The translations under genes were made by a program, and so were the position numbers. Of a stretch of 64,000 nucleotides of DNA, positions 1 through 64,000 are shown piece after piece (the first letter of the stretch is position 1; every line of letters starts with the position of its first letter). The notes beneath the pieces are model-generated. The model made no database searches, was not told the origin of the DNA, and saw nothing but the letters and a program-made list of their open reading frames with translations. The stretch is from Anaerolineales bacterium. Its GTDB lineage: Bacteria > Chloroflexota > Anaerolineae > Anaerolineales > Villigracilaceae. The stretch lies in contig JADGQB010000001.1 in assembly GCA_017882145.1 (NCBI GenBank), positions 144 to 64,143 on the forward strand. The letters are read 5' to 3'.

Positions 1-542
1 GGCCATCTTGAAAAGTTTAGGGGGGGAGATCAAAAAAACATTTTCTCTCTGTTGAATTATCTACTGCCTTTGAACAATGAAATCATGGTCATGCACTGAT
101 CGCAAACGTAGGTAAGCCAGGGCACGTTGCCTTGTTCTTCGGCCTATCCGGCACTATGGTGCAGCCTCCGGCTTTATAAGGCGAACTGCTGTTAGATTGA
201 ACGTTACCAAGTCAGGTGTTGGCTGGTCAATACCGGGAGGGTTGGGGGCCGTATGGAATAGGCAAGCGGACCAGCATCCGACACACGCGGAACCTGCTGA
301 ATGGGGTTTTGAATTTTTCTTTGACGGAGGTGGAATACCATACCGATCCGGTGTTCGGATTCGAAATCCCCAAGACTTGCCCGGATGTTCCCGAAGATGT
401 GCTCTATCCGGCGCGTTCCTGGCGTAATGAAGAAGAGTACTGGAAGAAAAACAAGCAATTGGCTTCCCGATTTATCAGCAACATGAAGAAATTTGAGGAA
501 AATAACCCTAAGGCTGTGATCTCAGCCGGACCAAAAGTATAA
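1..542 (+). pseudogene. pckA: Decayed ATP-dependent phosphoenolpyruvate carboxykinase remnant
   Basis: Frame 1 from nt 1 reads GGDQKNIFSLLNYLLPLNNEIMVMH, then TGA at 97-99 where PckA has MHCSANVG. One base out of frame it continues IANVGKPGHVALFFGLSGT (start of the P-loop). The GKT lysine and most of the catalytic core are absent. The text joins directly to PAL-TAA(177-179)-GELLLD, then WLVNTG (220-237, frame 1), then GPYGIGKRTSIRHTRNLL...ISAGPKV (open ORF 216-542, frame 3). Only about the last 100 codons are open. Confidence 0.75.
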
Positions 543-682
543 ATATAACGGGAGCTTTGTCATGGGGGAATACAGCAGATTGTGCCTAGTCTAAATTCCT
601 ATTGCGGATATAATAACCGTTTGGTTTGTGAAAACGTGAACTTATGCGCGCTTGGAGTGGAAATAAATCTTTCTTAAGGAGA

Positions 683-2803
683 ATGAAAGTGAACAAAGAA
701 GCAATCAACAAGCTAATGCGGCCCAAGTCGGTCGCGGTTGTGGGGGCTTCGTCTCAGCCCGGGAAAATTGGTTATACCGTACTCGAGAATTTAATCAAAG
801 GCGGATACAAAGGAAAGATATACCCAATCAACCCGGCAGCGACCGAAATCCTTAGCCTGCCAGTCTTCGCTTCTGTTTCGGCCTTACCAGAACCAGCAGA
901 TTTAGCCATTATCACTGTCCCGGTTAAATTTGCGAACCAGGTTGCGGAAGAATGCGGTCAGAAGGGGATCAAGGCGCTCAGCGTAATTACCTCCGGATAC
1001 AGCGAAGTCGGGCGGAATGACCTGGAGAAAGAATTAATTGATATTGCGCATAAGTATGGTATGTGCGTTCTTGGCCCGAATATCGTCGGCTCTCTCTCCA
1101 ACTCGGATGATTTGAATGCTTCCTTTGGTCCATTCCTGCCATTCAAAGGCTCTGCCACTCTTATCACCCAGTCTGGCGCCCTGCTAATCGCCATGGACGC
1201 CATCACGTATACCCGCAAGGTTGGCTTCGACAAGATGATCTCCATCGGAAATATGGCCGACGTGGATTTCGCGGATCTGATCGAATGGTTGGAAGATGAC
1301 AAGTACACTTCCTGCACCTGTCTGTATGTCGAAGGGATCAAGGACGGTCGAAAGTTCATCGATGCCTGCCGAAACGCGAAGAAACCCATCATCGCGCTCA
1401 AGGCCGGTACTTCTGTCCACGGCGCGGCGGCGGCGGCTTCCCACACCGGTTCGCTGGCAGGATCCGCCAAAGTCTACACAGCGGCATTCCAACAGGCCGG
1501 GGTTGTCCAGGCTTCAGACTTGAATAACCTGTTTGACCGCACTCTGGCGCTATCGCTGATGCCGCCCCTGAAGGGCACCAATTTGTTACTGGTCACCAAC
1601 GGCGGCGGCGTAGGCGTGCTTGCCACTGACGCAGCTGAGAAATTTGGCATCCCGTTGAAATTTGCCCCCCCGGATGTTCAGGAAGAACTCAAAAAGCATA
1701 TGCCTGCTTTTGGGTCCGCCAAGAATCCGGTGGACATGACCGGTATGGCAGGCAATGATTGGTATTACGAAACCGTAAAATTTGCCTATGCACACCCATG
1801 GACCGATGGACTGGTCGTATTGTATTGCGAGACAGCCATGACCAGCCCGGTGGAAATTGCCCAGGCAGTTAAAAAAGCCATGGATGACAGCGGTATGAAA
1901 GGCAAGCCAATCATGGTGTCGATGGTGGGCGGCACACGCTGCGACAAGGCCATGCAGTGGCTGGTGGAAAACGGGATCCCGGCTTACGGTCCGCCGGACC
2001 AGGCCATGAACGCCATGGCTGCCCTGAGCGAGCTTAACCGCATCCAGTCCATGTTGGATAAAACCGAAGTTGTATCAGACCCGGCTTGTGCTGCCAAGGC
2101 AGCCGAAATCATTGCGGTCGCCCGTGGAGACGGTCGAACTGCACTGACGGAAGTCGAGGCAAAACAGATCTTCTCAGCTTACGGACTGCCGATCGCCCAG
2201 ACCTGGTTGGCAAAATGCGAAGATGAGGCCGTTGAAATGGCCAAATCGATCGGTTTCCCAGTGGTTATGAAGATCATTTCCCCGGATATCGTCCATAAGT
2301 CGGACGCCAAGGGAGTAAAAGTTAATATCAAGGATGAGGCAGGGGTGCGCGAAAGCTATAAAACCATCCTGGCCAATGCGAAAGTATATAAAGCGGATGC
2401 AAACATTCACGGGATTGCTGTCCAGGAAATGGCACCCTCGGGGACGGAAGTGATCGTCGGATCAGTGAACGATGCCACTTTTGGGCCGACGGTCATGTTT
2501 GGCCTGGGCGGTATTTTCGTCGAAGTGCTCAAGGATGTTACATTCCGCGTGGCGCCGGTCAATAAGTCCCAGATCGAGCAGATGCTGACCGAGATCCGCG
2601 GCGCCCCGATGTTGAAGGGCGTACGCGGCGAATTGCCACGTGACCGCGCCGCTCTGGTGGATGTCCTCTATCGATACGCCATCATGATTTCCGACCTGGC
2701 AGGCGAGGTCTCCGAGACGGATGCCAACCCGATCCTGGTCTATGCGGAAGGCAAGGGTGTCAAGGTAGTGGATGCCCGGATCATCCTGAAGAAGAAGGCG
2801 TAA
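683..2803 (+). CDS. Acetate--CoA ligase (ADP-forming), fused alpha/beta type (acyl-CoA synthetase, NDP-forming)
   Basis: ORF 644-2803. It has an N-terminal CoA-binding motif KSVAVVGASSQPGKIGY, a succinyl-CoA-synthetase-like core and a C-terminal ATP-grasp half (EVEAKQIFSAYGLPIA...). The preferred start is ATG 683 (MKVNKEAINK), preceded by AAGGAG. Position 644 is the longest-ORF alternative. Confidence 0.85.
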   Translation: MKVNKEAINKLMRPKSVAVVGASSQPGKIGYTVLENLIKGGYKGKIYPINPAATEILSLPVFASVSALPEPADLAIITVPVKFANQVAEECGQKGIKALSVITSGYSEVGRNDLEKELIDIAHKYGMCVLGPNIVGSLSNSDDLNASFGPFLPFKGSATLITQSGALLIAMDAITYTRKVGFDKMISIGNMADVDFADLIEWLEDDKYTSCTCLYVEGIKDGRKFIDACRNAKKPIIALKAGTSVHGAAAAASHTGSLAGSAKVYTAAFQQAGVVQASDLNNLFDRTLALSLMPPLKGTNLLLVTNGGGVGVLATDAAEKFGIPLKFAPPDVQEELKKHMPAFGSAKNPVDMTGMAGNDWYYETVKFAYAHPWTDGLVVLYCETAMTSPVEIAQAVKKAMDDSGMKGKPIMVSMVGGTRCDKAMQWLVENGIPAYGPPDQAMNAMAALSELNRIQSMLDKTEVVSDPACAAKAAEIIAVARGDGRTALTEVEAKQIFSAYGLPIAQTWLAKCEDEAVEMAKSIGFPVVMKIISPDIVHKSDAKGVKVNIKDEAGVRESYKTILANAKVYKADANIHGIAVQEMAPSGTEVIVGSVNDATFGPTVMFGLGGIFVEVLKDVTFRVAPVNKSQIEQMLTEIRGAPMLKGVRGELPRDRAALVDVLYRYAIMISDLAGEVSETDANPILVYAEGKGVKVVDARIILKKKA

Positions 2804-2828
2804 ACAATCGTTATAACGATCCACAAAA

Positions 2829-2860
2829 GGGTGCGCTTTTAGAAGAGCGCATCCTTTTTG
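2829..2860. terminator. Bidirectional rho-independent terminator between convergent genes
   Basis: Stem GGGTGCGCT (2829-2837) pairs with AGCGCATCC (2846-2854), with one G-T pair. TTTTT follows on the plus strand and AAAA precedes it, giving a T-run on the minus strand. Confidence 0.7.
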
Positions 2861-2866
2861 ATTCGA

Positions 2867-3757
2867 TTAGGCTGGGCTGGCTCGATTAACCAGCCAGACG
2901 CCAAATAGAATGATCACCCCGCCTAATAACCCTGGCAGGGTAATTCTTTCGCCCAAAAGGAAGAAAGAAACAATTACTGTCACAACCGGCTCAATAAAGA
3001 GGAAAGTCCCCACGCGGGCAACCGGCAATACTTTGAGAGCGTCGTACCAAAAGACATAAGCCAACCCCGAACAGAAAACCCCTAAAAATCCGATCGCCAG
3101 CCAGCCGTCTGTGGCAATATTATGGATTGACTGCCAGCCTCTCCCAATAACAAAGAGGATCGAAGAAAATAGCCATCCGAAACCCATTACATAAAACATC
3201 ATCAATGCAGCCGGGTAGGTTTTCAAGCCACGCCGGGAAAGTATGGTAAAGATGGCCCAATTGGGCGCACTGATGAGGATGAGTATATCCCCGGGTGAAC
3301 CAAACTTTCCTGAAACCAGCGAATTCAAATTGCCATGTGTGACTACCAACAGAACACCGAAGGCGGCCAAAAATATGCCCACTGTCTGGAGCCATTTCAG
3401 TTTTTCTTTGAGGATGAGCCAACCCAGGATGGCGATGAAAATCGGCATGCTGGACACGATCCAGCCGGTGGTTGTCGCCTGGGATGTGACCAATCCAGTG
3501 GATTGCAGCCATTGGTGGAATGTGATTCCCAGGAAACCAAGCAGCCCAAAGTATAGCCAGTCTTTTGGCTTCGGCAAGGCAAATTGACGCTGCAATGCAA
3601 CTGCCAAGCCCAGGATAACCACGCCAATTGCGAAGCGCATCCAAACTACTGCGACTGGTGGAACATATTTTAATCCAATCTTGACGGCAATAAAGGATGC
3701 ACCCCAGACGAGAACGGCGAAGAGAGCTTTTATGTAGGCGCTGGGGTTGGGTTTCAT
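2867..3757 (-). CDS. EamA/DMT-superfamily transporter
   Basis: 296 aa, multi-pass hydrophobic protein with two EamA-like halves (N-terminal ALFAVLVWGASFIAVKIGL, second half PNWAIFTILSRR...). Confidence 0.8.
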   Translation of the reverse strand: MKPNPSAYIKALFAVLVWGASFIAVKIGLKYVPPVAVVWMRFAIGVVILGLAVALQRQFALPKPKDWLYFGLLGFLGITFHQWLQSTGLVTSQATTTGWIVSSMPIFIAILGWLILKEKLKWLQTVGIFLAAFGVLLVVTHGNLNSLVSGKFGSPGDILILISAPNWAIFTILSRRGLKTYPAALMMFYVMGFGWLFSSILFVIGRGWQSIHNIATDGWLAIGFLGVFCSGLAYVFWYDALKVLPVARVGTFLFIEPVVTVIVSFFLLGERITLPGLLGGVIILFGVWLVNRASPA

Positions 3758-3782
3758 CGTTTTTTACGGTTCTTCAAATTGA

Positions 3783-3815
3783 TAGAAAAATACCCCCGTT
3801 TGATAAGACGGGGGT
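3783..3815 (-). terminator. Rho-independent terminator after the hflX operon
   Basis: 8-bp stem ACCCCCGT (3792-3799) pairs with ACGGGGGT (3808-3815). On the minus strand it is followed by ATTTTTCTATC. Confidence 0.7.
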
Positions 3816-3834
3816 GCCCCAGGAATTCGGATGA

Positions 3835-4044
3835 TCATAAAGCCCTGGCAAGCATCAATCCAAAAATCGCAATTGCCACTCCAAGGTGTAAGAAGAGATT
3901 TGAATCTGCCAGCCAGCCGGTGGGAAGGAACTGGAAAACAAAATTGGCAATTACGAACAGGATACCAATGAAAGGTAAAAGGCCTTTACGAGGGGCAAGG
4001 TATTCAGATACTTTATCAAGCGATTCATTCAGCCATTGGGTCAT
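3835..4044 (-). CDS. Small hypothetical membrane protein (69 aa, two hydrophobic helices)
   Basis: The ORF overlaps the hflX 3-prime end by 20 nt. It has hydrophobic segments LLPFIGILFVIANFVFQFL and LFLHLGVAIAIFGLMLA, and the terminator lies just downstream. I recognised no family. Confidence 0.5.
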   Translation of the reverse strand: MTQWLNESLDKVSEYLAPRKGLLPFIGILFVIANFVFQFLPTGWLADSNLFLHLGVAIAIFGLMLARAL

Positions 4045-5389
4045 CTTCTTGTTCCTTTTCTTTTTCGCCGGCTTTTAGCTGCCAGGGCTTGAACTGACCA
4101 ACCAGACGGCCTGGGATGCGGCCTTGCATCAAAACACCTTTGCGTCCATGTTCCATCCGTTCAACCTGGCCAAGATCGTGGAAAAGTGAAATCAATTGAC
4201 CCTGTTGGTAAGGCAGCCGGACAAGGATAGGCGTAAATGTCTCATAGAGTCCGGTACGGATATGTTCGAGCAGATCGTCGATCCCGGTGCCCGTAAGCGC
4301 GGAAATGGCTACGGCTTGAGGAAAATGTTCGAGCGTGCGGCGAGCGGCTTCAGGATTCGATAGGCGGTCGATCTTGTTCAACACCGTGACAATCGGAACA
4401 TGGCTGGCGCCAATCTCATCCAAGGTCTGTTGGACAGCCTCAGCCTGGTTCATCGCGTTAGGGTGTGAAATATCCACCATATGCAACAGAAGATCGGCCT
4501 CAGATATTTCTTCCAGAGTAGCACGAAATGCAGCGACCAAAGTGGTGGGAAGCTTTTGGATGAAACCCACCGTATCTGTGAATAGCGCCTGATCGCCGCC
4601 CGGCAATTCTACGCGCCTGGTGGTTGGATCGAGGGTTGCGAATAATTGGTCTGCGACATAGACATCTGACTTCGCCAACCGGTTCAGGAGTGTGGATTTT
4701 CCGGCATTGGTATATCCGACCAGAGCTACCGTTGGGATGCGGCTGCGTTTTCTTTGCGCGCGGTATCTCATCCGATGGGCGCGGACCTTTTCAAGCTCAT
4801 CCTTGAGATGGGCAATCTCATGCCGGACGGAACGGCGATCCACTTCCAATTGGGTTTCACCGGGACCACGCAATCCTACGCCGCCAACCGAGCCTGACCG
4901 TCCGCCGCCGCCGCCAGCCTGCCGGGCAAGATGCGTCCATTGGCCAGTCAAGCGTGGAAGATAGTATTCATATTGGGCCAATTTGACCTGCAATTGACCG
5001 TCGCTGGTGTGGGCGTGTTGTGCAAAAATGTCGAGGATGAGGGCTGTCCGGTCGAGCACACGCACGGAATTCCCCAAATGTTCCTGCAGCTCACGCTGGT
5101 GACGAGGCGAAAGTTCATTGTCGAAAATGACTACCTGCGCCAGCGTCTCCTCGGCCAGAGCTTTAAGTTCTTCCACTTTTCCGGATCCGATAAACGTCTC
5201 CGCGTTTGGCCGGTCGACTTTCTGGGTCAGTTCTCCAATAACCTCCAAGCCGGCTGTATCCGCCAGCAGGGTGAGCTCAGCCAGTGAGTCTTCAAGGGTT
5301 AGCAGGTGGGCCTGTCCGAATATTTCTACTCCGACCAGGAAAGCGCGCTCACGCGGCGAAACGGTCGGTTCAGGAGTTTTCTTTGACAT
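4025..5389 (-). CDS. hflX: GTPase HflX
   Basis: 454 aa with an HflX N-terminal domain and GTPase motifs VALVGYTNAGKST (G1), DTVGF (G3) and NKID (G4). Confidence 0.9.
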   Translation of the reverse strand: MSKKTPEPTVSPRERAFLVGVEIFGQAHLLTLEDSLAELTLLADTAGLEVIGELTQKVDRPNAETFIGSGKVEELKALAEETLAQVVIFDNELSPRHQRELQEHLGNSVRVLDRTALILDIFAQHAHTSDGQLQVKLAQYEYYLPRLTGQWTHLARQAGGGGGRSGSVGGVGLRGPGETQLEVDRRSVRHEIAHLKDELEKVRAHRMRYRAQRKRSRIPTVALVGYTNAGKSTLLNRLAKSDVYVADQLFATLDPTTRRVELPGGDQALFTDTVGFIQKLPTTLVAAFRATLEEISEADLLLHMVDISHPNAMNQAEAVQQTLDEIGASHVPIVTVLNKIDRLSNPEAARRTLEHFPQAVAISALTGTGIDDLLEHIRTGLYETFTPILVRLPYQQGQLISLFHDLGQVERMEHGRKGVLMQGRIPGRLVGQFKPWQLKAGEKEKEQEDDPMAE

Positions 5390-5399
5390 TTGGTTTATT

Positions 5400-6629
5400 C
5401 TATTTCTGGTCTGATTTTACTTCGGCGCCAAAGAGTTTGGCGATCATTTCATTGGGCGGCTCAGTCCGTAGCGGCAGCAGAACATGGAAAATAGAGCCCG
5501 GGCAGCTTTTTTCATCGTTCCCATCGGATTCCACCCAAATAGCTCCTTTATGTGCCTCAACAATGCCTTTTGCGATGGGCAAGCCCAATCCCGGGCCGCC
5601 ACCCTTGAATTTAGTTTTTCCACTGGAGTGCAAGGAGGCGTTCCCTAATTGGCCGAATTTTGCGAAGATAGTTTCCTGATCTTCGGCGGAGATGCCAATA
5701 CCGGTATCGGCGATGGTCACTTCCTCAAACCCAGGGAGCATTCGTCCATCCACGGTTATCTTACCCCCATCCGGTGTATATTTGATGGCATTGCTCATGA
5801 TATTTCGAAATGCTTGATATAAGCGTTCCGGATCCCCGAAGAGCATTTGATCACAACCGGGAAACGTATGTATATCCAGCACCTGCCTGCGATTTGCGAT
5901 CGAATCTTTCAGCTCGTTCCGAATGAGACCGAGTATCTGATTTAGCCACACGGGTTGAAAATTTAAAGACAGAAGATTGTTATCTATCAGTGATACATCA
6001 ATCATGTCATCAACGATAGAACGTAGTCGCCAAATCCCACTATTGACACCTTCGATCAAAAGGTTCAATTGAGAACTTTGTCCATTGACACTTATTTCGC
6101 GCATCATGGAGGTATAGCCTTCAATAAGTGTAAGAGGTGTTCTGAGCTCGTGCGCAGCCACCGATATGAAATTTGACTTGGACCGGTCCAGCCGTTCAAG
6201 CTTTTTCTGGATCCCGGATAATTCCTTCGAGATGAATGCCACATGGGTCTCCATCTCATAGCGGGCTGCCTTTTCCAGGGCGAAAGTGAAAACCGGCAGC
6301 ACGGCTCCCATTAATTCCATCGCATTCTGCTCGGTCAAATCTTCACGCGCCAGTTCAAATGTTAGCATCAGCATGCGGTTGAGAACTGCTGAAATATTCT
6401 TCTCTCCATCGCGCAGGTCACTCTGGGTCGGCGCGTTGGACCAGTCATGGATGATGGGGTCCACCCAGGCCGGATCGCCAGTCTCGATTGCCTGAACCAT
6501 GAGATCGAAGAATCGTTCAAGTTGCTCCTGGAAATTTTCGCGCACACCGGCACCGCGCGCCAGACTGTTTGCAACGCGGCGAATCCACGGTAAGCGGATT
6601 TCATTTAATATATCAGGAACATTCATCAA
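5400..6629 (-). CDS. Cytoplasmic sensor histidine kinase (HisKA + HATPase_c)
   Basis: H-box SNFISVAAHELRTPLTLIEGY, N-box RNIMSNAIKYTP, G-boxes DTGIGI and GGPGLGLPIAKGIV. No obvious TM segment. It lies 10 nt upstream of hflX. Confidence 0.85.
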   Translation of the reverse strand: MMNVPDILNEIRLPWIRRVANSLARGAGVRENFQEQLERFFDLMVQAIETGDPAWVDPIIHDWSNAPTQSDLRDGEKNISAVLNRMLMLTFELAREDLTEQNAMELMGAVLPVFTFALEKAARYEMETHVAFISKELSGIQKKLERLDRSKSNFISVAAHELRTPLTLIEGYTSMMREISVNGQSSQLNLLIEGVNSGIWRLRSIVDDMIDVSLIDNNLLSLNFQPVWLNQILGLIRNELKDSIANRRQVLDIHTFPGCDQMLFGDPERLYQAFRNIMSNAIKYTPDGGKITVDGRMLPGFEEVTIADTGIGISAEDQETIFAKFGQLGNASLHSSGKTKFKGGGPGLGLPIAKGIVEAHKGAIWVESDGNDEKSCPGSIFHVLLPLRTEPPNEMIAKLFGAEVKSDQK

Positions 6630-6783
6630 AATTTTGCGTCCTCGAACTGCTATTCCAAGTACTACAACCTACCGATTGCCAGCAAGTTATCCATAAGGCT
6701 TTCAAACGAATATTGGATAAGTGTAAGTCAGGTTAGGTGTTTTGACAATCACAATATCGTAATAAATGAGGTTTCAACAGAAG

Positions 6784-7665
6784 TTATTTCTGGGTAATTA
6801 ACCAAGTCCGTATCGTCTCTCCGACAATTTGCAGGCTTTTTGATGATACTTTGTCAGCTGTGTCGGCAGCGGTATGCCAGTACGGGTAATCGAAATCGAT
6901 GATATCCACTGCCGGAATGCCAGCTGCCAAGAACGGAGTGTGATCGTCCACCATGCTGTATTTGACTGTCTGGATAAATTGCTTCCCGTATCCAAGCTTT
7001 GCTGCCTGCCCCCATATTTCGCTGACCAGGGCTGCATTGGAATTCTGTTCAATGTAGATATTTAGATCAGCATCCCCGACCATATCCAGGATGATAGCCG
7101 CGCGCGGATGGTAGGTTAGTACAGACACAAACGCGTGGGAGCCCATAATCCATTCACGGCCCGCCAATCCGCCATTATCTTCGGCATCGAAAAAGACCAG
7201 CCAGGTGGGAGTAATCCCGGCTGGAAGCGAGCGCGCCAGTTCAAGCAAGACTGCCACGCCTGAGGCTCCATCATTTGCACCTGGGACAGGAGCAACCCGT
7301 CCCGATCCAGGATCCTGGTCTGCGAGCAGGCGAGAGTCATAGTGCGCACCCAAGATGATTTGGGGTGCATGATCGGATCGGGAGGCGATGATGTTTTGAA
7401 CCGAGAAACCTTTCCAATCAGTCATCTGGATTTTGGACTGCCAGCCTGCTTTTCTAAGCTCCTCCTGGATATATGTGATGGTATCGGCATGTGCCCGGCT
7501 ATCTGGAATGCGGGGACCGAATGCAATCTGTGCTACCACATCCTGATATGCGCGTTGTCCATCAAACTGTGCCGATTGGCGGTTGAGGGGTGTCAGCCTC
7601 CATATTACCAAGGCGATTAGAGGAACAACAATTACTAAAAGGAATAAAACCCGGTATTTGCGCAT
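6784..7665 (-). CDS. M28-family metallopeptidase / glutaminyl-cyclase-like protein with N-terminal signal anchor
   Basis: 293 aa. N-terminal hydrophobic anchor LFLLVIVVPLIALVIW. M28 motifs GAHYDS, GANDGASGVAVLLELAR, FFDAEDNG. Confidence 0.75.
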   Translation of the reverse strand: MRKYRVLFLLVIVVPLIALVIWRLTPLNRQSAQFDGQRAYQDVVAQIAFGPRIPDSRAHADTITYIQEELRKAGWQSKIQMTDWKGFSVQNIIASRSDHAPQIILGAHYDSRLLADQDPGSGRVAPVPGANDGASGVAVLLELARSLPAGITPTWLVFFDAEDNGGLAGREWIMGSHAFVSVLTYHPRAAIILDMVGDADLNIYIEQNSNAALVSEIWGQAAKLGYGKQFIQTVKYSMVDDHTPFLAAGIPAVDIIDFDYPYWHTAADTADKVSSKSLQIVGETIRTWLITQK

Positions 7666-7669
7666 AGCA

Positions 7670-9028
7670 TTATTCGTCCATGTTTTTCTTTATGAATACT
7701 TCCAAATCGGTTTGAGCGCGTTCAACAAATTGCCTGGCACGTTCCCGCCTGTCGATACGATCGGATGAGTTAAGCGGCGGCAGAATGCCAAAATTAGCTT
7801 TCATCGGCTGGAAATCTTTCAAGTTTGTGTGGGTGATGTAGTGACAGAGCGCGCCCAGCATGGTTGTCTCCGGAAGAACAATAGGCTGTTTCCCTTGTAA
7901 AATGTAAGCGGCATTTATTCCGGCCAGAAGGCCGGTGGCGATGTTTCCCATGTAACCTTCCACGCCTGTGATTTGGCCGGCGAAGAATAAATCCGGGCGA
8001 TCCCGATATTGAAGGGTGGGGAGCAGGGTAACTGGCGCCGCCAGAAAAGTATTGCGGTGCATCTGCCCATACCGTTCGAACTCAGCCTTTTCCAGTCCAG
8101 GAATCAGGCGGAAGGTGCGTTTTTGTTCAGTGTAAGTCAGGTTGGTTTGAAATCCCACCAGGTTATAAAGACTTCCAGCCAGATTATCCTGACGTAACTG
8201 AATAAGGGCATATGGCCAGCGCCCCGTGCGTGGATCTATCAACCCAGTTGGCCGCATTGGACCGAACGCCAGTGCTTTTTGTCCGCGACCGGCCATGATT
8301 TCCACCGGCAAACATCCACCAAAAAATTGTTGCTGTCCGGCAGTTACACCTTGTTCGATTTCGGTCTCGAATGTACGCAAATTAATACGGTGGGCAGTTA
8401 ATAATGTTTCGATGAATAAGTCGTATTCGGCGTTTGTGAAAGGACAATTGAGATAATCACCAATTTCTTGATCCCCTGAATCATAACGGGATGCACGAAA
8501 GGCAATATCCATATTAATGGATTCGGCGGTTACAATTGGAGCAATGGCATCGAAAAAGAATAATAAATCACTGCCAGTCAAATTTGCAATAGCGTGGGAC
8601 AGGCTGTCGGAGGTGAGCGGGCCTGAAGCGATAATGGTCGGACCAACAGGTAGTTCTTGCACCTCTGCGCGCACAAGGTCAATATTCGGGTGAGAACTTA
8701 GCCGATCGGTAACCTGCCGTGAGAAGGATTCTCGATCAACCGCCAGGGCGGCTCCGGCAGGAATCGAATTTAATTGTGCGCATTCCAGCAACAGGGATCC
8801 GAAACGGCGCATTTCATTTTTTAATAAGCCAGAAGCACGATCAGGCAGGTTTGAGCCAAGCGAATTTGAACACACGAGTTCCGCCAGATTGGAGGTCAGG
8901 TGTGCGCCAGTGGACAGAACAGGTCGCATCTCATAGAGCCGCACGCGTAATCCCCGCTGTGCAGCCTGCCAGGCTGCCTCGCTTCCGGCCAATCCGCCAC
9001 CAACTATCGTCAAGTCAGGTTGATTCAT
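7670..9028 (-). CDS. trmFO: Methylenetetrahydrofolate--tRNA-(uracil54-C5)-methyltransferase TrmFO
   Basis: 452 aa. FAD motif TIVGGGLAGSEAAWQAA and the TrmFO/Gid family pattern ...LVCSNSL...FAGQITGVEGY. Confidence 0.9.
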   Translation of the reverse strand: MNQPDLTIVGGGLAGSEAAWQAAQRGLRVRLYEMRPVLSTGAHLTSNLAELVCSNSLGSNLPDRASGLLKNEMRRFGSLLLECAQLNSIPAGAALAVDRESFSRQVTDRLSSHPNIDLVRAEVQELPVGPTIIASGPLTSDSLSHAIANLTGSDLLFFFDAIAPIVTAESINMDIAFRASRYDSGDQEIGDYLNCPFTNAEYDLFIETLLTAHRINLRTFETEIEQGVTAGQQQFFGGCLPVEIMAGRGQKALAFGPMRPTGLIDPRTGRWPYALIQLRQDNLAGSLYNLVGFQTNLTYTEQKRTFRLIPGLEKAEFERYGQMHRNTFLAAPVTLLPTLQYRDRPDLFFAGQITGVEGYMGNIATGLLAGINAAYILQGKQPIVLPETTMLGALCHYITHTNLKDFQPMKANFGILPPLNSSDRIDRRERARQFVERAQTDLEVFIKKNMDE

Positions 9029-9065
9029 CCTGGCAAGTATTGTACCATTTTGGATTTATCCGGAT

Positions 9066-11723
9066 GTGATTTATAATTCATTGAAATGTCATGAAATTAG
9101 TGCCATGAGAATGCAGAGAAACCAAGTAGATATTCAACTCAAAGAAACCTGCCAATTAACGGGGGCTATCTGGGCTATTTGGTTGGAACATAGCAATGAT
9201 TGGGAAATCCTGGCCGCTTATAAACTAAAAGCTCAAGTACGCTCCACCCTAATGCAATACATTAAGATGGCCGTCATCGAGGGTTGGTTGAACGGGGCAT
9301 TAACTGGCAAGCGTAGTCGATCGCGTTCAATTTCGCAATCGAGCGGGCTTTCAGGCGCCAAGCTTTACGTTTTCCCTGACCAGATGACACAAAGGGTGAT
9401 ATTAGTCGGGGCGGATGAACTTTCAGATGTTGCCCAGCGTTTTTGGCGGGTGGTCGCAATGGGGAATTCCAACCGTTCGCTTCTGGAACCGCCGAATGTA
9501 CCCTTATTATCCTTACCTGACCTGGGTATCCCCTATTTTTTGCCTGAAGTCCTGAACCGGGTTCTAGAATTGGTATTGCAGACGGCGGCAAGCAAGTCAG
9601 GTTGGCTGGCCATCCGTGCTGGTGATTTTTTCGAGATCAAAGCCCACCAAAATTGTGAAAAGGTCGCTGAAGAGCGGATTTCCATCGATGCAAATCCGCT
9701 TTTGCGCGAGATCGTGAAAACACGCCAGGCGCGATTAGTGGCACGAGGTGAGATTGAATGGGCAATGGTGCCTCGTACAGGATTTAAAAAATCTCCCAAG
9801 ATCTGGGCCGGTTTACCACTCATAATCGGGCAGCGTTTGATAGGGTTGATCGCATTTTGGCGGGACTTTCAGATTCTGCCGGAAGAATGGAGTGGATTAC
9901 AGCAACTGGCCAGGAGAGTCGCTCCATCAGTAGAAGCAAGCATAACATTTTCCGACCTTACAGCTCATCTGGGCCGCATGGCTCTTTTAAACGATTTTGC
10001 GGTAACCATAACTTCAGCACTTGAACCGGAACAGATAGCCCAGAGAATGTTTGCGTTATTGCAGCGGGCTTTTGGTACTGAGCGAATCACCATGGTTGTA
10101 CTGGCTCCGGATGGAAACAGCCAGCAAAATTACACCAACCATGACGGGATCATTGTTTTGCAGACAAAGTCAATTGATGACGAAGCTGTTCCCAATTTGA
10201 TCGGGAATGGCGAATTTCAAAAAGTGGATCTAATTACGCCAGAGTCAGGATATTTGCCCGTTTATTCTGGATCTCGTTCTGCCCTGGTCATCCCCATGAA
10301 ATACAGACGGCAGTTGATCGGGATGTTGGGATTGGAAAGTGCAGCGGATGGCGCTTTTACGGTATATGATGAGCATTTGTTGATTGTTATAGCCAGCCAC
10401 CTAGCTGGCTTGCTTGAAAATGGACGCTTACGGCGTGAGGCAGAGAGCAGGGCTCGTAATCTAAAATTGATACATGAAGTAATCGAGCAAGTAATCGGTC
10501 TAACCGACCTTCGGGAAGTCAGCCAAATCGCAGCCGAATTGTTGGCACGCAATTTTGCTTATGAGCTGGCTGTAATTGCTCTATTTAATAGTGCTGATAG
10601 GAATATGACTGTCGTAGGGATTGGTGGCAATGCAGCGGATCTCGTGCAACAAGGCTTGAGCTACATGGATGAGACAAGAAAAGACGGCATAGTTCTGCGT
10701 GTAGCTATAACCGGTGAGAATATGCTGGTCAATGATGTTTCTTTAAGCCCATTTTATCGCCCAATCCCGAATTGGGACGCCAGATCGGAGATGTGCGTGG
10801 CCCTCAAGGATGGCGATCAAACCATAGGCGTGATTGATGTTGAAAGCCAAAGGAAAAACGCATTTTCGCAGAACGACTTGATTGTGCTGGAATCGCTGGC
10901 AGGAATCCTGTCAAGTGTTATGACAAGCGCCGGGCAGTATCAGAAATTGCAGGCGATTGTAGACCAGTTGAGGGCCGCGCGTGAGGAACTTCAGGAACGT
11001 AATATTGCACAACGCATGGCTGAGAGCCGGCTGGTTCAGGCGGCAAAGCTGGCAGCTGTGGGTGAAATGGCGGCAGGGATAGCCCACGAGTTGAACAACC
11101 CTCTGACGACAGTATCTGGTTTCACCGAATTGGTATTGGAAGAGCTTCCGGATGGATCTGGTGTCAGAAATGATTTGGAACTGGTATTGCGGGAAACACA
11201 AAGAGCGCGCAGTGTCGTACGGCGCCTGCTCGACTTCGCCCGTCAGAGCGAAAGTGCACGCGTACGCTCCGATATAAACGAAATCCTTCTGGATGTGCTG
11301 ACCCTGGTGAACCATCTATTACGCACCAGTGGAATTCAAGCGGTTACCGAACTGTGTGAGGGGCTTCCATGGATATCTGTTGATCGTAACCAGATGAAGC
11401 AGGTTATTCTCAATTTGATCCATAATGCATTGCATGCAATGCCAACGGGAGGTGAGCTTCACATGAAGACTGAGCGCCGATTCCGCGACGGGCGTGACTG
11501 GTTGACGATAAGCCTGAAGGATACCGGGACCGGCATCGCCCCGGAAAATCTCGAACGCGTATTTGAGCCATTTTTCACCACACGTTCGAAAGATGGCGGA
11601 ACCGGACTTGGCCTTTCAGTAACATATGGTATCGTCACAGATCACGGTGGTTTAATTGATGTCGACAGCCAGGTTGGCAAGGGTTCTGTATTTACCGTCT
11701 GGCTCCCAGTTGAGGTGGAATGA
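9066..11723 (+). CDS. Multi-GAF sensor histidine kinase
   Basis: 885 aa with several GAF-like modules, then H-box GEMAAGIAHELNNPLTTV and HATPase motifs (NLIHNALHAM, DTGTGI, GTGLGLSVTYGIV). The exact start is uncertain (alternative Met codons at 9105/9111). Confidence 0.8.
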   Translation: MIYNSLKCHEISAMRMQRNQVDIQLKETCQLTGAIWAIWLEHSNDWEILAAYKLKAQVRSTLMQYIKMAVIEGWLNGALTGKRSRSRSISQSSGLSGAKLYVFPDQMTQRVILVGADELSDVAQRFWRVVAMGNSNRSLLEPPNVPLLSLPDLGIPYFLPEVLNRVLELVLQTAASKSGWLAIRAGDFFEIKAHQNCEKVAEERISIDANPLLREIVKTRQARLVARGEIEWAMVPRTGFKKSPKIWAGLPLIIGQRLIGLIAFWRDFQILPEEWSGLQQLARRVAPSVEASITFSDLTAHLGRMALLNDFAVTITSALEPEQIAQRMFALLQRAFGTERITMVVLAPDGNSQQNYTNHDGIIVLQTKSIDDEAVPNLIGNGEFQKVDLITPESGYLPVYSGSRSALVIPMKYRRQLIGMLGLESAADGAFTVYDEHLLIVIASHLAGLLENGRLRREAESRARNLKLIHEVIEQVIGLTDLREVSQIAAELLARNFAYELAVIALFNSADRNMTVVGIGGNAADLVQQGLSYMDETRKDGIVLRVAITGENMLVNDVSLSPFYRPIPNWDARSEMCVALKDGDQTIGVIDVESQRKNAFSQNDLIVLESLAGILSSVMTSAGQYQKLQAIVDQLRAAREELQERNIAQRMAESRLVQAAKLAAVGEMAAGIAHELNNPLTTVSGFTELVLEELPDGSGVRNDLELVLRETQRARSVVRRLLDFARQSESARVRSDINEILLDVLTLVNHLLRTSGIQAVTELCEGLPWISVDRNQMKQVILNLIHNALHAMPTGGELHMKTERRFRDGRDWLTISLKDTGTGIAPENLERVFEPFFTTRSKDGGTGLGLSVTYGIVTDHGGLIDVDSQVGKGSVFTVWLPVEVE

Positions 11724-13315
11724 TGGCGGCTGCGCATATCCTGATCGTGGACGACGAACCTGGCATAACCCAATTGTGTGAACGTCTCCTTAGACGAGTG
11801 GATTATGAAGTAAGCGCTTTTACTGACCCCGAAGCTGCTATGAAATACGTGACACAGGATAAGATTGACTTGCTTCTGGTTGATATCCGCATGCCCAAAA
11901 TCAGCGGTTTTGAACTGATCGATTACACCAAGCAACACCAGCCAGATGCAGCAGTGTTGGTAATGACTGGATTCGGCACAGTTGAGATGGCCATCCAGGC
12001 GCTTCACCAGGGTGTGGATGGGCTGTTACTCAAACCGTTCGAGGTTGGCGGAGAATTGGTAAAAGCTGTCAGGCAAGCTTTGGATGACAATCAAAAAAAA
12101 CGAGATATTGCGCGGATACAAGCCCTGCGACCACTTTTTGATATCATTGAATCATTCCTTGCTGAGACGCACCCGGAACACCTTTTGGAGCTTGTGTTGA
12201 ATGCCGTTTGCGGGCACCTTCGTTGCGGACATGCCGGATTCTATCAGCGCTCGCCCGATGGTAAATCCCTTGCCCTGATTTCCGGACGAGGAATAACTCT
12301 GGTGGAAGAAGAAAGCAATCCTAATGGAGGTATTGTTGGGCGTGTGGACGCGCTTAACACGCCGGTATGGGTGAATGCAACCGGACCAGGTGAACCTGAG
12401 CTAAAGGCTGCAATCGTTACCCAGGGGTTAGGTTCCGTTATGTGCGCCCCCATCTCCCGTATGGACCTCCACGGTGTTTTATATGCAGGCCAGGATGCTG
12501 CTGCCCCGGCTTTTCGTGAGGTGGAGTGGGAGATGTTTCTCCTTTTGGTCAGGCAGGCAACGGTGGCAATGGAAAATGCCCGCCTGTACGGGGAGTTGCG
12601 GGAGTACGTCCGGCGCGTGGAGGAATCGCAACAAGCGTTAATCAGGGCGGAAAAAATGGCAGCTGCGGGGAGGTTAACTGCATCGATTGCTCATGAAATC
12701 AATAACCCCTTGCAAGCCGTTCAAAACTGTCTTCATCTTGCAACGCGGGGTGAAGTGTCAGAGAAGAAAAGGCGCGAATACCTGGACCTTGCAAATATTG
12801 AATTAAACCGGCTAATGAGTACCGTGCAACGTATGTTGGATTTCTACCGTCCAGGCGCAGTGGAACCACAGCGTGTGGACCTGGCAGCGCTTATACGGCA
12901 TGTCATTAATCTGGTTTCGCCGCAAATGAAGACGCGCGGAATACGTGTCACTACAGGATTTTCATCAAAATTAACAACCATTCTCGCGGTCAACAGCCAA
13001 TTGGAACAGGTTTTTCTCAATCTTGTGCTTAATGCCTACGATGCCATGCCTGCCGGTGGTGAATTGCATATAAGTGCACGTCCGGTGCATGATACTGTAG
13101 AAATCCTCGTTCAAGACTCGGGTACCGGAGTCCCAGAGGAATTGCGCAGCCGGATTTTTGAGCCTTTTGTAAGTTCAAAACAGAGTGGGACGGGACTGGG
13201 TTTATCAGTCAGCTATGGAATTGTCTCTGCTCATGGAGGCAGTCTAGACCTTCTGCCCGATCGTGGGCCGGGGGCTTGTTTCCGGGTGATTTTGCCGATA
13301 AAGGAGGAATCATGA
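11720..13315 (+). CDS. Receiver-GAF-histidine kinase (response regulator/sensor kinase fusion)
   Basis: 531 aa. N-terminal REC (HILIVDDEP...LLLVDIRMPKISG), a GAF-like middle region, H-box ASIAHEINNPLQAV and HATPase_c. The start overlaps the upstream stop by 4 nt (ATGA). Confidence 0.85.
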   Translation: MMAAAHILIVDDEPGITQLCERLLRRVDYEVSAFTDPEAAMKYVTQDKIDLLLVDIRMPKISGFELIDYTKQHQPDAAVLVMTGFGTVEMAIQALHQGVDGLLLKPFEVGGELVKAVRQALDDNQKKRDIARIQALRPLFDIIESFLAETHPEHLLELVLNAVCGHLRCGHAGFYQRSPDGKSLALISGRGITLVEEESNPNGGIVGRVDALNTPVWVNATGPGEPELKAAIVTQGLGSVMCAPISRMDLHGVLYAGQDAAAPAFREVEWEMFLLLVRQATVAMENARLYGELREYVRRVEESQQALIRAEKMAAAGRLTASIAHEINNPLQAVQNCLHLATRGEVSEKKRREYLDLANIELNRLMSTVQRMLDFYRPGAVEPQRVDLAALIRHVINLVSPQMKTRGIRVTTGFSSKLTTILAVNSQLEQVFLNLVLNAYDAMPAGGELHISARPVHDTVEILVQDSGTGVPEELRSRIFEPFVSSKQSGTGLGLSVSYGIVSAHGGSLDLLPDRGPGACFRVILPIKEES

Positions 13316-14073
13316 ACAAAGCCAATATTCTTGTTGTTGATGATGAGCTAATCGAGAGACAGACTCTTACTGATATTCTCCGGTTGGAAGGCCATCACGT
13401 TAATTCGGTTCCCAATGGGGAGGCCGCGGTGGATTATGTACGACTAAATCCAGTGGATCTGATGGTTCTTGATTTGCGCATGCCCGGTATGAGCGGCCTG
13501 GATGTCATAAAAGTGGTTAATCGAATTTCTCCTGACATCGAGATAATCCTGCTTACGGCGCATGGTTCGATCGAATCGGCCATCGATGCGCTTAGGAGTC
13601 AGGTCCATGATTACTTGCTAAAACCCTCTTCGCCTAACCAAATTATCGATAGTGTCACACGCGGTCTGTCCCGCCGGAATGCCAAAATCGCGGAACGGGA
13701 GCACCAGCAAGCTGAGGCCAGTTCCGATGAAAATGCCGTTGTAATTTTAGGAGATGGTACGGTTGTTGATTACGGTCGCAGGTTGGTCCGTTCTGAAACC
13801 CGAACCATTAACTTAACTCCGGCTGAAGGGCGTTTGTTGCGAATATTCGTAGAAAACATCGGCAAGGTATTTACGCACCGTGAGTTGGTTCTGCTTGTCC
13901 AGGGGTACTCCACGACTCAACAGGAAGCACCCGAAATTCTCCGTCCATTGGTCAGCCGATTACGGCAGAAATTGGCAGGAATTCCATCATTGATGAAGAG
14001 GGTTGTAAGCGTGCGCGGAACAGGCTATGTATTTGAAGACAGCCGAAATTCGGAGGGCGGAAAGAGCAAGTGA
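13312..14073 (+). CDS. OmpR/PhoB-type DNA-binding response regulator
   Basis: REC (NILVVDDE...LMVLDLRMPGMSG) plus a C-terminal winged-helix Trans_reg_C (LTPAEGRLLRIFVEN...VRGTGYVF). ATG 13312 is preceded by AAGGAGG and overlaps the upstream stop. The longest ORF starts at 13276. Confidence 0.85.
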   Translation: MNKANILVVDDELIERQTLTDILRLEGHHVNSVPNGEAAVDYVRLNPVDLMVLDLRMPGMSGLDVIKVVNRISPDIEIILLTAHGSIESAIDALRSQVHDYLLKPSSPNQIIDSVTRGLSRRNAKIAEREHQQAEASSDENAVVILGDGTVVDYGRRLVRSETRTINLTPAEGRLLRIFVENIGKVFTHRELVLLVQGYSTTQQEAPEILRPLVSRLRQKLAGIPSLMKRVVSVRGTGYVFEDSRNSEGGKSK

Positions 14074-14086
14074 ATGATCCGGGCTG

Positions 14087-15040
14087 CTACTCATGCGGCC
14101 CAATTGGAAGATCGGCTGAAACTTCAGGTGGACGCAGCCAGCCAAGTAGTCCGCGAATTCGTCTTTTCTCTGGTTGGATTCTCTCAAAGCCTATCATTAT
14201 CAAACTAAGGCCCAGGAAGGATGCACCAATCCATTGGACCGAATTTAGGCTTTCGTGTAACCAAAAATGGCTTATGGTTAAGGATACAATTAATTCACTT
14301 AATCCAATCAAAGCGGTTTGAATACCGCCGAGATTTTTAATACCAAGAAAGAGCATCAACCTGGAGAAGAAAGTCACAATCGTCAATGCCAGGACGGGCG
14401 ACCAGGAAGTGCCAACTGGGGGCAGAGTGCGGTCAAATATCAGGTAGGCTGGGACAACAACCACACTCATTGCGAGGAGTGTATACAATGCCACGGTAGG
14501 CGCCGGAATATCGTAGAGTACCCGTTGATTTATTGGCAAGTGGATCGCATACATGATGGATGCGCCGAGCATCAGGATGACCCCGATCCAATCCATCTTT
14601 ATAGATCCCGACAGTGTAAGAAGAACAATTCCCAAGAGCGCAAAACCAATGCGAACATAGGTAAGCCGGGTGGGTGGTTGGCGGTCGATCACCAACCAAA
14701 TTACGAGGAACAGGGGATAGAGCGAATAAAGTAGTTGTCCTACGCTGACTGAAAGTCGGCCAAGCGAGTAATAATAGAGCAGGGAACCTAAACCATTTAG
14801 GGTGCCTGCCAACGCACAACCCAGAAGACCAGCCGGGTAAATAAATAGATATGGCCGCCGAAAAACTGCAACAAGTGCAAGAAGCAACCCTGCGGCCAGG
14901 ATGGTTCGAAACGCAACTACTGCCAATGGTGAGAAGCCAAGCGTAATAGCCTGTTTCCCAAATACAGGGGTGAGACCGAAAAATACCGCGGATGCCAACG
15001 CGGCTTCTATCCCTGTTATCCGGCCTCTCCCTTTTTTCAT
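14087..15040 (-). CDS. EamA/DMT-superfamily transporter
   Basis: 317 aa, multi-pass, EamA-like repeats. It is the last gene of the long minus-strand cluster, 22 nt downstream of the thrC-REC fusion. Confidence 0.8.
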   Translation of the reverse strand: MKKGRGRITGIEAALASAVFFGLTPVFGKQAITLGFSPLAVVAFRTILAAGLLLALVAVFRRPYLFIYPAGLLGCALAGTLNGLGSLLYYYSLGRLSVSVGQLLYSLYPLFLVIWLVIDRQPPTRLTYVRIGFALLGIVLLTLSGSIKMDWIGVILMLGASIMYAIHLPINQRVLYDIPAPTVALYTLLAMSVVVVPAYLIFDRTLPPVGTSWSPVLALTIVTFFSRLMLFLGIKNLGGIQTALIGLSELIVSLTISHFWLHESLNSVQWIGASFLGLSLIMIGFERIQPEKRRIRGLLGWLRPPEVSADLPIGPHE

Positions 15041-15062
15041 GGGATATTCCTAATTAAACACA

Positions 15063-16739
15063 TCAACCGATAAGTGTACGGACTTCATCCAGGAATTCAT
15101 CACTAAGGAAATCCCCTTTTTGCATTAAGGCCTGGATCTGCCCCTTGAGGCGATCCTTTTCTTCTGATGTGAGTTCTTTCGCAGTAGAGACAATCACTGG
15201 TATGTCGGCGGTTTCTGGCCTGGCCTTGAGTGCATCCAGAACAGCAAAACCATCCATTTCAGGCATCATCAGATCGAGGATAATAAGATCAGGATGTTCC
15301 TTTTCAACGAGATTTAGTGCTAATTTGCCGTTCTCAGCTTCGTGAATTGTAAAATTTCCTTGAGATTGCAGGATACGTCGAATAAGACGTCTTGCATCCG
15401 GACTGTCATCTACCAAGGCAATGCATGGGAAACGATCGGGTGCCACTCGACTGAGAGCAGCCAATAATCCTTCTTGGGGAGTCTCTTCCATAGAGCGCGC
15501 TGGCAAGACAACATTACGCGCCCAATTGTCGCCAAGGATGAACGGTTCCGTAGGCATCGTATGCCCAGTACAATTTATTACCACAACATCAGTTGGCTTG
15601 ACAACGCCGGCACGCACCAGTTTAAAAAGCCCGGCAATAGCGACTGCGGCGGCAGGTTCGGCAGAGATACCTTCCATTTTAGCCAACATATGCATGGCAC
15701 GGAAAGCCTCCTCATCGCTAACACTTTCGAATACGCCCTTCGTCTCATTTACTTGTTTGGAAAGGAGAGTGAATGCCCGGCCTGGATCGCCGGTTGCCAG
15801 TGTCTCGATGTGGGTACGAGGGGAGGTTACCGGAGTAGCAATATCGGCATGGTTTTTCCAGGCTGTGACCATGGGCGCGCAGCCTTCAGACTGGATAGCA
15901 GCAATAGCAGGAATCCGATCGACGAAATTCATCTTCTTTAGCTCAGAGAATCCTTTATAGACCCCCAGCGGACCCATTCCGCCACTCACCGATTGAATAT
16001 ACCAGTCAGGGGTACGCCAGATAAGGCGGGATTTGCCGTTGGCCTGGGATAGTGGACCAAGTAAGGAGGTGAGCTGTTCTGCAATCTCAAAAGCAATGGT
16101 TTTCATTGCTTCAATGGAGGTGACTGTCCGGGCACCCATATCCAAGTAGAGGTTACGCTGACGCGCGAACTCTGCTGCCACCTGTTTCGCCTGATCGTAT
16201 GAACCAGTAACCTTCACCACCTGGCTGCCGTAGATTGCTATTTCCCGCATTTTAACAGCGGGAACCAAACTGGTGACAAAAGCCCATAATTTAATGCCGG
16301 CGCGGGCACAATAGGCGGAATAGGACATGGCCACATTTCCGGTAGAAGCAGCCACCATTTCAGTAATTCCGGCTTCCTTGAGGGTAGCGATGGTAACGGC
16401 TGCCTGCCGGTCCTTGAATGAGGCCGTCGGCCCCTGGCGCTCATCTTTTATATAAATATTAGGGCATCCAAGCATCATTCCCAGGTTAACAGCCTGAATA
16501 AGGGGTGTTCCACCTTCTCCAAGCATAATAACCGGGTTGGGATTGCGAACAGGAAGAAGTTCGCGATATCGCCAAAGGTCGAAAACCCGCCCCAACAATT
16601 GCGCAGGGAGACTTTTCGAAATGGCATCATAATCGTATTCTGCCTCCCGCCATTGACTATTGCAGCGGGGGCAATTTACCGAAGTCGGAAAATATGGAGC
16701 AGTGTGGCTGCAATCGAGGCAGCGGACGACAAAGGTCAT
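15063..16739 (-). CDS. thrC: Threonine-synthase-like PLP enzyme fused to a C-terminal response-regulator receiver domain
   Basis: 558 aa. N-terminal Zn-ribbon CLDCSH...CPRCNS. PLP-lysine motif GPTASFKDRQ, then MVAASTGNVAMS and SVSGGMG. The C-terminal ~120 aa are a REC domain (IALVDDSPD...DLIILDLMMPEMDG...VSTAKE), roughly nt 15066-15431. Confidence 0.8.
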   Translation of the reverse strand: MTFVVRCLDCSHTAPYFPTSVNCPRCNSQWREAEYDYDAISKSLPAQLLGRVFDLWRYRELLPVRNPNPVIMLGEGGTPLIQAVNLGMMLGCPNIYIKDERQGPTASFKDRQAAVTIATLKEAGITEMVAASTGNVAMSYSAYCARAGIKLWAFVTSLVPAVKMREIAIYGSQVVKVTGSYDQAKQVAAEFARQRNLYLDMGARTVTSIEAMKTIAFEIAEQLTSLLGPLSQANGKSRLIWRTPDWYIQSVSGGMGPLGVYKGFSELKKMNFVDRIPAIAAIQSEGCAPMVTAWKNHADIATPVTSPRTHIETLATGDPGRAFTLLSKQVNETKGVFESVSDEEAFRAMHMLAKMEGISAEPAAAVAIAGLFKLVRAGVVKPTDVVVINCTGHTMPTEPFILGDNWARNVVLPARSMEETPQEGLLAALSRVAPDRFPCIALVDDSPDARRLIRRILQSQGNFTIHEAENGKLALNLVEKEHPDLIILDLMMPEMDGFAVLDALKARPETADIPVIVSTAKELTSEEKDRLKGQIQALMQKGDFLSDEFLDEVRTLIG

Positions 16740-16766
16740 TATTATTAGATTCCTTGGTTGATAGAA

Positions 16767-19730
16767 TTATTTGATCCGTTTAAGAGCTTTATCCAGTGAG
16801 GATAGTAATTCCGATTCGTTTAATGATCCCTTTCGAAGTAAATCCTTACCAAATTCGGTAAGTAGTTTTTGTTGTTCAGGTGTGAGGTCTGCTCCGCTGA
16901 CTACAATCACGGGGATATCACAGAATTTTGGTGTGGTACGTAATTTCTCGAGGATCGTAAAGCCGTCCATGTCGGGCATGAATAGATCAAGGATGACTGC
17001 TTGGGGTGGTTTGATTGAAAGAATTTCCCAGCCTTGAGGTCCACCCTGGGCAAGGATAGGATTGTATTGGCCTTCCCGCAGGATTTTTTCCATGAGCCGT
17101 AAATCTTTCTCGTTATCATCGATGACCAGAACATCATGGATATCTCCCATTCCATTCAGACGATCCAAAGAATTCAATAGATCTTCTTCAAGAATAGGCT
17201 TAACAAGGTAGTCTGATGCACCAAGACTAAATCCTTTCTCATCCTCCTCTAAAATACTGCAGACGATTACTGGAATGTCGCGGGTGTCGGAGTTATTCTT
17301 CAGGTCTGCCAAAACCGTCCAACCATCCCGGCCAGGCATCATGACATCCAGAGTTATGGCGTAAGGCGATAGTTGTCTGGCCCGCTCGACTGCCTGGGCA
17401 GGATCGGTTAAGGCCACCACCTGGTAACCTTGCGGCTGCAGGAAACGTTCATAGAGACTTATCACTTGTGAATCATCATCTACAACGAGGACAATTTTTT
17501 TATCACGCCGGCCTTCAAGGCGATTTCGGCCTTCAAATTCTTTTGGAAGCGGCAAGGTGAAATAGAAAGTGCTGCCCTTGCCTATTTCGCTGGTTACATC
17601 AATCAGACCGCCGTGCAACTCGACCAACCTACGAGAAATCGACAGGCCAAGGCCGGTGCCACCTGTCTTACGAGTGGGTGAAGAATCCACCTGAGAGAAG
17701 GGCTGGAACAACTTGTTCCGGTCTTCGAGTGCAATGCCGGTACCTGTATCTGATACTTTTATGATCACTTCCGGCTGTCCACTTGAATTGGTTTGCACTT
17801 CAGCACTGATGGTGATCGTGCCACCTTCAGTGAATTTGGCTGCATTCGAAAGTAAGTTAATCATCACCTGGCGCAAGCGCATTGCATCGGCACGGATGAT
17901 AGGAATGTTGGGTTCAACCATTTGCTCAAGAGTAATGGGCTTGTCCTTAATCAAGCCATTGACAGTGGGCACGACACTTTGCACTAATTCAGCGACATTA
18001 ACATCATCGAAAGCAAGTTCCATCTTACCGGCGTCAATCTTAGAAAGATCCAGGATATCGTTGATCAGGCGAAGCAGATGTTGACCGGAATTATAGATTG
18101 CGCTGAGGTCCTGTTCCTGTAGGTCAGTCACCGGACCATCAATCCCTTTGATGATGACGCGTGAGAAGCCTATGATCGAGTTGAGAGGCGTGCGCAATTC
18201 GTGGCTCATGTTCGCCAGGAACTGGCTTTTAAGCCGATCCAATTCACGCATTTCGGTGATGGCCGCCTGTGCTAATTCATATGAGCGTGCATTGTCAATG
18301 GCAACCGCAACCTGATCAGCCAGCACCAGTAATACAGCAATATCATCCTGCCTGAAAGCTTCCGTTTCTTCAGACTGGAGGTCGATAACGCCCACTATGC
18401 GTTGACCAATTCGGAGAGGAATGGCGGCCTCCGAGCGAGAATTAGGAAGAAGAGGGTTTACGCGGTAAATTGGATCGACTGCGGTGTTATTGACTACCAA
18501 TGAATTCCCGGTTGAAGAAACAGTACCAACGATCGACCGGGATCCGACCGGAATCGAGTGGCGGCGATGCACCATCTCTTCACCAGCCAGACCAGTGGCT
18601 GATTTTAGAATCGCCGTGAATCCAGTTTCCTCGATGGTGAAAATCGCGACATGATAAAAACCAAAGCGTTCATTGATCAGGTTGACTGTCCGGCTGAAAA
18701 GAGTATCCAGATCGAGGGTCGAAGTGACCAGACGGCCAATTTCTGCTGAGGTAGCAAGGTATTCATTTTGGCGACGCAGGGTTTGTTCAGAACCTTGTGT
18801 TTGCTCGAACAAACGGGCATTTTGGATGGCAAATCCAATTTGACGGCCAATCGTCTGCAATAGGGAAATCCCATTTTGTGAAAAAGGTCCCGGAGCACTT
18901 CGGAATCCACATAAAGTGCCTAGAGTTTGACCCTTCGATTCGATGGGTATACCTAGGTAGGAATAAAATCCAGCATCCATCTCTCCAGTTAAGTCAACGG
19001 GTCCGCCTTTACGAAAATCCTCGATAACCAGAACCTCTCTTTTAGAGAATACGACACCGCATAATGATTCTTCCATTCCTTCCGCCGGATCATCGGGCAT
19101 TTTTCCGGGTAACCCTATGCGGGCTGCTCTTTCGAGTTTTCCACGGGCTTCGTTGTACATCGTAATCAGTCCGCCGTCAAAACCGGCGGCTTCGATGGCT
19201 TGCTGAAGAACGATATTAAGAATTTCCTTAATTTCAAGAGTTTGGCTGGCTGATCCTATGATTTCATTGAGGGTAGCCAGTTCTGCATTTCGCTGTTGAG
19301 TCTCGTTCAGTAACAAAGCGTTTTCAAGCGCCAGGGAAAGCTGATCTGTTACTTGCTTGGCGAGAAGCTGATCATCTTCGCTCCAGGTACCTTTATCAGC
19401 GGGACTGACAACTTCAAGAACACTCCACTTATCGGTTCCGGTACGAAATGGCAAAGTGATTGTGTTCGACTCAATACTCTGATCAATGCCAAGGAGTTCC
19501 TGAGGTATGGATCCCAATGCGCGTGTGCCCATTTGAGAGCGCATACTTCTTCTCTCAGGATGAAAATCCTTAATGGGAATAGTTATTGGCTCCTGCACCT
19601 CGACCGTTTTTTCGAGGCGAGGCTCTGGCCCAGAAGGCTCAGCGTTCAGAGGCTTTAGGGATGGTCCTTCCGCTTGCTTGATATCTATAAAAAGTTGATC
19701 AAGCCGCTTCTGAATTCGTTTGCTCGACAT
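16767..19730 (-). CDS. Hybrid sensor histidine kinase (half-GAF, GAF, GAF, HisKA, HATPase_c, REC, REC)
   Basis: 987 aa. Its GAF carries RFGFYHVAIFTIEE and NPLLPNSRSEAAIPL, the same subtype as the neighbouring receptor paralogs. H-box FLANMSHELRTPLNSIIGF. HATPase motifs NLLSNAAKFT, DTGTGI, GGTGLGLSISRRLV. Two receivers (IVLVVDDD...LDVMMPGRDG and VLVIDDNE...LDLFMPDMDG). Confidence 0.9.
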   Translation of the reverse strand: MSSKRIQKRLDQLFIDIKQAEGPSLKPLNAEPSGPEPRLEKTVEVQEPITIPIKDFHPERRSMRSQMGTRALGSIPQELLGIDQSIESNTITLPFRTGTDKWSVLEVVSPADKGTWSEDDQLLAKQVTDQLSLALENALLLNETQQRNAELATLNEIIGSASQTLEIKEILNIVLQQAIEAAGFDGGLITMYNEARGKLERAARIGLPGKMPDDPAEGMEESLCGVVFSKREVLVIEDFRKGGPVDLTGEMDAGFYSYLGIPIESKGQTLGTLCGFRSAPGPFSQNGISLLQTIGRQIGFAIQNARLFEQTQGSEQTLRRQNEYLATSAEIGRLVTSTLDLDTLFSRTVNLINERFGFYHVAIFTIEETGFTAILKSATGLAGEEMVHRRHSIPVGSRSIVGTVSSTGNSLVVNNTAVDPIYRVNPLLPNSRSEAAIPLRIGQRIVGVIDLQSEETEAFRQDDIAVLLVLADQVAVAIDNARSYELAQAAITEMRELDRLKSQFLANMSHELRTPLNSIIGFSRVIIKGIDGPVTDLQEQDLSAIYNSGQHLLRLINDILDLSKIDAGKMELAFDDVNVAELVQSVVPTVNGLIKDKPITLEQMVEPNIPIIRADAMRLRQVMINLLSNAAKFTEGGTITISAEVQTNSSGQPEVIIKVSDTGTGIALEDRNKLFQPFSQVDSSPTRKTGGTGLGLSISRRLVELHGGLIDVTSEIGKGSTFYFTLPLPKEFEGRNRLEGRRDKKIVLVVDDDSQVISLYERFLQPQGYQVVALTDPAQAVERARQLSPYAITLDVMMPGRDGWTVLADLKNNSDTRDIPVIVCSILEEDEKGFSLGASDYLVKPILEEDLLNSLDRLNGMGDIHDVLVIDDNEKDLRLMEKILREGQYNPILAQGGPQGWEILSIKPPQAVILDLFMPDMDGFTILEKLRTTPKFCDIPVIVVSGADLTPEQQKLLTEFGKDLLRKGSLNESELLSSLDKALKRIK

Positions 19731-20484
19731 ATTGGATCAGCTCCTCAGCCAGGCTCCGATATTGGAGAGCACCACGGCTGTGCGGTTTATATTGCGTAAT
19801 GGAAAGACCAAGGATGGGACTCTCGCGCAGTTTGGTATCAATTTCAATGACTGTTTTGAATAGACCAATTCCAAACGTACGTTCCAGTTGGTCGCGAATA
19901 TCCCGATGGGTGCGGTTACGTTGGTCAAGCAGAGTAACAAGAATGCGATAGGCTAATTTTGGGTTGTCTTCGCTGCGTACCTGTCGAATGATGGACATCA
20001 TGTCGCGCAAGGCATATGCCGAAAAATATTCAGCTTGAGTAGGAACAATCAGCAAGTCGGCCGCCGTTAGAGCATTGATTGTTATTGCTCCCAAAGAAGG
20101 TGGACAATCAATCAGGATGATATGGTAAGGCAGGTTACTTTCGCTTTCGATCGCAGTGCGCAACCGGGAGGTGTAATTCAAATAAATGGGTAAAACCTGT
20201 TCAGCCTGTTCCAAACCGGTACTTGCCGGAATAAGGTCGACACCCGGAATATTGGTTGCCTGGCACGATTCCAGTAGCGGTGCAGAGTCTAGCAGTACAT
20301 CGCCAGAGGTGTGTTCCATTTTGCCGGGCTCAAATCCTAATGCAAGGGTCAAGTTTGCCTGCGGATCGAGATCGATAAGCAGGACCTTTTGGGCAGCTTC
20401 GGCGAGCGCTGCACCTAAAGATAGGGTGGAGGTCGTCTTGGCGACGCCGCCTTTTTCATTGGAAATTGCGATTATATATGCCAT
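19699..20484 (-). CDS. ParA/MinD-family P-loop ATPase (orphan, no ParB nearby)
   Basis: 261 aa with deviant Walker A SNEKGGVAKTT, then LLIDLDPQANLT and IILIDCPPSLG. The 3-prime end overlaps the start of the hybrid kinase by 32 nt. Confidence 0.85.
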   Translation of the reverse strand: MAYIIAISNEKGGVAKTTSTLSLGAALAEAAQKVLLIDLDPQANLTLALGFEPGKMEHTSGDVLLDSAPLLESCQATNIPGVDLIPASTGLEQAEQVLPIYLNYTSRLRTAIESESNLPYHIILIDCPPSLGAITINALTAADLLIVPTQAEYFSAYALRDMMSIIRQVRSEDNPKLAYRILVTLLDQRNRTHRDIRDQLERTFGIGLFKTVIEIDTKLRESPILGLSITQYKPHSRGALQYRSLAEELIQYVEQTNSEAA

Positions 20485-20505
20485 GGTTTCTCTCAGAGAG
20501 AATTC

Positions 20506-21972
20506 CTATACTACTTCCGCCGGCTTGGATGGTTTGTGCCTTTTAAGGTTGGGTTGATTTTCGTTATTTTGGGTTACAGGCGAGGAATAAGGGCGGATGT
20601 GAATATTATCAGCGCCCAAGGCTCGCTTGAGCTCATCCAATGCAGTTTGGAGCATTACTTCCGGGTCGGTGGTACTACGGATGCGGGTGGTTATTTCAGA
20701 AACTGTGCGCTCACGATTTGCACGGCCCGTAGTCTCTTCGAATAGGCGTGCATTTTCCAGCGCCAATCCCACACGGTCTGCAATTGCCTGGATGATGCTG
20801 ATCTCTTCTACCTGCCACACACGATCTGGATCCGTTGAACGGATATCCAGTATACCGATGATCTGTTCGTGTACCCGTAAAGGAATCGCCACTGCTGCTT
20901 CACGGTTGGAGTTTTTATCTGAAGCGAGAATAACAGTTTCCCCATTTTTAATTGCTTGTTGGGCTTCTTCCCACTCGATTGGATCAGTGAGTCTTTTATC
21001 ACCAGTTATCGTGTGGAGATAGCCAAGCTGCTGCTCCCTGGATACCTTTTCCCAGGCTTGAGAACTAAATCGCCTGGAAAATGCCTGGGCTTCAGCCAAA
21101 GCGCGTTGCGTTTCACTATACAGCTGTGAATTTTCGATGGCAATGGCGATCTGATCTGCAAGGATCGCGAGCGTATTCGACCTTTCTTTTGAAAAGGCAT
21201 CTGGGTCCTTGCTCTGCGCGTCGATAACGCCGATTATTTGATTCCGTACCCGCAACGGCAAGGCAATTTCCGAGCGCGTTTCAGGCAAATTTGGGTTATT
21301 AAAATACACTGCGTCTTCACCAACCTCTGAAGCTATGCGCGCTATCCCTGTGGCCGCAACATTTCCCACAATCCCAACCTGCCCGACCTCCAACCGATGG
21401 GCGCGTTCCAGCATGCGTTGACCTTCGACGCTGTTCGAGGCCTTCAAAACGGCAAATTTCCTGGCCTCGTCCAGAAGGAAAATGCCCACGTGGTAGAAGC
21501 CAAACCTTTCGCTCAAAAGCCGGGTTATCAAGGGAAGTAATTTTTCAATATCCTGTTCCATGGACATTACCCGGGCTACTTCTGAAATAAGTTGAAGCTC
21601 TTCAGCAGCAAACTTTAATTTGAGGGCGTCCAAACGGCGTCCTTCAATCTCGGCTTTCAAATCCTGATTGAGCCCTTGAAGTTCGGAGATTCTTTCTGTT
21701 ACTGTCTGCTCAAGGTGCGTTTTAATCTGAATCAAACTATCTTCGCGCTTGCCAGCTACGCTTAAGGTCAGTCCCAAGAATATTGGGGCGGAATCAATTA
21801 TCCATAAAAGTTTTTGGCTTTGCTGCGCCTCTACAAAAGCCGCCCATCCAATCGGTAGATGGTTTATCCAGGCATAAAGAAGCATTCCCAGGATTGGAAA
21901 GAGACATCCAGATAGAATCCCAAATATAGTATAACGAAATGTCGAAGTTTTAAGAATGGACGTGCGTTTCAT
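20506..21972 (-). CDS. Membrane GAF-GAF signalling protein, paralog 7 (2 TM, coiled coil, GAF, short GAF-like module, truncated GAF start)
   Basis: 488 aa with RFGFYHVGIFLLDE (codons at 21490-21507), NPNLPETRSEIALPL and ADQIAIAIENSQLY. Second module ends AVAIPLRVHEQIIGILDI...LALENARLFEE. Tail is RERTVSEITTRIRSTTDPEVMLQTALDELKRALGADNIHIRP. I recognised no kinase, cyclase, MCP or DNA-binding output. Confidence 0.85.
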   Translation of the reverse strand: MKRTSILKTSTFRYTIFGILSGCLFPILGMLLYAWINHLPIGWAAFVEAQQSQKLLWIIDSAPIFLGLTLSVAGKREDSLIQIKTHLEQTVTERISELQGLNQDLKAEIEGRRLDALKLKFAAEELQLISEVARVMSMEQDIEKLLPLITRLLSERFGFYHVGIFLLDEARKFAVLKASNSVEGQRMLERAHRLEVGQVGIVGNVAATGIARIASEVGEDAVYFNNPNLPETRSEIALPLRVRNQIIGVIDAQSKDPDAFSKERSNTLAILADQIAIAIENSQLYSETQRALAEAQAFSRRFSSQAWEKVSREQQLGYLHTITGDKRLTDPIEWEEAQQAIKNGETVILASDKNSNREAAVAIPLRVHEQIIGILDIRSTDPDRVWQVEEISIIQAIADRVGLALENARLFEETTGRANRERTVSEITTRIRSTTDPEVMLQTALDELKRALGADNIHIRPYSSPVTQNNENQPNLKRHKPSKPAEVV

Positions 21973-22055
21973 GCTGACTCCTGTAAATTCGCAGCGTGAT
22001 TAGAAACTCGAAAGGATCCATAAGGAAGCTACGTAGATTGCATTTGATTATCCGG

Positions 22056-24896
22056 TTACTCGTCTGTACTCTTAAGTTGAACCAAAATATTGGTACCGGT
22101 AAATACCTTACTTAGCTCTTCAGCAGTCGTCCTCAAAATGCTTTCCATACGCAGCGACCCGCCTATTCGGCCGGAAATTTCCGAAATCGTCGCGTCCCGC
22201 TGTGCTCGCAGGCTGATGTCTTGATATAGACGGGCGCTCTCAAGGGCAGCCCCCAATTGGATGGAGAGCTCATCCGCCATCCCGATGGTCTCGGGTGTCC
22301 ATTGGCCACTGCCTTCAGGTTTTTCCATGCGGATGGCACCAATGCTTTGACCGCGGATCTTGACTGGCAGGTGCAAAACTGTGCCATCTTCTTCAAGTAC
22401 GTTTTCGCCGGTTTGAATGGCCTGCAGGAAAGCAGGGCTCGCATTTTCCGACACAGGCGATGTTTGACCTTCGGAAAGGCTGGCGTAACCGACTGTCTTC
22501 AATCTCTCGCGTAACAAACGCTGCCAGCCTTCGGCACTTAGATTTCCATAGGCACGCTGAGCCGTTTCCAGGGCTTTCTGGTTCTCAGAGAACAAGCGTG
22601 CATTCTCGATTGCAATGGCGATCTGATCGGCGAGTACTTTTAATGTTGTGACATCTTCCTGGGAGAAAGCAGATTCTTGAGAGCTCTGGATATCGAGGGC
22701 GCCCAGGATCCTGCCTCCAACGATGAGTGGAAGGGCCATTTCGGATTGAGTAGTAGGCAGATCCGGGTTATTAAAGTATTGAATATCTTCACCAACATTC
22801 AAGGCAATACGGGCTTCTCCAGCGCCGGTCACATACCCTACAATACCGACATGCCCAACTTTCAATTTATGGCCGCGAGTGAGCATGCGCTGTCCGCCTT
22901 CACTGTTGGAGGCGCGCAGGACGGCGTATTCACCGCGCTCGTCCAAAAGGAAAATGCCCACATGGTAGAAACCAAAGCGCTGGCTGATCAAGCGGGTTAC
23001 CTGGCGCAAAAGTTCGTCCAGGTCGCGCAAGCGGGCGGCTGTGCCACCAACGTCGGCAGCAGCCTGGAGTTGGATCGCGCGTCGTTCCAGTGCCTGGGTA
23101 CGTTCGGCCACACGTTGTTCAAGGTTTCCAATCAGGTCGCGAACGCGTCCAGTCATTGAATTAAAGGTTTTTGCCAACTCGCCGATTTCATCCTGGGTAT
23201 GGATAGTCGCATTTGCGTTGATATCACCTTGAGCTATTTGCTCAGAGGTACGCGTCAGACTCAGGATGGGAGCGATCAGGACCTGGGTTAAGCCCAGGGC
23301 GATACCAATACTAATCAGACTGATCAAAATGCTGATAAGCACCACATTTTGGGTTTGTTTTTGTACCGGAGCAAGCAGAGTTGTTTGAGGTACATAAGTG
23401 ACAACATGCCAATTTGTACTGGGCAGAATTGCTGCTCCGGCCTGGTCCACATTCGAACTGGCAACTGCAGCTTGTTGTTGTGGATGAAAATTGCCCGTGA
23501 AGTATTGGGTTGTAGCCAGATCTTTCAATCCGGAAGTCAGCCCATCCATGTGAACAGTTAATTGTTCGGGCGGCAGATTTTGCAAGCGGTTATCATAGAT
23601 CAAACTGTAGATCGTATTGTTGTTGGGCGGATTGACAATTCTATAAACCAATTCCGGAGCAGAACTATGCGCAATAATGATGTTGTTATCATCCAACAAC
23701 ATCGCAGACACATCAGGGCCGAGCTTGGCGCTATTTCGGACGATGGATTGCTGGAAGATTGATGCGGAATACGAGATATCCAGTATGCCAATAGTGATTC
23801 CAGCTGCAGACCGAATTGGTGCGCTGAATTGAATGATACCGCCTCCATTACTAGTAATACTAATCGGCGAAGCGAAGGGATATCCGCTCTGGAAGGGGGT
23901 TAGAAAGTGATTTAAAGAAGATTCAAATTTCGCAATCTCAGCCGGGTTGGTACTAAGCTGTACCATGCCAAACCGGTCAAGCAATTTACACGAAATGATG
24001 TTGATAGGATCTCTCTTTAATAGGGCGAGCAGGGTAGCGGCTCCCACGCGTTGCAAGTCGGTGTCGCGCGGTAATAACAATCCTTGATTGGCCGCGCTTG
24101 AAGCCGGCTGGCCCAGATAGCTAATAAAGGCTGGATCCAAGGCAGCCGTCCGTGTTATGTCAAGGTTGGTCTGAATGAAAGAATTGATGGATAACGCCAG
24201 TTGATCGGATGAAAGCACCAGACTTTGGTCAGCTTGATTGATCAGGTTCGATTGAATGTTGCGGCTTGTAATGGAAGTGATGATCGAAGTAGGGACAACT
24301 GTCAAGAGTCCCAATACCAGGATCATCTTAACCCGAAAGGCATAATTATTGAGATTAAATGCGACGTAAATGCCGAACAGAATCGCGATTATTACTGACG
24401 CCCATTGAGCAATCATGGCGGTCTGTGCACTTGCCCCCGTGAGGGAGCCGGCTGTTTTTAGTGTTCCAAAAAATTGTATGGCAGACCTGCCAAGAATTGA
24501 CAGTATAACGGTCCAGGTAAACTCCCTTTCGGAGAAGGACTGAATCGCTATCATGATCGGTATGACCACAATCACCAATTCAGCAACTGAAGAGTAAGTC
24601 GATTGGGCCGAGACGATTGCAATAACCAGGAAACCAATAAATACAGCCGCAATCATTAGATAGCTTGCCAGACGAATCCTACCTTTCCAGGCAAAAGCTA
24701 ATGCAATACAACCCAGGATGCTTAGGATAATTGGGATGGGGTTAACGATAAATTCCCGGATATCTTTTGGCGCCAACAAATCCCCGATTGAGGCCAGACT
24801 GAAAACCACAAATGCCAAGGTGGTAAACCCCAGAGTGATGAGCAACCTTCGTGTTCTTGGAGGAAAAGTAACAAACCAGTTTCTTAGCTTCTGCAT
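22056..24896 (-). CDS. Membrane GAF-GAF signalling protein, paralog 6 (multi-TM, large extracytoplasmic Cache-like region, HAMP, GAF, GAF-like module, truncated GAF start)
   Basis: 946 aa. HAMP is LIAPILSLTRTSEQIAQGDINA...DEIGELAKTFNSMTGRV. GAF has RFGFYHVGIFLLDE and NPDLPTTQSEMALPL. Tail is RDATISEISGRIGGSLRMESILRTTAEELSKVF. Confidence 0.85.
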   Translation of the reverse strand: MQKLRNWFVTFPPRTRRLLITLGFTTLAFVVFSLASIGDLLAPKDIREFIVNPIPIILSILGCIALAFAWKGRIRLASYLMIAAVFIGFLVIAIVSAQSTYSSVAELVIVVIPIMIAIQSFSEREFTWTVILSILGRSAIQFFGTLKTAGSLTGASAQTAMIAQWASVIIAILFGIYVAFNLNNYAFRVKMILVLGLLTVVPTSIITSITSRNIQSNLINQADQSLVLSSDQLALSINSFIQTNLDITRTAALDPAFISYLGQPASSAANQGLLLPRDTDLQRVGAATLLALLKRDPINIISCKLLDRFGMVQLSTNPAEIAKFESSLNHFLTPFQSGYPFASPISITSNGGGIIQFSAPIRSAAGITIGILDISYSASIFQQSIVRNSAKLGPDVSAMLLDDNNIIIAHSSAPELVYRIVNPPNNNTIYSLIYDNRLQNLPPEQLTVHMDGLTSGLKDLATTQYFTGNFHPQQQAAVASSNVDQAGAAILPSTNWHVVTYVPQTTLLAPVQKQTQNVVLISILISLISIGIALGLTQVLIAPILSLTRTSEQIAQGDINANATIHTQDEIGELAKTFNSMTGRVRDLIGNLEQRVAERTQALERRAIQLQAAADVGGTAARLRDLDELLRQVTRLISQRFGFYHVGIFLLDERGEYAVLRASNSEGGQRMLTRGHKLKVGHVGIVGYVTGAGEARIALNVGEDIQYFNNPDLPTTQSEMALPLIVGGRILGALDIQSSQESAFSQEDVTTLKVLADQIAIAIENARLFSENQKALETAQRAYGNLSAEGWQRLLRERLKTVGYASLSEGQTSPVSENASPAFLQAIQTGENVLEEDGTVLHLPVKIRGQSIGAIRMEKPEGSGQWTPETIGMADELSIQLGAALESARLYQDISLRAQRDATISEISGRIGGSLRMESILRTTAEELSKVFTGTNILVQLKSTDE

Positions 24897-24942
24897 TTTA
24901 TATCCTGTCTACCCGGGAATCTTTCAGGAGATGACATTCTTC

Positions 24943-25917
24943 CTACTTAAAATAAGTCGGATCCAGCAAGGCGCCAACATCGGGTGGATTGGTGATATAT
25001 CCCATTGTTATAAGAAAATTACGGTTGAACCTGGCAATATAATAAATCGAACTGGGATCGTTGCCCAAGGTATTGCCGAAAAGTTTGGTATTATCCTTGA
25101 TCGTATAGATTGAATACTCCTGGGACAAATTCAGATTACCCGCAGGCAGACCGGTCACATTTGATATGATTGCGAGTGATTCCTGCGGGTTACTGATCCG
25201 ATAATTAACCGCTTCTTCCCAGGCCAAAATAAAAGCACGAATATCGTTGGGGCGTTGATCAACCACAGCTTTACGGAAAACCACCATTCTAGGAATCAGG
25301 GATGAATCGTATGTACTTTGATACACGATGTTCATCCCTTGTTGGAGGGCTTGTGAGGTATAAGGTTCCCAAACCATCCCGGCATCAATTTGTCCCGGAA
25401 TTGCTTTAAGAACCTGATCAGGTGACATTTCCACATAAATCACATCATTCGAGGTCATGCGGCCGCTTTCAAGCATGGAAGAAACATACATTTCACTCGA
25501 TGAGTGCAGGTTTAGCCCGATACGTTTTCCGCGCAGGGCTTGAACGGATTGGATATCAGGCGCTGCAACAATTGTAAATTGACCTCCATTATCACTGACC
25601 AGGATGGCTTTTAGATCAGCCATGCTCGCAGCCAGTAATACATCGCTCATTGGAAAAAGCCCGCCATCCAATTTCGCGCCTGCCAGATCGGGAATTGCCT
25701 GTGCAGAAGAATCATAACGGACCGGTTCGACATTCACGCCATGTTTTTTGAAGAATCCCATTTGGTTGGCAACCAGCAAAGTGTAATCTCCCTGCCATAA
25801 ACTCCATTCAACCTTAAGGGGTTTACTCGCAGGCGCCGATGAACCGCTTGCACAGGAGGCCGATAAACACAGCATAAAGACGAGCAGCAATCCAATCGCC
25901 GAGGTCTTCTTATTCAT
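24943..25917 (-). CDS. Orphan periplasmic substrate-binding protein, NMT1/THI5-SsuA/TauA-like (NitT/TauT family), probable lipoprotein
   Basis: 324 aa. Signal peptide with Cys (LLLVFMLCLSASCASG). Type-2 SBP pattern (GKRIGLNLHSSSEMY..., WEPYTSQA). The start overlaps the upstream GAF gene by 8 nt. No ABC permease or ATPase lies in the window. Confidence 0.75.
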   Translation of the reverse strand: MNKKTSAIGLLLVFMLCLSASCASGSSAPASKPLKVEWSLWQGDYTLLVANQMGFFKKHGVNVEPVRYDSSAQAIPDLAGAKLDGGLFPMSDVLLAASMADLKAILVSDNGGQFTIVAAPDIQSVQALRGKRIGLNLHSSSEMYVSSMLESGRMTSNDVIYVEMSPDQVLKAIPGQIDAGMVWEPYTSQALQQGMNIVYQSTYDSSLIPRMVVFRKAVVDQRPNDIRAFILAWEEAVNYRISNPQESLAIISNVTGLPAGNLNLSQEYSIYTIKDNTKLFGNTLGNDPSSIYYIARFNRNFLITMGYITNPPDVGALLDPTYFK

Positions 25918-27613
25918 TAATGACCTCTATGGATTTATTTTCGCCGGATAATTGCAATCTGACTTCCGCTTCGCTTAATTCAAGCGACTGACGCATTTCC
26001 TTTACTGCTGTTTTCAAGATTGTTTCTATATCCAGTGTTTCACGCATCCTGGTTGTAATTTGACCGACCACCCGTTCCCTCTCAGCCCGTTGTTGCGCCT
26101 CTTCAACCAGGCGGGTATTCTCTAGTGCGAGGCTGACACGAGCTGCTACTGTTTCGAGCAGGGCTTTTTCATCCTCCTGCCATTTATGTGCTACATCATC
26201 ACTGTCGTAACCAATAACGCCAATGATAGCCTCGCGCAGGATAATTGGAGCTGCCAGCCGCGCACGCGCAGGTGTCCCGGTGCTGATAAAAGTTACAGAC
26301 TTCCCGTTCCGGAGCTGAACAGCGACTTCCGGGGGAAAGGTTTCATCAGCCGGGTGCACCTGGAGCCGATCGTAGGTGTATCCTATATTTTTACCTGCCC
26401 CCAGTCTTTCCCAGGCACGCTCGACATTCTTGCCAGCCAATAAACTAACCTCTTGCATACGATTTTGCAGCTCGTTAACTAAGCGAATATTTGCGATGGA
26501 AAGAGCAATTTGATCTGCGAGCATCTGCATGGTTTGTTGATCAATATGTTGTGGATCAGCAGATTCGGATTGGATATTCATCAAACCATACAAACGGCCA
26601 CTGATTGACATGGGAAAGACCAGACTCGTTTGCATGTCTGGCAGTTTTTTAGGGAGATCAATATAGTAGTTCAAATTCGCAATTTTTATTTGCAGTGCGC
26701 CGGAACCCATCGGGAGGCTGTTGGATTCGCTTCGGATAACAGTCAATTTATATCCAGCAGCAACCGAAGGTTTTCCTGCCTGGCTGAGGGATTTCTGCAG
26801 AATTGCATATTCTTCTGTCTGATCAATAATAAAAAGACCCGCGTGATCCAGATGGATCTGGTTAATTAGTAATTGCGCAGTCTGTTCAAGTAACTCTTCT
26901 TCATTATTTACCCGGCTGGTAATCTGCGATACAGAAGCAACGGTTTGCAGAGTGACGTTGCGCTGTTCCATGGCGGCGGTACGTAGTTGCAGGTCATTCT
27001 GGCTGCTTTCCAACTGAGCGTTGATCTCTTTCTCCGCCTTTTCTTCTTCGAGCGCCTTATGTGCCACAGTTGCGATGCTGTGGATCGCCAGGTTTAATAG
27101 TAAAGCGACTGCAATCAGAGCGATACTATGCGAGAGTAGTACTGAGTAGATAGGCACATTGGCATATTGGGGAAGTAATCCTTGATTCTCGGCATAGGCC
27201 AGACCTGCCCCGCCAAGGAGAGCGAGTGCTGCAAAAATGATGCTGCCTCGCATTCCCATGGTCAATCCGGCGATGAGTATGATTGCAGCAAAAGCGCCAA
27301 AACCTGTATCCCGAATACCACCATAAATAGCCACTTCCACTGAAATGGCGATCCACAGCATGGAGGTCAAAATTGCACTGGCTAATAGCGTTCGTTTCGA
27401 ATTGATCAATACCAACAGGCCGAATTCAACAAGAACGGCAACAATGGCGATTATCAACTGACCTGGAGGTGGAAAGAATATTGCATAAATCAGGAACAGG
27501 AATGTTAGCGCAAGGGTGGCCAGCAAAATAATATAAATACTGCGTGCCTGGGCTGCCTTTTCCGGATCATCCATTACGGGGGGGCTAAATAATTTCCTGA
27601 ATCTTTGTAGCAT
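25910..27613 (-). CDS. Membrane GAF-GAF signalling protein, paralog 5 (about 6 TM, coiled coil, divergent GAF, GAF-like module, truncated GAF start)
   Basis: 567 aa with a hydrophobic N-terminal third. The divergent first GAF reads QIHLDHAGLFIIDQ...ADQIALSIANIRLV. The second module ends AAPIILREAIIGVIG...LALENTRLVEE. Tail is RERVVGQITTRMRETLDIETILKTAVKEMRQSL. Confidence 0.8.
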   Translation of the reverse strand: MLQRFRKLFSPPVMDDPEKAAQARSIYIILLATLALTFLFLIYAIFFPPPGQLIIAIVAVLVEFGLLVLINSKRTLLASAILTSMLWIAISVEVAIYGGIRDTGFGAFAAIILIAGLTMGMRGSIIFAALALLGGAGLAYAENQGLLPQYANVPIYSVLLSHSIALIAVALLLNLAIHSIATVAHKALEEEKAEKEINAQLESSQNDLQLRTAAMEQRNVTLQTVASVSQITSRVNNEEELLEQTAQLLINQIHLDHAGLFIIDQTEEYAILQKSLSQAGKPSVAAGYKLTVIRSESNSLPMGSGALQIKIANLNYYIDLPKKLPDMQTSLVFPMSISGRLYGLMNIQSESADPQHIDQQTMQMLADQIALSIANIRLVNELQNRMQEVSLLAGKNVERAWERLGAGKNIGYTYDRLQVHPADETFPPEVAVQLRNGKSVTFISTGTPARARLAAPIILREAIIGVIGYDSDDVAHKWQEDEKALLETVAARVSLALENTRLVEEAQQRAERERVVGQITTRMRETLDIETILKTAVKEMRQSLELSEAEVRLQLSGENKSIEVINE

Positions 27614-27640
27614 TGATTCGCCTATTCCTTGTCCGGTCTA

Positions 27641-29554
27641 TTATTCTTTCTGTGACCCTGAATTTACCAAACCGATTTGAATGAAAGTTTTCGGCATGCC
27701 CAAAGCGTTCCCTAATTCACGAACGGTATTTTGCAGGAGCGTATCGAGGTTTGTGGATTGTTGAGCCTGGGCTGAGATAAGGTTGATCTGGCGTTCACGA
27801 GTAGCCAGGCGTTGAGCGTCTTGAACGAGGCGGGCATTTTCCAATGCAAGTGCCAGACGGTTGGCGGCTTCTTCAACGAGTCTGGCTGTCTCTGGTGAAA
27901 TTTCAGCAGTTTGGAATCTCAAGTTCAAAATTCCAAGGGTTTGCCCGCGCAACCGGATCGGAACGGCCAGTATATTGCTGTTCTTGTCAGTCTCACTCTT
28001 TATAATGCTTGCTGTCACGGTACTTTGCATTTCGAAGATGTCATCCGATGATGGTTCCGGGAGAGATTCGATCGTTACACCATCATATTGATATCCCAGC
28101 AAACCGCGGTTTCGCTCCATGAAATTCCGCCAAGTTCGGGATGTTGTTCCCTTTAGCGCCTGATCCAGTGCCGCGGCATTGTCTTTCAACCCCTGCAGGA
28201 GTTGGGTCTTTTCGATACTGATACTGATTTGATCCGCTACAACTTGCAGGATGGAAACACTGTTGTGCTCAAAGGCGTTAACCTTGTCACTTTGGATATC
28301 CAAAATACCAATGATTCGATTGGTACCCTTGAGGGGTATGGCAACTTCTGAGCGAGTGTAAGGTAAAAGCGGATTCTTTATATAAGTAGATTCGGAGGCA
28401 ATGTCGAGAATTACCCGGGTGGCACCTGCCTGAGCTACTTCACCAATAACACCTCGTTCCTTGATGCCCACCTTGTATTTCCGTTTCATCATTAAACGAC
28501 CAGCTTCTCCGCCAGCGCCTTTCAAAATGGCATTTTCGCCGTTATCGTCAATCAAATATATTCCCGTATGGTAATACCCAAATTTTTCCATAATTAGTAG
28601 TGCTGCCCGGTCCACCATACTTTCAATGTCGGGTGCTGCGGCTGTATCGCGGGCGATCAGAGAAGCAGCTTGAATTTCTGCGGTTCGGCGTTCCAAACTC
28701 GAAGTTCGTTCGGCGATGCGCTCTTCCATGTTTGTGATCAGGGACAGAAGTTGATCCGCCATGGAGAAGAAGGTATCCCGTAAGATGTGAACTTCGGAAA
28801 AATTCGTTTTAATCTCCGGCCGGTAACTGAACTCGCCATCCGAGAAGTGTTTGGCGGCGGTAGTTATGGAGGCGATTGGTTTTGACAGTTGGTTCCCTAA
28901 CAACCAGCCGACAAGTCCGACAACAGGGAGCAGAAGAATAAAGATAAGCAGAAATTGCTGCAGCACCTGACGCTCATGCGTCAATACTGTCGCGGCGGAG
29001 ATATCTGCGGCGATAATGCCTGCAAATTTGCCTTGGCTGGTATAGAATGGTGCATAAGCAGAAAGGAATGTTCCATATTCGTCTGTGTAGAAGGTTGTCT
29101 CTGCAAGAGTCTTGTTGATCGTCTTATAATTGGCTGCCAGGACAGGACCAGGGCTTGAATATCGGTCGCCGAAAGCCGAAGCTCCGGCTTCTCCAGGATT
29201 TGTTGCATCCACTACAAAATAGAGGCCTTCATTGTCATAACGCATTGTATAAACAAACCTTAAGTCTGCATCTGAAGAACGAATTCTAAGGTTTTGTAAC
29301 CTGATCGTTTGATAAGCTGGATCTTGGTCGGAGTGAACGCTAATAAAAGCATCCCCGTTTTGTTGAAGAGCGGCCACCGAAACGATATCCTCCAGCCGCT
29401 GTTGCAGTTGTGCACGAAATTGGGACCGGAAGTTGAAATAAGCAATGGCAAGGCCAATTATAAGAACAAGAGCAGTAAGGCCAATGAAGCTCAAGGAAAG
29501 CCTATTTGCGAGGTTAATCCCATGATCCTGCAATTTCTTAGTTTCGCGTTTCAC
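27641..29554 (-). CDS. Membrane GAF-GAF signalling protein, paralog 4 (TM, Cache-like, TM, HAMP, GAF, GAF-like module, truncated GAF start)
   Basis: 637 aa. GTG start at 29554 preceded by AAAGGAG. HAMP is LSKPIASITTAAKHFSDGEF.... GAF has KFGYYHTGIYLIDD and NPLLPYTRSEVAIPL. Tail is RERQINLISAQAQQSTNLDTLLQNTVRELGNAL. Confidence 0.85.
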   Translation of the reverse strand: MKRETKKLQDHGINLANRLSLSFIGLTALVLIIGLAIAYFNFRSQFRAQLQQRLEDIVSVAALQQNGDAFISVHSDQDPAYQTIRLQNLRIRSSDADLRFVYTMRYDNEGLYFVVDATNPGEAGASAFGDRYSSPGPVLAANYKTINKTLAETTFYTDEYGTFLSAYAPFYTSQGKFAGIIAADISAATVLTHERQVLQQFLLIFILLLPVVGLVGWLLGNQLSKPIASITTAAKHFSDGEFSYRPEIKTNFSEVHILRDTFFSMADQLLSLITNMEERIAERTSSLERRTAEIQAASLIARDTAAAPDIESMVDRAALLIMEKFGYYHTGIYLIDDNGENAILKGAGGEAGRLMMKRKYKVGIKERGVIGEVAQAGATRVILDIASESTYIKNPLLPYTRSEVAIPLKGTNRIIGILDIQSDKVNAFEHNSVSILQVVADQISISIEKTQLLQGLKDNAAALDQALKGTTSRTWRNFMERNRGLLGYQYDGVTIESLPEPSSDDIFEMQSTVTASIIKSETDKNSNILAVPIRLRGQTLGILNLRFQTAEISPETARLVEEAANRLALALENARLVQDAQRLATRERQINLISAQAQQSTNLDTLLQNTVRELGNALGMPKTFIQIGLVNSGSQKE

Positions 29555-29671
29555 TTCCGAGCTCCTTTATTATTACAACGATCAGTGATCAGCGATTGTT
29601 GCAATATTTCACGAAATTTGGTCATTTTATTGATTGCCACTTCGATCTCGAGTTGGTTTACTTTCGAACAC

Positions 29672-32149
29672 TTAGGAAGACTTCGAACTCACGTCTTTCG
29701 AAGCTTGCGGGGAAGAGATATAAGCAGATACTTCTGCGACATTAGGCAACTGGTGTAATTCTCGAATAGCGGTTTGTAGAATGGTTTCCGGATCAAGCGA
29801 GCTGCCCAGATTCGCCGTCAGCTTACTCAAGGATTGTTCCTGAGCTGCGCGCCGTTGGGCTTCATCAAGCAGACGGGCATTTTCAAGCGCCAAGCCGACC
29901 TGGCTGGCAATTTCCAGGGCCAGGGCACGGTCTGTTTCATTCCAGGTTTTTTCTGTCTTGCGCTGTAAAACAATCGTTCCAAGAGTCTGGCCGCGCAGTG
30001 TAATGGGAATATTCAGCCGATCTGAGGATGTATCACCATTGGTCGGCATATTCCCTGGCTGAGTTGCGGAGGTAAATCCCATGGAAGTGTACCTGTAGGA
30101 GTGCTTGTTTAGGCGAACGCGCTCCCTCCATACCTGGCGGATATTTTCTGACGTACTCATTTCAAGCCGCTGGATCGCGTCCTGACTTTCTGTTAGCAAG
30201 CGAGCATTTTGAATTGCCAACCCGATTTGATCTGCCATCGTCTGCAACACATCGATATCATCCTGATGGAACGCCGATGGCTGTGTTGATTGGATATCCA
30301 GAATACCGAGAACATTTCCGCGCGCCTTCAAAGGAATGGCTGCCTCAGAACGGGTTAACGGCAAGTCGGGGTTATGATAATAATTTGGATCGTTTTCAAC
30401 ATCCATGACCACTTGAGAACGATTCTGGTAGGCTGATGTGCCGACGATACCTTGTAAACCAACTACAAGTCTGTGTCCACGGGCCAGCATCTTTTGTCCG
30501 CCTTCGGAAGAGGCTGCCTGTAGTACAGCATGTTCTCCGGAATCATCCAAAAGGAAAATGCCGACATGATAAAAGTCGAAACGATTCGTGATCAAATCAA
30601 CAGTACGGGTTAACAGCGTCTTAAGATCCTGGGTTTCTGCAGCATCATGCGCAACCAGGGCGGCAGACTGAAGGGAGAGAGTCTTTCGAAGCAGATCGTT
30701 GGTGCGATCCTCCACTTGTTGCTCAAGTGATTGGATCATGCTCCTCATGGATGCCGTCATTGTGTTGATTGCTTTTGCAAGTTTTCCCACCTCATCCCGG
30801 CCACGAATTCCGGCTTCAGCGGAAAGATCCCCTTCTGTAATTGCTTCAGCCGTTTTGGTAAGGGCTATCAGGGGGGATGTGAGACTGTTACCAATCAGGA
30901 GGGTGGCGATTAATGCCACTACCAGGATTGCAACCACCAATAACAGGCTGCGCGTCAGCGTGCTGGTTGTCTGCAGGGCAATCTGTTGTTTGGCAGCGAT
31001 CGCATTCGCTAAAAGCTCATTCGAAGGAGCAATAATTACAAGCCCGTACCCTATGGCCGGGATGGGATCATACGAAACAAAACGTTCGACGCCTCCAAAA
31101 GATAAGGTGTCGATGCCACTTTTTCCGGAAGCGGTTTTATCAAATACACTGAACAAGCTTGCCGGGATACCTGAGGGTTTCGTGGGGTCCAAAACTTCGC
31201 CGAGTGGCACTGTTTCAGGAGTAAGGCCCAGATCCTTATAACCGGCGGCAGGCATTGCGATCAATCGCTTATTTTTATCAATCAAAATGGCATAACCGGT
31301 CTTTCCAACCTGGATGTTGGATACCAGCTCGGTAATTCTATTAAGCTGGATGTCCATAGCGGTTACGCCACGGAAGTTGCCTCCCGAATCAAACACTGGC
31401 GCACTGGTAGTTACGATCAGTCCATGAAGCGCTGCATCAAGGTAAGGATCAGACCACACCGATTTTCTTTGTGGGTTTTGCGCCGGCGAGGCCTTCAAAA
31501 ACCAGGGCCGGCTGGTTACATCGAAATCAGGAGGAACGATTGCCGCCAGATCGATATTGGGATAATAGATGGTCTCACCCGACGTGCCGCCGAAGTAAAT
31601 GGCGACCGTATCCGGATTCTGTTTAAGAATAATTGGTACTGTCAGATCCAGTTGCTTGATCGTATCCAGCTCAACAGCCAGGTCAGGTTTAAGTTCTACT
31701 TTGGCAGGAACAAAGACCGAACTAATTTCAGAATTTAAATTATCCCAGGATCCATTCGGCAGGCGTTCCAGTGCCATGAATGCATTCCAATATGAGACGT
31801 TATTCAGAGTCGATTCATCCGTAAGCAGATTCGATGCCGTTGTACCGATTGTGGTGATGTCCCGGCTCATTAAAACGAAGAAGTTATTCAATTCCATTGC
31901 GCGGGCGGTACTAATATTGGTCAATCCATCTTGAGCTTGTTGAAGTACATTTTTTTCCAGCTGGCCCGTAAGGTATGTGTTTGCCTGGTTTGTGCGTGAG
32001 TACACATAATAGCCCGTTCCCACGATCGCCAAAGCGAGTACAAGCATATTGCCGAGGATTAGTTTGGCGCGTAAGCTAAGCGATCCCAAAAACGCAGGTC
32101 TTTTAGCGACAGATTTGGTAGGCAGCGGATTATTATTCATATTACCCAT
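29672..32149 (-). CDS. Membrane GAF-GAF signalling protein, paralog 3 (TM, double-Cache-like, TM, HAMP, GAF, GAF-like module, truncated GAF start)
   Basis: 825 aa with a ~350 aa extracytoplasmic region that has Cache-like features (RPWFLKA..., DPYLDA..., VTTSAPVF). HAMP is LTSPLIALTKTAEAITEGDL...DEVGKLAKAINTM. GAF has RFDFYHVGIFLLDD and NPDLPLTRSEAAIPL. Tail is QEQSLSKLTANLGSSLDPETILQTAIRELHQL. Confidence 0.85.
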   Translation of the reverse strand: MGNMNNNPLPTKSVAKRPAFLGSLSLRAKLILGNMLVLALAIVGTGYYVYSRTNQANTYLTGQLEKNVLQQAQDGLTNISTARAMELNNFFVLMSRDITTIGTTASNLLTDESTLNNVSYWNAFMALERLPNGSWDNLNSEISSVFVPAKVELKPDLAVELDTIKQLDLTVPIILKQNPDTVAIYFGGTSGETIYYPNIDLAAIVPPDFDVTSRPWFLKASPAQNPQRKSVWSDPYLDAALHGLIVTTSAPVFDSGGNFRGVTAMDIQLNRITELVSNIQVGKTGYAILIDKNKRLIAMPAAGYKDLGLTPETVPLGEVLDPTKPSGIPASLFSVFDKTASGKSGIDTLSFGGVERFVSYDPIPAIGYGLVIIAPSNELLANAIAAKQQIALQTTSTLTRSLLLVVAILVVALIATLLIGNSLTSPLIALTKTAEAITEGDLSAEAGIRGRDEVGKLAKAINTMTASMRSMIQSLEQQVEDRTNDLLRKTLSLQSAALVAHDAAETQDLKTLLTRTVDLITNRFDFYHVGIFLLDDSGEHAVLQAASSEGGQKMLARGHRLVVGLQGIVGTSAYQNRSQVVMDVENDPNYYHNPDLPLTRSEAAIPLKARGNVLGILDIQSTQPSAFHQDDIDVLQTMADQIGLAIQNARLLTESQDAIQRLEMSTSENIRQVWRERVRLNKHSYRYTSMGFTSATQPGNMPTNGDTSSDRLNIPITLRGQTLGTIVLQRKTEKTWNETDRALALEIASQVGLALENARLLDEAQRRAAQEQSLSKLTANLGSSLDPETILQTAIRELHQLPNVAEVSAYISSPQASKDVSSKSS

Positions 32150-32152
32150 TTA

Positions 32153-34084
32153 TCAGTCTGGTTTCAGCTCGACCGTAGCTTCATCGGCATGAAGTGCACG
32201 GCCGAGTTCCTTAATGGCAGTTTGAAGAATTAGATCTGTGTTGGGAGAGGACCATACTTTTCCGATGATCTCGGCTGCCACGCGTTCCCGCAGGGCTGTT
32301 TGGCGGCTTTCCTCGAGCAGGCGGGCATTTTCCATAGCCAGAGCTGCCTGGGTAGCCACAGCTTCCACCAGACTGTGCTCTTCAGGTGTCCAGTCCTGTT
32401 GACCCTCGAGATGCAATTGTCCAATGATTTGTTCACGAAGGGTCAAAGGAACATCGATCATGGATAGCTCTTCACTCGAGATAATCGTTTCCGGCGATGT
32501 GTAATCATATCCTTCGCTTTCCCGCGTAGTTTCGAACCATGTTCTGGCTACATATTCCTTCTGGACAATGCGCAAATCCTCGAGGCTTTTTTGTGTTTCG
32601 CGGAATAAGCGGGCATTATCCAGGGCTGTAGCAACGCTATTTGCCATACCTTGAAGAGTATCAATATCTTGTTCGGTAAATGCGGCTTCCTGAATGGATT
32701 GCACATCCAGAACGCCGATGATCCGTCCGGTAATTGTCAAGGGCAGGGCGATCTCTGAGCGTGTATCCGGAAGAAGTGGGTTTTCAAAACGGACCGGCTC
32801 CGCACCAACATCCAGGGCGATGCGGGCTTGGCGTGTGGCGATGGCTGTGCCGACCATGCTTTTTCCGCCCAACGGGAGCCGGTGGCCGCGTGATTTCAAT
32901 GTCTGACCGGCAGACCCGGTCGCGTCCTTAAGAACTGCCCATTGTCCAGATTCATCTATCAGGAAAATAGCGGAATAGTAATAGCCAAAACGGTCGCTAA
33001 TCAGGTTCACTACTTTTGTGATGAGTTCGTCAGGATCGAGAATGGTACTTGCGACCCCGCTCACTTCAATTGTGGCTTTTAGCTGATCGGTCCGTTTTGC
33101 TACTTCGCTTTCCAGGGTTCCCTGTAAATTGTCCAGTCTGGTGATCATCCGGTTAAAGTGCACGGCCAACTCGCCGACTTCGTCGGTCGCGTTGACCGTA
33201 GTGCGCTGCTTTAGATCCCCGTTTTCGACCTTGTCCAACACCGCGATGATTTGGTGAATTGGATCGGACACACCACGTGAAAGCAGGAGCGAGAGCAGGA
33301 ATCCAAGCACCAAAGCTACGACTGCAGCAACCAGAATTTGGTATTGAAGACTTCGCAAAGCGCCTTGCGTTCCAATCAAGCCGTTGACCAATACAGTAAT
33401 GGTACTGTGATAGCCAACAGGTGCCACCAGGAGAACGCTTACGAGAATCAAGATAAAAATAACCACCAACAATTTAGTCAGGATTCTCGCCCCTTTGGAA
33501 CCAGACAGCTGTCTCTCAAATTCCTGAGGGATGAGGAGTGCCCTGGCAGGGGCTAACAAGCGATCGATCAATAATACGCCCAGAGCGATAATGACGGAAA
33601 CAGAGACAATTGCTCCCATTAAAACGTACAGGAGTTGATTTGTGGAAGCTTTCAGGCTGAGACTCATAAACCCAAGCAAAGGCAGGATTTCTACAACAAT
33701 TGCCACCACCATTGAGGCGATGCCATATCTCCACCCACAAGCAGTGACCTGTTTCCAAGCCTGAAGTTCTTTTTCTTCTTCCAGATCAGATGGTTGAAGG
33801 CCTTCCAACAGCTTTACCAGCCGGATACGCACCTGCCGGTAGGTAAAATGGATCCAAAGAAGAAGGATAATATTTCCGAGTACAATCATGCCGGCAGTGA
33901 AAAAACCAGCCTGCCTGAATTGTTGTCCGGTAAATTCGGCATTCGATTGTACAAAAAATGCAACCGGAATGACTAATAGATTTGGAATCAGTTGGGCGAA
34001 GAGAACAACCAAAACCAGGAAGAATCCTTTGGTTTTGAGCAGGATTCGTCCCAGGAGGGTAGCGGACAGATTGGTTTTGTCCAT
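32153..34084 (-). CDS. Membrane GAF-GAF signalling protein, paralog 2 (multi-TM, HAMP, GAF, GAF-like module, truncated GAF start)
   Basis: 643 aa. HAMP is VSDPIHQIIAVLDKVENGDL...DEVGELAVHFNRM. GAF has RFGYYYSAIFLIDE and NPLLPDTRSEIALPL. Tail is RERVAAEIIGKVWSSPNTDLILQTAIKELGRAL. There is only a 3 nt gap to the next gene. Confidence 0.85.
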   Translation of the reverse strand: MDKTNLSATLLGRILLKTKGFFLVLVVLFAQLIPNLLVIPVAFFVQSNAEFTGQQFRQAGFFTAGMIVLGNIILLLWIHFTYRQVRIRLVKLLEGLQPSDLEEEKELQAWKQVTACGWRYGIASMVVAIVVEILPLLGFMSLSLKASTNQLLYVLMGAIVSVSVIIALGVLLIDRLLAPARALLIPQEFERQLSGSKGARILTKLLVVIFILILVSVLLVAPVGYHSTITVLVNGLIGTQGALRSLQYQILVAAVVALVLGFLLSLLLSRGVSDPIHQIIAVLDKVENGDLKQRTTVNATDEVGELAVHFNRMITRLDNLQGTLESEVAKRTDQLKATIEVSGVASTILDPDELITKVVNLISDRFGYYYSAIFLIDESGQWAVLKDATGSAGQTLKSRGHRLPLGGKSMVGTAIATRQARIALDVGAEPVRFENPLLPDTRSEIALPLTITGRIIGVLDVQSIQEAAFTEQDIDTLQGMANSVATALDNARLFRETQKSLEDLRIVQKEYVARTWFETTRESEGYDYTSPETIISSEELSMIDVPLTLREQIIGQLHLEGQQDWTPEEHSLVEAVATQAALAMENARLLEESRQTALRERVAAEIIGKVWSSPNTDLILQTAIKELGRALHADEATVELKPD

Positions 34085-34104
34085 AAGGTATTTCCTCTCA
34101 GCCT

Positions 34105-37100
34105 CTACTCTGAACTCGAACGAGACTCAGTTGTGGATTCTTCAATTTCGAGAGTGATTTGTGCACGTCGTGCACCGAGAACTTTGCTTAATTCGCTGGT
34201 GGTGGTGGCCATGATCGTTTGCATATCCGTGGAACGGCGGATCTTACTGGTCACTTCATAGAGCATTCGTTCGTGATCCACCTGACGACGAACCTGCTCG
34301 ATCAGGCGGGCATTGGAAATAATGGCTGCGAGACTGCCGCCCAAAGTACCCAGCAATTCCTCGTCATTTTCGTTATAGGCGCTCACCTGGTCGCTCTCAA
34401 CGTTCAAGACGCCCAGCAAGTCTCCACGATACGAAAGCGGAATTGCCAATTCAGAGCGTATATTGGATCCAACCTGGATGTAACGAGAATCCAGCGTGAC
34501 ATCATTAATCCGCTGAGGCAGTTGATGGACGGCAACCCATCCCGTGATACCTGCCCCGAAGGGGACTTCAAGTTTCCCAATTTCTTCGGAGTACCCTGCA
34601 AAGGAACTGACCTTCAGGGTCTTCTTCGCTTTATCAGCCAATAAAATCGAAACACGATCCCCACCCAAAGTCACCTGCAAGCCTTGCGTGGCACTATTCA
34701 AGGATTCCTCAAGCGTAGTTCCGGATGCGGCAGCGGTGGTAACATGGTGCAGTAGGCGGTGTTGGGAAAGGTGCTCTTGTGTATCCGCGAACAACTCTGA
34801 GTTGATCACTGCAATCGCCATTTGGTCTGCCAGGATGCGCAATATACGGATATCTTCTTCCGCGAAGGAATAAGCCCGGGTACTCTGAACATCCAGGGCT
34901 CCGAGGATACGCTGTCCCACTTTTAGGGGAATAGCAGCCTCAGCATGGGTTTCAGGCAAAAGCGGGTTGGCATAATAAGTTGCATCCCGGCTTGTATCGT
35001 TGACGATGAGCGCTTCACCGCTGCCGGTGACGTAGCCTACGATGGATTTGGATCCAACCTTTAATTTATGACCTGCACGTTTCATCTGCTTGCCGGCCTC
35101 GCCAGTGGCCTCACGAATGGTTGCGTACTCGTTAGTCTGGTCGAGCATAAACACGGCCGCGTGATAGAAATTGAACCGCTCGTAAATCAGTTTAACTGCT
35201 TTATTGAGCAGCTCACCCAGGTCGAGCGAACCTGATATATCCCGGGCGACTTCTGCTGCAGTCTGAAGTTGAATAGCGCGGGCACTCATTTGATCCAGAA
35301 GGCGTCCATTGTAGATCGCGGCCGCGACCTGGATCGCGAAGCTGGTCAGTAGTTGCAAGTCGCTTTCATCGAAGGCGTGTTCATTTTCCACATCTTGGAC
35401 AATCAGAGCTCCGATTGCCTCATCAGCAACGATCAAAGGCGTGCCGAGCCAGGATTTGGCCGGCTTACCCGCAATTTTAGCCCCGAGGGCAGCTGCCCGA
35501 TTCTCTGTATCTTCAACCAACAATAAAGGCTGCTTGGTACGTATTAAGATGGAAGTCAATCCCTCTCCAAGGGGGAATGTGTCTATGCTTGTAACATCGC
35601 CACCTTCAAATCCCTTTTCATACATATACGGGATGGATATCGAGCTGGTATTGGCGGTGTAGATTGCCACCAGGAAATTTACGTCTCCCATTAACAAGCG
35701 GATACGGGAATGCAAAGTGGTATAGATAGTATTTAAATCTCGAATGGAAGATATTTCTTTACCAATAGAAATGATGGTCTCCATCTCTGCAAGACGGCGC
35801 TCCACCTTTTGTAAAGTATTCAGACGTTCAATGGATGAAGTTAGCAGATCGGCGACATGCGTATATGCTTGAACCATCTCCGGTAGAATAGGTTGTTCTC
35901 TACGCGACCCGACGATCAATAATGTTGTGATTTCCTCTTTGCGCATTACTGGAACAAAGGCTACGGATTGGAATAGCGCCTGTTCGATGATCTTAAGTAG
36001 TGCGGATTGCAGCAAGGGCAGTTTACCGGTTTCTCCCCCAATAAATTTGTTCAACTCTGGATGAAATTGGGCATAGTGGAGGGAAGAGAGTTTGCTTACT
36101 TCGGCGACCAACGTTTTATTTGCAAGTTGCTCGGATACTTCTTTGGGCGAAAGATCCAGCCACTCCGGTAAACCAAGGATTCCACCACTTTGGTCTGGAT
36201 CCACGCTGGTAACAACCCGGAAATTATTCTTCTCAGACAACATAAAGATCGCACCAGAGTTCGTCTGTTGGAACACACTCTGGGTGACATTAAATACTTC
36301 TCCAATATTCGATGAGTTCGAGATATCTCCGGCAAGTTCGGCAACTGTTTGCAATTGGGTATTAATTGTGCCCATTTCTGTAATCCGATGCTCGGTCGCT
36401 TGATTATCACGAATGCGGTCAAGTGAGACAGCAACTTGCTTGGCTAAATTGCTATAAGGCTGCATGCTGGTAGTATTTAATGGTTCCCTGGTCTGGGTGC
36501 CGATTAAAAAGACCGCAGCAAGCGACTCGGTGCATTTTACGGGGATGACTGCCACGCTGAAAATCTGGATCTGTTGAAGGGAACGGACCAGGTTGTAGGG
36601 CAAGGAACTTAACCGATTGCCTTCGCCGATAAACAGGTTAGATCCCAGGTATGGTCCAATCTCATCGATGGAAATTGCGATCGATTCGGGCAATTTTTGG
36701 CCGCCCGACAGTTCCAGATCCGTTTTTGCCGCAGCTTTAAGCTCATTCCCCTCAGGGATCAGGTACAAGGCGACGTACGGAATTCTGGGAAAGAGTTCCT
36801 GCATTATTTGGCAGATATCAATTTCGGTTTTCGCCTGGGCAACTTTAAATCCAGCCTGGTATACCTCCGCAACTTCTTGAATGCTACCTTTTTCGGCTTC
36901 GAATTGGTACACATTCTGGATGGAGGTTGCAATTTGGCTGGCCAGCATTTGAAGTACGACAATGATTTCATTGTCAAAGGCAGTCGTCCGGGTGCTTTGT
37001 AAATCCAATACACCCAGTAAACTATCTCCTCCCAGGATGGGTATTGCCAACTCAGACTGATTTCCAGGCAGAAGTTCCGCCTCCAATTGGAGCGGATCCC

Positions 37101-38016
37101 CGGTCAACCTTGTTATCAGACGTTGTAGTTTGTTTTCGGCGACCCATCCAAGCATGGAGGGGGGACCATAGGGGATGCGCTTTCCTTCCCCGACCAATCG
37201 ATCCGCATCTGGACCCTGAGCGGTCTTCAGAAATAGTTCGCGCCTGGTTTCATTTGCAAGGTAAAAACCAGTAAAAGAAAATCCCATACGTGCGTTGATC
37301 AGATTTACGCCCTGATTTAATAATGTGTCGATGGATGAAGTTGAAATCAGGTCTTGAGCGATTTCGGCGGCGATCCTGGAGAAGCGTGTACGCTCTTCGA
37401 TACGCTCTTCCAAGCGGTTTTGCAAGATGCCGATTTCATCCTGCTGCTGGGTTTCAGATTTTTCCCGGAACCACGCGATAAGAATAAAAATCCCTACAAT
37501 GATCCCCAGCCCAATAAAAATATTCAGTTCTGTGCTGGCTGTAATATTGGCCATCAAGGGCAGAACGCCTATGGTAATCATCACAACGATTGAAATAATG
37601 ACGATCGCCAATAACGGCAAGAGAACAATGCTTAGCGTAAGGGCAGGGACAACTGTGGCCATCAAAATAATAATCACAGATGTGTTTACCGAATAAACCG
37701 AACCCACTATAAAGCCAGATAATATAATGCCGCAAACCAGTAAAATACTTCCCACTATAAAATTTTCAGAGCGCGCCAGCGCCAAAGCGGCTGACATCAT
37801 GATGGCTAATACGAACAGACCAATGGTGAGACTGGTTGGGAAACCAATGATCAAACCGACTATCCCGGCAATGAAACAGCCGGCAGCCAATATCAAGGAA
37901 ACGAGATTCGTCAGGTGCGCCTGTTGTCTTGAGCTGGAATCTTTGATGTTAGGGTGTGTCTCAAGGATTCTTCCTATCAATCCTTTGATAGTAAGCTTCT
38001 GTTTAGCTGGCAACAT
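34105..38016 (-). CDS. Giant membrane multi-GAF signalling protein, paralog 1 (about 6 TM, coiled coil, about six GAF modules, truncated GAF start)
   Basis: 1303 aa with a hydrophobic N-terminal ~190 aa. GAF-terminal helices recur: ASQIATSIQNVYQF, LAKQVAVSLDRIRD, VADLLTSSIERLNT, FAIQVAAAIYNGRLL, ADQMAIAVINSELF, LGGSLAAIISNARLIEQ. The fifth GAF is the cluster subtype (RFNFYHAAVFMLDQ, NPLLPETHAEAAIPL). Tail is HERMLYEVTSKIRRSTDMQTIMATTTSELSKVL. ATG 38016 is preceded by AAGGAG. Confidence 0.85.
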   Translation of the reverse strand: MLPAKQKLTIKGLIGRILETHPNIKDSSSRQQAHLTNLVSLILAAGCFIAGIVGLIIGFPTSLTIGLFVLAIMMSAALALARSENFIVGSILLVCGIILSGFIVGSVYSVNTSVIIILMATVVPALTLSIVLLPLLAIVIISIVVMITIGVLPLMANITASTELNIFIGLGIIVGIFILIAWFREKSETQQQDEIGILQNRLEERIEERTRFSRIAAEIAQDLISTSSIDTLLNQGVNLINARMGFSFTGFYLANETRRELFLKTAQGPDADRLVGEGKRIPYGPPSMLGWVAENKLQRLITRLTGDPLQLEAELLPGNQSELAIPILGGDSLLGVLDLQSTRTTAFDNEIIVVLQMLASQIATSIQNVYQFEAEKGSIQEVAEVYQAGFKVAQAKTEIDICQIMQELFPRIPYVALYLIPEGNELKAAAKTDLELSGGQKLPESIAISIDEIGPYLGSNLFIGEGNRLSSLPYNLVRSLQQIQIFSVAVIPVKCTESLAAVFLIGTQTREPLNTTSMQPYSNLAKQVAVSLDRIRDNQATEHRITEMGTINTQLQTVAELAGDISNSSNIGEVFNVTQSVFQQTNSGAIFMLSEKNNFRVVTSVDPDQSGGILGLPEWLDLSPKEVSEQLANKTLVAEVSKLSSLHYAQFHPELNKFIGGETGKLPLLQSALLKIIEQALFQSVAFVPVMRKEEITTLLIVGSRREQPILPEMVQAYTHVADLLTSSIERLNTLQKVERRLAEMETIISIGKEISSIRDLNTIYTTLHSRIRLLMGDVNFLVAIYTANTSSISIPYMYEKGFEGGDVTSIDTFPLGEGLTSILIRTKQPLLLVEDTENRAAALGAKIAGKPAKSWLGTPLIVADEAIGALIVQDVENEHAFDESDLQLLTSFAIQVAAAIYNGRLLDQMSARAIQLQTAAEVARDISGSLDLGELLNKAVKLIYERFNFYHAAVFMLDQTNEYATIREATGEAGKQMKRAGHKLKVGSKSIVGYVTGSGEALIVNDTSRDATYYANPLLPETHAEAAIPLKVGQRILGALDVQSTRAYSFAEEDIRILRILADQMAIAVINSELFADTQEHLSQHRLLHHVTTAAASGTTLEESLNSATQGLQVTLGGDRVSILLADKAKKTLKVSSFAGYSEEIGKLEVPFGAGITGWVAVHQLPQRINDVTLDSRYIQVGSNIRSELAIPLSYRGDLLGVLNVESDQVSAYNENDEELLGTLGGSLAAIISNARLIEQVRRQVDHERMLYEVTSKIRRSTDMQTIMATTTSELSKVLGARRAQITLEIEESTTESRSSSE

Positions 38017-38074
38017 CAGGTTCTCCTTGGAGAATATTCAAAATTTACGCGGGGATTGGTCGAAGATTACCTGG

Positions 38075-38545
38075 TTAGCTCATTTCCCAGACCGGAGCAC
38101 CGTTAAGAATGTTGCGAATTTGGTCTGGAAAACGATCGGGGTCCAGCGGTTTTCCCAGGAATCCATCAAATCCTGAAGATCTGGCTTTGTCCATCTGCTC
38201 AAGACTGGCTTCGGCAGTCACTGCGACGATGGGGACCTGTTTCAGACGTTCGGACGCCCGAATTTTCTTCAATGCGCCATAGCCATCTTCGTAAGGAAGG
38301 CGGATATCCATCAAAATTAAATCCAGGCGCGGCAGTGTATCCGCATATTCCACAACTTCATAACCAGATGTCTTCCATTCGCAGTGGATACCCAAGTATC
38401 CCAACATGCGCGCGATCAGGACAAAGTTCGATACATTATCTTCGACCACCAACACGGTGCAATCTTTTGGAATTGCTGACCTTCGGTTTGGTTGGGTATC
38501 AGATTGGGGAATTCGAATGGTATCTTGAGAGTCGGGCATATTCAT
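38075..38545 (-). CDS. Stand-alone CheY-like response regulator (receiver only)
   Basis: 156 aa with VLVVEDNVSN, LILMDIRLPYEDG, VAVTAEA and FLGKP. There is no output domain. The start overlaps the upstream stop by 4 nt. Confidence 0.85.
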   Translation of the reverse strand: MNMPDSQDTIRIPQSDTQPNRRSAIPKDCTVLVVEDNVSNFVLIARMLGYLGIHCEWKTSGYEVVEYADTLPRLDLILMDIRLPYEDGYGALKKIRASERLKQVPIVAVTAEASLEQMDKARSSGFDGFLGKPLDPDRFPDQIRNILNGAPVWEMS

Positions 38546-38916
38546 TTTTTCCTCAGGTAACGCTCTATTTGCTGGGGAAGTAGGTCAATGTCAATCGGTT
38601 TTTGGATGTACCCATCACAGCCGGCTTCCAGGGATCGTTCACGGTCGCCGCGCATTACATTGGCGGTAAGCGCTACAATAGGGACACTCTCAAATCCCGG
38701 CATGGCACGGATCTGCGCAGTAAGCGTGTACCCATCTACTTTGGGCATGTTGATATCCATCAGGATCAAATCCGGACATAGGGAAACAAGCATATCCATA
38801 GCTTCCCCCGCGTCACCCGCCTCTTTTAGCACATAGCCTTCAGCAGTTAGAATCCTGCGTATAAGTGTTCGATTGTCGAGATTGTCTTCAATATAAAGAA
38901 TGATGGCACCGCTCAT
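38542..38916 (-). CDS. Stand-alone CheY-like response regulator (receiver only)
   Basis: Preferred start is ATG 38916 (MSGAIILYIEDN). Motifs LILMDINMPKVDG, VALTANV and YIQKP. The longest ORF extends to 38979, but the extra 21 residues are Cys-rich and outside the REC fold. Confidence 0.8.
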   Translation of the reverse strand: MSGAIILYIEDNLDNRTLIRRILTAEGYVLKEAGDAGEAMDMLVSLCPDLILMDINMPKVDGYTLTAQIRAMPGFESVPIVALTANVMRGDRERSLEAGCDGYIQKPIDIDLLPQQIERYLRKK

Positions 38917-39110
38917 ATTGGTTTTTCTGCCTCCGCAATAACATTTTAGCATGTCGTCGAAAGCGACGCATAACAGCATCCTTGCAATCTCGACCGGGTA
39001 AAATCTAAAAAAAAGCCTCCTGACTATCAGAACAATGGGTCTGATCGGAAGCGTTCAGGCCGCATTGACTCTTTCCCCGGCAATCTACAGGTGAAAGCGG
39101 CTAACCAGAA

Positions 39111-39136
39111 CAAAAAAGCTGCCAATTAAGGCAGCT
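39111..39136 (-). terminator. Rho-independent terminator downstream of tRNA-Gly
   Basis: Stem AGCTGCC (39117-39123) pairs with GGCAGCT (39130-39136). On the minus strand it is followed by TTTTTTG. Confidence 0.7.
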
Positions 39137-39178
39137 GATCATCAAAAGGGTTTGAGTTCCCTTTTGGCGGTGTTTTTG

Positions 39179-39250
39179 AGCGGGTGATGGGACTCGAACC
39201 CACGATATCTTGCTTGGGAAGCAAGCGTTCTACCACTGAACTACACCCGC
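39179..39250 (-). tRNA. tRNA-Gly (anticodon CCC)
   Basis: Minus-strand sequence is GCGGGTGTAGTTCAGTGGTAGAACGCTTGCTTCCCAAGCAAGATATCGTGGGTTCGAGTCCCATCACCCGCT. Acceptor stem GCGGGTG/CACCCGC. Anticodon stem CTTGC/GCAAG with loop TTCCCAA. T-arm GGTTCGAGTCC. Discriminator U. CCA is not encoded. Confidence 0.9.
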
Positions 39251-39315
39251 GAGCAGGAGAGATTATACCAAATATTCCATACGTGAAAAACCTATAAGAT
39301 GTCTTCTTACGATCG

Positions 39316-40329
39316 TCATGCTTGGCGGATGAGCAGCATATTCGCCAATTCAAATAACGCCTCACCCGCATCACCTAGCGGTTCGGCAGCACGTAAGGAT
39401 TGCAGAGCAAGGTCAGTCATTTGGTCCACGGCGTTTTGTGTGTACAATTTCGCCCCTTCCACAGACAACAATTCCGACAATGGTCCGGCTTCCTCGGCGT
39501 GGATGTGTCCCTCGGTCCAGCGCTTTGCGAACTGTCCGTTCTTTGACAGCCCATATAAAACCGGCAGCGATTTTTTACCTGCCACCAGATCTGATTCGGT
39601 GGATTTACCCGTCAGCGCCGAATCCCCCCAGATGCCCAGATAATCATCCTGCACCTGGAAGGCCAAACCAAGATAATGGCCGAAGCTGCGGTAGCTTTCC
39701 TGCGCTGCACCGTCTGCCCCTCCCAGGATAGCCCCCACCTGGGTGCAAGCCGAGAGCAAAGCGGCAGTTTTACCAGATATCATCCGCCAGTAATCTTCAC
39801 TCGTCAAATCCGCCATTTGCTCATAGGAGATATCCAGGAATTGACCAGTGCTCAAAGCCAGGCAGGCTTTATTGACAACCTTGCAGGCTTGTTGCACGAT
39901 CTGGTGGGGAAAATCTTTATCGATTTCATTCAAAGCCAGATGGGATAGGATGAAAAGAGCATCTCCTGCGTTGATAGCCTGTGGCATTCCCCACTTTTTC
40001 CAAACGGTAAGACGGCCTCTGCGCAGGTCGGATCGATCCTGGATATCGTCGTGAACCAATGAAAAGTTATGGATGAGTTCGAGACTGATTGCTGCGGACA
40101 CTGCCGGCTGCCAATCGGCATCACACGCCGCGCATGTTAATAGCGCCAGCAATGGACGGATACGTTTCCCGGTTGCATCCGGACCGGCACCAATGCCGCT
40201 CCAACCCATGTGATAAGTTAGCATTTCGTGGAAAAGCTGAGTTCCCGGATCATCCAGTAGACTCACAGTTCGCAGGAGTTCCGTTTCGATGGCGGGCAGC
40301 ATGCTGCCCATGAGCGAATTCAAGGTCAT
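39316..40329 (-). CDS. Polyprenyl diphosphate synthase (geranylgeranyl/farnesyl-type, trans-IPPS)
   Basis: 337 aa. First Asp-rich motif LVHDDIQDRSDLRRGR and second Asp-rich motif FQVQDDYLGIWGD. Confidence 0.85.
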   Translation of the reverse strand: MTLNSLMGSMLPAIETELLRTVSLLDDPGTQLFHEMLTYHMGWSGIGAGPDATGKRIRPLLALLTCAACDADWQPAVSAAISLELIHNFSLVHDDIQDRSDLRRGRLTVWKKWGMPQAINAGDALFILSHLALNEIDKDFPHQIVQQACKVVNKACLALSTGQFLDISYEQMADLTSEDYWRMISGKTAALLSACTQVGAILGGADGAAQESYRSFGHYLGLAFQVQDDYLGIWGDSALTGKSTESDLVAGKKSLPVLYGLSKNGQFAKRWTEGHIHAEEAGPLSELLSVEGAKLYTQNAVDQMTDLALQSLRAAEPLGDAGEALFELANMLLIRQA

Positions 40330-40330
40330 T

Positions 40331-41491
40331 TCAACTCCACAGGTTCCTAATCATATCCAAATAGTCGAGTGGCGTCAGCCATAAATCCCAGGAAATCACC
40401 AGACCGTCTGCAGCGCGACTGGAGTTCAGGTCGGCCTGGATTTGTTGAGGGGTGGATTCGTGAATTTCTTTCATCTGGACCGTAGCAATCCCGGCAAGCA
40501 GATTGGTGATGCCCAGCTCGTAGCCGCGCCGGATCTCCTGCCGAAGCGTATCAGGTTCTAGCCCTGCATGGGCCAATTCGGCTTTAGTTGACGGGATGGG
40601 TAATTGGCTGGCTTCAGCCAGAAGACGCATTGTATCGGCTTCGCGTAGACCGTGTCGGATCAACCATTTGGACAGCCCCAGCAGTTCAAATGAAATCCCA
40701 GCCGGGCCGAACACGCGCGGATAGGTCATGATCTTTACCCAATTGGCATATCCGTCTAGAGCTGAAAGATCTTGACCGACCATACGCGTAAGCGCGGGCG
40801 AGAAACAATCCAGACCTACAGCCAGGTTGTGCGATTGGATTTGTCTTGACAATGTTCTGACAGTGCGGGAAATGCTTCTGGCACGAAAAGCGAGAAATAA
40901 CTCCAACATTGAACCGGATTGATCGGGTTGTCCGAGCAAGCTGCGAACGAGCACCTCGGCGGAGAGTGATTGGATGGTATGTCTAACTTGCTTAAGGTCC
41001 AGCCCAGCATCGGCTGCCTGGCGGGTGCAATCCTGGCAGAAACACGCCAGATGGCGGCTGGGATCAATGGCGGGGGAGGGGAAGCGGATGCGGTCCAGAA
41101 ATATTCCCTGATATAACCCGGAGGCCGCCACGCTCTCCAGCCGTTCCGACAAGAAATCTGCGACTGCACTTCGGTTCGGGCAGATGAAGGTAAACTCCGG
41201 CAGATTGTCGTGTCCGGGGATGGGATGTCCATCGAGCCCTAGCGTGGCCCATTCGGGCGGCAAGTCGGTATGCGCGTCCCCGGTCAGGATCGGCTGCCAG
41301 CGGTAAAGTTGGGCATTCTGTCGGAAAGTCTCCTCGGCAACGGCTTCTTCCAGCGCAGGGGTTAACTCCCAGCCGAGCAGAACGAGGCTGATGGGCAGGC
41401 GTTCGCAGGCCTGGCGCAGGCGTAAGCGAACCGCTTCTGGCGATGCATCCGGGTAGGGGCTCTCAAGGTACTGGACGGCAAAAGTAGTCAT
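40331..41491 (-). CDS. Hypothetical protein (possibly TIM-barrel-like; CFCQDC motif) in the isoprenoid operon
   Basis: 386 aa and soluble. Notable strings are FTFICPNRSAVADFL, GIFLDRIRFPSP and ACFCQDC. I recognised no confident family. Its stop is 1 nt from the polyprenyl synthase start. Confidence 0.6.
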   Translation of the reverse strand: MTTFAVQYLESPYPDASPEAVRLRLRQACERLPISLVLLGWELTPALEEAVAEETFRQNAQLYRWQPILTGDAHTDLPPEWATLGLDGHPIPGHDNLPEFTFICPNRSAVADFLSERLESVAASGLYQGIFLDRIRFPSPAIDPSRHLACFCQDCTRQAADAGLDLKQVRHTIQSLSAEVLVRSLLGQPDQSGSMLELFLAFRARSISRTVRTLSRQIQSHNLAVGLDCFSPALTRMVGQDLSALDGYANWVKIMTYPRVFGPAGISFELLGLSKWLIRHGLREADTMRLLAEASQLPIPSTKAELAHAGLEPDTLRQEIRRGYELGITNLLAGIATVQMKEIHESTPQQIQADLNSSRAADGLVISWDLWLTPLDYLDMIRNLWS

Positions 41492-41538
41492 ATTATTCTA
41501 AATTTCGTGTAGCCAATATGGGCAATTCAAATTTCAAT

Positions 41539-42168
41539 TCACAAAATATCCATCTGGTGGAGGCACATTTCAAGTCGGGCAGGGGAGGTGAAGTGGTGGG
41601 TTGCAAAACCCATATTTTGAGCAGTTTCAATATTCTTAGGGGAGTCATCAACAAGAAGGCACTCATCCGGCTGGCGGTGGATGTTCTTTAGCAGCAGTTG
41701 GAAGATTGCCGGATCGGGTTTAATAAGTTTGACTTCCCCGGATACCAGGATATCTTCGAAGAGGTCGAAAACCTTAAAGTTATGCCTGACAATTGAGAAT
41801 TTCTCGGCCGACCAATTGGTAAGACCGAAGAGGTGGTTGCCGGTTGCCTTGAGTTTATAGATTATTTTCACTGTCTCTGGGATGATCCCGGTTATTGATT
41901 GTTCCCATTCTTCATCATAAGCGTGTATAAGATGGGCATACTGCGGGAATTGCACAGATAGATCTGTTACTGCCTGGGCAAAGGGATAGCCTTTATCTTG
42001 GGAGAGATTCCAGGATGAAAAATTGATTTCGGTCAGGAAATTGTCGATCGCTTGCGTGTCGTTGGCGAAGTATTTATTGAAAAGCTTATGAGGGTCCCAG
42101 TTGATCAGAACGCCGCCAAAGTCAAAGATAATGGCATTAATTAGTTTGAAAGTTTTATTCTTATTCAT
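41539..42168 (-). CDS. HAD-superfamily hydrolase (subfamily IA-like phosphatase)
   Basis: 209 aa. Motif I is IIFDFGGVL, motif II is GLTNWS, and the C-terminal acidic motif is LLVDDSPKNIETA. Confidence 0.75.
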   Translation of the reverse strand: MNKNKTFKLINAIIFDFGGVLINWDPHKLFNKYFANDTQAIDNFLTEINFSSWNLSQDKGYPFAQAVTDLSVQFPQYAHLIHAYDEEWEQSITGIIPETVKIIYKLKATGNHLFGLTNWSAEKFSIVRHNFKVFDLFEDILVSGEVKLIKPDPAIFQLLLKNIHRQPDECLLVDDSPKNIETAQNMGFATHHFTSPARLEMCLHQMDIL

Positions 42169-42176
42169 CAGGAAAT

Positions 42177-43205
42177 TTACTTTTTGAGTATTATATGTTC
42201 AAGATGCTTGAGATCAACAATTCCTGCTGCAAACATGCTGACCTGGATCTGACGTGTAATCAAACGAATTAGATCGACAGCCTTCTCGCTAGAAACTGCA
42301 GCCGCCTTCAAAAAATTGCCTGCCATGCCACCCAGGGTCGCGCCCAGGGCAATGCACTTGGCGATATCCAACCCATCTTTGAGTCCACCACTGGCAAAGA
42401 CCTTCATATCTGGTACGGCCTTTCTTACATTCAAGATCGAATCGGCAGTGGGGATGCCCCAGCCTACGAAGGTGGCGGCCAATTGCCGCGTGAATTCATC
42501 CGGTGCGCGATACATTTCGACCTGTGACCAACTTGTCCCGCCCGCGCCGGCAACATCAATAGCGGCAACTCCGCAGTCGGCCAATATTTTTGCGGTTCTT
42601 TCAGAAATACCCCAACCGACTTCCTTGATTATGACAGGTTTTTCCAACTTTATACAAATACCCTCAATCTTTTTAGCCAGGGATGCGAAATTTGTATCGC
42701 CACCAGCCTGCACAGCTTCCTGCAACGGATTGAGGTGTAAGATAAGCGCGTCTGCCCGGATCATCTCAACGACACGCCGGCATTCGTCAATGCCGTAACC
42801 GTAATTCAATTGCACGGCCCCCAAGTTGGCGAAGAGCAGGACATCTGGAGCAACCTTGCGTGTAATGGCATAAGTAGGAATTTGTTGGGGCTCTTCAAGG
42901 GCTGCGCGCTGGCTGCCTACGCCCATTGCCACACCACATTCCTGGGCAGCTTCCGCCAGGCGTTGGTTGATCTCACCGGCCTGCTCGGTTCCGCCGGTCA
43001 TGGATGAGATCAGGATGGGAGCGGCGAGTTTTTTGCCGAAGAGGGACAGGGAGGTGTCCACCTGACCCAGATCCAACTCGGGCAGGGCTTCGTGGATGAA
43101 ATGGTAGTTTTCCAATCCACTGGTCAGCCCGGAACGGACATCTTCTTCCAGGTTGATCTTGATATGATCAGATTTACGGGTTTCGATCGGCGCAACTTTT
43201 CTCAT
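42177..43205 (-). CDS. fni: Type 2 isopentenyl-diphosphate delta-isomerase (FMN-dependent)
   Basis: 342 aa with RKSDHIKI near the N-terminus, SSMTGG, a TIM-barrel FMN pattern, and [20 protein letters not shown]. Confidence 0.88.
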
Positions 43206-43280
43206 GGGTCTGTGTTCCGTCTATTGAATTATACTGGCAACCCGGTTACAATTGGGCGACAAAAATTTCTGGAGGAACCC

Positions 43281-43523
43281 ATGGCAGATACATTTGATGA
43301 AGTCAAGGCTATCATAGTGGATTTGTTGGGCGTGGACGAAGCCAAAGTCAAACCGGAGGCTCGTTTCCGCGAGGACCTGGAAGCTGATTCCCTCGACCTG
43401 GTCGAGCTCATTATGAAATTCGAGGATGTTTTTGGTACCGAGATTTCTGATGAGGAAGCCCAGAAAATTACCATGGTGAGCGATGCAGTAAAGTTTGTCG
43501 ACGCTCAAAAAGCCAAGAAATAA
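43281..43523 (+). CDS. acpP: Acyl carrier protein
   Basis: 80 aa, [18 protein letters not shown]...[13 protein letters not shown] (DSL phosphopantetheine serine). GGAGG lies 5 nt upstream of ATG 43281. The listed ORF from 43092 is an artefactual upstream extension running antisense to fni. Confidence 0.9.
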
Positions 43524-43541
43524 ATCTCCTGACCACTTCCT

Positions 43542-43610
43542 AGGGGCACGTGCGCCGACGTGCCCCTGTATAATCTTAATTGACAGGGGCAGCTCAATTG
43601 GCTGCCCCTG
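43542..43610. terminator. Two tandem GC-rich hairpins between convergent acpP and sucD
   Basis: Hairpin 1 is AGGGGCACGT (43542-43551) with ACGTGCCCCT (43558-43567). Hairpin 2 is CAGGGGCAGC (43584-43593) with GCTGCCCCTG (43601-43610). U-tracts are weak in both directions. Confidence 0.45.
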
Positions 43611-43614
43611 CCTA

Positions 43615-44478
43615 TTATTTAAGCAAGGAAGGGATTTCTTCCGGATAACGGGCGACTTTGACGCCAGCCGCCTCGAGGGCTTTGACCTTATCGGCGGCTG
43701 TACCGGCTCCGCCTTCAATGATGGCTCCGGCATGTCCCATGCGCTTGCCAGGAGGGGCGGTCTGTCCAGCAATGAAGGAGACAACCGGCTTGGTCATGTT
43801 CGCAGCAATGAATTGGGCTGCTTTTTCTTCGTCCGTTCCACCGATCTCGCCGATCATAACAACCATTTCGGTGCGCGGATCGCTTTCGAATAAATCCAGG
43901 CAATCTATGAAATTTGTCCCATTAATGGGATCACCGCCAATACCCACGCAGGTAGTCACCCCCATCCCATTCTGCATGAGGGCATACAGCACCTCGTACG
44001 TCAAAGTGCCGGAGCGTGAGACTACCCCTACGTTTCCAGGGATGGCAATATTATTGGGAATGATACCAACTTTCGATTCGCCGGGGGTTAACAAGCCGGG
44101 GCAGTTGGGACCCAGGAGTCTGACTTTTTTCTGGTCCAGATATTCGCGCACACGCATCATATCCTGAACCGGAACACCTTCGGTGATACAAACGATGAGG
44201 GGAATGCCGGCATCTGCAGCTTCAAACATGGCGTCTGGCGCACCGCGGGATGGCACGAAAATGACAGTAACATTTGCGCCGGTGGCATCCACCGCGGCGC
44301 GGCAGGAGTCGAACACCGGGATTTTATCGTCCAGCACCCAATCGCCGCCCTTACCGGGCGTCACCCCTGCGACAACTTTGGTTCCGTAGGCCAGCATCTG
44401 CTGAGTATGGAAGAGGCCTTCGTTGCCTGTTACGCCCTGTACCAGCAGTCGGGTTTTCTTGTTAATTAATATGCTCAT
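43615..44478 (-). CDS. sucD: Succinate--CoA ligase (ADP-forming) subunit alpha
   Basis: 287 aa with [24 protein letters not shown] and the phosphohistidine loop MGHAGAII. Confidence 0.93.
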
Positions 44479-44489
44479 TTCCTGGCCTC

Positions 44490-45623
44490 CTATGCTTTTG
44501 TTGCCGCAACAGATTTCTTGGCTGCATCCACCAATGATTCCGCGGTGATCATCTTGGCATCTGCCAGGAGCTTGCGGCCTTCTTCGGCATTCGTGCCAAC
44601 CAGCCGGACAACCATCGGAATATTCGATTTGATTTCCTTAAGAGCGCTCAAGATACCCCGGGCGACCTCGTCACAACGGGTGATGCCGCCGAAAACATTG
44701 AACAGGATCGCTTTGACATTTTTGTCCGAGAGGATGATCCGGAGCGCTGCCGCGACCTTGTCCGAACTGGCGCCGCCACCAATATCCAAAAAGTTGGCCG
44801 GTTCGCCCCCGAAGAGTTTAACGATATCCATGGTAGCCATTGCCAGGCCGGCACCGTTGACCATACAACCGATCTGTCCATCCAGTTTTATGAATGAAAG
44901 GCCATACTTGCGCGCTTCTGTCTCGATAGAGGCTTCTTCATCTACATCCCGCATCTCAGCCAGGTCAGCATGGCGGAAAAGAGCGTTATCGTCCACCAAC
45001 ATTTTGCCATCCAGCGCCATCAGATGTTTTTCTTTCAGAATAACCAGCGGGTTGATCTCAGCCAGGGTAGCATCACATTCAACGTAAGTCCGCCATAACC
45101 CCCGGCAGATTTCTGCAAACTGCTTCCAGTATTCCTTCGGCAGGTCAATGCCAACAGCGATGTCTCGGGCCTGGAAATCGCGCAAGCCCAATAGTGGATC
45201 AATGTGGATCTTGATAATTTTTTCCGGGCTAGTGCGGGCGACTTCTTCGATTTCAACACCACCGGCAGCGGAAGCCATCAAAACCGGGCGGCGGGCAGCG
45301 CGGTCGTTGGTTATGCCCAGGTAGATTTCCTGATCGATATTGGCGGCTTCATCCACCAGTACTTTTCTTACCGGCAGGCCTTTGATTTCCATGGCAAGAA
45401 TTTGCGTGGCAAACTCTTCTGCTTCTTTTGATGACTTGGCAACGCGGATTCCGCCGGCTTTGCCACGGCCTCCGACCAATACCTGGGATTTAATGACAAC
45501 GCGGCCACCAAGTTCCTCGGCAATATGCCGTGCCTCGGAAGCGGTAGCCGCGACCCGACCCTTAGGGATTGGGATGCCATATTTGGCAAAAATAAGTTTG
45601 GACTGATATTCGTGGAGTTTCAT
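44490..45623 (-). CDS. sucC: Succinate--CoA ligase (ADP-forming) subunit beta
   Basis: 377 aa with MKLHEYQSK..., an ATP-grasp domain and [13 protein letters not shown]-like [15 protein letters not shown]. Confidence 0.93.
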
Positions 45624-45781
45624 GCAGTTACCTCTCCATAACTAATGTGGATTAAGCATGTTTCAGCGCGCAAGGAATAATGCATTGCACTTAAGTTTAT
45701 ATCTTCAATTCTACACCGTTTGTGTAATAATCAAATCAGAAATGCGAACGTTATATGGATTCTATACGCTCTAAAATAAAA

Positions 45782-48700
45782 TCATGGCAGCGTGAACCGC
45801 ATCAAGCGATTATTAGCCGAATCGCTAACCCAGATCCGTCCCTGGTTATCTACGGTAATTCCAGACGGTAAACCAAAGTTCACAGTTCCGTTACCAGACG
45901 AACCCCAGGCGCGGACAAATTCTCCGCCGGAAGTGAATTCGAGCACTCGGAAGGAGTCGGGATCGGTCGCAAAGATATGTCCTTGCTGGTCTATTGCAAT
46001 ATATGGTTTATTATCCAATGATTGGCTGAACCAGCCTGCGATATCCCATTGAAGTGATGGGGTGTAATTCGACTTATCTGAGCTGGGCGAGAAAACCTGG
46101 ACGCGCTGATTCCATGTATCCGCTACGTATAAGTTACCACCGCCATCAAACGCCAGACCGACCGGTTCATCAAACTGCCCGGCCCCGGCGCCTTGTCCGC
46201 CGAATTGGGAGAGAAAATTCCCATCTGAATCATAAATCACGATGCGCTTATTACCGGTATCCGCCACAAGTACGTGTCCTTGTGAGTCGACCGCAATGCC
46301 GCGTGGACCCCATAATCCAAATGGACCGCTCGAAACCGGATCGTAGTTGGGAGTTCCCCAACTCGTAACCGGTGTGCCGTCTGATGAGAGCTTTTGAATG
46401 CGGTGATTCCAAGTATCGGCCACATATACCCATTTGCCATCCGGGGAAACGGCGACAGCCCAAGGTTCGCAGAAGGTACCGAGCGGTAAATTTGGAGGAG
46501 GATTTGCAGAAGGGCAGCCCGGCGACGCCTTGCCGAAACTTTGGATAAGATTGCCGGATGCATTAAAGTGCTGGATGCGATTGTTGCGGGAATCGGCCAC
46601 GTACAAGCTGCCATCCGGAGCGACAACCAAGCCACGCGGCGTATTGAGCTGACCATTTCCGCTGCCGGCGGTTCCGAACACGAGATCGGCCGGTTGGATA
46701 ATCAGCCCTTTTTCATAAGGATCAGCCTGGAGTTGGGCGACCTGGGTAATGCCATATTCCCACATTTGTGCAGCAATATCTTTACGGATGAACAATTCCA
46801 TTTTAGCGGACGGCTGCCAGTCGGGCAGGGTCAGGCCGCTTTTGCCAGTCACCCTGGCATATTCTGAATAATCCCGGTTGAGCCAGATTTGAAGAATGGC
46901 CTCCCGCATTGACGGGTTTGTTATTGCATTCCTTAGTCGCGGCCAGGTAAGAGCGAAATAATCCTGGTTCGGCCAGACCATCCGGATGTAATTTAGCTGA
47001 TAATAGTTGTTACTTACGATTGGTTTGATCTTTTCAAAGTTTTGCTGATCGACGATGATGACTGGAATATTACTCAGGCTTTCATCTGGATTTTCGAATG
47101 GGGCCGCGTTAGGATAGTTCCGCAAATACCACTTAAATGACCAGGAGACACCCTGGTTGGGTAGATTGTTGTCATATGCGATTTGGAGATTTTGCTCTCC
47201 GGAAATACGACTCGAAATTGTGGATATCTGGTCCATGACATCTTGAATACCGGTGGCGCCATGCGCGTAAACCAAATATTCAGTGGCATCATTCGGATGG
47301 ATGAAGGCTGCGCGGATGGCTGTCCGGGCGGTCAGAATCGCCAATAGGGCGAAAACAACCAGTGCAGTAATCCGAAATACATCTTTGACCTGCCAACCGG
47401 ATAGGAAATAAAACAATCCTCCCGCAGAAGCAATCATTATCCCTGCTGAAAGCAGGAACGCACCCGTGGCAGTTAATTGTTCCAGGGTCCTGCCCTGGAA
47501 GGCAGGCTGCGCGCCGATTGCTGATACCAGGACCCCAGCTAATCCAATAAAAAGAGTGGTCAACAGGATGATGACCGACCCTCCGCGGCTTTCAATGAAT
47601 TTTTTCCAGTTAGTCCGCTCGATGATTTGACCTAAAGCCCAGCCTGACAAAAGGATCATCGGCAAAGTGATATGGACAGTCAACCAGGGCATTTTTTCCC
47701 CGGCCATGGTGTAAGCCAGCACGCTACTAATAGCCCACCACATCAATAATGGAAAGGTGTAATTCCCTTCATTTATTTCTGGTACGTTTATCGAATCAAC
47801 CAAAGCTGGGTTCAAGCTGACTTCGGGAATAATAGCGCTACCTTGTCCGTTGGACTCATCCATGGCGAGCATGGCAGGTGATTTTCTACGTAGACCGAAG
47901 TAGGCCGCCAACAAGAGTCCCATAGCCGGGAGAAATTCATAGATTGGTATCTGGATAAGCAGGTAGTAATACCAAGGTTGATCTCCGCGGTGCACGCCCT
48001 GTTGTTGCAGCCAATAACCGAGTGAGCCTACCGTACCGGTGAAAAACCCCTGCCAGTTGGTAAACACGCTGGTGTAAAAGAATACGTAAACACTCCAGAA
48101 TAGGGCGGCATACAGGATCCAATATTTCCTATTCCATAATAAACCAATACCAATTGACGCCAGGCTTAGAACGAGGAATACCGCGGCAGTTCGCACCGGC
48201 GCCTGTGCCCAGAGTGCAGAAAGATTCCAACCTGGCCAATGGAATTGATAATCCAGTGGATTCCATCCGAGCGCTGTGACCGGGAATGCAGCCAATTGTG
48301 GGAGTACGAAGGTGCCAAGAAGGATCAACATGTCGAACGATCGTTCCCGGCACAAATTTTTCCAACCATAACCAACAAGCAGCAGAATGGCTGCAATAAG
48401 GAAGGCACAACATGCGACGATCAGCAGCGTCGAGACGGAGGACAATTGTTTAATTAGCGAGGCTGTGGCACCCGGAAGTTGTCCCGGAATAATCGGCGAG
48501 GCAGTCTGAGACGCATCTGAAGCGACCTGGGTGCGGTTGTAGATTGTCAGGCCCAGTGCGGAGCCTGCCACCAGGATTCCTATGGATAAGGCAATCAGGA
48601 AACCATTCAGAATCGCATTATTTTTCCAATGAGCCCGACTAACTCGATTGATGAGGTAGACAGCCAGGAAGAGCATTGCCTGGGCGGTGTAAATAAAGGC

Positions 48701-49288
48701 AGTTTCTTTGGATGTAAAATGTAAAACTGTGGCGATAGTAAGCAGGATCAGATAGCGTTTTTTGCCTGTCTCCAGATAGCGCAAGATTGCGTAGAGCGTC
48801 AATAAGAAGAATACGCCAATAAATGCCTCATTGCGGGTATACCGGCCGTAATAAAGCATGAAAGGGGAGATGAGGGTGAGGGCTGCAGCTACAAGCGTGC
48901 CTGCCCGGCCCAGATACCGCCGCCATTTCCAGAGCAACAGAATCGTCAAAATGCTCGCAATCGCTTGAGGAAAGCGCGCCGTGAAATCACTGGCCCCAAA
49001 AAATAAGTAAATGAGAGCTAGTAAATGGAACTGTAATGGCCCGTGCATTAGCGGCGTATGCTGGTACCCCTTGCCAATCGAAAAAAGCCATGAGAAATAC
49101 GTATGGAGATTCTCATCGTGGCTCATCACGCGTGCCCCCAGGTTGTAAAGGCGGCTTACAATTGCCAGAATTATTATGAGAGTAAAGATTAACATTTCCC
49201 CGGTCAGTGCAGGAAAGATTGAGAAAATAGGGCGATCGAGCCAGGAATGATTTCTGTTTTCGGGAGTGGCAGACATGTGCAGTGGCAC
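45782..49288 (-). CDS. Large polytopic PMT/ArnT-like (GT-C fold) membrane protein fused to a C-terminal NHL-repeat beta-propeller
   Basis: 1168 aa. The N-terminal ~750 aa have many TM helices and a PMT_2-like start (RLYNLGARVMSHDENLH...). The C-terminal ~330 aa carry repeated NHL units: YVADSRNNRIQHF, YVADTWNHRIQKL, VADTGNKRIVIY, YVADTWNQRVQVF, VSDSANNRLMRF. Confidence 0.75.
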   Translation of the reverse strand: MPLHMSATPENRNHSWLDRPIFSIFPALTGEMLIFTLIIILAIVSRLYNLGARVMSHDENLHTYFSWLFSIGKGYQHTPLMHGPLQFHLLALIYLFFGASDFTARFPQAIASILTILLLWKWRRYLGRAGTLVAAALTLISPFMLYYGRYTRNEAFIGVFFLLTLYAILRYLETGKKRYLILLTIATVLHFTSKETAFIYTAQAMLFLAVYLINRVSRAHWKNNAILNGFLIALSIGILVAGSALGLTIYNRTQVASDASQTASPIIPGQLPGATASLIKQLSSVSTLLIVACCAFLIAAILLLVGYGWKNLCRERSFDMLILLGTFVLPQLAAFPVTALGWNPLDYQFHWPGWNLSALWAQAPVRTAAVFLVLSLASIGIGLLWNRKYWILYAALFWSVYVFFYTSVFTNWQGFFTGTVGSLGYWLQQQGVHRGDQPWYYYLLIQIPIYEFLPAMGLLLAAYFGLRRKSPAMLAMDESNGQGSAIIPEVSLNPALVDSINVPEINEGNYTFPLLMWWAISSVLAYTMAGEKMPWLTVHITLPMILLSGWALGQIIERTNWKKFIESRGGSVIILLTTLFIGLAGVLVSAIGAQPAFQGRTLEQLTATGAFLLSAGIMIASAGGLFYFLSGWQVKDVFRITALVVFALLAILTARTAIRAAFIHPNDATEYLVYAHGATGIQDVMDQISTISSRISGEQNLQIAYDNNLPNQGVSWSFKWYLRNYPNAAPFENPDESLSNIPVIIVDQQNFEKIKPIVSNNYYQLNYIRMVWPNQDYFALTWPRLRNAITNPSMREAILQIWLNRDYSEYARVTGKSGLTLPDWQPSAKMELFIRKDIAAQMWEYGITQVAQLQADPYEKGLIIQPADLVFGTAGSGNGQLNTPRGLVVAPDGSLYVADSRNNRIQHFNASGNLIQSFGKASPGCPSANPPPNLPLGTFCEPWAVAVSPDGKWVYVADTWNHRIQKLSSDGTPVTSWGTPNYDPVSSGPFGLWGPRGIAVDSQGHVLVADTGNKRIVIYDSDGNFLSQFGGQGAGAGQFDEPVGLAFDGGGNLYVADTWNQRVQVFSPSSDKSNYTPSLQWDIAGWFSQSLDNKPYIAIDQQGHIFATDPDSFRVLEFTSGGEFVRAWGSSGNGTVNFGLPSGITVDNQGRIWVSDSANNRLMRFTLP

Positions 49289-49395
49289 CTGTATTGGTTT
49301 TGGATTTGTCTAGGATACTTCAAACTGACAAATCTAGCAAGCATGAGCCTAGTTTAATTGAGTATTGCGTGTAGCCACTAACCTATAATATAACT

Positions 49396-50436
49396 TTAGA
49401 ACTGAATAGCCAATTGACCGCATCCGGCTTGAATATCTATCCCACGTCGCAAGCGAATGGTGCAGGGTATCCCAGATTGTTCGAGAATTTCCTTGAATTT
49501 ATCGGCCCGCTCACGGGTGGTAGCCTGGCCGGAGTAACCCCGGGTTGGGTTAAGGGGGATGGCATTAACATGACAAAGCAAACCTTTGAGTTTTCTAGCC
49601 AACAAACGCGCCTGCTCAGGTGTGTCGTTAACTCCATTGACAAGCGCCCATTCAAAGCTGATACGACGTCCGGTCATAGCGACGTATTCGCGGCAGGCAT
49701 CGAGTAATTCATCGATCGGATAGCGCTTGTTCACCGGTAACATGGAAGTACGAAGATTGTCATCTGCCGCATGCAGGGATATAGCCAGGTTGACCTGCCG
49801 CTTTTCAAGAGCGAAACGTCGAATGGCTGGTACCAGACCAACAGTCGAGATGGTAAACCGGCGTGCTCCGAAGTTGTAACCTTCCGGTTCATTCAGCCGG
49901 TCAATGGCGGCCATGAGATTGTCGTAGTTGTGGAAAGGTTCTCCCATGCCCATCACGACTATGTTGGTTACAGAAGCAGCTTCATCGTGCAGCAGTCGGG
50001 CGTAATACATCACCTGGGCAACGATTTCCCCACTGGAGAGGTGACGTTTAAAGCCCATCTGTCCGGTAGCACAGAAGACACAGCCCATCGCACAGCCTAC
50101 CTGGGTGGAAATGCACAAAGTATTGCGCTTCTCATAGCGCATAAGCACGGCCTCGATGCCCTTACCATCCTGTAAACGAAAAAGAGTCTTCACCGTCTGC
50201 CCGTCGGAAGAATTGAGGGTAGAGACAGGTGCAAGGACCTTAAATTGAATCTTCTCAGCCAACTGGGAACGCAACGATGTGGGGAAGTTAGTGAACAATT
50301 CCGGAGAATTCCAAAACTGTTGGTACAGACCCTGCCAAAGTTGGCGGGCACGGTACGCGGGCTCGTCCCAATCGTTCAATAAGGAAGTAAGTTCGGGGAA
50401 CGTTAGATCATATATCTGAATTGACATCCAGATCAC
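49396..50436 (-). CDS. rlmN: 23S rRNA/tRNA adenine-C2 methyltransferase RlmN (radical SAM)
   Basis: Radical SAM cluster motif [12 protein letters not shown] plus GMGEP. GTG 50436 overlaps the upstream stop (GTGA). ATG 50427 (MSIQIYDL) is an equally plausible start. Confidence 0.9.
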
Positions 50437-51227
50437 TCTACCAGTCGAGCCAGATCCCGGGCAATTACATCAACTTTGGGTTTCCAGATCTGGGCCTGTT
50501 CCAGTTGACTTACACCACTTAATACCAGGGCCACCCGGCAACCAGCCGCCTGTCCTCCTCCAATATCCGTTTCCAACCGGTCGCCTACCACCAGGGTTTG
50601 TTCCCTGGTCGTGCCGAGACGCTCTCGCGCTATATCAAGTAGATATGGAGCGGGTTTTCCGGCGTAGATTGGTCCGATACCAGTAGCCGTGACAATCACC
50701 GCAATCCAGGCGCCTGCACCGGGGACTTCACCGCGGGGGGTGGGGAAGGTTTTATCCGGATTGGTGGCGTAGAAAGGCACACCGCGCCGCACCAGCAAGG
50801 TGGCCTCGCGCATTTTTTCATAATTAATTTGCCAGTCGACACCCATTACCACGGCTTGTGCTTTTGGTGCATCTTCTATGGATAAAAGCTCGAAGCCACA
50901 TTGGCGTAATGCAGCCATCACACCTTGACCGCCGATAGCAAATATTGGTCCGCCGGAGGGAAATTTCTGTGAGAGAAGATTGGCCACCCCCAATGCTGAT
51001 GTTATTATCTGCCAGGGTTCTACAGCAACACCGAGTTTGGCCAAGCGTTCGGCATATTGATCCGGTGTTTGAGTTCCATTGTTGGTAGCGAAGGCCACTT
51101 TTAGACCGCGTGCGCGGATTCGGTCGAAGATGGCGGGCAAATCACCAATCGGTTCGTCTGTTTTCCACAGAACGCCATCCATATCGAGAATGAGCGATTT
51201 GACATCAGCCGGCAGAAGATCAGTCAT
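50433..51227 (-). CDS. HAD-superfamily hydrolase, subfamily IIA (NagD-like sugar phosphatase)
   Basis: Preferred ATG is 51227 ([21 protein letters not shown]). Motifs ATNN and GDRLETDI. It overlaps the upstream DUF1028 stop by 8 nt. Confidence 0.8.
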
Positions 51228-52101
51228 CCTGGCTTCCAAACTTATCCACAAGAAAATCAAAAACGGGCTGGTCGATCCAGCCTGCTACTAGGTCACAACG
51301 CTCTTCAAAGTTTTCATTTCCAATGAAGGCAATCAAAGCGGTACGCGTTGCTTCATCCATCTGTCCAAGAGTCGGGCCCTGGTAATATCCCGCGTCTGCA
51401 AGGATCTGCTGTAACCTGATAAGCACTTCACCGCTTATGGCAAGGCGTTCGGACTCCGGACTCTTGCCAAAATAGAGCTGGTGCATTTGGAGCAATTCCC
51501 CCAGGCGAGTAACGGGGTCAAAATGGTCATCGACGCGGTAATCGATCCACCGGTCAATAAAACCGCCGTAGCCACCTTGCGGTTTAACCACATAGATGGC
51601 TGCACTTTGGCGGCCGCGCCGGTCGCCACCGGCTTTATCCCCGGCTAATAAGGCTTCGTAGAGGCGCACCGGTAATTCACCCTCTGTCTCCAGGAAGTTC
51701 TTTTGCATGGCTGTGACAACTTGATCACCAACAAGGATGTTGCCCTGAATGGAATAGCCGGAGCCTGTCACTCCACCGGCCCAGTCATTACAAACCTTGC
51801 CTGTGAATGAGGCAGACCCGCCATGCCTATCCACAATTCCAACCTGCCGGTGCTCGCGTTCCGGATCATCGGCGAGCAGCCTGGAGAGCGTTTCTTCAGC
51901 TGATATACCGGTTGCCAGCAATTCCAGTCCGCGCGGTCCGAAGGATGTATTGGCAAATGCCTGTGTGGCGATTGCTCCGGTGCCTGCCTGTGCCCAAGGA
52001 ACCACTGCTCCGACTGCGGGAAATTTAGATGCAACCGCCACTCCCCAGGTTTTTGCATCAGGGTCACAAGCAACTATGGAGAACGTGGACGGGTAAACCA
52101 T
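51220..52101 (-). CDS. DUF1028-family (Ntn-hydrolase-fold) protein with C-terminal peptidoglycan-binding-like repeat
   Basis: ATG 52101 is preceded by AGGAGA. The N-terminus MVYPSTFSIVACD matches the DUF1028 TFSIV nucleophile region. The C-terminal LQQILADAGYYQGPTLGQMDEATRTALIAF resembles PG_binding_1. Confidence 0.7.
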   Translation of the reverse strand: MVYPSTFSIVACDPDAKTWGVAVASKFPAVGAVVPWAQAGTGAIATQAFANTSFGPRGLELLATGISAEETLSRLLADDPEREHRQVGIVDRHGGSASFTGKVCNDWAGGVTGSGYSIQGNILVGDQVVTAMQKNFLETEGELPVRLYEALLAGDKAGGDRRGRQSAAIYVVKPQGGYGGFIDRWIDYRVDDHFDPVTRLGELLQMHQLYFGKSPESERLAISGEVLIRLQQILADAGYYQGPTLGQMDEATRTALIAFIGNENFEERCDLVAGWIDQPVFDFLVDKFGSQDD

Positions 52102-52185
52102 GTTATTCTCCTGATGGAAAAGGCCGGACAGACAACATCCGGCCAAAAAAACGTGTTGGGGCAATCCATATTGCCCCAACGGGTG

Positions 52186-52791
52186 TTATTTCTTCTTTGG
52201 TATTTCGAGGACCTGGTCGACCAACCCGTATTCCACTGCCTGCGTGGCATCCAGGTAGAAATCTCGTTCAGTATCCTGTTTAATGACATCCACAGATTTT
52301 CCGGTATGCCTCGCCATTATGTCATTCAAGAGCGTCCGCAAGCGCAGGATTTGCTTGGTTTGGATTTCAATATCTGTAGCCTGTCCCTGGGCGCCGCCCA
52401 GCGGCTGATGCATATGGATGGTGGCGTTTGGTAAAGCATACCGGCGGCCTTTCGTGCCGGCGGTCAACAATACGGTCCCAAACGAGGCAGTCACGCCAAC
52501 TGCCACGGTACTGATTGGATTGGAGATCATCTGCATCGTGTCGTAGATGGCGAGGCCTGAGTAGATCACGCCGCCAGGCGAGTTAATATACATCTGGATT
52601 TCACGTTCAGAGTCTTCGCGGTTCAGAAATAACAGTTGTGCAACGATAACATTGGCGACATTATCATCAATCGGAGTGCCTAAAAAGATAATGCGCTCCT
52701 TGAGCAGGAGTGAGTAGATATCGTATGCGCGCTCGCCGCGCCCCGAAGATTCAATAACCATCGGGATAACACTTTTTGGATCGGGAATCAT
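52186..52791 (-). CDS. clpP: ATP-dependent Clp protease proteolytic subunit
   Basis: 201 aa with [21 protein letters not shown], catalytic Ser in VGVTASFG and His in IHMHQP. Confidence 0.93.
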
Positions 52792-52829
52792 TTTTACTCC
52801 ATTTCTCTAGCTGTAAAACAGTGGATAAA

Positions 52830-54374
52830 TTATTTCGTGCTGGTTTTATCCTCTTCTGGTGAAGGGGTAGAACTTGCAGCTTTCTTAGTGGTTCCGGTCG
52901 GCTTTTTCGCTTTCGGGCTGGTTCGAGCAACGGCAGACAACGCCTTATCAGCAGTTTTCTTTGCAGATGCAGATTTTTTCGGTGCAGCCTTTTTGAGCTT
53001 ACCTTTTTCTTCGGAGGGGCTTTCGCTGGGCAGCTCGGGTGCCTGGCCAATGGCGATATCCTTCAACCGGTTGAGGGTCTGCTGGACATAGGCCCGGTTG
53101 GCGGACTCCATTGCAACAGCATTCATCAATTGCTTGGGCGGTTGTGCTTTACCGCGTGTCATTTTTTTGAAACTGGAATCTCCCTGGAATTCACCCCAGG
53201 TCTGTTGGAATGAAGATTGCAGCATATCCTGGCTTACTTCGATCTTTTCGAGTTTGGCTACCTCGTCCATCACCAGCGAGCGCTCCAGCCGCTTTACCGC
53301 GATGGGCCTGGCTTCCTCGGCGATGAATTTTTCTTCATCCATTTCGCGTGACTTCAAATAGGCAGCCATATCCAGGTTTTGACCCGCAAGGCGCGACTTC
53401 AAATCTTCCATAACGTGCTCTACTTCGTGGTCAACCACCTGCGGTGGAAATTTAATAGTGGCACCCTCTTTGATTTTTTCCATCAACGTGGCGAAGTATT
53501 CATCGTCATACTGGGCTTTGGATTGGGTCGCCAGGTTGGCTTTCATCGCATCGCGCAGGGCTTGCATGTTCTCAAAAGGCCCGGCTTGTTTGGCGAACTC
53601 ATCGTTCAGTTCCGGCAAGGTGCTTCCGCGCACCAATTTAACCGTTACGTCGAAATTGACCGTTTGGCCTTTGATGGTATCGTCCTTATCATCTTTCTTG
53701 AATTTGTGGCTGAATGTCTTGCTTTCTGTTGCACTCAATCCAACCAGCTCATTCGAGAACCCCGGGAATGGAAATTCTTCGGCTTTCTCATCGTTGCGGA
53801 TAAAAACAGGAAGACCGGGGCGATCCATTAAAGGTTTTTCCCCTTCTAGTGCCTTAGCCTTAGTGCCCTTCAAATCGATCATTACAAAATCGCCTTTTTG
53901 GATGGGCCGTTCAACCGCTTCCGTCTTCGCATACATCTGGCGAAGTTCTTCGATGGATTCTTCCACCTTTTCTTCGCCAGGTTCAGCCCATTCGTAAGGT
54001 AACCGAATTGAGCGATATTCTCCCAACTGGACAACTGGCGCAAGCGGGACTGTGAAAGTGAATTTCGGATTCTTATCAAGATCCTCGACTTTTTCCAGCG
54101 AACCAGACGCACCCGGGTCCAATTTGGCTTCCTCAATGGCTTTCGGATAGACTTCATCTAGAAGGATATCGACGGCATCTTCAGCAATAACACCTTCACC
54201 AAAACTGCGTACAACTACTTCGTAAGGTGCTTTCCCGGGACGAAATCCTGGGATAGCCTTGCGTTCAGAAATACGCCGGGCCGCGCGATGCTTGGCCCCT
54301 TCCATCTGCTCGGGTTCAAGTTCAACGATCAAAGTGACCTGGTGGTCTTCACGGGGTTGAGTTTCGATTTTCAA
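52830..54374 (-). CDS. tig: Trigger factor with Lys/Ala/Ser/Pro-rich C-terminal extension
   Basis: TTG start at 54374 (MKIETQPRED), preceded by AGAGGA. It has the ribosome-binding motif region GFRPGKAP and an FKBP-like middle domain. The listed ORF to 54491 runs through the tRNA-Leu gene, so I trimmed it. Confidence 0.88.
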   Translation of the reverse strand: MKIETQPREDHQVTLIVELEPEQMEGAKHRAARRISERKAIPGFRPGKAPYEVVVRSFGEGVIAEDAVDILLDEVYPKAIEEAKLDPGASGSLEKVEDLDKNPKFTFTVPLAPVVQLGEYRSIRLPYEWAEPGEEKVEESIEELRQMYAKTEAVERPIQKGDFVMIDLKGTKAKALEGEKPLMDRPGLPVFIRNDEKAEEFPFPGFSNELVGLSATESKTFSHKFKKDDKDDTIKGQTVNFDVTVKLVRGSTLPELNDEFAKQAGPFENMQALRDAMKANLATQSKAQYDDEYFATLMEKIKEGATIKFPPQVVDHEVEHVMEDLKSRLAGQNLDMAAYLKSREMDEEKFIAEEARPIAVKRLERSLVMDEVAKLEKIEVSQDMLQSSFQQTWGEFQGDSSFKKMTRGKAQPPKQLMNAVAMESANRAYVQQTLNRLKDIAIGQAPELPSESPSEEKGKLKKAAPKKSASAKKTADKALSAVARTSPKAKKPTGTTKKAASSTPSPEEDKTSTK

Positions 54375-54415
54375 AGCTAATTCCTCTTTTTTATGAATGG
54401 TTTCATGGTGAAGTG

Positions 54416-54497
54416 TGGGGAAGACGGGACTTGAACCCGTACGCCTTGCGGCACAAAATCCTAAGTCTTGCGCGTCTGCCAATTCCGCCACTTCCCC
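54416..54497 (-). tRNA. tRNA-Leu (anticodon TAG)
   Basis: Minus-strand sequence is GGGGAAGTGGCGGAATTGGCAGACGCGCAAGACTTAGGATTTTGTGCCGCAAGGCGTACGGGTTCAAGTCCCGTCTTCCCCA. Acceptor stem GGGGAAG/CTTCCCC. Anticodon loop CTTAGGA. Long variable arm. T-arm GGTTCAAGTCC. CCA is not encoded. Confidence 0.9.
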
Positions 54498-54597
54498 GGA
54501 ACTGCAAGATTATAAGCGTAAGGGGGGAGTGCGTCAATCAATGGGGCATCAACGTTAACCTTTTGCTTACGGTAGAAATTACGAAGTTTTTTGGCGG

Positions 54598-54603
54598 TAT
54601 AAT
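54598..54603 (+). promoter_or_regulatory. Candidate -10 box (TATAAT) for the 54630 gene
   Basis: A perfect TATAAT lies 27 nt upstream of the TTG start, followed by AGGAGG. I found no convincing -35. Confidence 0.3.
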
Positions 54604-54629
54604 GGCGCATCATTTTATAGGAGGCATAT

Positions 54630-55043
54630 TTGAGCAGAGTGATCAATCCCGATAGCGCTGGAAAAGAACGCACTCGACTGACTAAAGGAGTGGTTCTGGC
54701 AATACGCGAACTGGCACATCAGAGCGAGCCGGGAGCGGAGTCGCGCGACCTGGCCGCATTTATCGCCATAGCCCTGGCCATTATTTCTGAGACAATTGAT
54801 GTTTCTGTAGTCGCCTGGGAAAAACGTGATTACTGGGTTAAGGCAGACAAATTCCGGATGGAATGGGCTTGGTCTGGCCAATATGCGGAGAAAATGAATA
54901 AGGCTGTCTTAAATAATGATTGGGGTAGCGTAGCGCAGGTTGCTGCGCTGACCGCCCAGAAATTGAGCAAAGTAACCGTCCCCCCCGGACATCGACTTGG
55001 CCGGCCCTGGGTGGGAGCATGGAACGAATTGCAAAAGCATTAA
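54630..55043 (+). CDS. Hypothetical protein (137 aa)
   Basis: TTG start 5 nt after AGGAGG. The protein looks soluble and helical (…AAFIAIALAIISETIDVSVVAWEKRDYWVKADKFRMEW…). I recognised no family. Confidence 0.6.
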   Translation: MSRVINPDSAGKERTRLTKGVVLAIRELAHQSEPGAESRDLAAFIAIALAIISETIDVSVVAWEKRDYWVKADKFRMEWAWSGQYAEKMNKAVLNNDWGSVAQVAALTAQKLSKVTVPPGHRLGRPWVGAWNELQKH

Positions 55044-55053
55044 AAAAATGAAA

Positions 55054-55083
55054 AGGCGCCCGGAGAAAGTCTTCCGGGCGCCT
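55054..55083. terminator. GC-rich hairpin terminator between convergent genes
   Basis: 11-bp stem AGGCGCCCGGA (55054-55064) pairs with TCCGGGCGCCT (55073-55083). An A-run on the left gives a T-tract for the minus-strand gene. The plus-strand side has no U-tract. Confidence 0.65.
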
Positions 55084-55105
55084 GTGATTCAAGATGGATT
55101 TCCAG

Positions 55106-56239
55106 CTACGGTTTCAGGTATGTCACGATCAGGCTGGGATTATTGAAAGTAATCCTGTCCTTGACTGCGTCACCGTTCGATCCGGCAAATTGTAACCGCA
55201 ATTGGAACCGTTCGGTCCCAACCTTGGCCTGGATGGCCGCCTTGAGGTCAGATGACACCTCGAGGGTATTAAGGGGAGCTGTGGAGCCCCAGTCGACAGT
55301 ATTTCCACTTGGGAAACCAGCCACAAAATCGGCCGTTGTCAGCGTGTCTCCATAATTCTTGGCATAGCCATTCAAAACTCCCAGGCTGCCAAATGGATCT
55401 CCGGTGATTGTGTAATCTTTAAAGTTGATTTTGACCTGTGTAATTTTAGCCCCGGCAGGGATACCGGAGATATCAAAGCTCAGGAAGGCCTCACAGGTCT
55501 TGGTAATATCTGAGTTTGACTCACCGGCCGTATAATCCGGGAAGGGGCCAGCATCCGCACGGACTGTGCCACTTTCTGCAGCAACCGGCGTAAGGGTATC
55601 AGTTTCACTTGCTACTACAACAATTTTTACTAGAAAAGTTCCACCGGCAGGAGTGATGCCAAAGAGCACCCCGCCTGGATCGCGGAAACGCCAATAGCCG
55701 GTATATGTGCCCGAGGAGGCCGGGGAAGTCAAATTAACAGTCAGATCCACCATTTGGCCGGGATTGACCACACCGCTGGTCAGAGGCTGGGTATACCCTG
55801 TTGTGACACCCATTCCATCTTGATGATCGAAGACCAGCTTGTAGTCGGAATTCCAGGAACAACTCCCGACATTTTTGACTCGCCAGGTTTTAACAAAGGC
55901 CTGGTTGGGAGCTACCTGGGTATTATCCGGATATGTAACATCAGTTACGAATGCGGCCAGGTTGCAGGGTATGGGTGTATTGGTTGGCGTAAACACCTGC
56001 GTATTCGTTGCAGTAGGTTGGGGGGTAGCGGTGGGATTTGGCGTATTGGTTGGGATTACTGGCGTCGGGGAAGCCAAGTTGGCCACCTCGGTCAACTTGG
56101 CAGCGACCGTCTCGGCAGCTTGGGTGAAAGCTGCATCTGGCGAGGTTGGCGAAGTAGGGGCCGCTATTCCGCCAGGCAGGTTACAGCTGACCAAAACGAT
56201 GACTAAAAACAACGTAAGGCTACAATATATTTTTTTCAT
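55106..56239 (-). CDS. Secreted lipoprotein with Pro/Thr-rich linker and NBR1-like (Ig-like, Nbr1_FW) domain
   Basis: 377 aa. Signal and lipobox LVIVLVSCN. PT-rich stretch PTNTPNPTATPQPTATNT. NBR1-like strings PNQAFVKTWRVKNVGSCSW and GTYTGYWRFRDPGGVLFG. Confidence 0.65.
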   Translation of the reverse strand: MKKIYCSLTLFLVIVLVSCNLPGGIAAPTSPTSPDAAFTQAAETVAAKLTEVANLASPTPVIPTNTPNPTATPQPTATNTQVFTPTNTPIPCNLAAFVTDVTYPDNTQVAPNQAFVKTWRVKNVGSCSWNSDYKLVFDHQDGMGVTTGYTQPLTSGVVNPGQMVDLTVNLTSPASSGTYTGYWRFRDPGGVLFGITPAGGTFLVKIVVVASETDTLTPVAAESGTVRADAGPFPDYTAGESNSDITKTCEAFLSFDISGIPAGAKITQVKINFKDYTITGDPFGSLGVLNGYAKNYGDTLTTADFVAGFPSGNTVDWGSTAPLNTLEVSSDLKAAIQAKVGTERFQLRLQFAGSNGDAVKDRITFNNPSLIVTYLKP

Positions 56240-56329
56240 TGTGCATCTCCTTAATATTAGTTTAATGAATTATAGACAAGAGGTCAATAGTACAGACGTT
56301 TTTATCTGTTTTAATGTTCCCCCCAAAAA

Positions 56330-56355
56330 AACATCCGGTCAAATAACCGGATGTT
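56330..56355 (-). terminator. Rho-independent terminator of the radical SAM gene
   Basis: Stem AACATCCGGT (56330-56339) pairs with ACCGGATGTT (56346-56355) and overlaps the stop codon. On the minus strand it is followed by TTTTTTGGGG. Confidence 0.7.
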
Positions 56356-57529
56356 AGAAAAGAATGGACTGGAAAGCTGCCCGATGGCCATCAAAAAGTA
56401 AGAATGGGGCAGCGCGCTCAGATAACACGCCCAGCTTTCTTAGAGCTGCAATATCTCGAATTTTAACCTGACGCCGGATCCGCAATATGGATTCCGCTCC
56501 TTTGGCTCCTATACCGGGGACACGCATAAGAGCCTGGCGTTCGGCCAGGTTGACTTCGATTGGATTCTCGGACAGGTTCCTTTGAGCCCAGGCCAATTTC
56601 GGATCGGTTTGGAGAGGAAGTCTCCCGTCTGCCTCAAAGGGTAATTCCTCGACATCGAACCCGTAATCGCGTAACAAGAATGATGCCTGGTACAAGCGGT
56701 GCTCGCGGATAACCGGCGTTGGTGGTTGATTCTCCAAGGGTGTGTCGGGAACGGGGCTGAATGGAGAGTAATATGCTCGTCGCAAGCCGAGATGATGGTA
56801 AAGGTAATCCGTAGTGGTCAGAAGTTCCAGATCCGATTCTCCGGAACCACCGGCGACAAACTGGGTGACGGAAGATGGCCAACGACCGTTCCAGCCTTTA
56901 TCAGGTGGCTGCGTTTTTCGAATTTCATCGATCCATTTCAGCGGTTGGAGCAGTTCCGCAGTAAACTGCTTATGTGGAGCCAATTTTGAAAGGCGGTCAT
57001 TATTGGGGGCTTCCAGGTTGATCGAAACCCGATCGGCCAACTGCATGGCGCGCTCAACCTGGGAGCGTTCGGCTCCCGGCATGATCTTCAAATGGATATA
57101 ACCTTTGAATCCCAGTTTGTGACGCATGATTTCGGCCGTCTTGAGTAATTGATCCTCAGAATGGATGCCGCCACCGGCCATTCCAGAGCTAAGGAATACC
57201 CCTTCTGCTATGCCTTTTTGGGAAAGCATTACGAAGAGTCTGGCGAACTCTTCAGGCTGAAAAGTGGCCCGTCGAAAATCCCGGCCGGCGCGAAATGCGC
57301 AATAATAACAATCCCGTTCGCACGCCGAAGTCAGCAACGTCTTAAGCAGCTTGATCTTCTTACCATTTGGGAGCACAGCCGGGTGAACAAAGACCGCCTC
57401 GGGGCAACTTTCAGTCTGGTCCAGATATGGAGTTCCATCCTGACTGTGATCTTCGGCAGGTTCAAACGACATCTGTTCACTGAGGGCTTTCAGGCGGACA
57501 ATATCATCCATACCTCGATTATAGAACAA
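56354..57529 (-). CDS. Radical SAM protein with C-terminal helix-hairpin-helix (putative DNA modification/repair radical SAM family)
   Basis: 391 aa. Cluster motif CERDCYYCAFR. C-terminal HhH LMRVPGIGAKGAESILRIRRQ. Confidence 0.75.
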   Translation of the reverse strand: MFYNRGMDDIVRLKALSEQMSFEPAEDHSQDGTPYLDQTESCPEAVFVHPAVLPNGKKIKLLKTLLTSACERDCYYCAFRAGRDFRRATFQPEEFARLFVMLSQKGIAEGVFLSSGMAGGGIHSEDQLLKTAEIMRHKLGFKGYIHLKIMPGAERSQVERAMQLADRVSINLEAPNNDRLSKLAPHKQFTAELLQPLKWIDEIRKTQPPDKGWNGRWPSSVTQFVAGGSGESDLELLTTTDYLYHHLGLRRAYYSPFSPVPDTPLENQPPTPVIREHRLYQASFLLRDYGFDVEELPFEADGRLPLQTDPKLAWAQRNLSENPIEVNLAERQALMRVPGIGAKGAESILRIRRQVKIRDIAALRKLGVLSERAAPFLLFDGHRAAFQSILF

Positions 57530-57601
57530 ATTTTCTGATTGTCAAGGAATTTTATCACCTGCTTTATTGCATGAAATTGGGCTTTCGGATACACTAGTTG
57601 C

Positions 57602-58279
57602 ATGCCAGATGCACAAACTATCTATGAACTCCGTTTGGCCTGTCACAAGCCGGGCTGTCCGGTCTGTAATCTTATCCAGCGGGCAGGGGCCCGTTACATT
57701 GAAGGTATTTTCAACGAGAGTATGCTTGATCCAGGGGTCAGGCAAAAATTGGTTGACAGCCAGGGCTTTTGCTACGAGCATACCTGGCAGTCGATTAACC
57801 TGAAACTATCGGATGCCTTGGGGCATGCAATCCTTTACCAGGACCTGGTAAGGGATGCCATGCGAAAGATTACCGAAAATGAAGCGAATGGCAGCAGCCA
57901 ACTGGTTAATGCATTGACGCCGGGCTCGACTTGCCCGGCCTGTCGAGTCGAAGATGCCACACTGGAACGCGTCATCGATTGCATGGTACCTGTACTACGG
58001 GATCAAGACTTTATAGCTGAATTCAAGCAATCCACAGGGCTGTGCATTCCACATCTTAAGCGGATACTCCCCAAACTGGATGGTAATCGCCGGGGAGTTG
58101 TTCTCCTTCATCAAAATGACTGCCTTGAGAAGTTGAGAGGAGAACTGGCGGAATTTATCCGAAAAAGTGATTATCGTTTTCGGGATGAGGTTATTGGGAA
58201 TGAAGGCGATTCTTATAAACGTGCCGCTGATATGATCAGCGGAAAACACAGACTGGCAGAAAAGAAGGATTTTCGATAG
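57602..58279 (+). CDS. Hypothetical Cys-rich protein with internally duplicated CxxC...CxxH unit
   Basis: 225 aa. C19-x2-C22 ... C57-x2-H60 and C111-x2-C114 ... C148-x2-H151, with nearly identical spacing (34-35 residues). It is transcribed divergently from the radical SAM gene across a 72 nt gap. Confidence 0.65.
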   Translation: MPDAQTIYELRLACHKPGCPVCNLIQRAGARYIEGIFNESMLDPGVRQKLVDSQGFCYEHTWQSINLKLSDALGHAILYQDLVRDAMRKITENEANGSSQLVNALTPGSTCPACRVEDATLERVIDCMVPVLRDQDFIAEFKQSTGLCIPHLKRILPKLDGNRRGVVLLHQNDCLEKLRGELAEFIRKSDYRFRDEVIGNEGDSYKRAADMISGKHRLAEKKDFR

Positions 58280-58296
58280 ATAGACTCGGAGGGGGA

Positions 58297-59376
58297 TTAT
58301 ATTTTTCGACTAACTGCTTTAGCCGCCGCCCCGGAACGCGTATGTACTTTTAGCTTTTCAAAGATAACCTTGAGATGCCGTTTTACTGTATTGGTAGTAA
58401 TGACCAAGGCGCTAGCGATCTCTTTGTTCGTCATTCCGCTGGATAACAAATCGAATACTTCCCGCTCCCGATTGGTCAGATATTTCAAATCGCTGACAAA
58501 CTGGTTTGAAGCGGTTGCTTCCATTACGAGGCGGTTAAAGGTATTCCGGTCAAAAGCCTGTTTCTCTAGAAAAGCGAAGATCGATTGCTCCTTATATGCG
58601 CGTTGGATTTCATCTATCGAAGAAATGCCGCTAACTACGATGGTCGGAATATCCGCAGATTTGGTTTCGGCTAAAAGCCGGTATCCTTCCAGGGACTCAC
58701 CCGTTGCGGTCTTCTCCCAGACCGCCTCGTCCGTCAAGGAAAGATCCACAATCGCCAGGACAAACTTTTCACGGCGTAAGTTTCCGAGCGCGTCCCCGAA
58801 ACTAGCCGAGAGGCGTACTTCGTGGCCTGTGTCCATCAGTAATTCGGCCAGGATACTGCGCCAGCCGGCATCGTCTTCTACAATCAGGACTTTATTGCCA
58901 GACGTTTCTTCACCAATGGCGGATGCAGTCTCCAAGCCAGTTACTGGTTCAACAGATTTCGGCAGGGTACTTTCCAATTGCGGGGCACTCGCCAGCGCCC
59001 GGCTAATGAGGTCCCGGAATTCCGCCCGCTGGAAATTCTCTTTGCGCAGGAAAGTAAATGCCCCGTATTCCGTCAACACACTGACAGCCAATTCAACTGT
59101 CGCATAACCGGTCAACAGGATGGTCTGGCAGCCCGGATCGAGGCGCCGGATCGCCTCCAGGATGCGTAAACCATCGAAATTATGATGATCACCGCCGGCA
59201 AGGGATAAATCTACAATCGCCAGCCGGTGCGGCTCGGATTTTATGATCCGTAAAGCTTCTTCCAAATTATTCGCAAGATCGACAATCAACCCGGCATCCG
59301 CGAGGATTTCGCTCAGGATTTGCTGCCAGGAGCCATCATCTTCGACTACCAATGTGCGAATATTGGGGGAATTCAT
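58297..59376 (-). CDS. Response regulator with tandem receiver domains and LuxR/NarL-type HTH
   Basis: 359 aa. REC1 is TLVVEDDGS...LAIVDLSL...LLTGYAT. REC2 is VLIVEDDAG...LAIVDLSL...VVSGISS. The C-terminal HTH is LTNREREVFDLLSSGMTNKEIASALVITTNTVKRHL. Confidence 0.85.
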   Translation of the reverse strand: MNSPNIRTLVVEDDGSWQQILSEILADAGLIVDLANNLEEALRIIKSEPHRLAIVDLSLAGGDHHNFDGLRILEAIRRLDPGCQTILLTGYATVELAVSVLTEYGAFTFLRKENFQRAEFRDLISRALASAPQLESTLPKSVEPVTGLETASAIGEETSGNKVLIVEDDAGWRSILAELLMDTGHEVRLSASFGDALGNLRREKFVLAIVDLSLTDEAVWEKTATGESLEGYRLLAETKSADIPTIVVSGISSIDEIQRAYKEQSIFAFLEKQAFDRNTFNRLVMEATASNQFVSDLKYLTNREREVFDLLSSGMTNKEIASALVITTNTVKRHLKVIFEKLKVHTRSGAAAKAVSRKI

Positions 59377-59381
59377 TTGGC

Positions 59382-61649
59382 TTATCCCGGTTTCGTATGC
59401 TTGTCTGCCCTCGGCAAACGTAACTGGAAGGTCGTGCCGTGTTCTCCATCGCTTTCCACGCCGACAGACCCACCCAGACGAGTTACCAGTGTTTTAACCC
59501 ACCAGAGGCCGAATCCGAGTTTGTTAGGTCTTGATTCTCCATGGCCTGAATAATTCAAGTCGAAGATATGTTCATGCAATTTCGGAGCAATCCCAGGTCC
59601 ATTGTCACTGACTGAAACGATTACCCAATCCTCTTCGGCATGACCGCCTACTATTACGATTCCCTGACCAGCCATCGCATCGACAGCGTTTTCCAGAAGG
59701 TTGGTAAAAACCAGAGTCAGGGTACGTTCGCCAGCCATGACCAAAGGCAGGCGGTCCAACTTTTCCATACTGATCTTGATCCCTAGCGGAGTTTTTGTGT
59801 ATTGAATTGCATCTGCGACGCATGCGGACACAATAACAGGTTCAAGGCGGATCGGCCGAAGTTGGGAAAGACTATCTCGCACGCTCTCCATGGCTTCGGT
59901 TGCACATCGTTCAATTTCATCCAGGTTACGCAACAAATAAGGACTGGAAGCCAATGCCTCCTGGCATTTATCTTCAATACCCTGGATGCGCACCGGGATG
60001 GTTCCCACCTTGTTATTCAGTTGGTGGAGGAGATTGGAAGCGATGTCTCCCACCGCCGCAAAAGTTTCTGCCATCGAGCGTTGTTCTTGGGCAGCCCGCA
60101 ACGCTTCCTGCCGGGCCGCGTTTTGGTAAGCAAGTACGGCATAATCAGCCAGACAAAACAGTACTTTTTTATCCCATTCCGAATCAGCAAAGTGCCCGGG
60201 ACCAGCGCTGGTGCTATATACACCAAAAGCGCCCAACGGACTTTGTGCGTTACCGGGTAACAATGGAACAACTAATGCACGTGTCAGATCCTGGTTACGT
60301 GCCAGGTCAACGCGGTTGAAGCGTTGATCCATTCGAACATCCTCACTGATAACTGCGCTGCGATTCAGGACAGCCTGACCCGCCAGGCTGCTTTTTACCG
60401 GCAAACAATCGGCGTGTTGGTAACCTCCGCTGGATACTTCAAGAATCAGATCTTGACCTTTGAGTGACCAAATTGCACTCGTGGCAGCATCCAGAAGATT
60501 ACACGCCAGGTCTGCCAAATGGGCAAGCACCTTCTGGTAAGGCTGTGTCAGCAAAAGGTGGGCAACCTCTTGAATGGCATCTAGCAGGCTTACTTCCTGG
60601 ATGGTGATGACTGCCTGGGTTGCCAGGGCTTGCAGCAGGTGGCTGTCATCCTCACTGAAGGCTGCCACGGTTGGACTTTCAAGATTCAATACCCCTTCGA
60701 GCCTTCCATTGGCGCCAATCAAGGGTACAGCCAGCTCGGAGCGCATTTCCAGGCTGGCATCCAGGGGGTAATAAATCTGCGACCAGGGGGCTTCATGCAG
60801 GTCAGGAATGCAAGCCGGCCGACGGTGGCGAGCTACCCAAGCCATGACGCTGTTGGAATTGAGAGGTAATGCTTCCACCAGTGGCCTGGCCAGGTGCTCG
60901 CCTGCCACCGCCCGCGTGTTTAAGGTTAGGCCATTTTTATCCATTAACCGGAAAATCCCATAATGAGCACTAGTGACTTCCATTGCCATTTGAAGGATCG
61001 ATTCGAGGGTCTCATCCAGGCGGACGCGTGAGGAGATCAATAACCCTGCCCGGCGCAAACGCGTCAACTCTTCCTCCTTGCGGGCTAAATCATGGCGAAC
61101 CTGGATCAGGTTATGAGTGTGGTAGATGGCCATGGCAGCCTGGTTGACAAAATTCTCCAGCATAAGCAGTTCAAGTTGGCTGAATTGTCGTTCGTCCTGC
61201 CGGATTACATAAAGAGCACCAAGAGGTTGGGCGGCCACTATCAGTGGAAAACATCCCATAATTTTTGCTCCGCCTTTTGCCATCCCCGGATGGATCGTAA
61301 TGTCCTTTTCTTCATATGAAAGCACTCTGCGACGCTGGGCGATTGCACGCATTCCCAGTCCATCCGGACGTGGTTCATCACCTGTAGGAGGCTGTTCCAT
61401 TCCATTAGCCGAGATGCTCGATCGATGACCAAAACCCTCATGTTCGGCATCGTATGTAAAAATGATCGCGGATGCATCCGAAAGGACCCGCGCAGCGCTC
61501 TGGACGATCAGGTCCAAGGTAGTTTCGACACTCACCGATCCATCCAAACCTATCTGGTTGACGGTGGCACCGATCTCATTTAGACTGGCGAGCGCTTCCA
61601 ACAGGAGTGGATCGGTTCTTGGAGTGATCATATGTGAGCTTCCCATCAT
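59382..61649 (-). CDS. Cytoplasmic multi-GAF sensor histidine kinase
   Basis: 755 aa with three GAF-like modules, an H-box-like IASNLLHQLNNKVGTI, and HATPase motifs NLLENAVDAM, DNGPGI, GFGLWWVKTLV. It lies 5 nt upstream of the dual-REC LuxR regulator. Confidence 0.8.
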   Translation of the reverse strand: MMGSSHMITPRTDPLLLEALASLNEIGATVNQIGLDGSVSVETTLDLIVQSAARVLSDASAIIFTYDAEHEGFGHRSSISANGMEQPPTGDEPRPDGLGMRAIAQRRRVLSYEEKDITIHPGMAKGGAKIMGCFPLIVAAQPLGALYVIRQDERQFSQLELLMLENFVNQAAMAIYHTHNLIQVRHDLARKEEELTRLRRAGLLISSRVRLDETLESILQMAMEVTSAHYGIFRLMDKNGLTLNTRAVAGEHLARPLVEALPLNSNSVMAWVARHRRPACIPDLHEAPWSQIYYPLDASLEMRSELAVPLIGANGRLEGVLNLESPTVAAFSEDDSHLLQALATQAVITIQEVSLLDAIQEVAHLLLTQPYQKVLAHLADLACNLLDAATSAIWSLKGQDLILEVSSGGYQHADCLPVKSSLAGQAVLNRSAVISEDVRMDQRFNRVDLARNQDLTRALVVPLLPGNAQSPLGAFGVYSTSAGPGHFADSEWDKKVLFCLADYAVLAYQNAARQEALRAAQEQRSMAETFAAVGDIASNLLHQLNNKVGTIPVRIQGIEDKCQEALASSPYLLRNLDEIERCATEAMESVRDSLSQLRPIRLEPVIVSACVADAIQYTKTPLGIKISMEKLDRLPLVMAGERTLTLVFTNLLENAVDAMAGQGIVIVGGHAEEDWVIVSVSDNGPGIAPKLHEHIFDLNYSGHGESRPNKLGFGLWWVKTLVTRLGGSVGVESDGEHGTTFQLRLPRADKHTKPG

Positions 61650-61688
61650 TAAATTGTATCACCTAACTAATTTCAGCCAATTTGTAAT

Positions 61689-61725
61689 AACAGGAGGCCG
61701 AGAGAAATGCCCTCAGCCTCCTGTT
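61689..61725 (-). terminator. Hairpin terminator downstream of glnA
   Basis: Stem AACAGGAGGC (61689-61698) pairs with GCCTCCTGTT (61716-61725). On the minus strand it is followed by ATTACAAATT, a moderate U-tract. Confidence 0.5.
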
Positions 61726-61748
61726 TAATCGCCGGATCGTAAAGAGAT

Positions 61749-63161
61749 CTATATATCGTAATATAGTGAAAATTCGTATGGAACAGGGCGAATACGCACC
61801 GGATCCAGTTCGTTTTGGCGCTTATAAGTGACGTGTGCCTCCAGGAGATCCATCGTAAAGACATCGCCTTTCAGCAGGAAATCGTGGTCTTTCTCAAGAG
61901 CGACAAGGACCTCACCCAATGAACCGGGAACCTGTTTGATGAGCCTGGCTTCCTCGGCCGGGAGCTCGTACAGATCCTTATCAACCGGTTCTCCGGGATC
62001 GATCCGGTTTTGGATGCCATCCAGACCCGCCATCAATAGCGCCGCGAAGCAGAGATATGGGTTGCTGGTCGCATCCGGTGCGCGAAATTCAATTCGCTTG
62101 GATTTTTCACTGCTGGTTACCGGGATGCGGCAGACAGCTGACCGGTTCCGCTGGGAATAAGCCAGATTCACGGGTGCTTCGTAGCCGGGGACCAATCGCC
62201 GGTAGGAATTCGTTGTGGGGTTGGTAATTGCCAGGAGGGCCGGCGCATGCTTAAGCAGCCCACCAATGTAATACTTTGCAGTATCTGAGAGTTGGGCATA
62301 GCCTGAGGCATCAAAGAAGATGTTCTTGTTTCCCTTCCATATGGACTGATGGACATGCATTCCAGAACCATTGTCGCCGAAAATGGGCTTGGGCATAAAA
62401 GTGGCAGTCTTTCCGTTCTGACGAGCAACATTCTTGGCTACATATTTATAAATCAATAACTGATCGGCCATGCGAGTCAGCGTATTGAAACGCATGCCGA
62501 GTTCCGTCTGACCAGCTGTGGAGACCTCGTGATGGTGGATTTCCATCTCGACACCGCATTCTTCTAATGCCATGACAATCTTGCTGCGCAAGGTCTGGAG
62601 GGTATCCGTCGGCGGAACCGGGAAATAGCCACGTTTGGGTTGGATCTGGCCTCCGAAATTCGGTTTACTGGCATCCCCACTATTCCACCAGCCTTCCTGG
62701 CTATCGATGTGATAGTAGGATTCGTTCGTGCTGCTGGAATAGCGCACATTGTCGAAGATGAAGAATTCAGCCTCCGGACCGAAAAAGCAGATTTCACCGA
62801 TGCCAGTTTGCTTCAAATATGCTTCAGCTTTTTTGGCAACATAACGAGCGTCACGGCTGTAGGGTTGGCGGGTGATCGGATCGTGGACATCGCAACTGAT
62901 CACCAGAGTCGGAATTTCTGCAACGGGATCCAGGAAGGCTGTTTCAGGGTCCAGGAACAACAACATATCCGATTCGTGAATCTCCTGGAAGCCTCGGATC
63001 GAAGACCCATCAAATGGGATACCATCAGTGAATAATTCTGCGTCCAGTCGATGAGCCGGGATGGAAAAGTGCTGCCAGGTTCCGGGAACATCGATAAAAC
63101 GAAGGTCCACCATTTTGACGTTTTTACCCATTTCGAGTACTTCATTAATTGTTTTGGCCAT
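61749..63161 (-). CDS. glnA: Glutamine synthetase, type I
   Basis: 470 aa with VDLRFIDVPGTWQHF, the GS signature GSGMHVHQS, and the adenylylation-site motif KDLYELPAEE (Tyr398 codon at 61968-61970). Confidence 0.93.
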   Translation of the reverse strand: MAKTINEVLEMGKNVKMVDLRFIDVPGTWQHFSIPAHRLDAELFTDGIPFDGSSIRGFQEIHESDMLLFLDPETAFLDPVAEIPTLVISCDVHDPITRQPYSRDARYVAKKAEAYLKQTGIGEICFFGPEAEFFIFDNVRYSSSTNESYYHIDSQEGWWNSGDASKPNFGGQIQPKRGYFPVPPTDTLQTLRSKIVMALEECGVEMEIHHHEVSTAGQTELGMRFNTLTRMADQLLIYKYVAKNVARQNGKTATFMPKPIFGDNGSGMHVHQSIWKGNKNIFFDASGYAQLSDTAKYYIGGLLKHAPALLAITNPTTNSYRRLVPGYEAPVNLAYSQRNRSAVCRIPVTSSEKSKRIEFRAPDATSNPYLCFAALLMAGLDGIQNRIDPGEPVDKDLYELPAEEARLIKQVPGSLGEVLVALEKDHDFLLKGDVFTMDLLEAHVTYKRQNELDPVRIRPVPYEFSLYYDI

Positions 63162-63354
63162 AAGATAATCTCCTTAATTTTTATTAGTGAAACGCCAATT
63201 AAATATTATTGCAACATCCTGCATGCCAACCAGGTAATTATAGGGAGTTCCGGATAGCCTGCACATTACCCAAATGGGTACTGTTTGGACGGGCGGAATA
63301 GAATTTGAGCAAGATATTAATCAATGATTTTATCACTACGGTATAATCTTTTAG

Positions 63355-64000
63355 ATGGTCGACGACGGTCGCAACTCCCTTATCCTCAAAGATCTGGAAT
63401 CTGAAGCGCAAGCGCAATCCGCTCTTCAGGGTTTAGGTTTTGAAGACTGGAAAAGCGCCAGAACATCATTTCTACGACTGGAAGGGCGGAATCAGCAAGG
63501 ATTTTCCGCCATTTACCCATATTTGATTACAACTCTTGGTGCAGCAGCCGATCCGGACCGATCTTTGGTCAATTTTGAACGCTTCCTGGAAGGATATGGC
63601 GAGAGTCTTTATTCGGAGCTGTTAGAAAATCCGCGCCTAATCGAGATCCTGGTCACTATCTTCTCTGCCAGTCCTTTTCTAACCGAGATCCTGCTGCGTA
63701 CGCCGGATGCACTTGAGCTTCTGAATAACCGGCAACTCCTGACAGAGCGAAAAACCATCGAGCAGATCCAAGCTGAGGCGATTTCTGTCATCCAGAAGGT
63801 TGAGACTGACAATGATAAGCTGGATTTACTTCGCCGTTACCAGCGCCGCCAACTTCTGCGGATTGGTACGAATGATTTTCTTGGCTTGTACGACCTGAGA
63901 ACGGTCTTCTCCCAATTATCCCGGATGGCGATCGGATTAGTGCGCGCTTGCCTGATCCAGGCTGCACAACAGACCGGTATCTCACCGGGCAGTTTTGTCG
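63355..64000 (+). CDS. glnE: Glutamine synthetase adenylyltransferase/adenylyl-removing enzyme, N-terminal part (runs off the window end)
   Basis: This open frame from ATG 63355 to the window end is not in the ORF track because it has no stop. It reads MVDDGRNSLILKDL...NFERFLEGYGES...SASPFLTEILLRTPDALELL...LLRRYQRRQLLRIGTNDFLGL, typical of the GlnE N-terminus. Confidence 0.8.
   Translation, partial: MVDDGRNSLILKDLESEAQAQSALQGLGFEDWKSARTSFLRLEGRNQQGFSAIYPYLITTLGAAADPDRSLVNFERFLEGYGESLYSELLENPRLIEILVTIFSASPFLTEILLRTPDALELLNNRQLLTERKTIEQIQAEAISVIQKVETDNDKLDLLRRYQRRQLLRIGTNDFLGLYDLRTVFSQLSRMAIGLVRACLIQAAQQTGISPGSFV

Follow-up and report, generated by a model that had tools for sequence, protein, structure and literature searches.

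The analysis suggests, with slightly better than even confidence, that the Anaerolineales possess a conserved sensory operon in which kinase-less membrane receptors act in trans on one soluble hybrid histidine kinase that is coupled to a ParA-like ATPase. The operon lies at positions 15063-38916, with its last gene reaching to 14087, of a 64,000 nt stretch of DNA from an Anaerolineales bacterium (GCA_017882145.1 JADGQB010000001.1:144-64143), here called the window. The arrangement of many receptors and one kinase is supported indirectly, at the level of sequence, by a GAF-A subtype that is common to both sides, by the homology of the kinase N-terminal module and by a natural receptor-kinase fusion. 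The cluster looks like an undescribed route for funnelling many signals into one kinase, and no description of such a receptor-ParA-kinase system was found in the literature.

The unit contains 14 open reading frames, all on the minus strand (Table 1): two stand-alone receivers (RR1 and RR2), seven receptors, a binding protein between the 567- and 946-aa receptors, the ParA-like ATPase, the hybrid kinase, a fusion of a PLP enzyme to a receiver (ThrC-REC) and an EamA-family transporter. The reading frames, order, overlaps and gaps given in a preliminary description of this DNA were all reproduced; within the cluster, genes overlap by 4, 8 or 32 nt or are separated by gaps of 3 to 117 nt, and a hairpin and promoter scan found no convincing intergenic terminators inside the tightly spaced signalling unit. 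The longest reading frame of RR1 spans 38542-38979; the shorter start at 38916 that had been proposed, yielding 124 aa, agrees with the lengths of its homologues (124-133 aa). A tRNA-Gly(CCC) gene and a terminator-like hairpin (39136-39117) delimit the signalling operon on its upstream side, and a promoter-like site is located at 39289-39262. A riboswitch or leader upstream of RR1 was considered and rejected; the promoter-like and terminator-like sites are those of the tRNA-Gly gene, and an Rfam search of the region upstream of RR1 returned this tRNA and nothing further. At the other end, a divergent trio of two GAF-containing kinases and an OmpR-type regulator, found in most of 80 Anaerolineales loci, may form a downstream branch of the receptor-kinase system.

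Table 1. Features of the signalling unit and its flanks, in the order of minus-strand transcription. Positions are counted from the first nucleotide of the window.
Feature	Position (nt)	Strand	Length (aa)	Domains and supporting matches
tRNA-Gly(CCC)	39178..39250	-		Rfam tRNA 74.3 bits; ARAGORN
RR1, single-domain receiver, from ATG at 38916	38542..38916	-	124	Response_reg 5.6e-27
RR2, single-domain receiver	38075..38545	-	156	Response_reg 4.5e-20; 4-nt overlap with RR1
Receptor 1	34105..38016	-	1303	Multi-TM N-terminus, at least 4 GAFs, GAF-A-type domain (residues 930-1075), C-terminal tail
Receptor 2	32153..34084	-	643	Multi-TM, HAMP, GAF-A, small GAF-B, tail
Receptor 3	29672..32149	-	825	dCache_1, HAMP, GAF-A, GAF-B, tail
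Receptor 4	27641..29554	-	637	Periplasmic domain of ~160 aa, sub-threshold HAMP, GAF-A, GAF-B, tail
Receptor 5	25910..27613	-	567	Six TM segments, GAF-A, GAF-B, tail
Orphan NMT1/SsuA-like substrate-binding protein	24943..25917	-	324	Signal or lipoprotein leader; NMT1 8.4e-23, SsuA_fam 8.7e-38
Receptor 6	22056..24896	-	946	Multi-TM, partial dCache_1, HAMP, GAF-A, GAF-B, tail
Receptor 7	20506..21972	-	488	TM hairpin, 85-residue helix, GAF-A, GAF-B, tail
Soj-like ParA/MinD-family ATPase	19699..20484	-	261	AAA_31 1.1e-45; T. thermophilus Soj 2.4e-41
Soluble hybrid histidine kinase	16767..19730	-	987	Peptide, disordered linker, mini GAF-like module, GAF, GAF-A-type GAF, HisKA, HATPase, REC, REC
K/R-rich amphipathic N-terminal peptide of the kinase	19668..19730	-	residues 1-21	Followed by P/A/S-rich disordered linker
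ThrC-REC, threonine-synthase-like PLP enzyme (PALP-REC)	15063..16739	-	558	N-terminal zinc ribbon, C-terminal receiver; PALP 2.9e-64, Response_reg 1.2e-21
EamA-family transporter, final gene of the unit	14087..15040	-	317	EamA 1.5e-29
Neighbours GAF-GAF-HK, REC-GAF-HK and OmpR-type regulator	9066..14073	+	885, 531, 265	Divergent, co-conserved

The seven receptors contain 2 to 8 transmembrane (TM) segments according to a hydropathy scan, and dCache_1, HAMP and GAF are their sole Pfam and NCBIfam matches. No HisKA, HATPase, MCPsignal, GGDEF, EAL, cyclase or DNA-binding domain was detected in them by either library; the earlier claim that these paralogues lack an output domain also withstood an AlphaFold2 model and Foldseek searches. 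The label of sensor-HAMP-GAF-GAF proteins over-simplifies the seven. HAMP exceeds the Pfam cut-off in three of the seven (the 643-, 825- and 946-aa receptors), falls below threshold in the 637-aa receptor, and is absent from the 1303-, 567- and 488-aa receptors; the second GAF (GAF-B) is a reduced GAF-like domain and aligns to the C-terminal half of Pfam GAF models only; and Pfam recognises four GAF stretches in the 1303-aa protein. The small GAF-B is followed by a conserved two-helix tail with a conserved R-A-x-R-E-R stretch, and the tail and GAF-A are the best-conserved receptor regions. Of 57 family members, 53 end 9-34 residues past their post-GAF helices. The AlphaFold2 model of the 488-aa receptor (pLDDT 82.7) ends in a tandem GAF and then two terminal helices, unlike the helical hairpin of MCPsignal, and its Foldseek matches are the tandem GAFs of PDE5A, PDE2A, CyaB2 and phytochromes. 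The possibility that the half-GAF and tail form a circularly permuted GAF was rejected, as the model instead has a small ordinary GAF-like domain before the two helices. In related loci, the orphan binding protein is always encoded immediately upstream of a receptor of ~945-960 aa, and it probably serves the next receptor downstream as a co-sensor.

Receptors and kinase are complementary, because the receptors lack an output domain and the kinase, according to Pfam and hydropathy, has no TM segment and no extracytoplasmic sensor. The kinase contains well-matched catalytic domains (Pfam HisKA 6.6e-22 and HATPase_c 2.6e-31), and its kinase-proximal GAF belongs to the receptor GAF-A subtype: it reaches 158 bits against the profile of the receptor GAF-As, with 37-48% identity to the GAF-As of six receptors and 25% to that of the divergent 567-aa receptor. 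In comparison, GAFs from the neighbouring kinases score about 40 bits on this profile and are 11-26% identical to the receptor GAF-As. Further, the first folded element of the kinase matches the receptor GAF-B/tail profile in nearly all orthologues, and by this measure the kinase N-terminal module is homologous to the receptor C-terminal module. The homology is not unique to the pair, because the profile also fits the inter-GAF junctions of poly-GAF proteins; run against 1.84 billion representatives, the half-GAF/tail profile matched these common junctions in thousands of such proteins. The profile was likewise rejected as a counter of the kinase-less family for being unspecific, with giant poly-GAF proteins dominating its top matches. 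In the kinase structural model, the mini-module region has a pLDDT of 51-74, and the underlying alignment is shallow because homologues of residues 1-340 are mostly fragments under 600 aa. Conceivably, this mini-module of three strands might be completed by the receptor tail to give a split GAF.

Judged by its sequence, the ATPase is Soj-like with its catalytic residues present: it aligns over its full length to T. thermophilus Soj and retains a deviant Walker A motif (KGGVAKTT), DLDPQ and the Asp-44 equivalent. There is no exact-sequence match to it on record. No ParB-like gene, the usual partner of ParA in chromosome or plasmid partition, was found within the 64 kb window; the downstream gene, whose start is overlapped by the ParA stop by 32 nt, encodes the hybrid kinase. 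Proteins that activate ParA/MinD ATPases, including TlpT and McdB, have an interaction domain preceded by a short cationic N-terminal stretch, and this stretch stimulates ATPase activity (PMC7993993). The N-terminal peptide and linker of the kinase resemble this pattern. Its first 20 residues contain 4-8 K/R, compared to a background mean of 2.6, and across 67 aligned orthologues R14 is conserved in 64, F19 in 67, and L/I in 67 at position 15 and in 66 at position 18. The kinase model has a helix from residue 3 to 21 and disorder up to residue 62. A PDB search with the peptide returned no ParB peptide, and its sole match, non-significant at E = 0.27, was a ribosomal-L1 peptide that is likewise cationic and amphipathic. 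Alternatively, the peptide could serve as a docking helix, for instance at the membrane.

Receiver domains with DxxMP-type acceptor motifs are present in RR1, RR2, the kinase (two copies) and ThrC-REC. An Hpt domain, which in a classical hybrid-kinase relay hands phosphate on from the fused receiver to a terminal one, had no match in any reading frame of the window; its gene could lie in another part of the genome. The closest structures to ThrC-REC are true threonine synthases (1e-39 to 7e-43), while its scores remain below the NCBIfam cut-offs (251.6 vs 303 for PRK08197 and 157.7 vs 167.1 for TIGR00260). The protein is 71-92% identical over 80 species. Its PLP-lysine motif (S-F-K-D-R) and receiver residue D489 are invariant. 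A search of the literature found no description of a threonine synthase-receiver fusion.

Synteny was compared across 80 species-level Anaerolineales genomes, anchored on ThrC-REC. EamA lies directly downstream of the anchor in 76 of the 80 loci and a kinase precedes the anchor in 74. ParA is the gene immediately before that kinase in 62 of 66 readable loci, with a stop/start overlap of 23-41 nt in 51 of these 62. That homologues might be scattered in related genomes, as the preliminary description had allowed, is refuted: the order receptors, ParA, kinase, ThrC-REC and EamA is kept across the 80 genomes. At the 5′ end, RR1, RR2 and the 1303-aa receptor type are conserved as the operon head in other metagenome loci, with the 1303-aa type as first receptor. 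All four receptor homologues that were looked up sit in similar clusters. Receptor number and type vary by genome between a fixed RR1-RR2 head and an equally fixed ParA-kinase-ThrC/REC-EamA core. A polyprenyl synthetase, a GIDA-family gene and an M28 peptidase, all probably unrelated, are likewise syntenic in the same genomes; conserved order is therefore weaker functional evidence, and may partly be inertia. In the loci L007 and L025, receptors and ParA are jointly missing and the kinase, RR1, RR2, ThrC-REC and EamA are retained. In L007 (CAWFBZ010000008.1), which belongs to a metagenome-assembled genome and is the one such case, the 1303-aa receptor type is fused in frame to the kinase with the junction exactly in the homologous connector helix, and ParA, the kinase N-terminal peptide and the other receptors have been lost together.

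In the proposed mechanism, each of the seven TM receptors would respond to its own cue, from outside or from the membrane, and some are probably aided by the orphan periplasmic binding protein as a co-sensor. The signal would pass along a dimeric helical rod, composed of HAMP in some receptors, a coiled coil, GAF-A, another coiled coil, the small GAF-B and the two-helix tail, and the receptors would then regulate the single soluble hybrid kinase in trans. Contact between receptor and kinase is probably homotypic, because the kinase has the GAF-A subtype beside its DHp domain and begins with a copy of the module that ends the receptors. The Soj-like ParA, whose translation is coupled to that of the kinase, would probably bind the K/R-rich peptide at the kinase N-terminus and may position or partition the kinase-receptor assemblies, comparable to PpfA with TlpT and ParC with ParP. 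Phosphoryl transfer would proceed to the kinase's two receivers, to RR1 and RR2, and to the receiver of ThrC-REC, and the threonine-synthase-like enzyme and EamA would produce a metabolic or export response. More tentatively, and with rather more doubt than belief, the cluster could represent a third bacterial multi-receptor apparatus beside chemosensory arrays and stressosomes. GAF receptors would dock on one kinase via paralogous GAF/helix modules, a Soj-like ParA recruited by a ParB-like kinase peptide would position or partition the assembly, and phospho-control of a ThrC-like enzyme and an exporter would create a metabolic or intercellular signal, not an effect on motility or transcription.

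It is also conceivable, if unlikely, that the receptors mainly steer the nucleotide cycle or location of ParA, placing a cellular structure in the filament, with the kinase acting in parallel or downstream. The joint absence of receptors and ParA from two loci where the kinase stays is consistent with this explanation, as are the placement of ParA, always after the last receptor and ahead of the kinase, and the R-A-x-R-E-R stretch of the receptor tail; however, ParA is translationally coupled to the kinase and not to a receptor, the cationic N-terminal peptide that is the usual signature of an activator belongs to the kinase, and the kinase is the only candidate cargo encoded nearby. Receptors and kinase might otherwise communicate without contact if their GAF-As bind one intracellular small molecule, perhaps connected with EamA or the ThrC-like enzyme, which the receptors buffer, sequester or release on outside cues and the kinase reads. 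GAFs are classic small-molecule binders, the nearest structures are cNMP-binding tandem GAFs, and GAF-A is both the best-conserved part of the receptors and the subtype that adjoins the kinase DHp domain. Such a shared ligand appears improbable, as none can be named, the L007 fusion is a direct covalent coupling, and the conserved tail, the kinase's N-terminal copy of the receptor module and the ParA coupling are left unexplained.

The least probable explanation is a coincidental neighbourhood, in which a tandem expansion of GAF proteins was kept in a slowly rearranging region and the receptors have unlinked partners or accessory roles, with no common pathway. The three probably unrelated genes that hold their positions in the same genomes, and the wide distribution of the half-GAF/tail profile among poly-GAF proteins, would fit such an expansion; but a fixed head and core around variable receptors speaks against it, and stop/start overlaps, a common GAF-A subtype and an in-frame fusion are unexpected for unrelated genes.

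Should the receptors indeed regulate the kinase in trans, the logic of many sensors and one kinase has evolved at least one more time, with GAF tandems replacing methyl-accepting domains, and a ParA ATPase has been independently recruited to a signalling complex. The system would give a function to thousands of entries named merely 'GAF domain-containing protein', and it suggests a first case of a threonine-synthase-like enzyme under receiver control. Anaerolineales form filaments and abound in sludge, sediments and soils, and to our knowledge their signalling is almost unstudied.

The cluster is not a chemosensory system. MCPsignal, a CheA-type kinase, CheW, CheR and CheB were not found within the 64 kb window, bearing out what had been stated of the last three, and 'array-like' is an analogy only, because the defining chemosensory proteins and domains are absent. 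Similar to chemosensory pathways, many receptors with variable sensors and a common cytoplasmic module are encoded together with one kinase, receivers and a ParA-family ATPase. ParA-like ATPases position chemosensory arrays in Rhodobacter sphaeroides (PpfA/TlpT) and Vibrio (ParC/ParP), and a kinase module paralogous to a receptor-side module recalls CheA-P5 and CheW. Further, the kinase, as a putative ParA partner, resembles the PpfA partner TlpT in having a cationic N-terminal peptide (PMC7993993). Unlike in those pathways, the kinase is of the HisKA type with two fused receivers, the coupling module is a GAF tandem, and no methylation-based adaptation is apparent. Cyanobacterial PixJ/Tax-type photoreceptor MCPs (HAMP-GAF-GAF-MCPsignal) are likewise TM proteins that contain HAMP and GAF domains and are encoded with CheY-like receivers (PMC11181946). 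In contrast to the receptors here, PixJ retains MCPsignal and signals via CheW and CheA homologues. In the stressosome (RsbR paralogues, RsbS and RsbT), paralogues that differ in their sensors and have the C-terminal domain in common act together on one kinase, and the cluster matches this logic; it differs in that its receptors are membrane proteins, it has no RsbT-type kinase, and STAS domains had no Pfam match among its reading frames. The tandem-GAF modules of cyclic-nucleotide phosphodiesterases, CyaB2 and phytochromes (GAF-PHY) share the fold and the helix-GAF-helix-GAF-helix rod (Foldseek 1e-10 to 1e-9), but are fused to a catalytic output, unlike the receptors. Like hybrid kinase phosphorelays, the cluster combines a HisKA/HATPase kinase and its fused receivers with separate receivers; unlike these and three-component systems, it has at least seven paralogous accessory sensors, no Hpt that was found, a ParA partner and a receiver fused to a PLP enzyme. 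In the three-component system UhpC-UhpB, sensing falls to an accessory kinase-less sensor, a membrane protein distinct from the kinase, as is proposed here.

The ORF list recovers every gene that the preliminary description had placed on the minus strand, at the same coordinates and with the same spacing (overlaps of 4, 8 and 32 nt and short gaps), and the base composition is uniform over the cluster region. Pfam assigns only dCache_1, HAMP or GAF domains to the seven receptors (membrane proteins of 1303, 643, 825, 637, 567, 946 and 488 aa); the other members are an NMT1/SsuA-like binding protein, a ParA-family ATPase (AAA_31/CbiA), a hybrid histidine kinase (GAF-GAF-HisKA-HATPase_c-REC-REC), a fusion of a threonine-synthase-like enzyme and a receiver (PALP-REC or ThrC-REC), an EamA transporter and two single-domain receivers (RR1 and RR2). 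A hydropathy scan finds 2-8 transmembrane segments per receptor, and none in the kinase or ParA. The claim that the seven paralogues carry no output domain is upheld by Pfam and by an NCBIfam scan, which added none. Their proposed sensor-HAMP-GAF-GAF layout is too simple: HAMP exceeds the Pfam cut-off in only three of the seven (it is sub-threshold in a fourth), the 1303-aa receptor (G1303) has four GAF stretches instead of two, and the second "GAF" covers only the C-terminal half of GAF models.

Among 5.8 billion proteins, a search with the 488-aa receptor found more than 5600 matches; the best 120 of these have HAMP, Cache or GAF domains only, and their source names, where given, are "GAF domain-containing protein" from Anaerolineales or Chloroflexota. 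The four homologues that were looked up all sit in clusters of this type, including one just 41% identical to the query, where eight full receptors, and another truncated at the edge of the locus, are followed by ParA, a 1536-aa kinase and PALP-REC. For synteny, the very well conserved fusion served as query, and one genome per GTDB species gave 80 loci, which were annotated with our own HMMs; nearly all titles name Anaerolineales, Anaerolineae or Chloroflexota, and three name other taxa (Blastopirellula, Thiobacillus and Lewinellaceae).

The synteny check proposed earlier shows that the linkage is kept over these 80 species-level loci. In particular, PALP-REC is covered over its full length in all of them at 71-92% identity, far better conserved than the rest of the locus; EamA lies immediately downstream of it in 76 loci, the kinase upstream in 74, and ParA immediately upstream of the kinase in 62 of the 66 loci with a readable position. 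The ParA stop overlaps the kinase start in those 62 loci, by 23-41 nt in 51 of them, the larger apparent overlaps in the rest being a product of longest-ORF start calls. Receptors occupy the remaining flank. The 5′ end is also kept: a metagenome scan with the 1303-aa receptor finds polyprenyl synthetase, RR1 (124-133 aa), RR2, a G1303-like receptor and then more receptors. In some genomes, two successive ORFs (for example, of 490 and 1060 aa) make up the hybrid kinase, through either real gene fission or assembly frameshifts.

Polyprenyl synthetase, a probably unrelated neighbour, is syntenic too, and so presumably are a GIDA-family gene and an M28 peptidase, judging by a 409-aa kinase beyond them that stays beside the locus in most of the 80 genomes. 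A shared function thus does not follow from the conserved order by itself. An OmpR-type regulator, a REC-GAF-HK and a GAF-GAF-HK are divergently transcribed and co-conserved in most of the loci, and the network may have a transcriptional branch made up of these three genes and the 409-aa kinase. Upstream of RR1, a tRNA gene is accompanied by a promoter-like site of its own (TTTTCA-16-TATAAT with an upstream TG) and by a terminator-like hairpin; inside the unit, terminator-like matches are not clearly above shuffled expectation and fall within coding sequence.

Coordinates of the features and median identity of cluster proteins to the window across the 80 loci (positions are in the window unless prefixed by the name of a related locus)
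Feature	Coordinates	Strand	Median identity	Remark
ThrC-REC	15063-16739	minus	74%	
ParA		minus	65%	
Kinase core		minus	65%	
EamA		minus	57%	
488-aa receptor		minus	45%	
946-aa receptor		minus	35%	
tRNA-Gly(CCC)	39178-39250	minus		between polyprenyl synthetase gene and RR1
tRNA-Gly(CCC) region	39117-39289	minus		with promoter-like site and terminator-like hairpin
OmpR-type regulator, REC-GAF-HK, GAF-GAF-HK	9066-14073			divergent from the cluster
409-aa kinase	5400-6629			
Second EamA transporter	2867-3757			
1168-aa protein	45782-49288			PMT_2 glycosyltransferase domain and NHL repeats
Receptor-kinase fusion	L007:6563-10660			1366 aa
RR1, RR2 and 1259-aa kinase	L025:5283-9958			
Alternative proteins directly upstream of a receptor	L086:8762-9913; L085:6694-7902			
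Split kinases	L037:6090-10732; L055:6942-10738; L022:6487-10747			

The anatomy of the common receptor module was derived from an alignment of receptor cytoplasmic parts and an AlphaFold2 model of the 488-aa member (pLDDT 82.7). The model runs from a TM hairpin through an 85-residue helix into the first GAF-type domain (GAF-A, residues 142-254), then through a 52-residue helix into a small GAF-like domain (317-378), and ends with a 45-residue helix, a 16-residue helix and a disordered terminus; its Foldseek neighbours are the tandem GAFs of PDE5A, PDE2A and CyaB2 and the GAF-PHY of phytochrome. Conservation across a family alignment of 57 members peaks in GAF-A and the first tail helix (top-residue frequencies of 0.71 and 0.69), compared to 0.34 in the sensor region. 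The chain ends 9-34 residues past the tail in 53 of the 57 members. The receptors thus do lack any output, and a helical cap forms their conserved C-terminus. Giant poly-GAF proteins (P0317-P0466; up to 3952 aa and 21 matched repeats) dominate a search with the profile of the second GAF-type domain and tail. Some family members (P0244-P0256) combine the kinase's first GAF subtype (FDGGLIT type) with a receptor-type C-terminal tail, which shows that modules were shuffled between the kinase and receptor lineages.

The kinase resembles the receptors at two places. Its DHp-proximal GAF (337-483) scores 158 bits against the receptor GAF-A profile and shares 37-48% identity with six of the seven GAF-As (25% with that of the divergent 567-aa receptor), values enclosed by the 22-62% identity of the GAF-As among themselves; the GAFs of two other profile-matching kinases in the window reach about 40 bits and 11-26% identity to receptor GAF-As. 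Moreover, almost every one of about 60 orthologous kinases has, as its first folded element behind an N-terminal peptide and linker, a match to positions 54-164 of the profile of the second GAF-type domain and tail (GAF-B/tail), at roughly 34-77 bits; a moderate-confidence model of residues 1-340 has a three-strand mini-module, a long helix and a full GAF.

In one genome, a G1303-like receptor and the hybrid kinase form a single in-frame ORF (L007, on the 1.78-Mb contig CAWFBZ010000008.1, which has no N's), preceded by RR1 (cut to a 90-aa ORF) and RR2. The fusion is G1303-like in its N-terminus and GAFs; over the C-terminal 874 residues it aligns with the kinase from residue 91 onward at 67% identity, and the join falls exactly in the homologous inter-GAF connector helix (...INSELFsDTQ|QRNAELATLNE...). 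The locus has lost all other receptors, ParA and the N-terminal 142 residues of the kinase, and has retained ThrC-REC and EamA. This fusion argues that the receptor module can drive this kinase. At another locus (L025), a soluble kinase comes directly after RR1 and RR2 and starts with an R-R-L-E-A-I-F motif, resembling the K-R-L-D-K-L-F peptide of the window's kinase; receptors and ParA are absent from this locus.

T. thermophilus Soj is the best match (2.4e-41) of the cluster ATPase, which has a Walker A motif and the Asp-44 equivalent; no ParB gene lies within the 64-kb window. Across 67 orthologues, the kinase N-terminus has the consensus M-(P/S)-K-K-x-K-I-(D/N)-K-R-L-D-K-L-F-x-D-I-x-P-E-E, with R14 in 64, F19 in all 67, and L or I at position 15 in 67 and at position 18 in 66. 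The first 20 residues contain 4-8 K/R, compared to a background mean of 2.6, and are followed by a P/A/S/T/K-rich stretch predicted to be disordered. Proteins that activate ParA/MinD share a common design, a short cationic N-terminal extension on an interaction domain (PMC7993993); ParB, MinE, ParG and PomX are named, and TlpT and McdB are given as probable additions (PMC7993993, PomX paper). Alternatively, the peptide could be an amphipathic helix for membrane binding or other docking; its hydrophobic moment is 0.52-0.56, and its sole PDB resemblance is a non-significant match to a cationic amphipathic peptide (E 0.27). Because the N-terminus is cationic and activator-like and the stop and start codons overlap, the kinase is the likely partner or cargo of the cluster ParA.

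On the input side, what immediately follows the NMT1/SsuA-like lipoprotein in related loci is always a Cache-type receptor of about 945-960 aa, and the equivalent place is elsewhere taken by a Peripla_BP_6/ANF_receptor binding protein or a 402-aa multihaem-cytochrome-like protein, which suggests that these proteins are periplasmic co-sensors. On the output side, the PALP domain has its best matches among genuine threonine synthases, retains the S-F-K-D-R PLP motif and falls slightly below NCBIfam equivalog cut-offs; the ThrC-REC receiver and its acceptor Asp are invariant, and no Hpt was found in the window. In these organisms, ThrC-REC may serve as the housekeeping thrC. The EamA family includes RhtA, the threonine/homoserine exporter of E. 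coli, and receiver-controlled amino-acid synthesis and export is thus a plausible output.

Overall, the locus is a real, widely conserved system, and full-text literature searches found no published description of it. An arrangement in which many receptors feed a single kinase explains the locus best, a reading held with moderate confidence, and the "array-like" proposal is supported in part; physical arrays, ParA-driven positioning and a metabolic output remain inferences. The cluster's logic is similar to that of chemosensory pathways, including ParA-positioned ones, and of the stressosome; however, their defining domains were each looked for in the cluster and are all absent, and it therefore belongs to neither family. 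The receptors have tandem-GAF modules similar to those of phosphodiesterases and phytochromes, from which they differ in having no fused effector, and the cluster qualifies as a two-component system through its kinase and receivers.

Follow-up and report, generated by a model that had tools for sequence, protein, structure and literature searches.

Seven receptor paralogues encoded in the window (the whole 64,000-nucleotide stretch of Anaerolineales DNA that was analysed) share a C-terminal tail that is homologous to the beginning of a GAF domain, lies strictly at the end of the protein, is conserved and syntenic across related loci and, in R1, has a predicted helix-turn-helix-coil structure. 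The tail would represent the retained start of a GAF of the phytochrome/cyanobacteriochrome type (linker helix, helix 1 and strand 1) from which the GAF body is absent. We tentatively favour, with slightly less than even confidence, a reading in which it is a self-contained helical-hairpin cap, the output end that a set of receptors feeding one kinase would have in common. The features discussed are listed in Table 1.

Table 1. Receptors, C-terminal tails, preceding modules and neighbouring genes in the window.
Feature	Coordinates	Strand	Basis
R1 ORF	20506-21972	minus	
R2 ORF	22056-24896	minus	
R3 ORF	25910-27613	minus	
R4 ORF	27641-29554	minus	
R5 ORF	29672-32149	minus	
R6 ORF	32153-34084	minus	
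R7 ORF	34105-38016	minus	
R1 tail, aa 420-461, RERTVSEITTRIRSTTDPEVMLQTALDELKRALGADNIHIRP	20590..20715	minus	tail profile, hhalign, translation; AlphaFold2 helix-turn-helix-coil
R2 tail, aa 900-942	22071..22199	minus	tail profile, translation
R3 tail, aa 512-555	25949..26080	minus	tail profile, translation
R4 tail, aa 586-629	27668..27799	minus	tail profile, translation
R5 tail, aa 770-812	29714..29842	minus	tail profile, translation
R6 tail, aa 599-641	32162..32290	minus	tail profile, translation
R7 tail, aa 1248-1292	34141..34275	minus	tail profile, translation
R1 short module	20716..21063	minus	Pfam GAF 56-133 only; AlphaFold2 pLDDT 91, five strands; Foldseek GAF matches
R2 short module	22200..22535	minus	Pfam, motif, translation
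R3 short module	26081..26422	minus	Pfam, motif, translation
R4 short module	27800..28141	minus	Pfam, motif, translation
R5 short module, SY replacing GY	29843..30139	minus	Pfam, motif, translation
R6 short module, 86 aa, the shortest	32291..32548	minus	Pfam, motif, translation
R7 last GAF, complete (own helix 1, own strand 1), directly before the tail	34276..34770	minus	Pfam
Soluble hybrid histidine kinase, 987 aa	16767..19730	minus	Pfam
Kinase N-terminal orphan half-GAF, aa 88-145	19296..19469	minus	kept in 58 orthologues; hhalign to receptors
Kinase tail-like segment, aa 150-191	19158..19283	minus	hhalign; Pfam GAF_3 166-304; AlphaFold2 full GAF
Kinase conserved basic N-terminal peptide, aa 1-20	19671..19730	minus	orthologue alignment
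ParA/MinD-like ATPase, between last receptor and kinase	19699..20484	minus	Pfam AAA_31/CbiA

R1-R6 are transmembrane sensors in which TM segments are followed by a GAF and then, at the C-terminal side, by a short GAF-like module; R7 combines TM segments with several GAFs. dCache is present in R2 and R5, and R2, R4, R5 and R6 have a HAMP match. No receptor matches MCPsignal (PF00015), the cytoplasmic domain of methyl-accepting chemotaxis proteins, at E <= 0.1, and neither CheA nor CheW was seen among the scanned cluster genes. HisKA and HATPase_c are absent from R1-R7 and were found by Pfam at the cluster only in the soluble kinase, whose domain order is half-GAF, GAF, GAF, HisKA, HATPase_c, REC, REC. 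The gene between the last receptor and the kinase matches PF13614 at 1.1e-45 and PF01656 at 1.6e-18, which places its product with the ParA/MinD-type ATPases; it reaches no NCBIfam equivalog at cut-off, which leaves the subfamily undefined.

Translation bears out the claim of the earlier note that the seven proteins share a C-terminal segment behind an ENARL-type helix: each has a homologous tail of 42-45 aa with a stop 2-27 aa later, the extremes being R6, with only 2 aa beyond the tail, and R1, with a P/K-rich extension of 27 aa. A profile of the seven tails scores each of them at 63-74 bits and nothing else significantly in the R1-R7 proteins, scores that express mutual similarity rather than an independent test since the profile was built from the same tails. 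A genome scan with a 10-sequence alignment located 81 related loci in Chloroflexota, mostly Anaerolineales, besides the window, each with 4-8 tail-bearing paralogues. Within these loci and the window every complete tail (373/373) lies <= 48 aa from the stop codon. Across the 373 tails conservation reaches 0.99 at E2, 0.97 at E28, 0.91 at K/R11, 0.90 at L29 and 0.86 at I12, and helix 5 of the preceding module together with the tail are the most strongly conserved regions. The ParA-like ATPase is syntenic in 79/81 loci and the N-terminal half-module of the kinase in 81/81. A search of a representative library returned 134,521 matches, mostly generic giant multi-GAF proteins because the search profile still included the preceding GAF, and is not a census of tails. 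No specific family exists in NCBIfam, and literature searches found no description of this receptor/tail architecture.

The assignment of the tail to GAF helix 1 and strand 1, as first proposed from the letters of the DNA, is upheld by profile comparison, which maps it to the linker, helix 1 and strand 1. Using hhalign, tail positions 3-41 align without gaps to positions 2-40 of the window's full GAFs (P 1e-5, probability 82%), and the comparison of tail and kinase that had been suggested as a check, run against 58 kinase orthologues, places the tail on kinase residues 153-190 (P 3.5e-6, 88%). When the last ~102 aa of the receptors (strand hairpin, helix 5, linker and tail) are compared with kinase residues 89-190, the alignment is again ungapped, with E 8.9e-26 and 99.7% probability. 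In a profile search of PDB sequences the tail falls on the N-termini or inter-GAF junctions of phytochrome and cyanobacteriochrome GAFs (8w26, 6oap, 6bhn and others). This homology is visible by profile-profile comparison only: a tail-only HMM run against the window proteins gave no significant match on GAF starts, and with the Pfam GAF models (PF01590/PF13185/PF13492) in native order only the short module was matched, the tail having no match of its own. It corresponds to positions 1 to ~40 of the Pfam GAF model and nothing further. Large hydrophobics occupy the positions matching tail T24, A25, E28, S36 and Q41 in 430 canonical GAF starts taken from these loci. We had considered these polar residues as degeneration of a GAF core, a reading since withdrawn because the local comparison GAFs belong to a different subtype (FGFYHVGIFLLD, GAF_2); solved phytochrome and cyanobacteriochrome GAFs share the T/T-A/E pattern.

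Since the conserved residues of the tail are also typical of complete GAFs of the same subtype (6oap, 8w26), conservation alone shows no new function. The tail could be a passive remnant of a downstream GAF that gene fission or truncation has otherwise removed, with no role in partner binding and kept since helix 1 would stabilise the end of the coiled coil. The match to ordinary GAF starts fits this, as do the giant multi-GAF relatives, where the tail profile weakly matches internal sites that are simply the starts of full, ordinary GAFs; covariation within the tail is compatible with a self-contained structural unit. However, a remnant would hardly be expected to keep strand 1, an exact length and near-invariant residues in 373/373 tails from seven paralogue lineages and ~80 genomes, nor to be the best-conserved part of the C-terminal region, as the tail is in R1 orthologues, and the receptors would still need some output route. 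We regard this explanation as rather unlikely.

The module before the tail was described earlier as a shortened GAF in six paralogues, opening with a W-x3-R ... GY-x-Y linker. Indeed, the modules of R1-R6 match Pfam GAF at positions ~56-133 only, always as partial matches (PF01590 at 32.5-43.8 bits in 5/6, against a cut-off of 22.4; R2 just under it at 22.2), and the motif is found as [GS]Y-x-Y, with SY in R5. In R1 the module consists of the W-x3-R helix, a GYLHT hairpin, a strand hairpin and a helix 5 ending in ENARLFEE, and its AlphaFold2 model (pLDDT 91) shows E35-39, E42-46, H53-61, E65-67, E78-85, E88-96 and H106-, a predicted antiparallel sheet with flanking helices like that of solved GAFs. 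The top Foldseek matches of the R1 model in the PDB are all GAFs (probability 1.0, E 9e-4 to 2e-2, ~90 columns, 2.4-3.5 A).

The model also bears on the suggestion that the short module and tail together form a circularly permuted GAF, or more generally that the tail folds back, in cis or onto the dimer mate, to give the short module its helix 1 and strand 1. Short module and tail do occur together, the module being full beside 318/359 tails and partial beside 32 more. Some relatives (P0168, P0087 and P0201) have strong internal tail matches followed by another short module: P0201 shows the canonical order, tail then GYxY module, at aa 268-405, and P0168 an arrangement [short-tail]x3. Un-permuting the sequences makes 4/6 Pfam GAF matches full-length (1-133), and in a mean-field direct coupling analysis (mfDCA) of 417 units a few of the top couplings pair helix 5 with the tail (127-157, rank 9; 113-170, rank 14). 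Nevertheless, permutation is not supported by the model, in which the short module has five strands of its own and the tail strand is unpaired in both AlphaFold2 runs, a test of limited power. Placing the tail before the short module adds only 1.4-6.6 bits to the Pfam GAF score, a gain without a shuffled-tail control, and in the R7 orthogroup, including orthologues from 5 other loci, the tail follows a complete GAF. Between helix 5 and the tail helix lie ~22 predicted helical residues, as in tandem-GAF linkers. The top 100 mfDCA couplings include none between tail and sheet and no enrichment of helix 5-tail pairs; this is weak evidence because mfDCA, which does recover the sheet-helix 5 contacts, misses strand-strand contacts (strands 4-5: 1 found, 1.0 expected) and so has limited power here. 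Taken with the models, a folded-back tail seems quite improbable.

The favoured cap draws on the same predictions. In the AlphaFold2 model of R1 aa 283-468 (pLDDT 91, pTM 0.71) a single long helix leaves the module and extends into the tail, followed by a turn, a 16-residue helix and a segment that is placed with confidence although it pairs with nothing. The same arrangement came back in a second run, and the tail strand is assigned as coil by DSSP in both. Foldseek aligns the model over the greatest length (147-153 columns) with the tandem-GAF structures 4bwi and 3lfv, which fits a stub placed where the next GAF would begin. Among the top 100 mfDCA couplings, 13 connect tail helix and tail strand (0.9 expected) and 8 connect linker and tail helix (1.8 expected), with the K11-E28 pair at rank 26 of 13,704, a signal that paralogue subfamily structure may inflate. 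On these DSSP strings, pLDDT values and covariation, the tail and the helix leaving the preceding module most likely fold as a small helical hairpin with the short strand laid against it, and in the dimer this cap would close the end of the receptor's signalling helix. Against this stands the tail strand itself, which is isolated and has hydrophobic residues in alternation; such a strand usually pairs.

Pfam detects no catalytic or DNA-binding output domain in R1-R7 and all seven carry the same putative cap, which leads us to infer that they share it as their output end. The stub is conserved, always terminal and found beside a ParA-like ATPase and a half-GAF kinase, and is thus probably where the receptors deliver their signal. 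This would travel along the coiled-coil spine to the cap and be handed on there, through protein-protein contact, to the one soluble hybrid histidine kinase, whose gene lies two genes further downstream. Synteny suggests a partnership of receptors and kinase, though it falls short of proof, and either the kinase or the ParA-like ATPase may be the partner of the tail.

The kinase does begin, as had been claimed, with a C-terminal half-GAF: residues ~88-145 form a real and conserved fragment in its orthologues, comprising a strand hairpin, R/G-x-W and helix 5 and homologous to strand 4, strand 5 and helix 5 of the receptors (AlphaFold2: E90-96, E102-108, helix from 118, pLDDT 56-83). The placing of residues 88-190 at nucleotides ~19161-19469 is likewise correct, and a tail-homologous segment continuing into a complete GAF is confirmed by hhalign, Pfam (GAF_3 166-304) and AlphaFold2. 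This raises an alternative, which we consider unlikely though worth weighing, that the tail (helix 1 and strand 1) completes the kinase half-GAF (strands 4-5 and helix 5) in trans, so that an intermolecular GAF-like unit would couple the spines of receptor and kinase. Although conserved, the kinase fragment has neither helix 1 nor strands 1-2, unconserved and predicted-disordered sequence precedes it, and its AlphaFold2 confidence is as low as just quoted. Tail and fragment share a GAF subtype, the tail is common to all of the output-less receptors, and synteny holds in 79-81 of 81 loci. Moreover, the fragment is kept while the GAF behind it differs between lineages, as expected for the partner of a conserved tail. 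However, the receptor homologue of the fragment is the stretch that precedes the tail, and the fragment does not correspond to the body that the tail's GAF lacks. A concatenated AlphaFold2 model of R1(280-488) and kinase(1-312) reached a pTM of 0.41, left the tail strand as coil and showed no sign of contact, a weak test given the monomer weights, the ~90-residue disordered tether and a shallow alignment of six window concatenations plus unpaired homologues, which carries no inter-chain coevolution signal. If such complementation did occur, receptors and kinase would be the halves of a naturally split sensor kinase, in an assembly organised by the ParA-like ATPase: any of >= 7 receptor paralogues could bring helix 1 and strand 1, the kinase half on its flexible tether would add strands 4-5 and helix 5, the composite GAF would join two coiled-coil spines, and many sensors would time-share one kinase. 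For this fuller scheme we see little probability.

The tail might instead dock elsewhere, on the ParA-like ATPase or on the short module in an adjacent receptor dimer, which would give positioned receptor arrays. The evidence is gene context: the ATPase gene directly follows the last receptor in 79/81 loci, each with its 4-8 receptor paralogues. Residues 1-20 of the kinase are a conserved basic peptide predicted as a helix (pLDDT ~70) with disorder on its flanks and an unconserved P/E/K-rich linker behind it; we would expect a ParA partner to look more like such a peptide than like the tail, which counts against docking on the ATPase. Docking of either kind appears very doubtful.

What emerges is a widespread, conserved Anaerolineales cluster of 4-8 output-less transmembrane sensors with a common terminal element and one soluble hybrid kinase that opens with a matching orphan half-domain, with a ParA-like ATPase gene between them. 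To our knowledge, signal transfer from output-less sensors to kinases is known for few systems, chiefly chemoreceptors with CheA/CheW. Should the tail prove to be a docking element, it would represent a separate, CheA-independent wiring of many receptors to one kinase; should docking occur by GAF fragment complementation, it would be a natural split signalling domain, possibly useful for modular sensor engineering. On the conservative reading too, a large receptor family without annotation is cleanly picked out by the profile of the tail, one whose members databases list just as 'GAF domain-containing protein'.

Compared with known systems, the closest structural likeness is to phytochrome and cyanobacteriochrome GAFs (8w26, SyB-Cph1 GAF-PHY; 6oap, a dual sensor histidine kinase), to whose junctions helix 5, linker and tail align. 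In 6oap the aligned stretch is ...ERERVVSQITQKIHQTLDLEEILQTTVTEVRQFLQADRVFVY (profile domain E 1.9e-11); in 8w26 it covers residues 9-56 and 149-244, and Foldseek matches 8w26 to the R1 model over 95 columns at 30% identity. The R-x-W-x3-E ... A-x-L half of the short module belongs to the same subtype. In those proteins, however, the helix and strand run into a complete, often bilin-binding GAF, whereas the receptors described here stop after strand 1, without the chromophore-binding region, and this truncation is the conserved state. At the system level we see a likeness to chemotaxis receptors and CheA, in that several paralogous TM sensors with variable inputs (dCache, HAMP) and one highly conserved distal element stand beside a single kinase; positioning chemoreceptor clusters is a known role of ParA-like ATPases. 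In contrast to chemotaxis, the receptors match no MCPsignal and no CheA or CheW was seen among the scanned cluster genes, the kinase is a hybrid of the HisKA type, and a GAF stub takes the place of the four-helix-bundle tip as the conserved element. Chloroflexota also have ordinary multi-GAF sensor histidine kinases and giant multi-GAF proteins built from the same blocks (GAF_2-type GAFs, short modules, ENARL linkers), but in the present system the chain is interrupted: strand 1 is the last element of the receptors, and the homologous half-module opens a soluble kinase that is a protein of its own.

The minus strand from ~38979 to 14087 reads, by ORF calling and Pfam, as one tightly packed gene cluster that runs from two single REC genes through the seven membrane receptor genes (R7 to R1), a ParA/MinD-like ATPase, a hybrid histidine kinase and a PLP-enzyme-REC fusion to an EamA transporter. 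Receptors R1–R6 share a common plan, consisting of N-terminal hydrophobic segments, a full GAF and a further GAF match that is partial, after which the protein ends; dCache is matched in R2 and R5, HAMP in R2, R4, R5 and R6, and R7 contains four GAF matches. No HisKA, HATPase, MCPsignal, GGDEF or other output domain was found by Pfam in any of R1–R7. In the kinase, a partial N-terminal module is followed by two GAFs, HisKA, HATPase_c and two RECs, and the same domain scan found no transmembrane or extracellular sensor part there. Among accessory genes, the two response regulators are kept in 64 and 67 related loci, and the PALP-REC fusion, which may be an enzymatic output of the phosphorelay, has a match in 67/81. 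The NMT1/THI5-type gene, which has an 8-nt overlap with the R3 stop codon and is found in only 23/81 loci, may encode a ligand-binding partner of a neighbouring receptor.

Features of the receptor-kinase cluster, with coordinates in the window
Feature	Coordinates	Strand	Remarks
Single-domain response regulator	38542-38979	-	cluster head; 4-nt overlap with the next
Single-domain response regulator	38075-38545	-	cluster head
Receptor R7	34105-38016	-	
NMT1/THI5-type periplasmic binding protein	24943-25917	-	lipoprotein-like N-terminus; inserted between R3 and R2
Receptor R1	20506-21972	-	
ParA/MinD-like ATPase	19699-20484	-	gene end overlapped by kinase gene start (32 nt)
Hybrid histidine kinase	16767-19730	-	987 aa
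Kinase basic peptide, aa 1-20	19671-19730	-	amphipathic; consensus xKKKIxKRLDKLFxDI, residues 2-20 (58 orthologues)
PLP-dependent enzyme (PALP) + REC fusion	15063-16739	-	directly downstream of hybrid kinase

An alignment of the last 260 residues bears out the earlier note's description of a conserved C-terminal segment of about 45 residues in all seven receptors: a tail of 42–45 aa follows an ENARL-type helix, and the stop codon lies 2–27 aa further on. The preceding module is shortened in R1–R6, as had been claimed, opening with W-x3-R ... [GS]Y-x-Y and matching the Pfam GAF model only over positions ~56–133; in R7 the tail is preceded by a complete GAF. A plain HMM of the tails did not recover GAF starts. 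Profile-profile comparison aligned tail positions 3–41 without gaps to the full GAFs of the window, positions 2–40 (P 1e-5), supporting the proposal that the tail is the start of a GAF. Against a profile of 58 kinase orthologues, the tail aligned to kinase residues 153–190 (P 3.5e-6), the segment that continues into a complete GAF. The last 102 residues of the receptors are collinear with kinase residues 89–190, with zero indels (E 8.9e-26, probability 99.7%), so that the receptors end at the point from which the kinase enters strand 2 of a complete GAF. The half-GAF suspected at the kinase N-terminus is likewise real in these comparisons, residues ~88–145 being homologous to the strand hairpin and helix 5 of the receptors.

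Two GAF subtypes are present within each receptor. The first, full GAF is of the FGFYHVGIFLLD type, with GAF_2 as its best match, whereas the short module and tail are of the phytochrome/cyanobacteriochrome-like PF01590 type (R-x-W-x3-E; RER-x-V-x-x-IT-x-IR; TA-x-x-EL). In a profile search of PDB sequences, helix 5, linker and tail fall on inter-GAF junctions and N-termini of cyanobacterial phytochrome and cyanobacteriochrome GAFs, for example 6oap (QRIERERVVSQITQKIHQTLDLEEILQTTVTEVRQFLQADRVFVY) and 8w26, with further matches to 6bhn, 8k9o, 6ozb, 6xhg and 3w2z; the R-x-W-x3-E ... A-x-L half of the short module shares this subtype. At T24, A25 and E28 of the tail the residues are small or polar, and a reading of them as aberrant was rejected: they are unlike the local GAF_2-type domains, yet normal for the tail's own subtype.

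A genome scan with one genome per species returned at least 518 relatives, the best 80 of which are Chloroflexota MAGs, mostly Anaerolineales, except for two, whose labels are Lewinellaceae and just 'bacterium'. Close metagenome homologues all stop soon after the tail, and no stretch of the R1 orthologues is better conserved than the tail. A census with a 42-sequence tail profile, covering the best-80 loci, the window and a single metagenome locus, yielded 382 tails; of these 373 are complete, and every complete one is followed by a stop codon no more than 48 aa later (distance up to 5 aa in 46, 6–30 aa in 321, 31–60 aa in 6 and never more). Most loci extending 10 kb to both sides carry 4–8 tail-bearing paralogues, and the tail adjoins a full short module in 318/359 cases and a partial one in 32. 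Near-invariant positions (n=373) are [RK]1, E2 (0.99), K/R11, I12, T24, A/T25, E28 (0.97), L29, V/I38 and I/V40. A ParA-like ATPase gene follows the R1 orthologue in 79/81 loci, and a kinase whose N-terminus matches that of the window comes next in 81/81. We consider it improbable that the tail is a passive remnant, and very improbable that it docks, instead of on the kinase, on another partner such as the ParA-like ATPase or the short module of a neighbouring receptor. In one metagenome locus (ENA contig_78370, 133106-145845) the orthologous array is split into many short called genes, which looks like the result of frameshift errors in assembly and accounts for the fragmentary state of many database 'proteins' of 200–300 aa in this receptor family.

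AlphaFold2 modelled R1 residues 283–468 from 41 sequences with a pLDDT of 91 and a pTM of 0.71. The model contains, in order, an entering helix with the W motif, a hairpin from GYLHT, a helix, a short strand, a long strand hairpin, an unbroken 45-residue helix (helix 5, linker and tail start), a four-residue turn, a 16-residue helix and GADNIHIRP, which is coil by DSSP though its pLDDT is 82–89. The short module thus has five strands in canonical GAF order and is without only a separate helix 1. Foldseek searches with this model returned GAF structures exclusively (~90-column alignments at 2.4–3.5 Å rmsd); the longest alignments (147–153 columns, TM 0.47–0.52) were to tandem-GAF structures, which fits a predicted tail located where the next GAF would start. 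Covariation was analysed by mfDCA, with 417 non-redundant sequence units that each span short module and tail as input (Meff 371). The top 100 couplings include the sheet-to-helix 5 contacts expected of a GAF, 13 between tail helix and tail strand (0.9 expected) and 8 between linker and tail helix (1.8 expected), local couplings that paralogue subfamilies can inflate; K11-E28 ranks 26 of 13,704. None of the top 100 connects the tail with a strand of the short module, with the caveat that the method misses even the strand 4–5 pairs.

The earlier note had raised the idea that short module and tail form a GAF circularly permuted in cis, and this is the least supported of the readings. Several relatives bear on it. 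The giant multi-GAF proteins of our representative library (P0054-P0203; 1,200–3,950 aa, up to about 21 GAF/short-module repeats) have a terminal tail in 48 of the 150 listed, and their weak internal tail matches are ordinary GAF starts. Three relatives (P0168, P0201 and P0087, aa 793-929) carry a strong internal tail with a GYxY-type short module after it: P0168 (795 aa) is R1-like with three consecutive units of short module plus tail, and in P0201 (aa 268-405) the tail passes directly, without the W helix, into a GYxY-type module, giving a small GAF in canonical order. At the level of sequence the receptor arrangement is therefore a phase-shifted canonical small GAF, which by itself is no proof that tail and short module reassemble in three dimensions. 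Against such reassembly, whether permuted or swapped, the short module already has five strands of its own, the tail strand is left unpaired in two AlphaFold2 runs, placing the tail before the short module raises the score by merely 1.4–6.6 bits, tail-to-sheet couplings are lacking among the top 100, and in the R7 orthogroup (6 loci) the tail stands behind a complete GAF. We regard it as highly unlikely.

Across 58 orthologues the kinase N-terminus falls into three zones, namely a conserved basic peptide (to aa 20), an unconserved P/E/K-rich stretch of about 65 residues (21 to ~88) and the half-module, which is conserved together with its linker; the GAF that follows is lineage-dependent. The basic peptide looks like a ParA-partner peptide, in which case the kinase would be cargo of the ParA-like ATPase. 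Docking of the tail onto the half-module as a split GAF was addressed with a joined model in which R1(280-488) was connected to kinase(1-312), with the R1 C-terminal extension and the kinase disordered region as tether (pLDDT 78, pTM 0.41). The receptor came out as before, with its tail strand again coil; in the kinase part, residues 2–20 form a helix (pLDDT about 70), 21–67 are disordered, and the half-module (strands 68–72, 90–96 and 102–108, helix from 118; pLDDT 56–83) precedes a normal GAF. This model gave no sign of tail-kinase docking, a weak negative, given a shallow alignment without pairing and the use of monomer weights. We consider split-GAF docking unlikely.

The best-supported picture, which we propose tentatively, is that the tail region is a self-contained cap and the common output end of the receptors, since it is common to all paralogues and these are without outputs. 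The cap would comprise the linker helix and a return helix secured by the K11-E28 pair, with the short strand packed on both, where the coiled-coil spine of the receptor ends. Because there is one soluble kinase in the cluster, and its N-terminus is conserved and partly orphan, we infer that the cap contacts this kinase, and possibly the ParA-like ATPase too, perhaps by fragment complementation of the half-GAF, basic-peptide binding or homologous-helix pairing.

No Pfam or NCBIfam model spans the tail, and a full-text literature search found no description of an architecture combining a terminal GAF stub in receptors with a half-module in the kinase. GAF, HAMP, dCache, HisKA kinases and ParA-like ATPases are all known parts; what none of the family models or publications found covers is a conserved GAF truncation after strand 1 as the common terminus of an output-less receptor family, and the pairing of that family with a kinase that starts in a homologous half-module.
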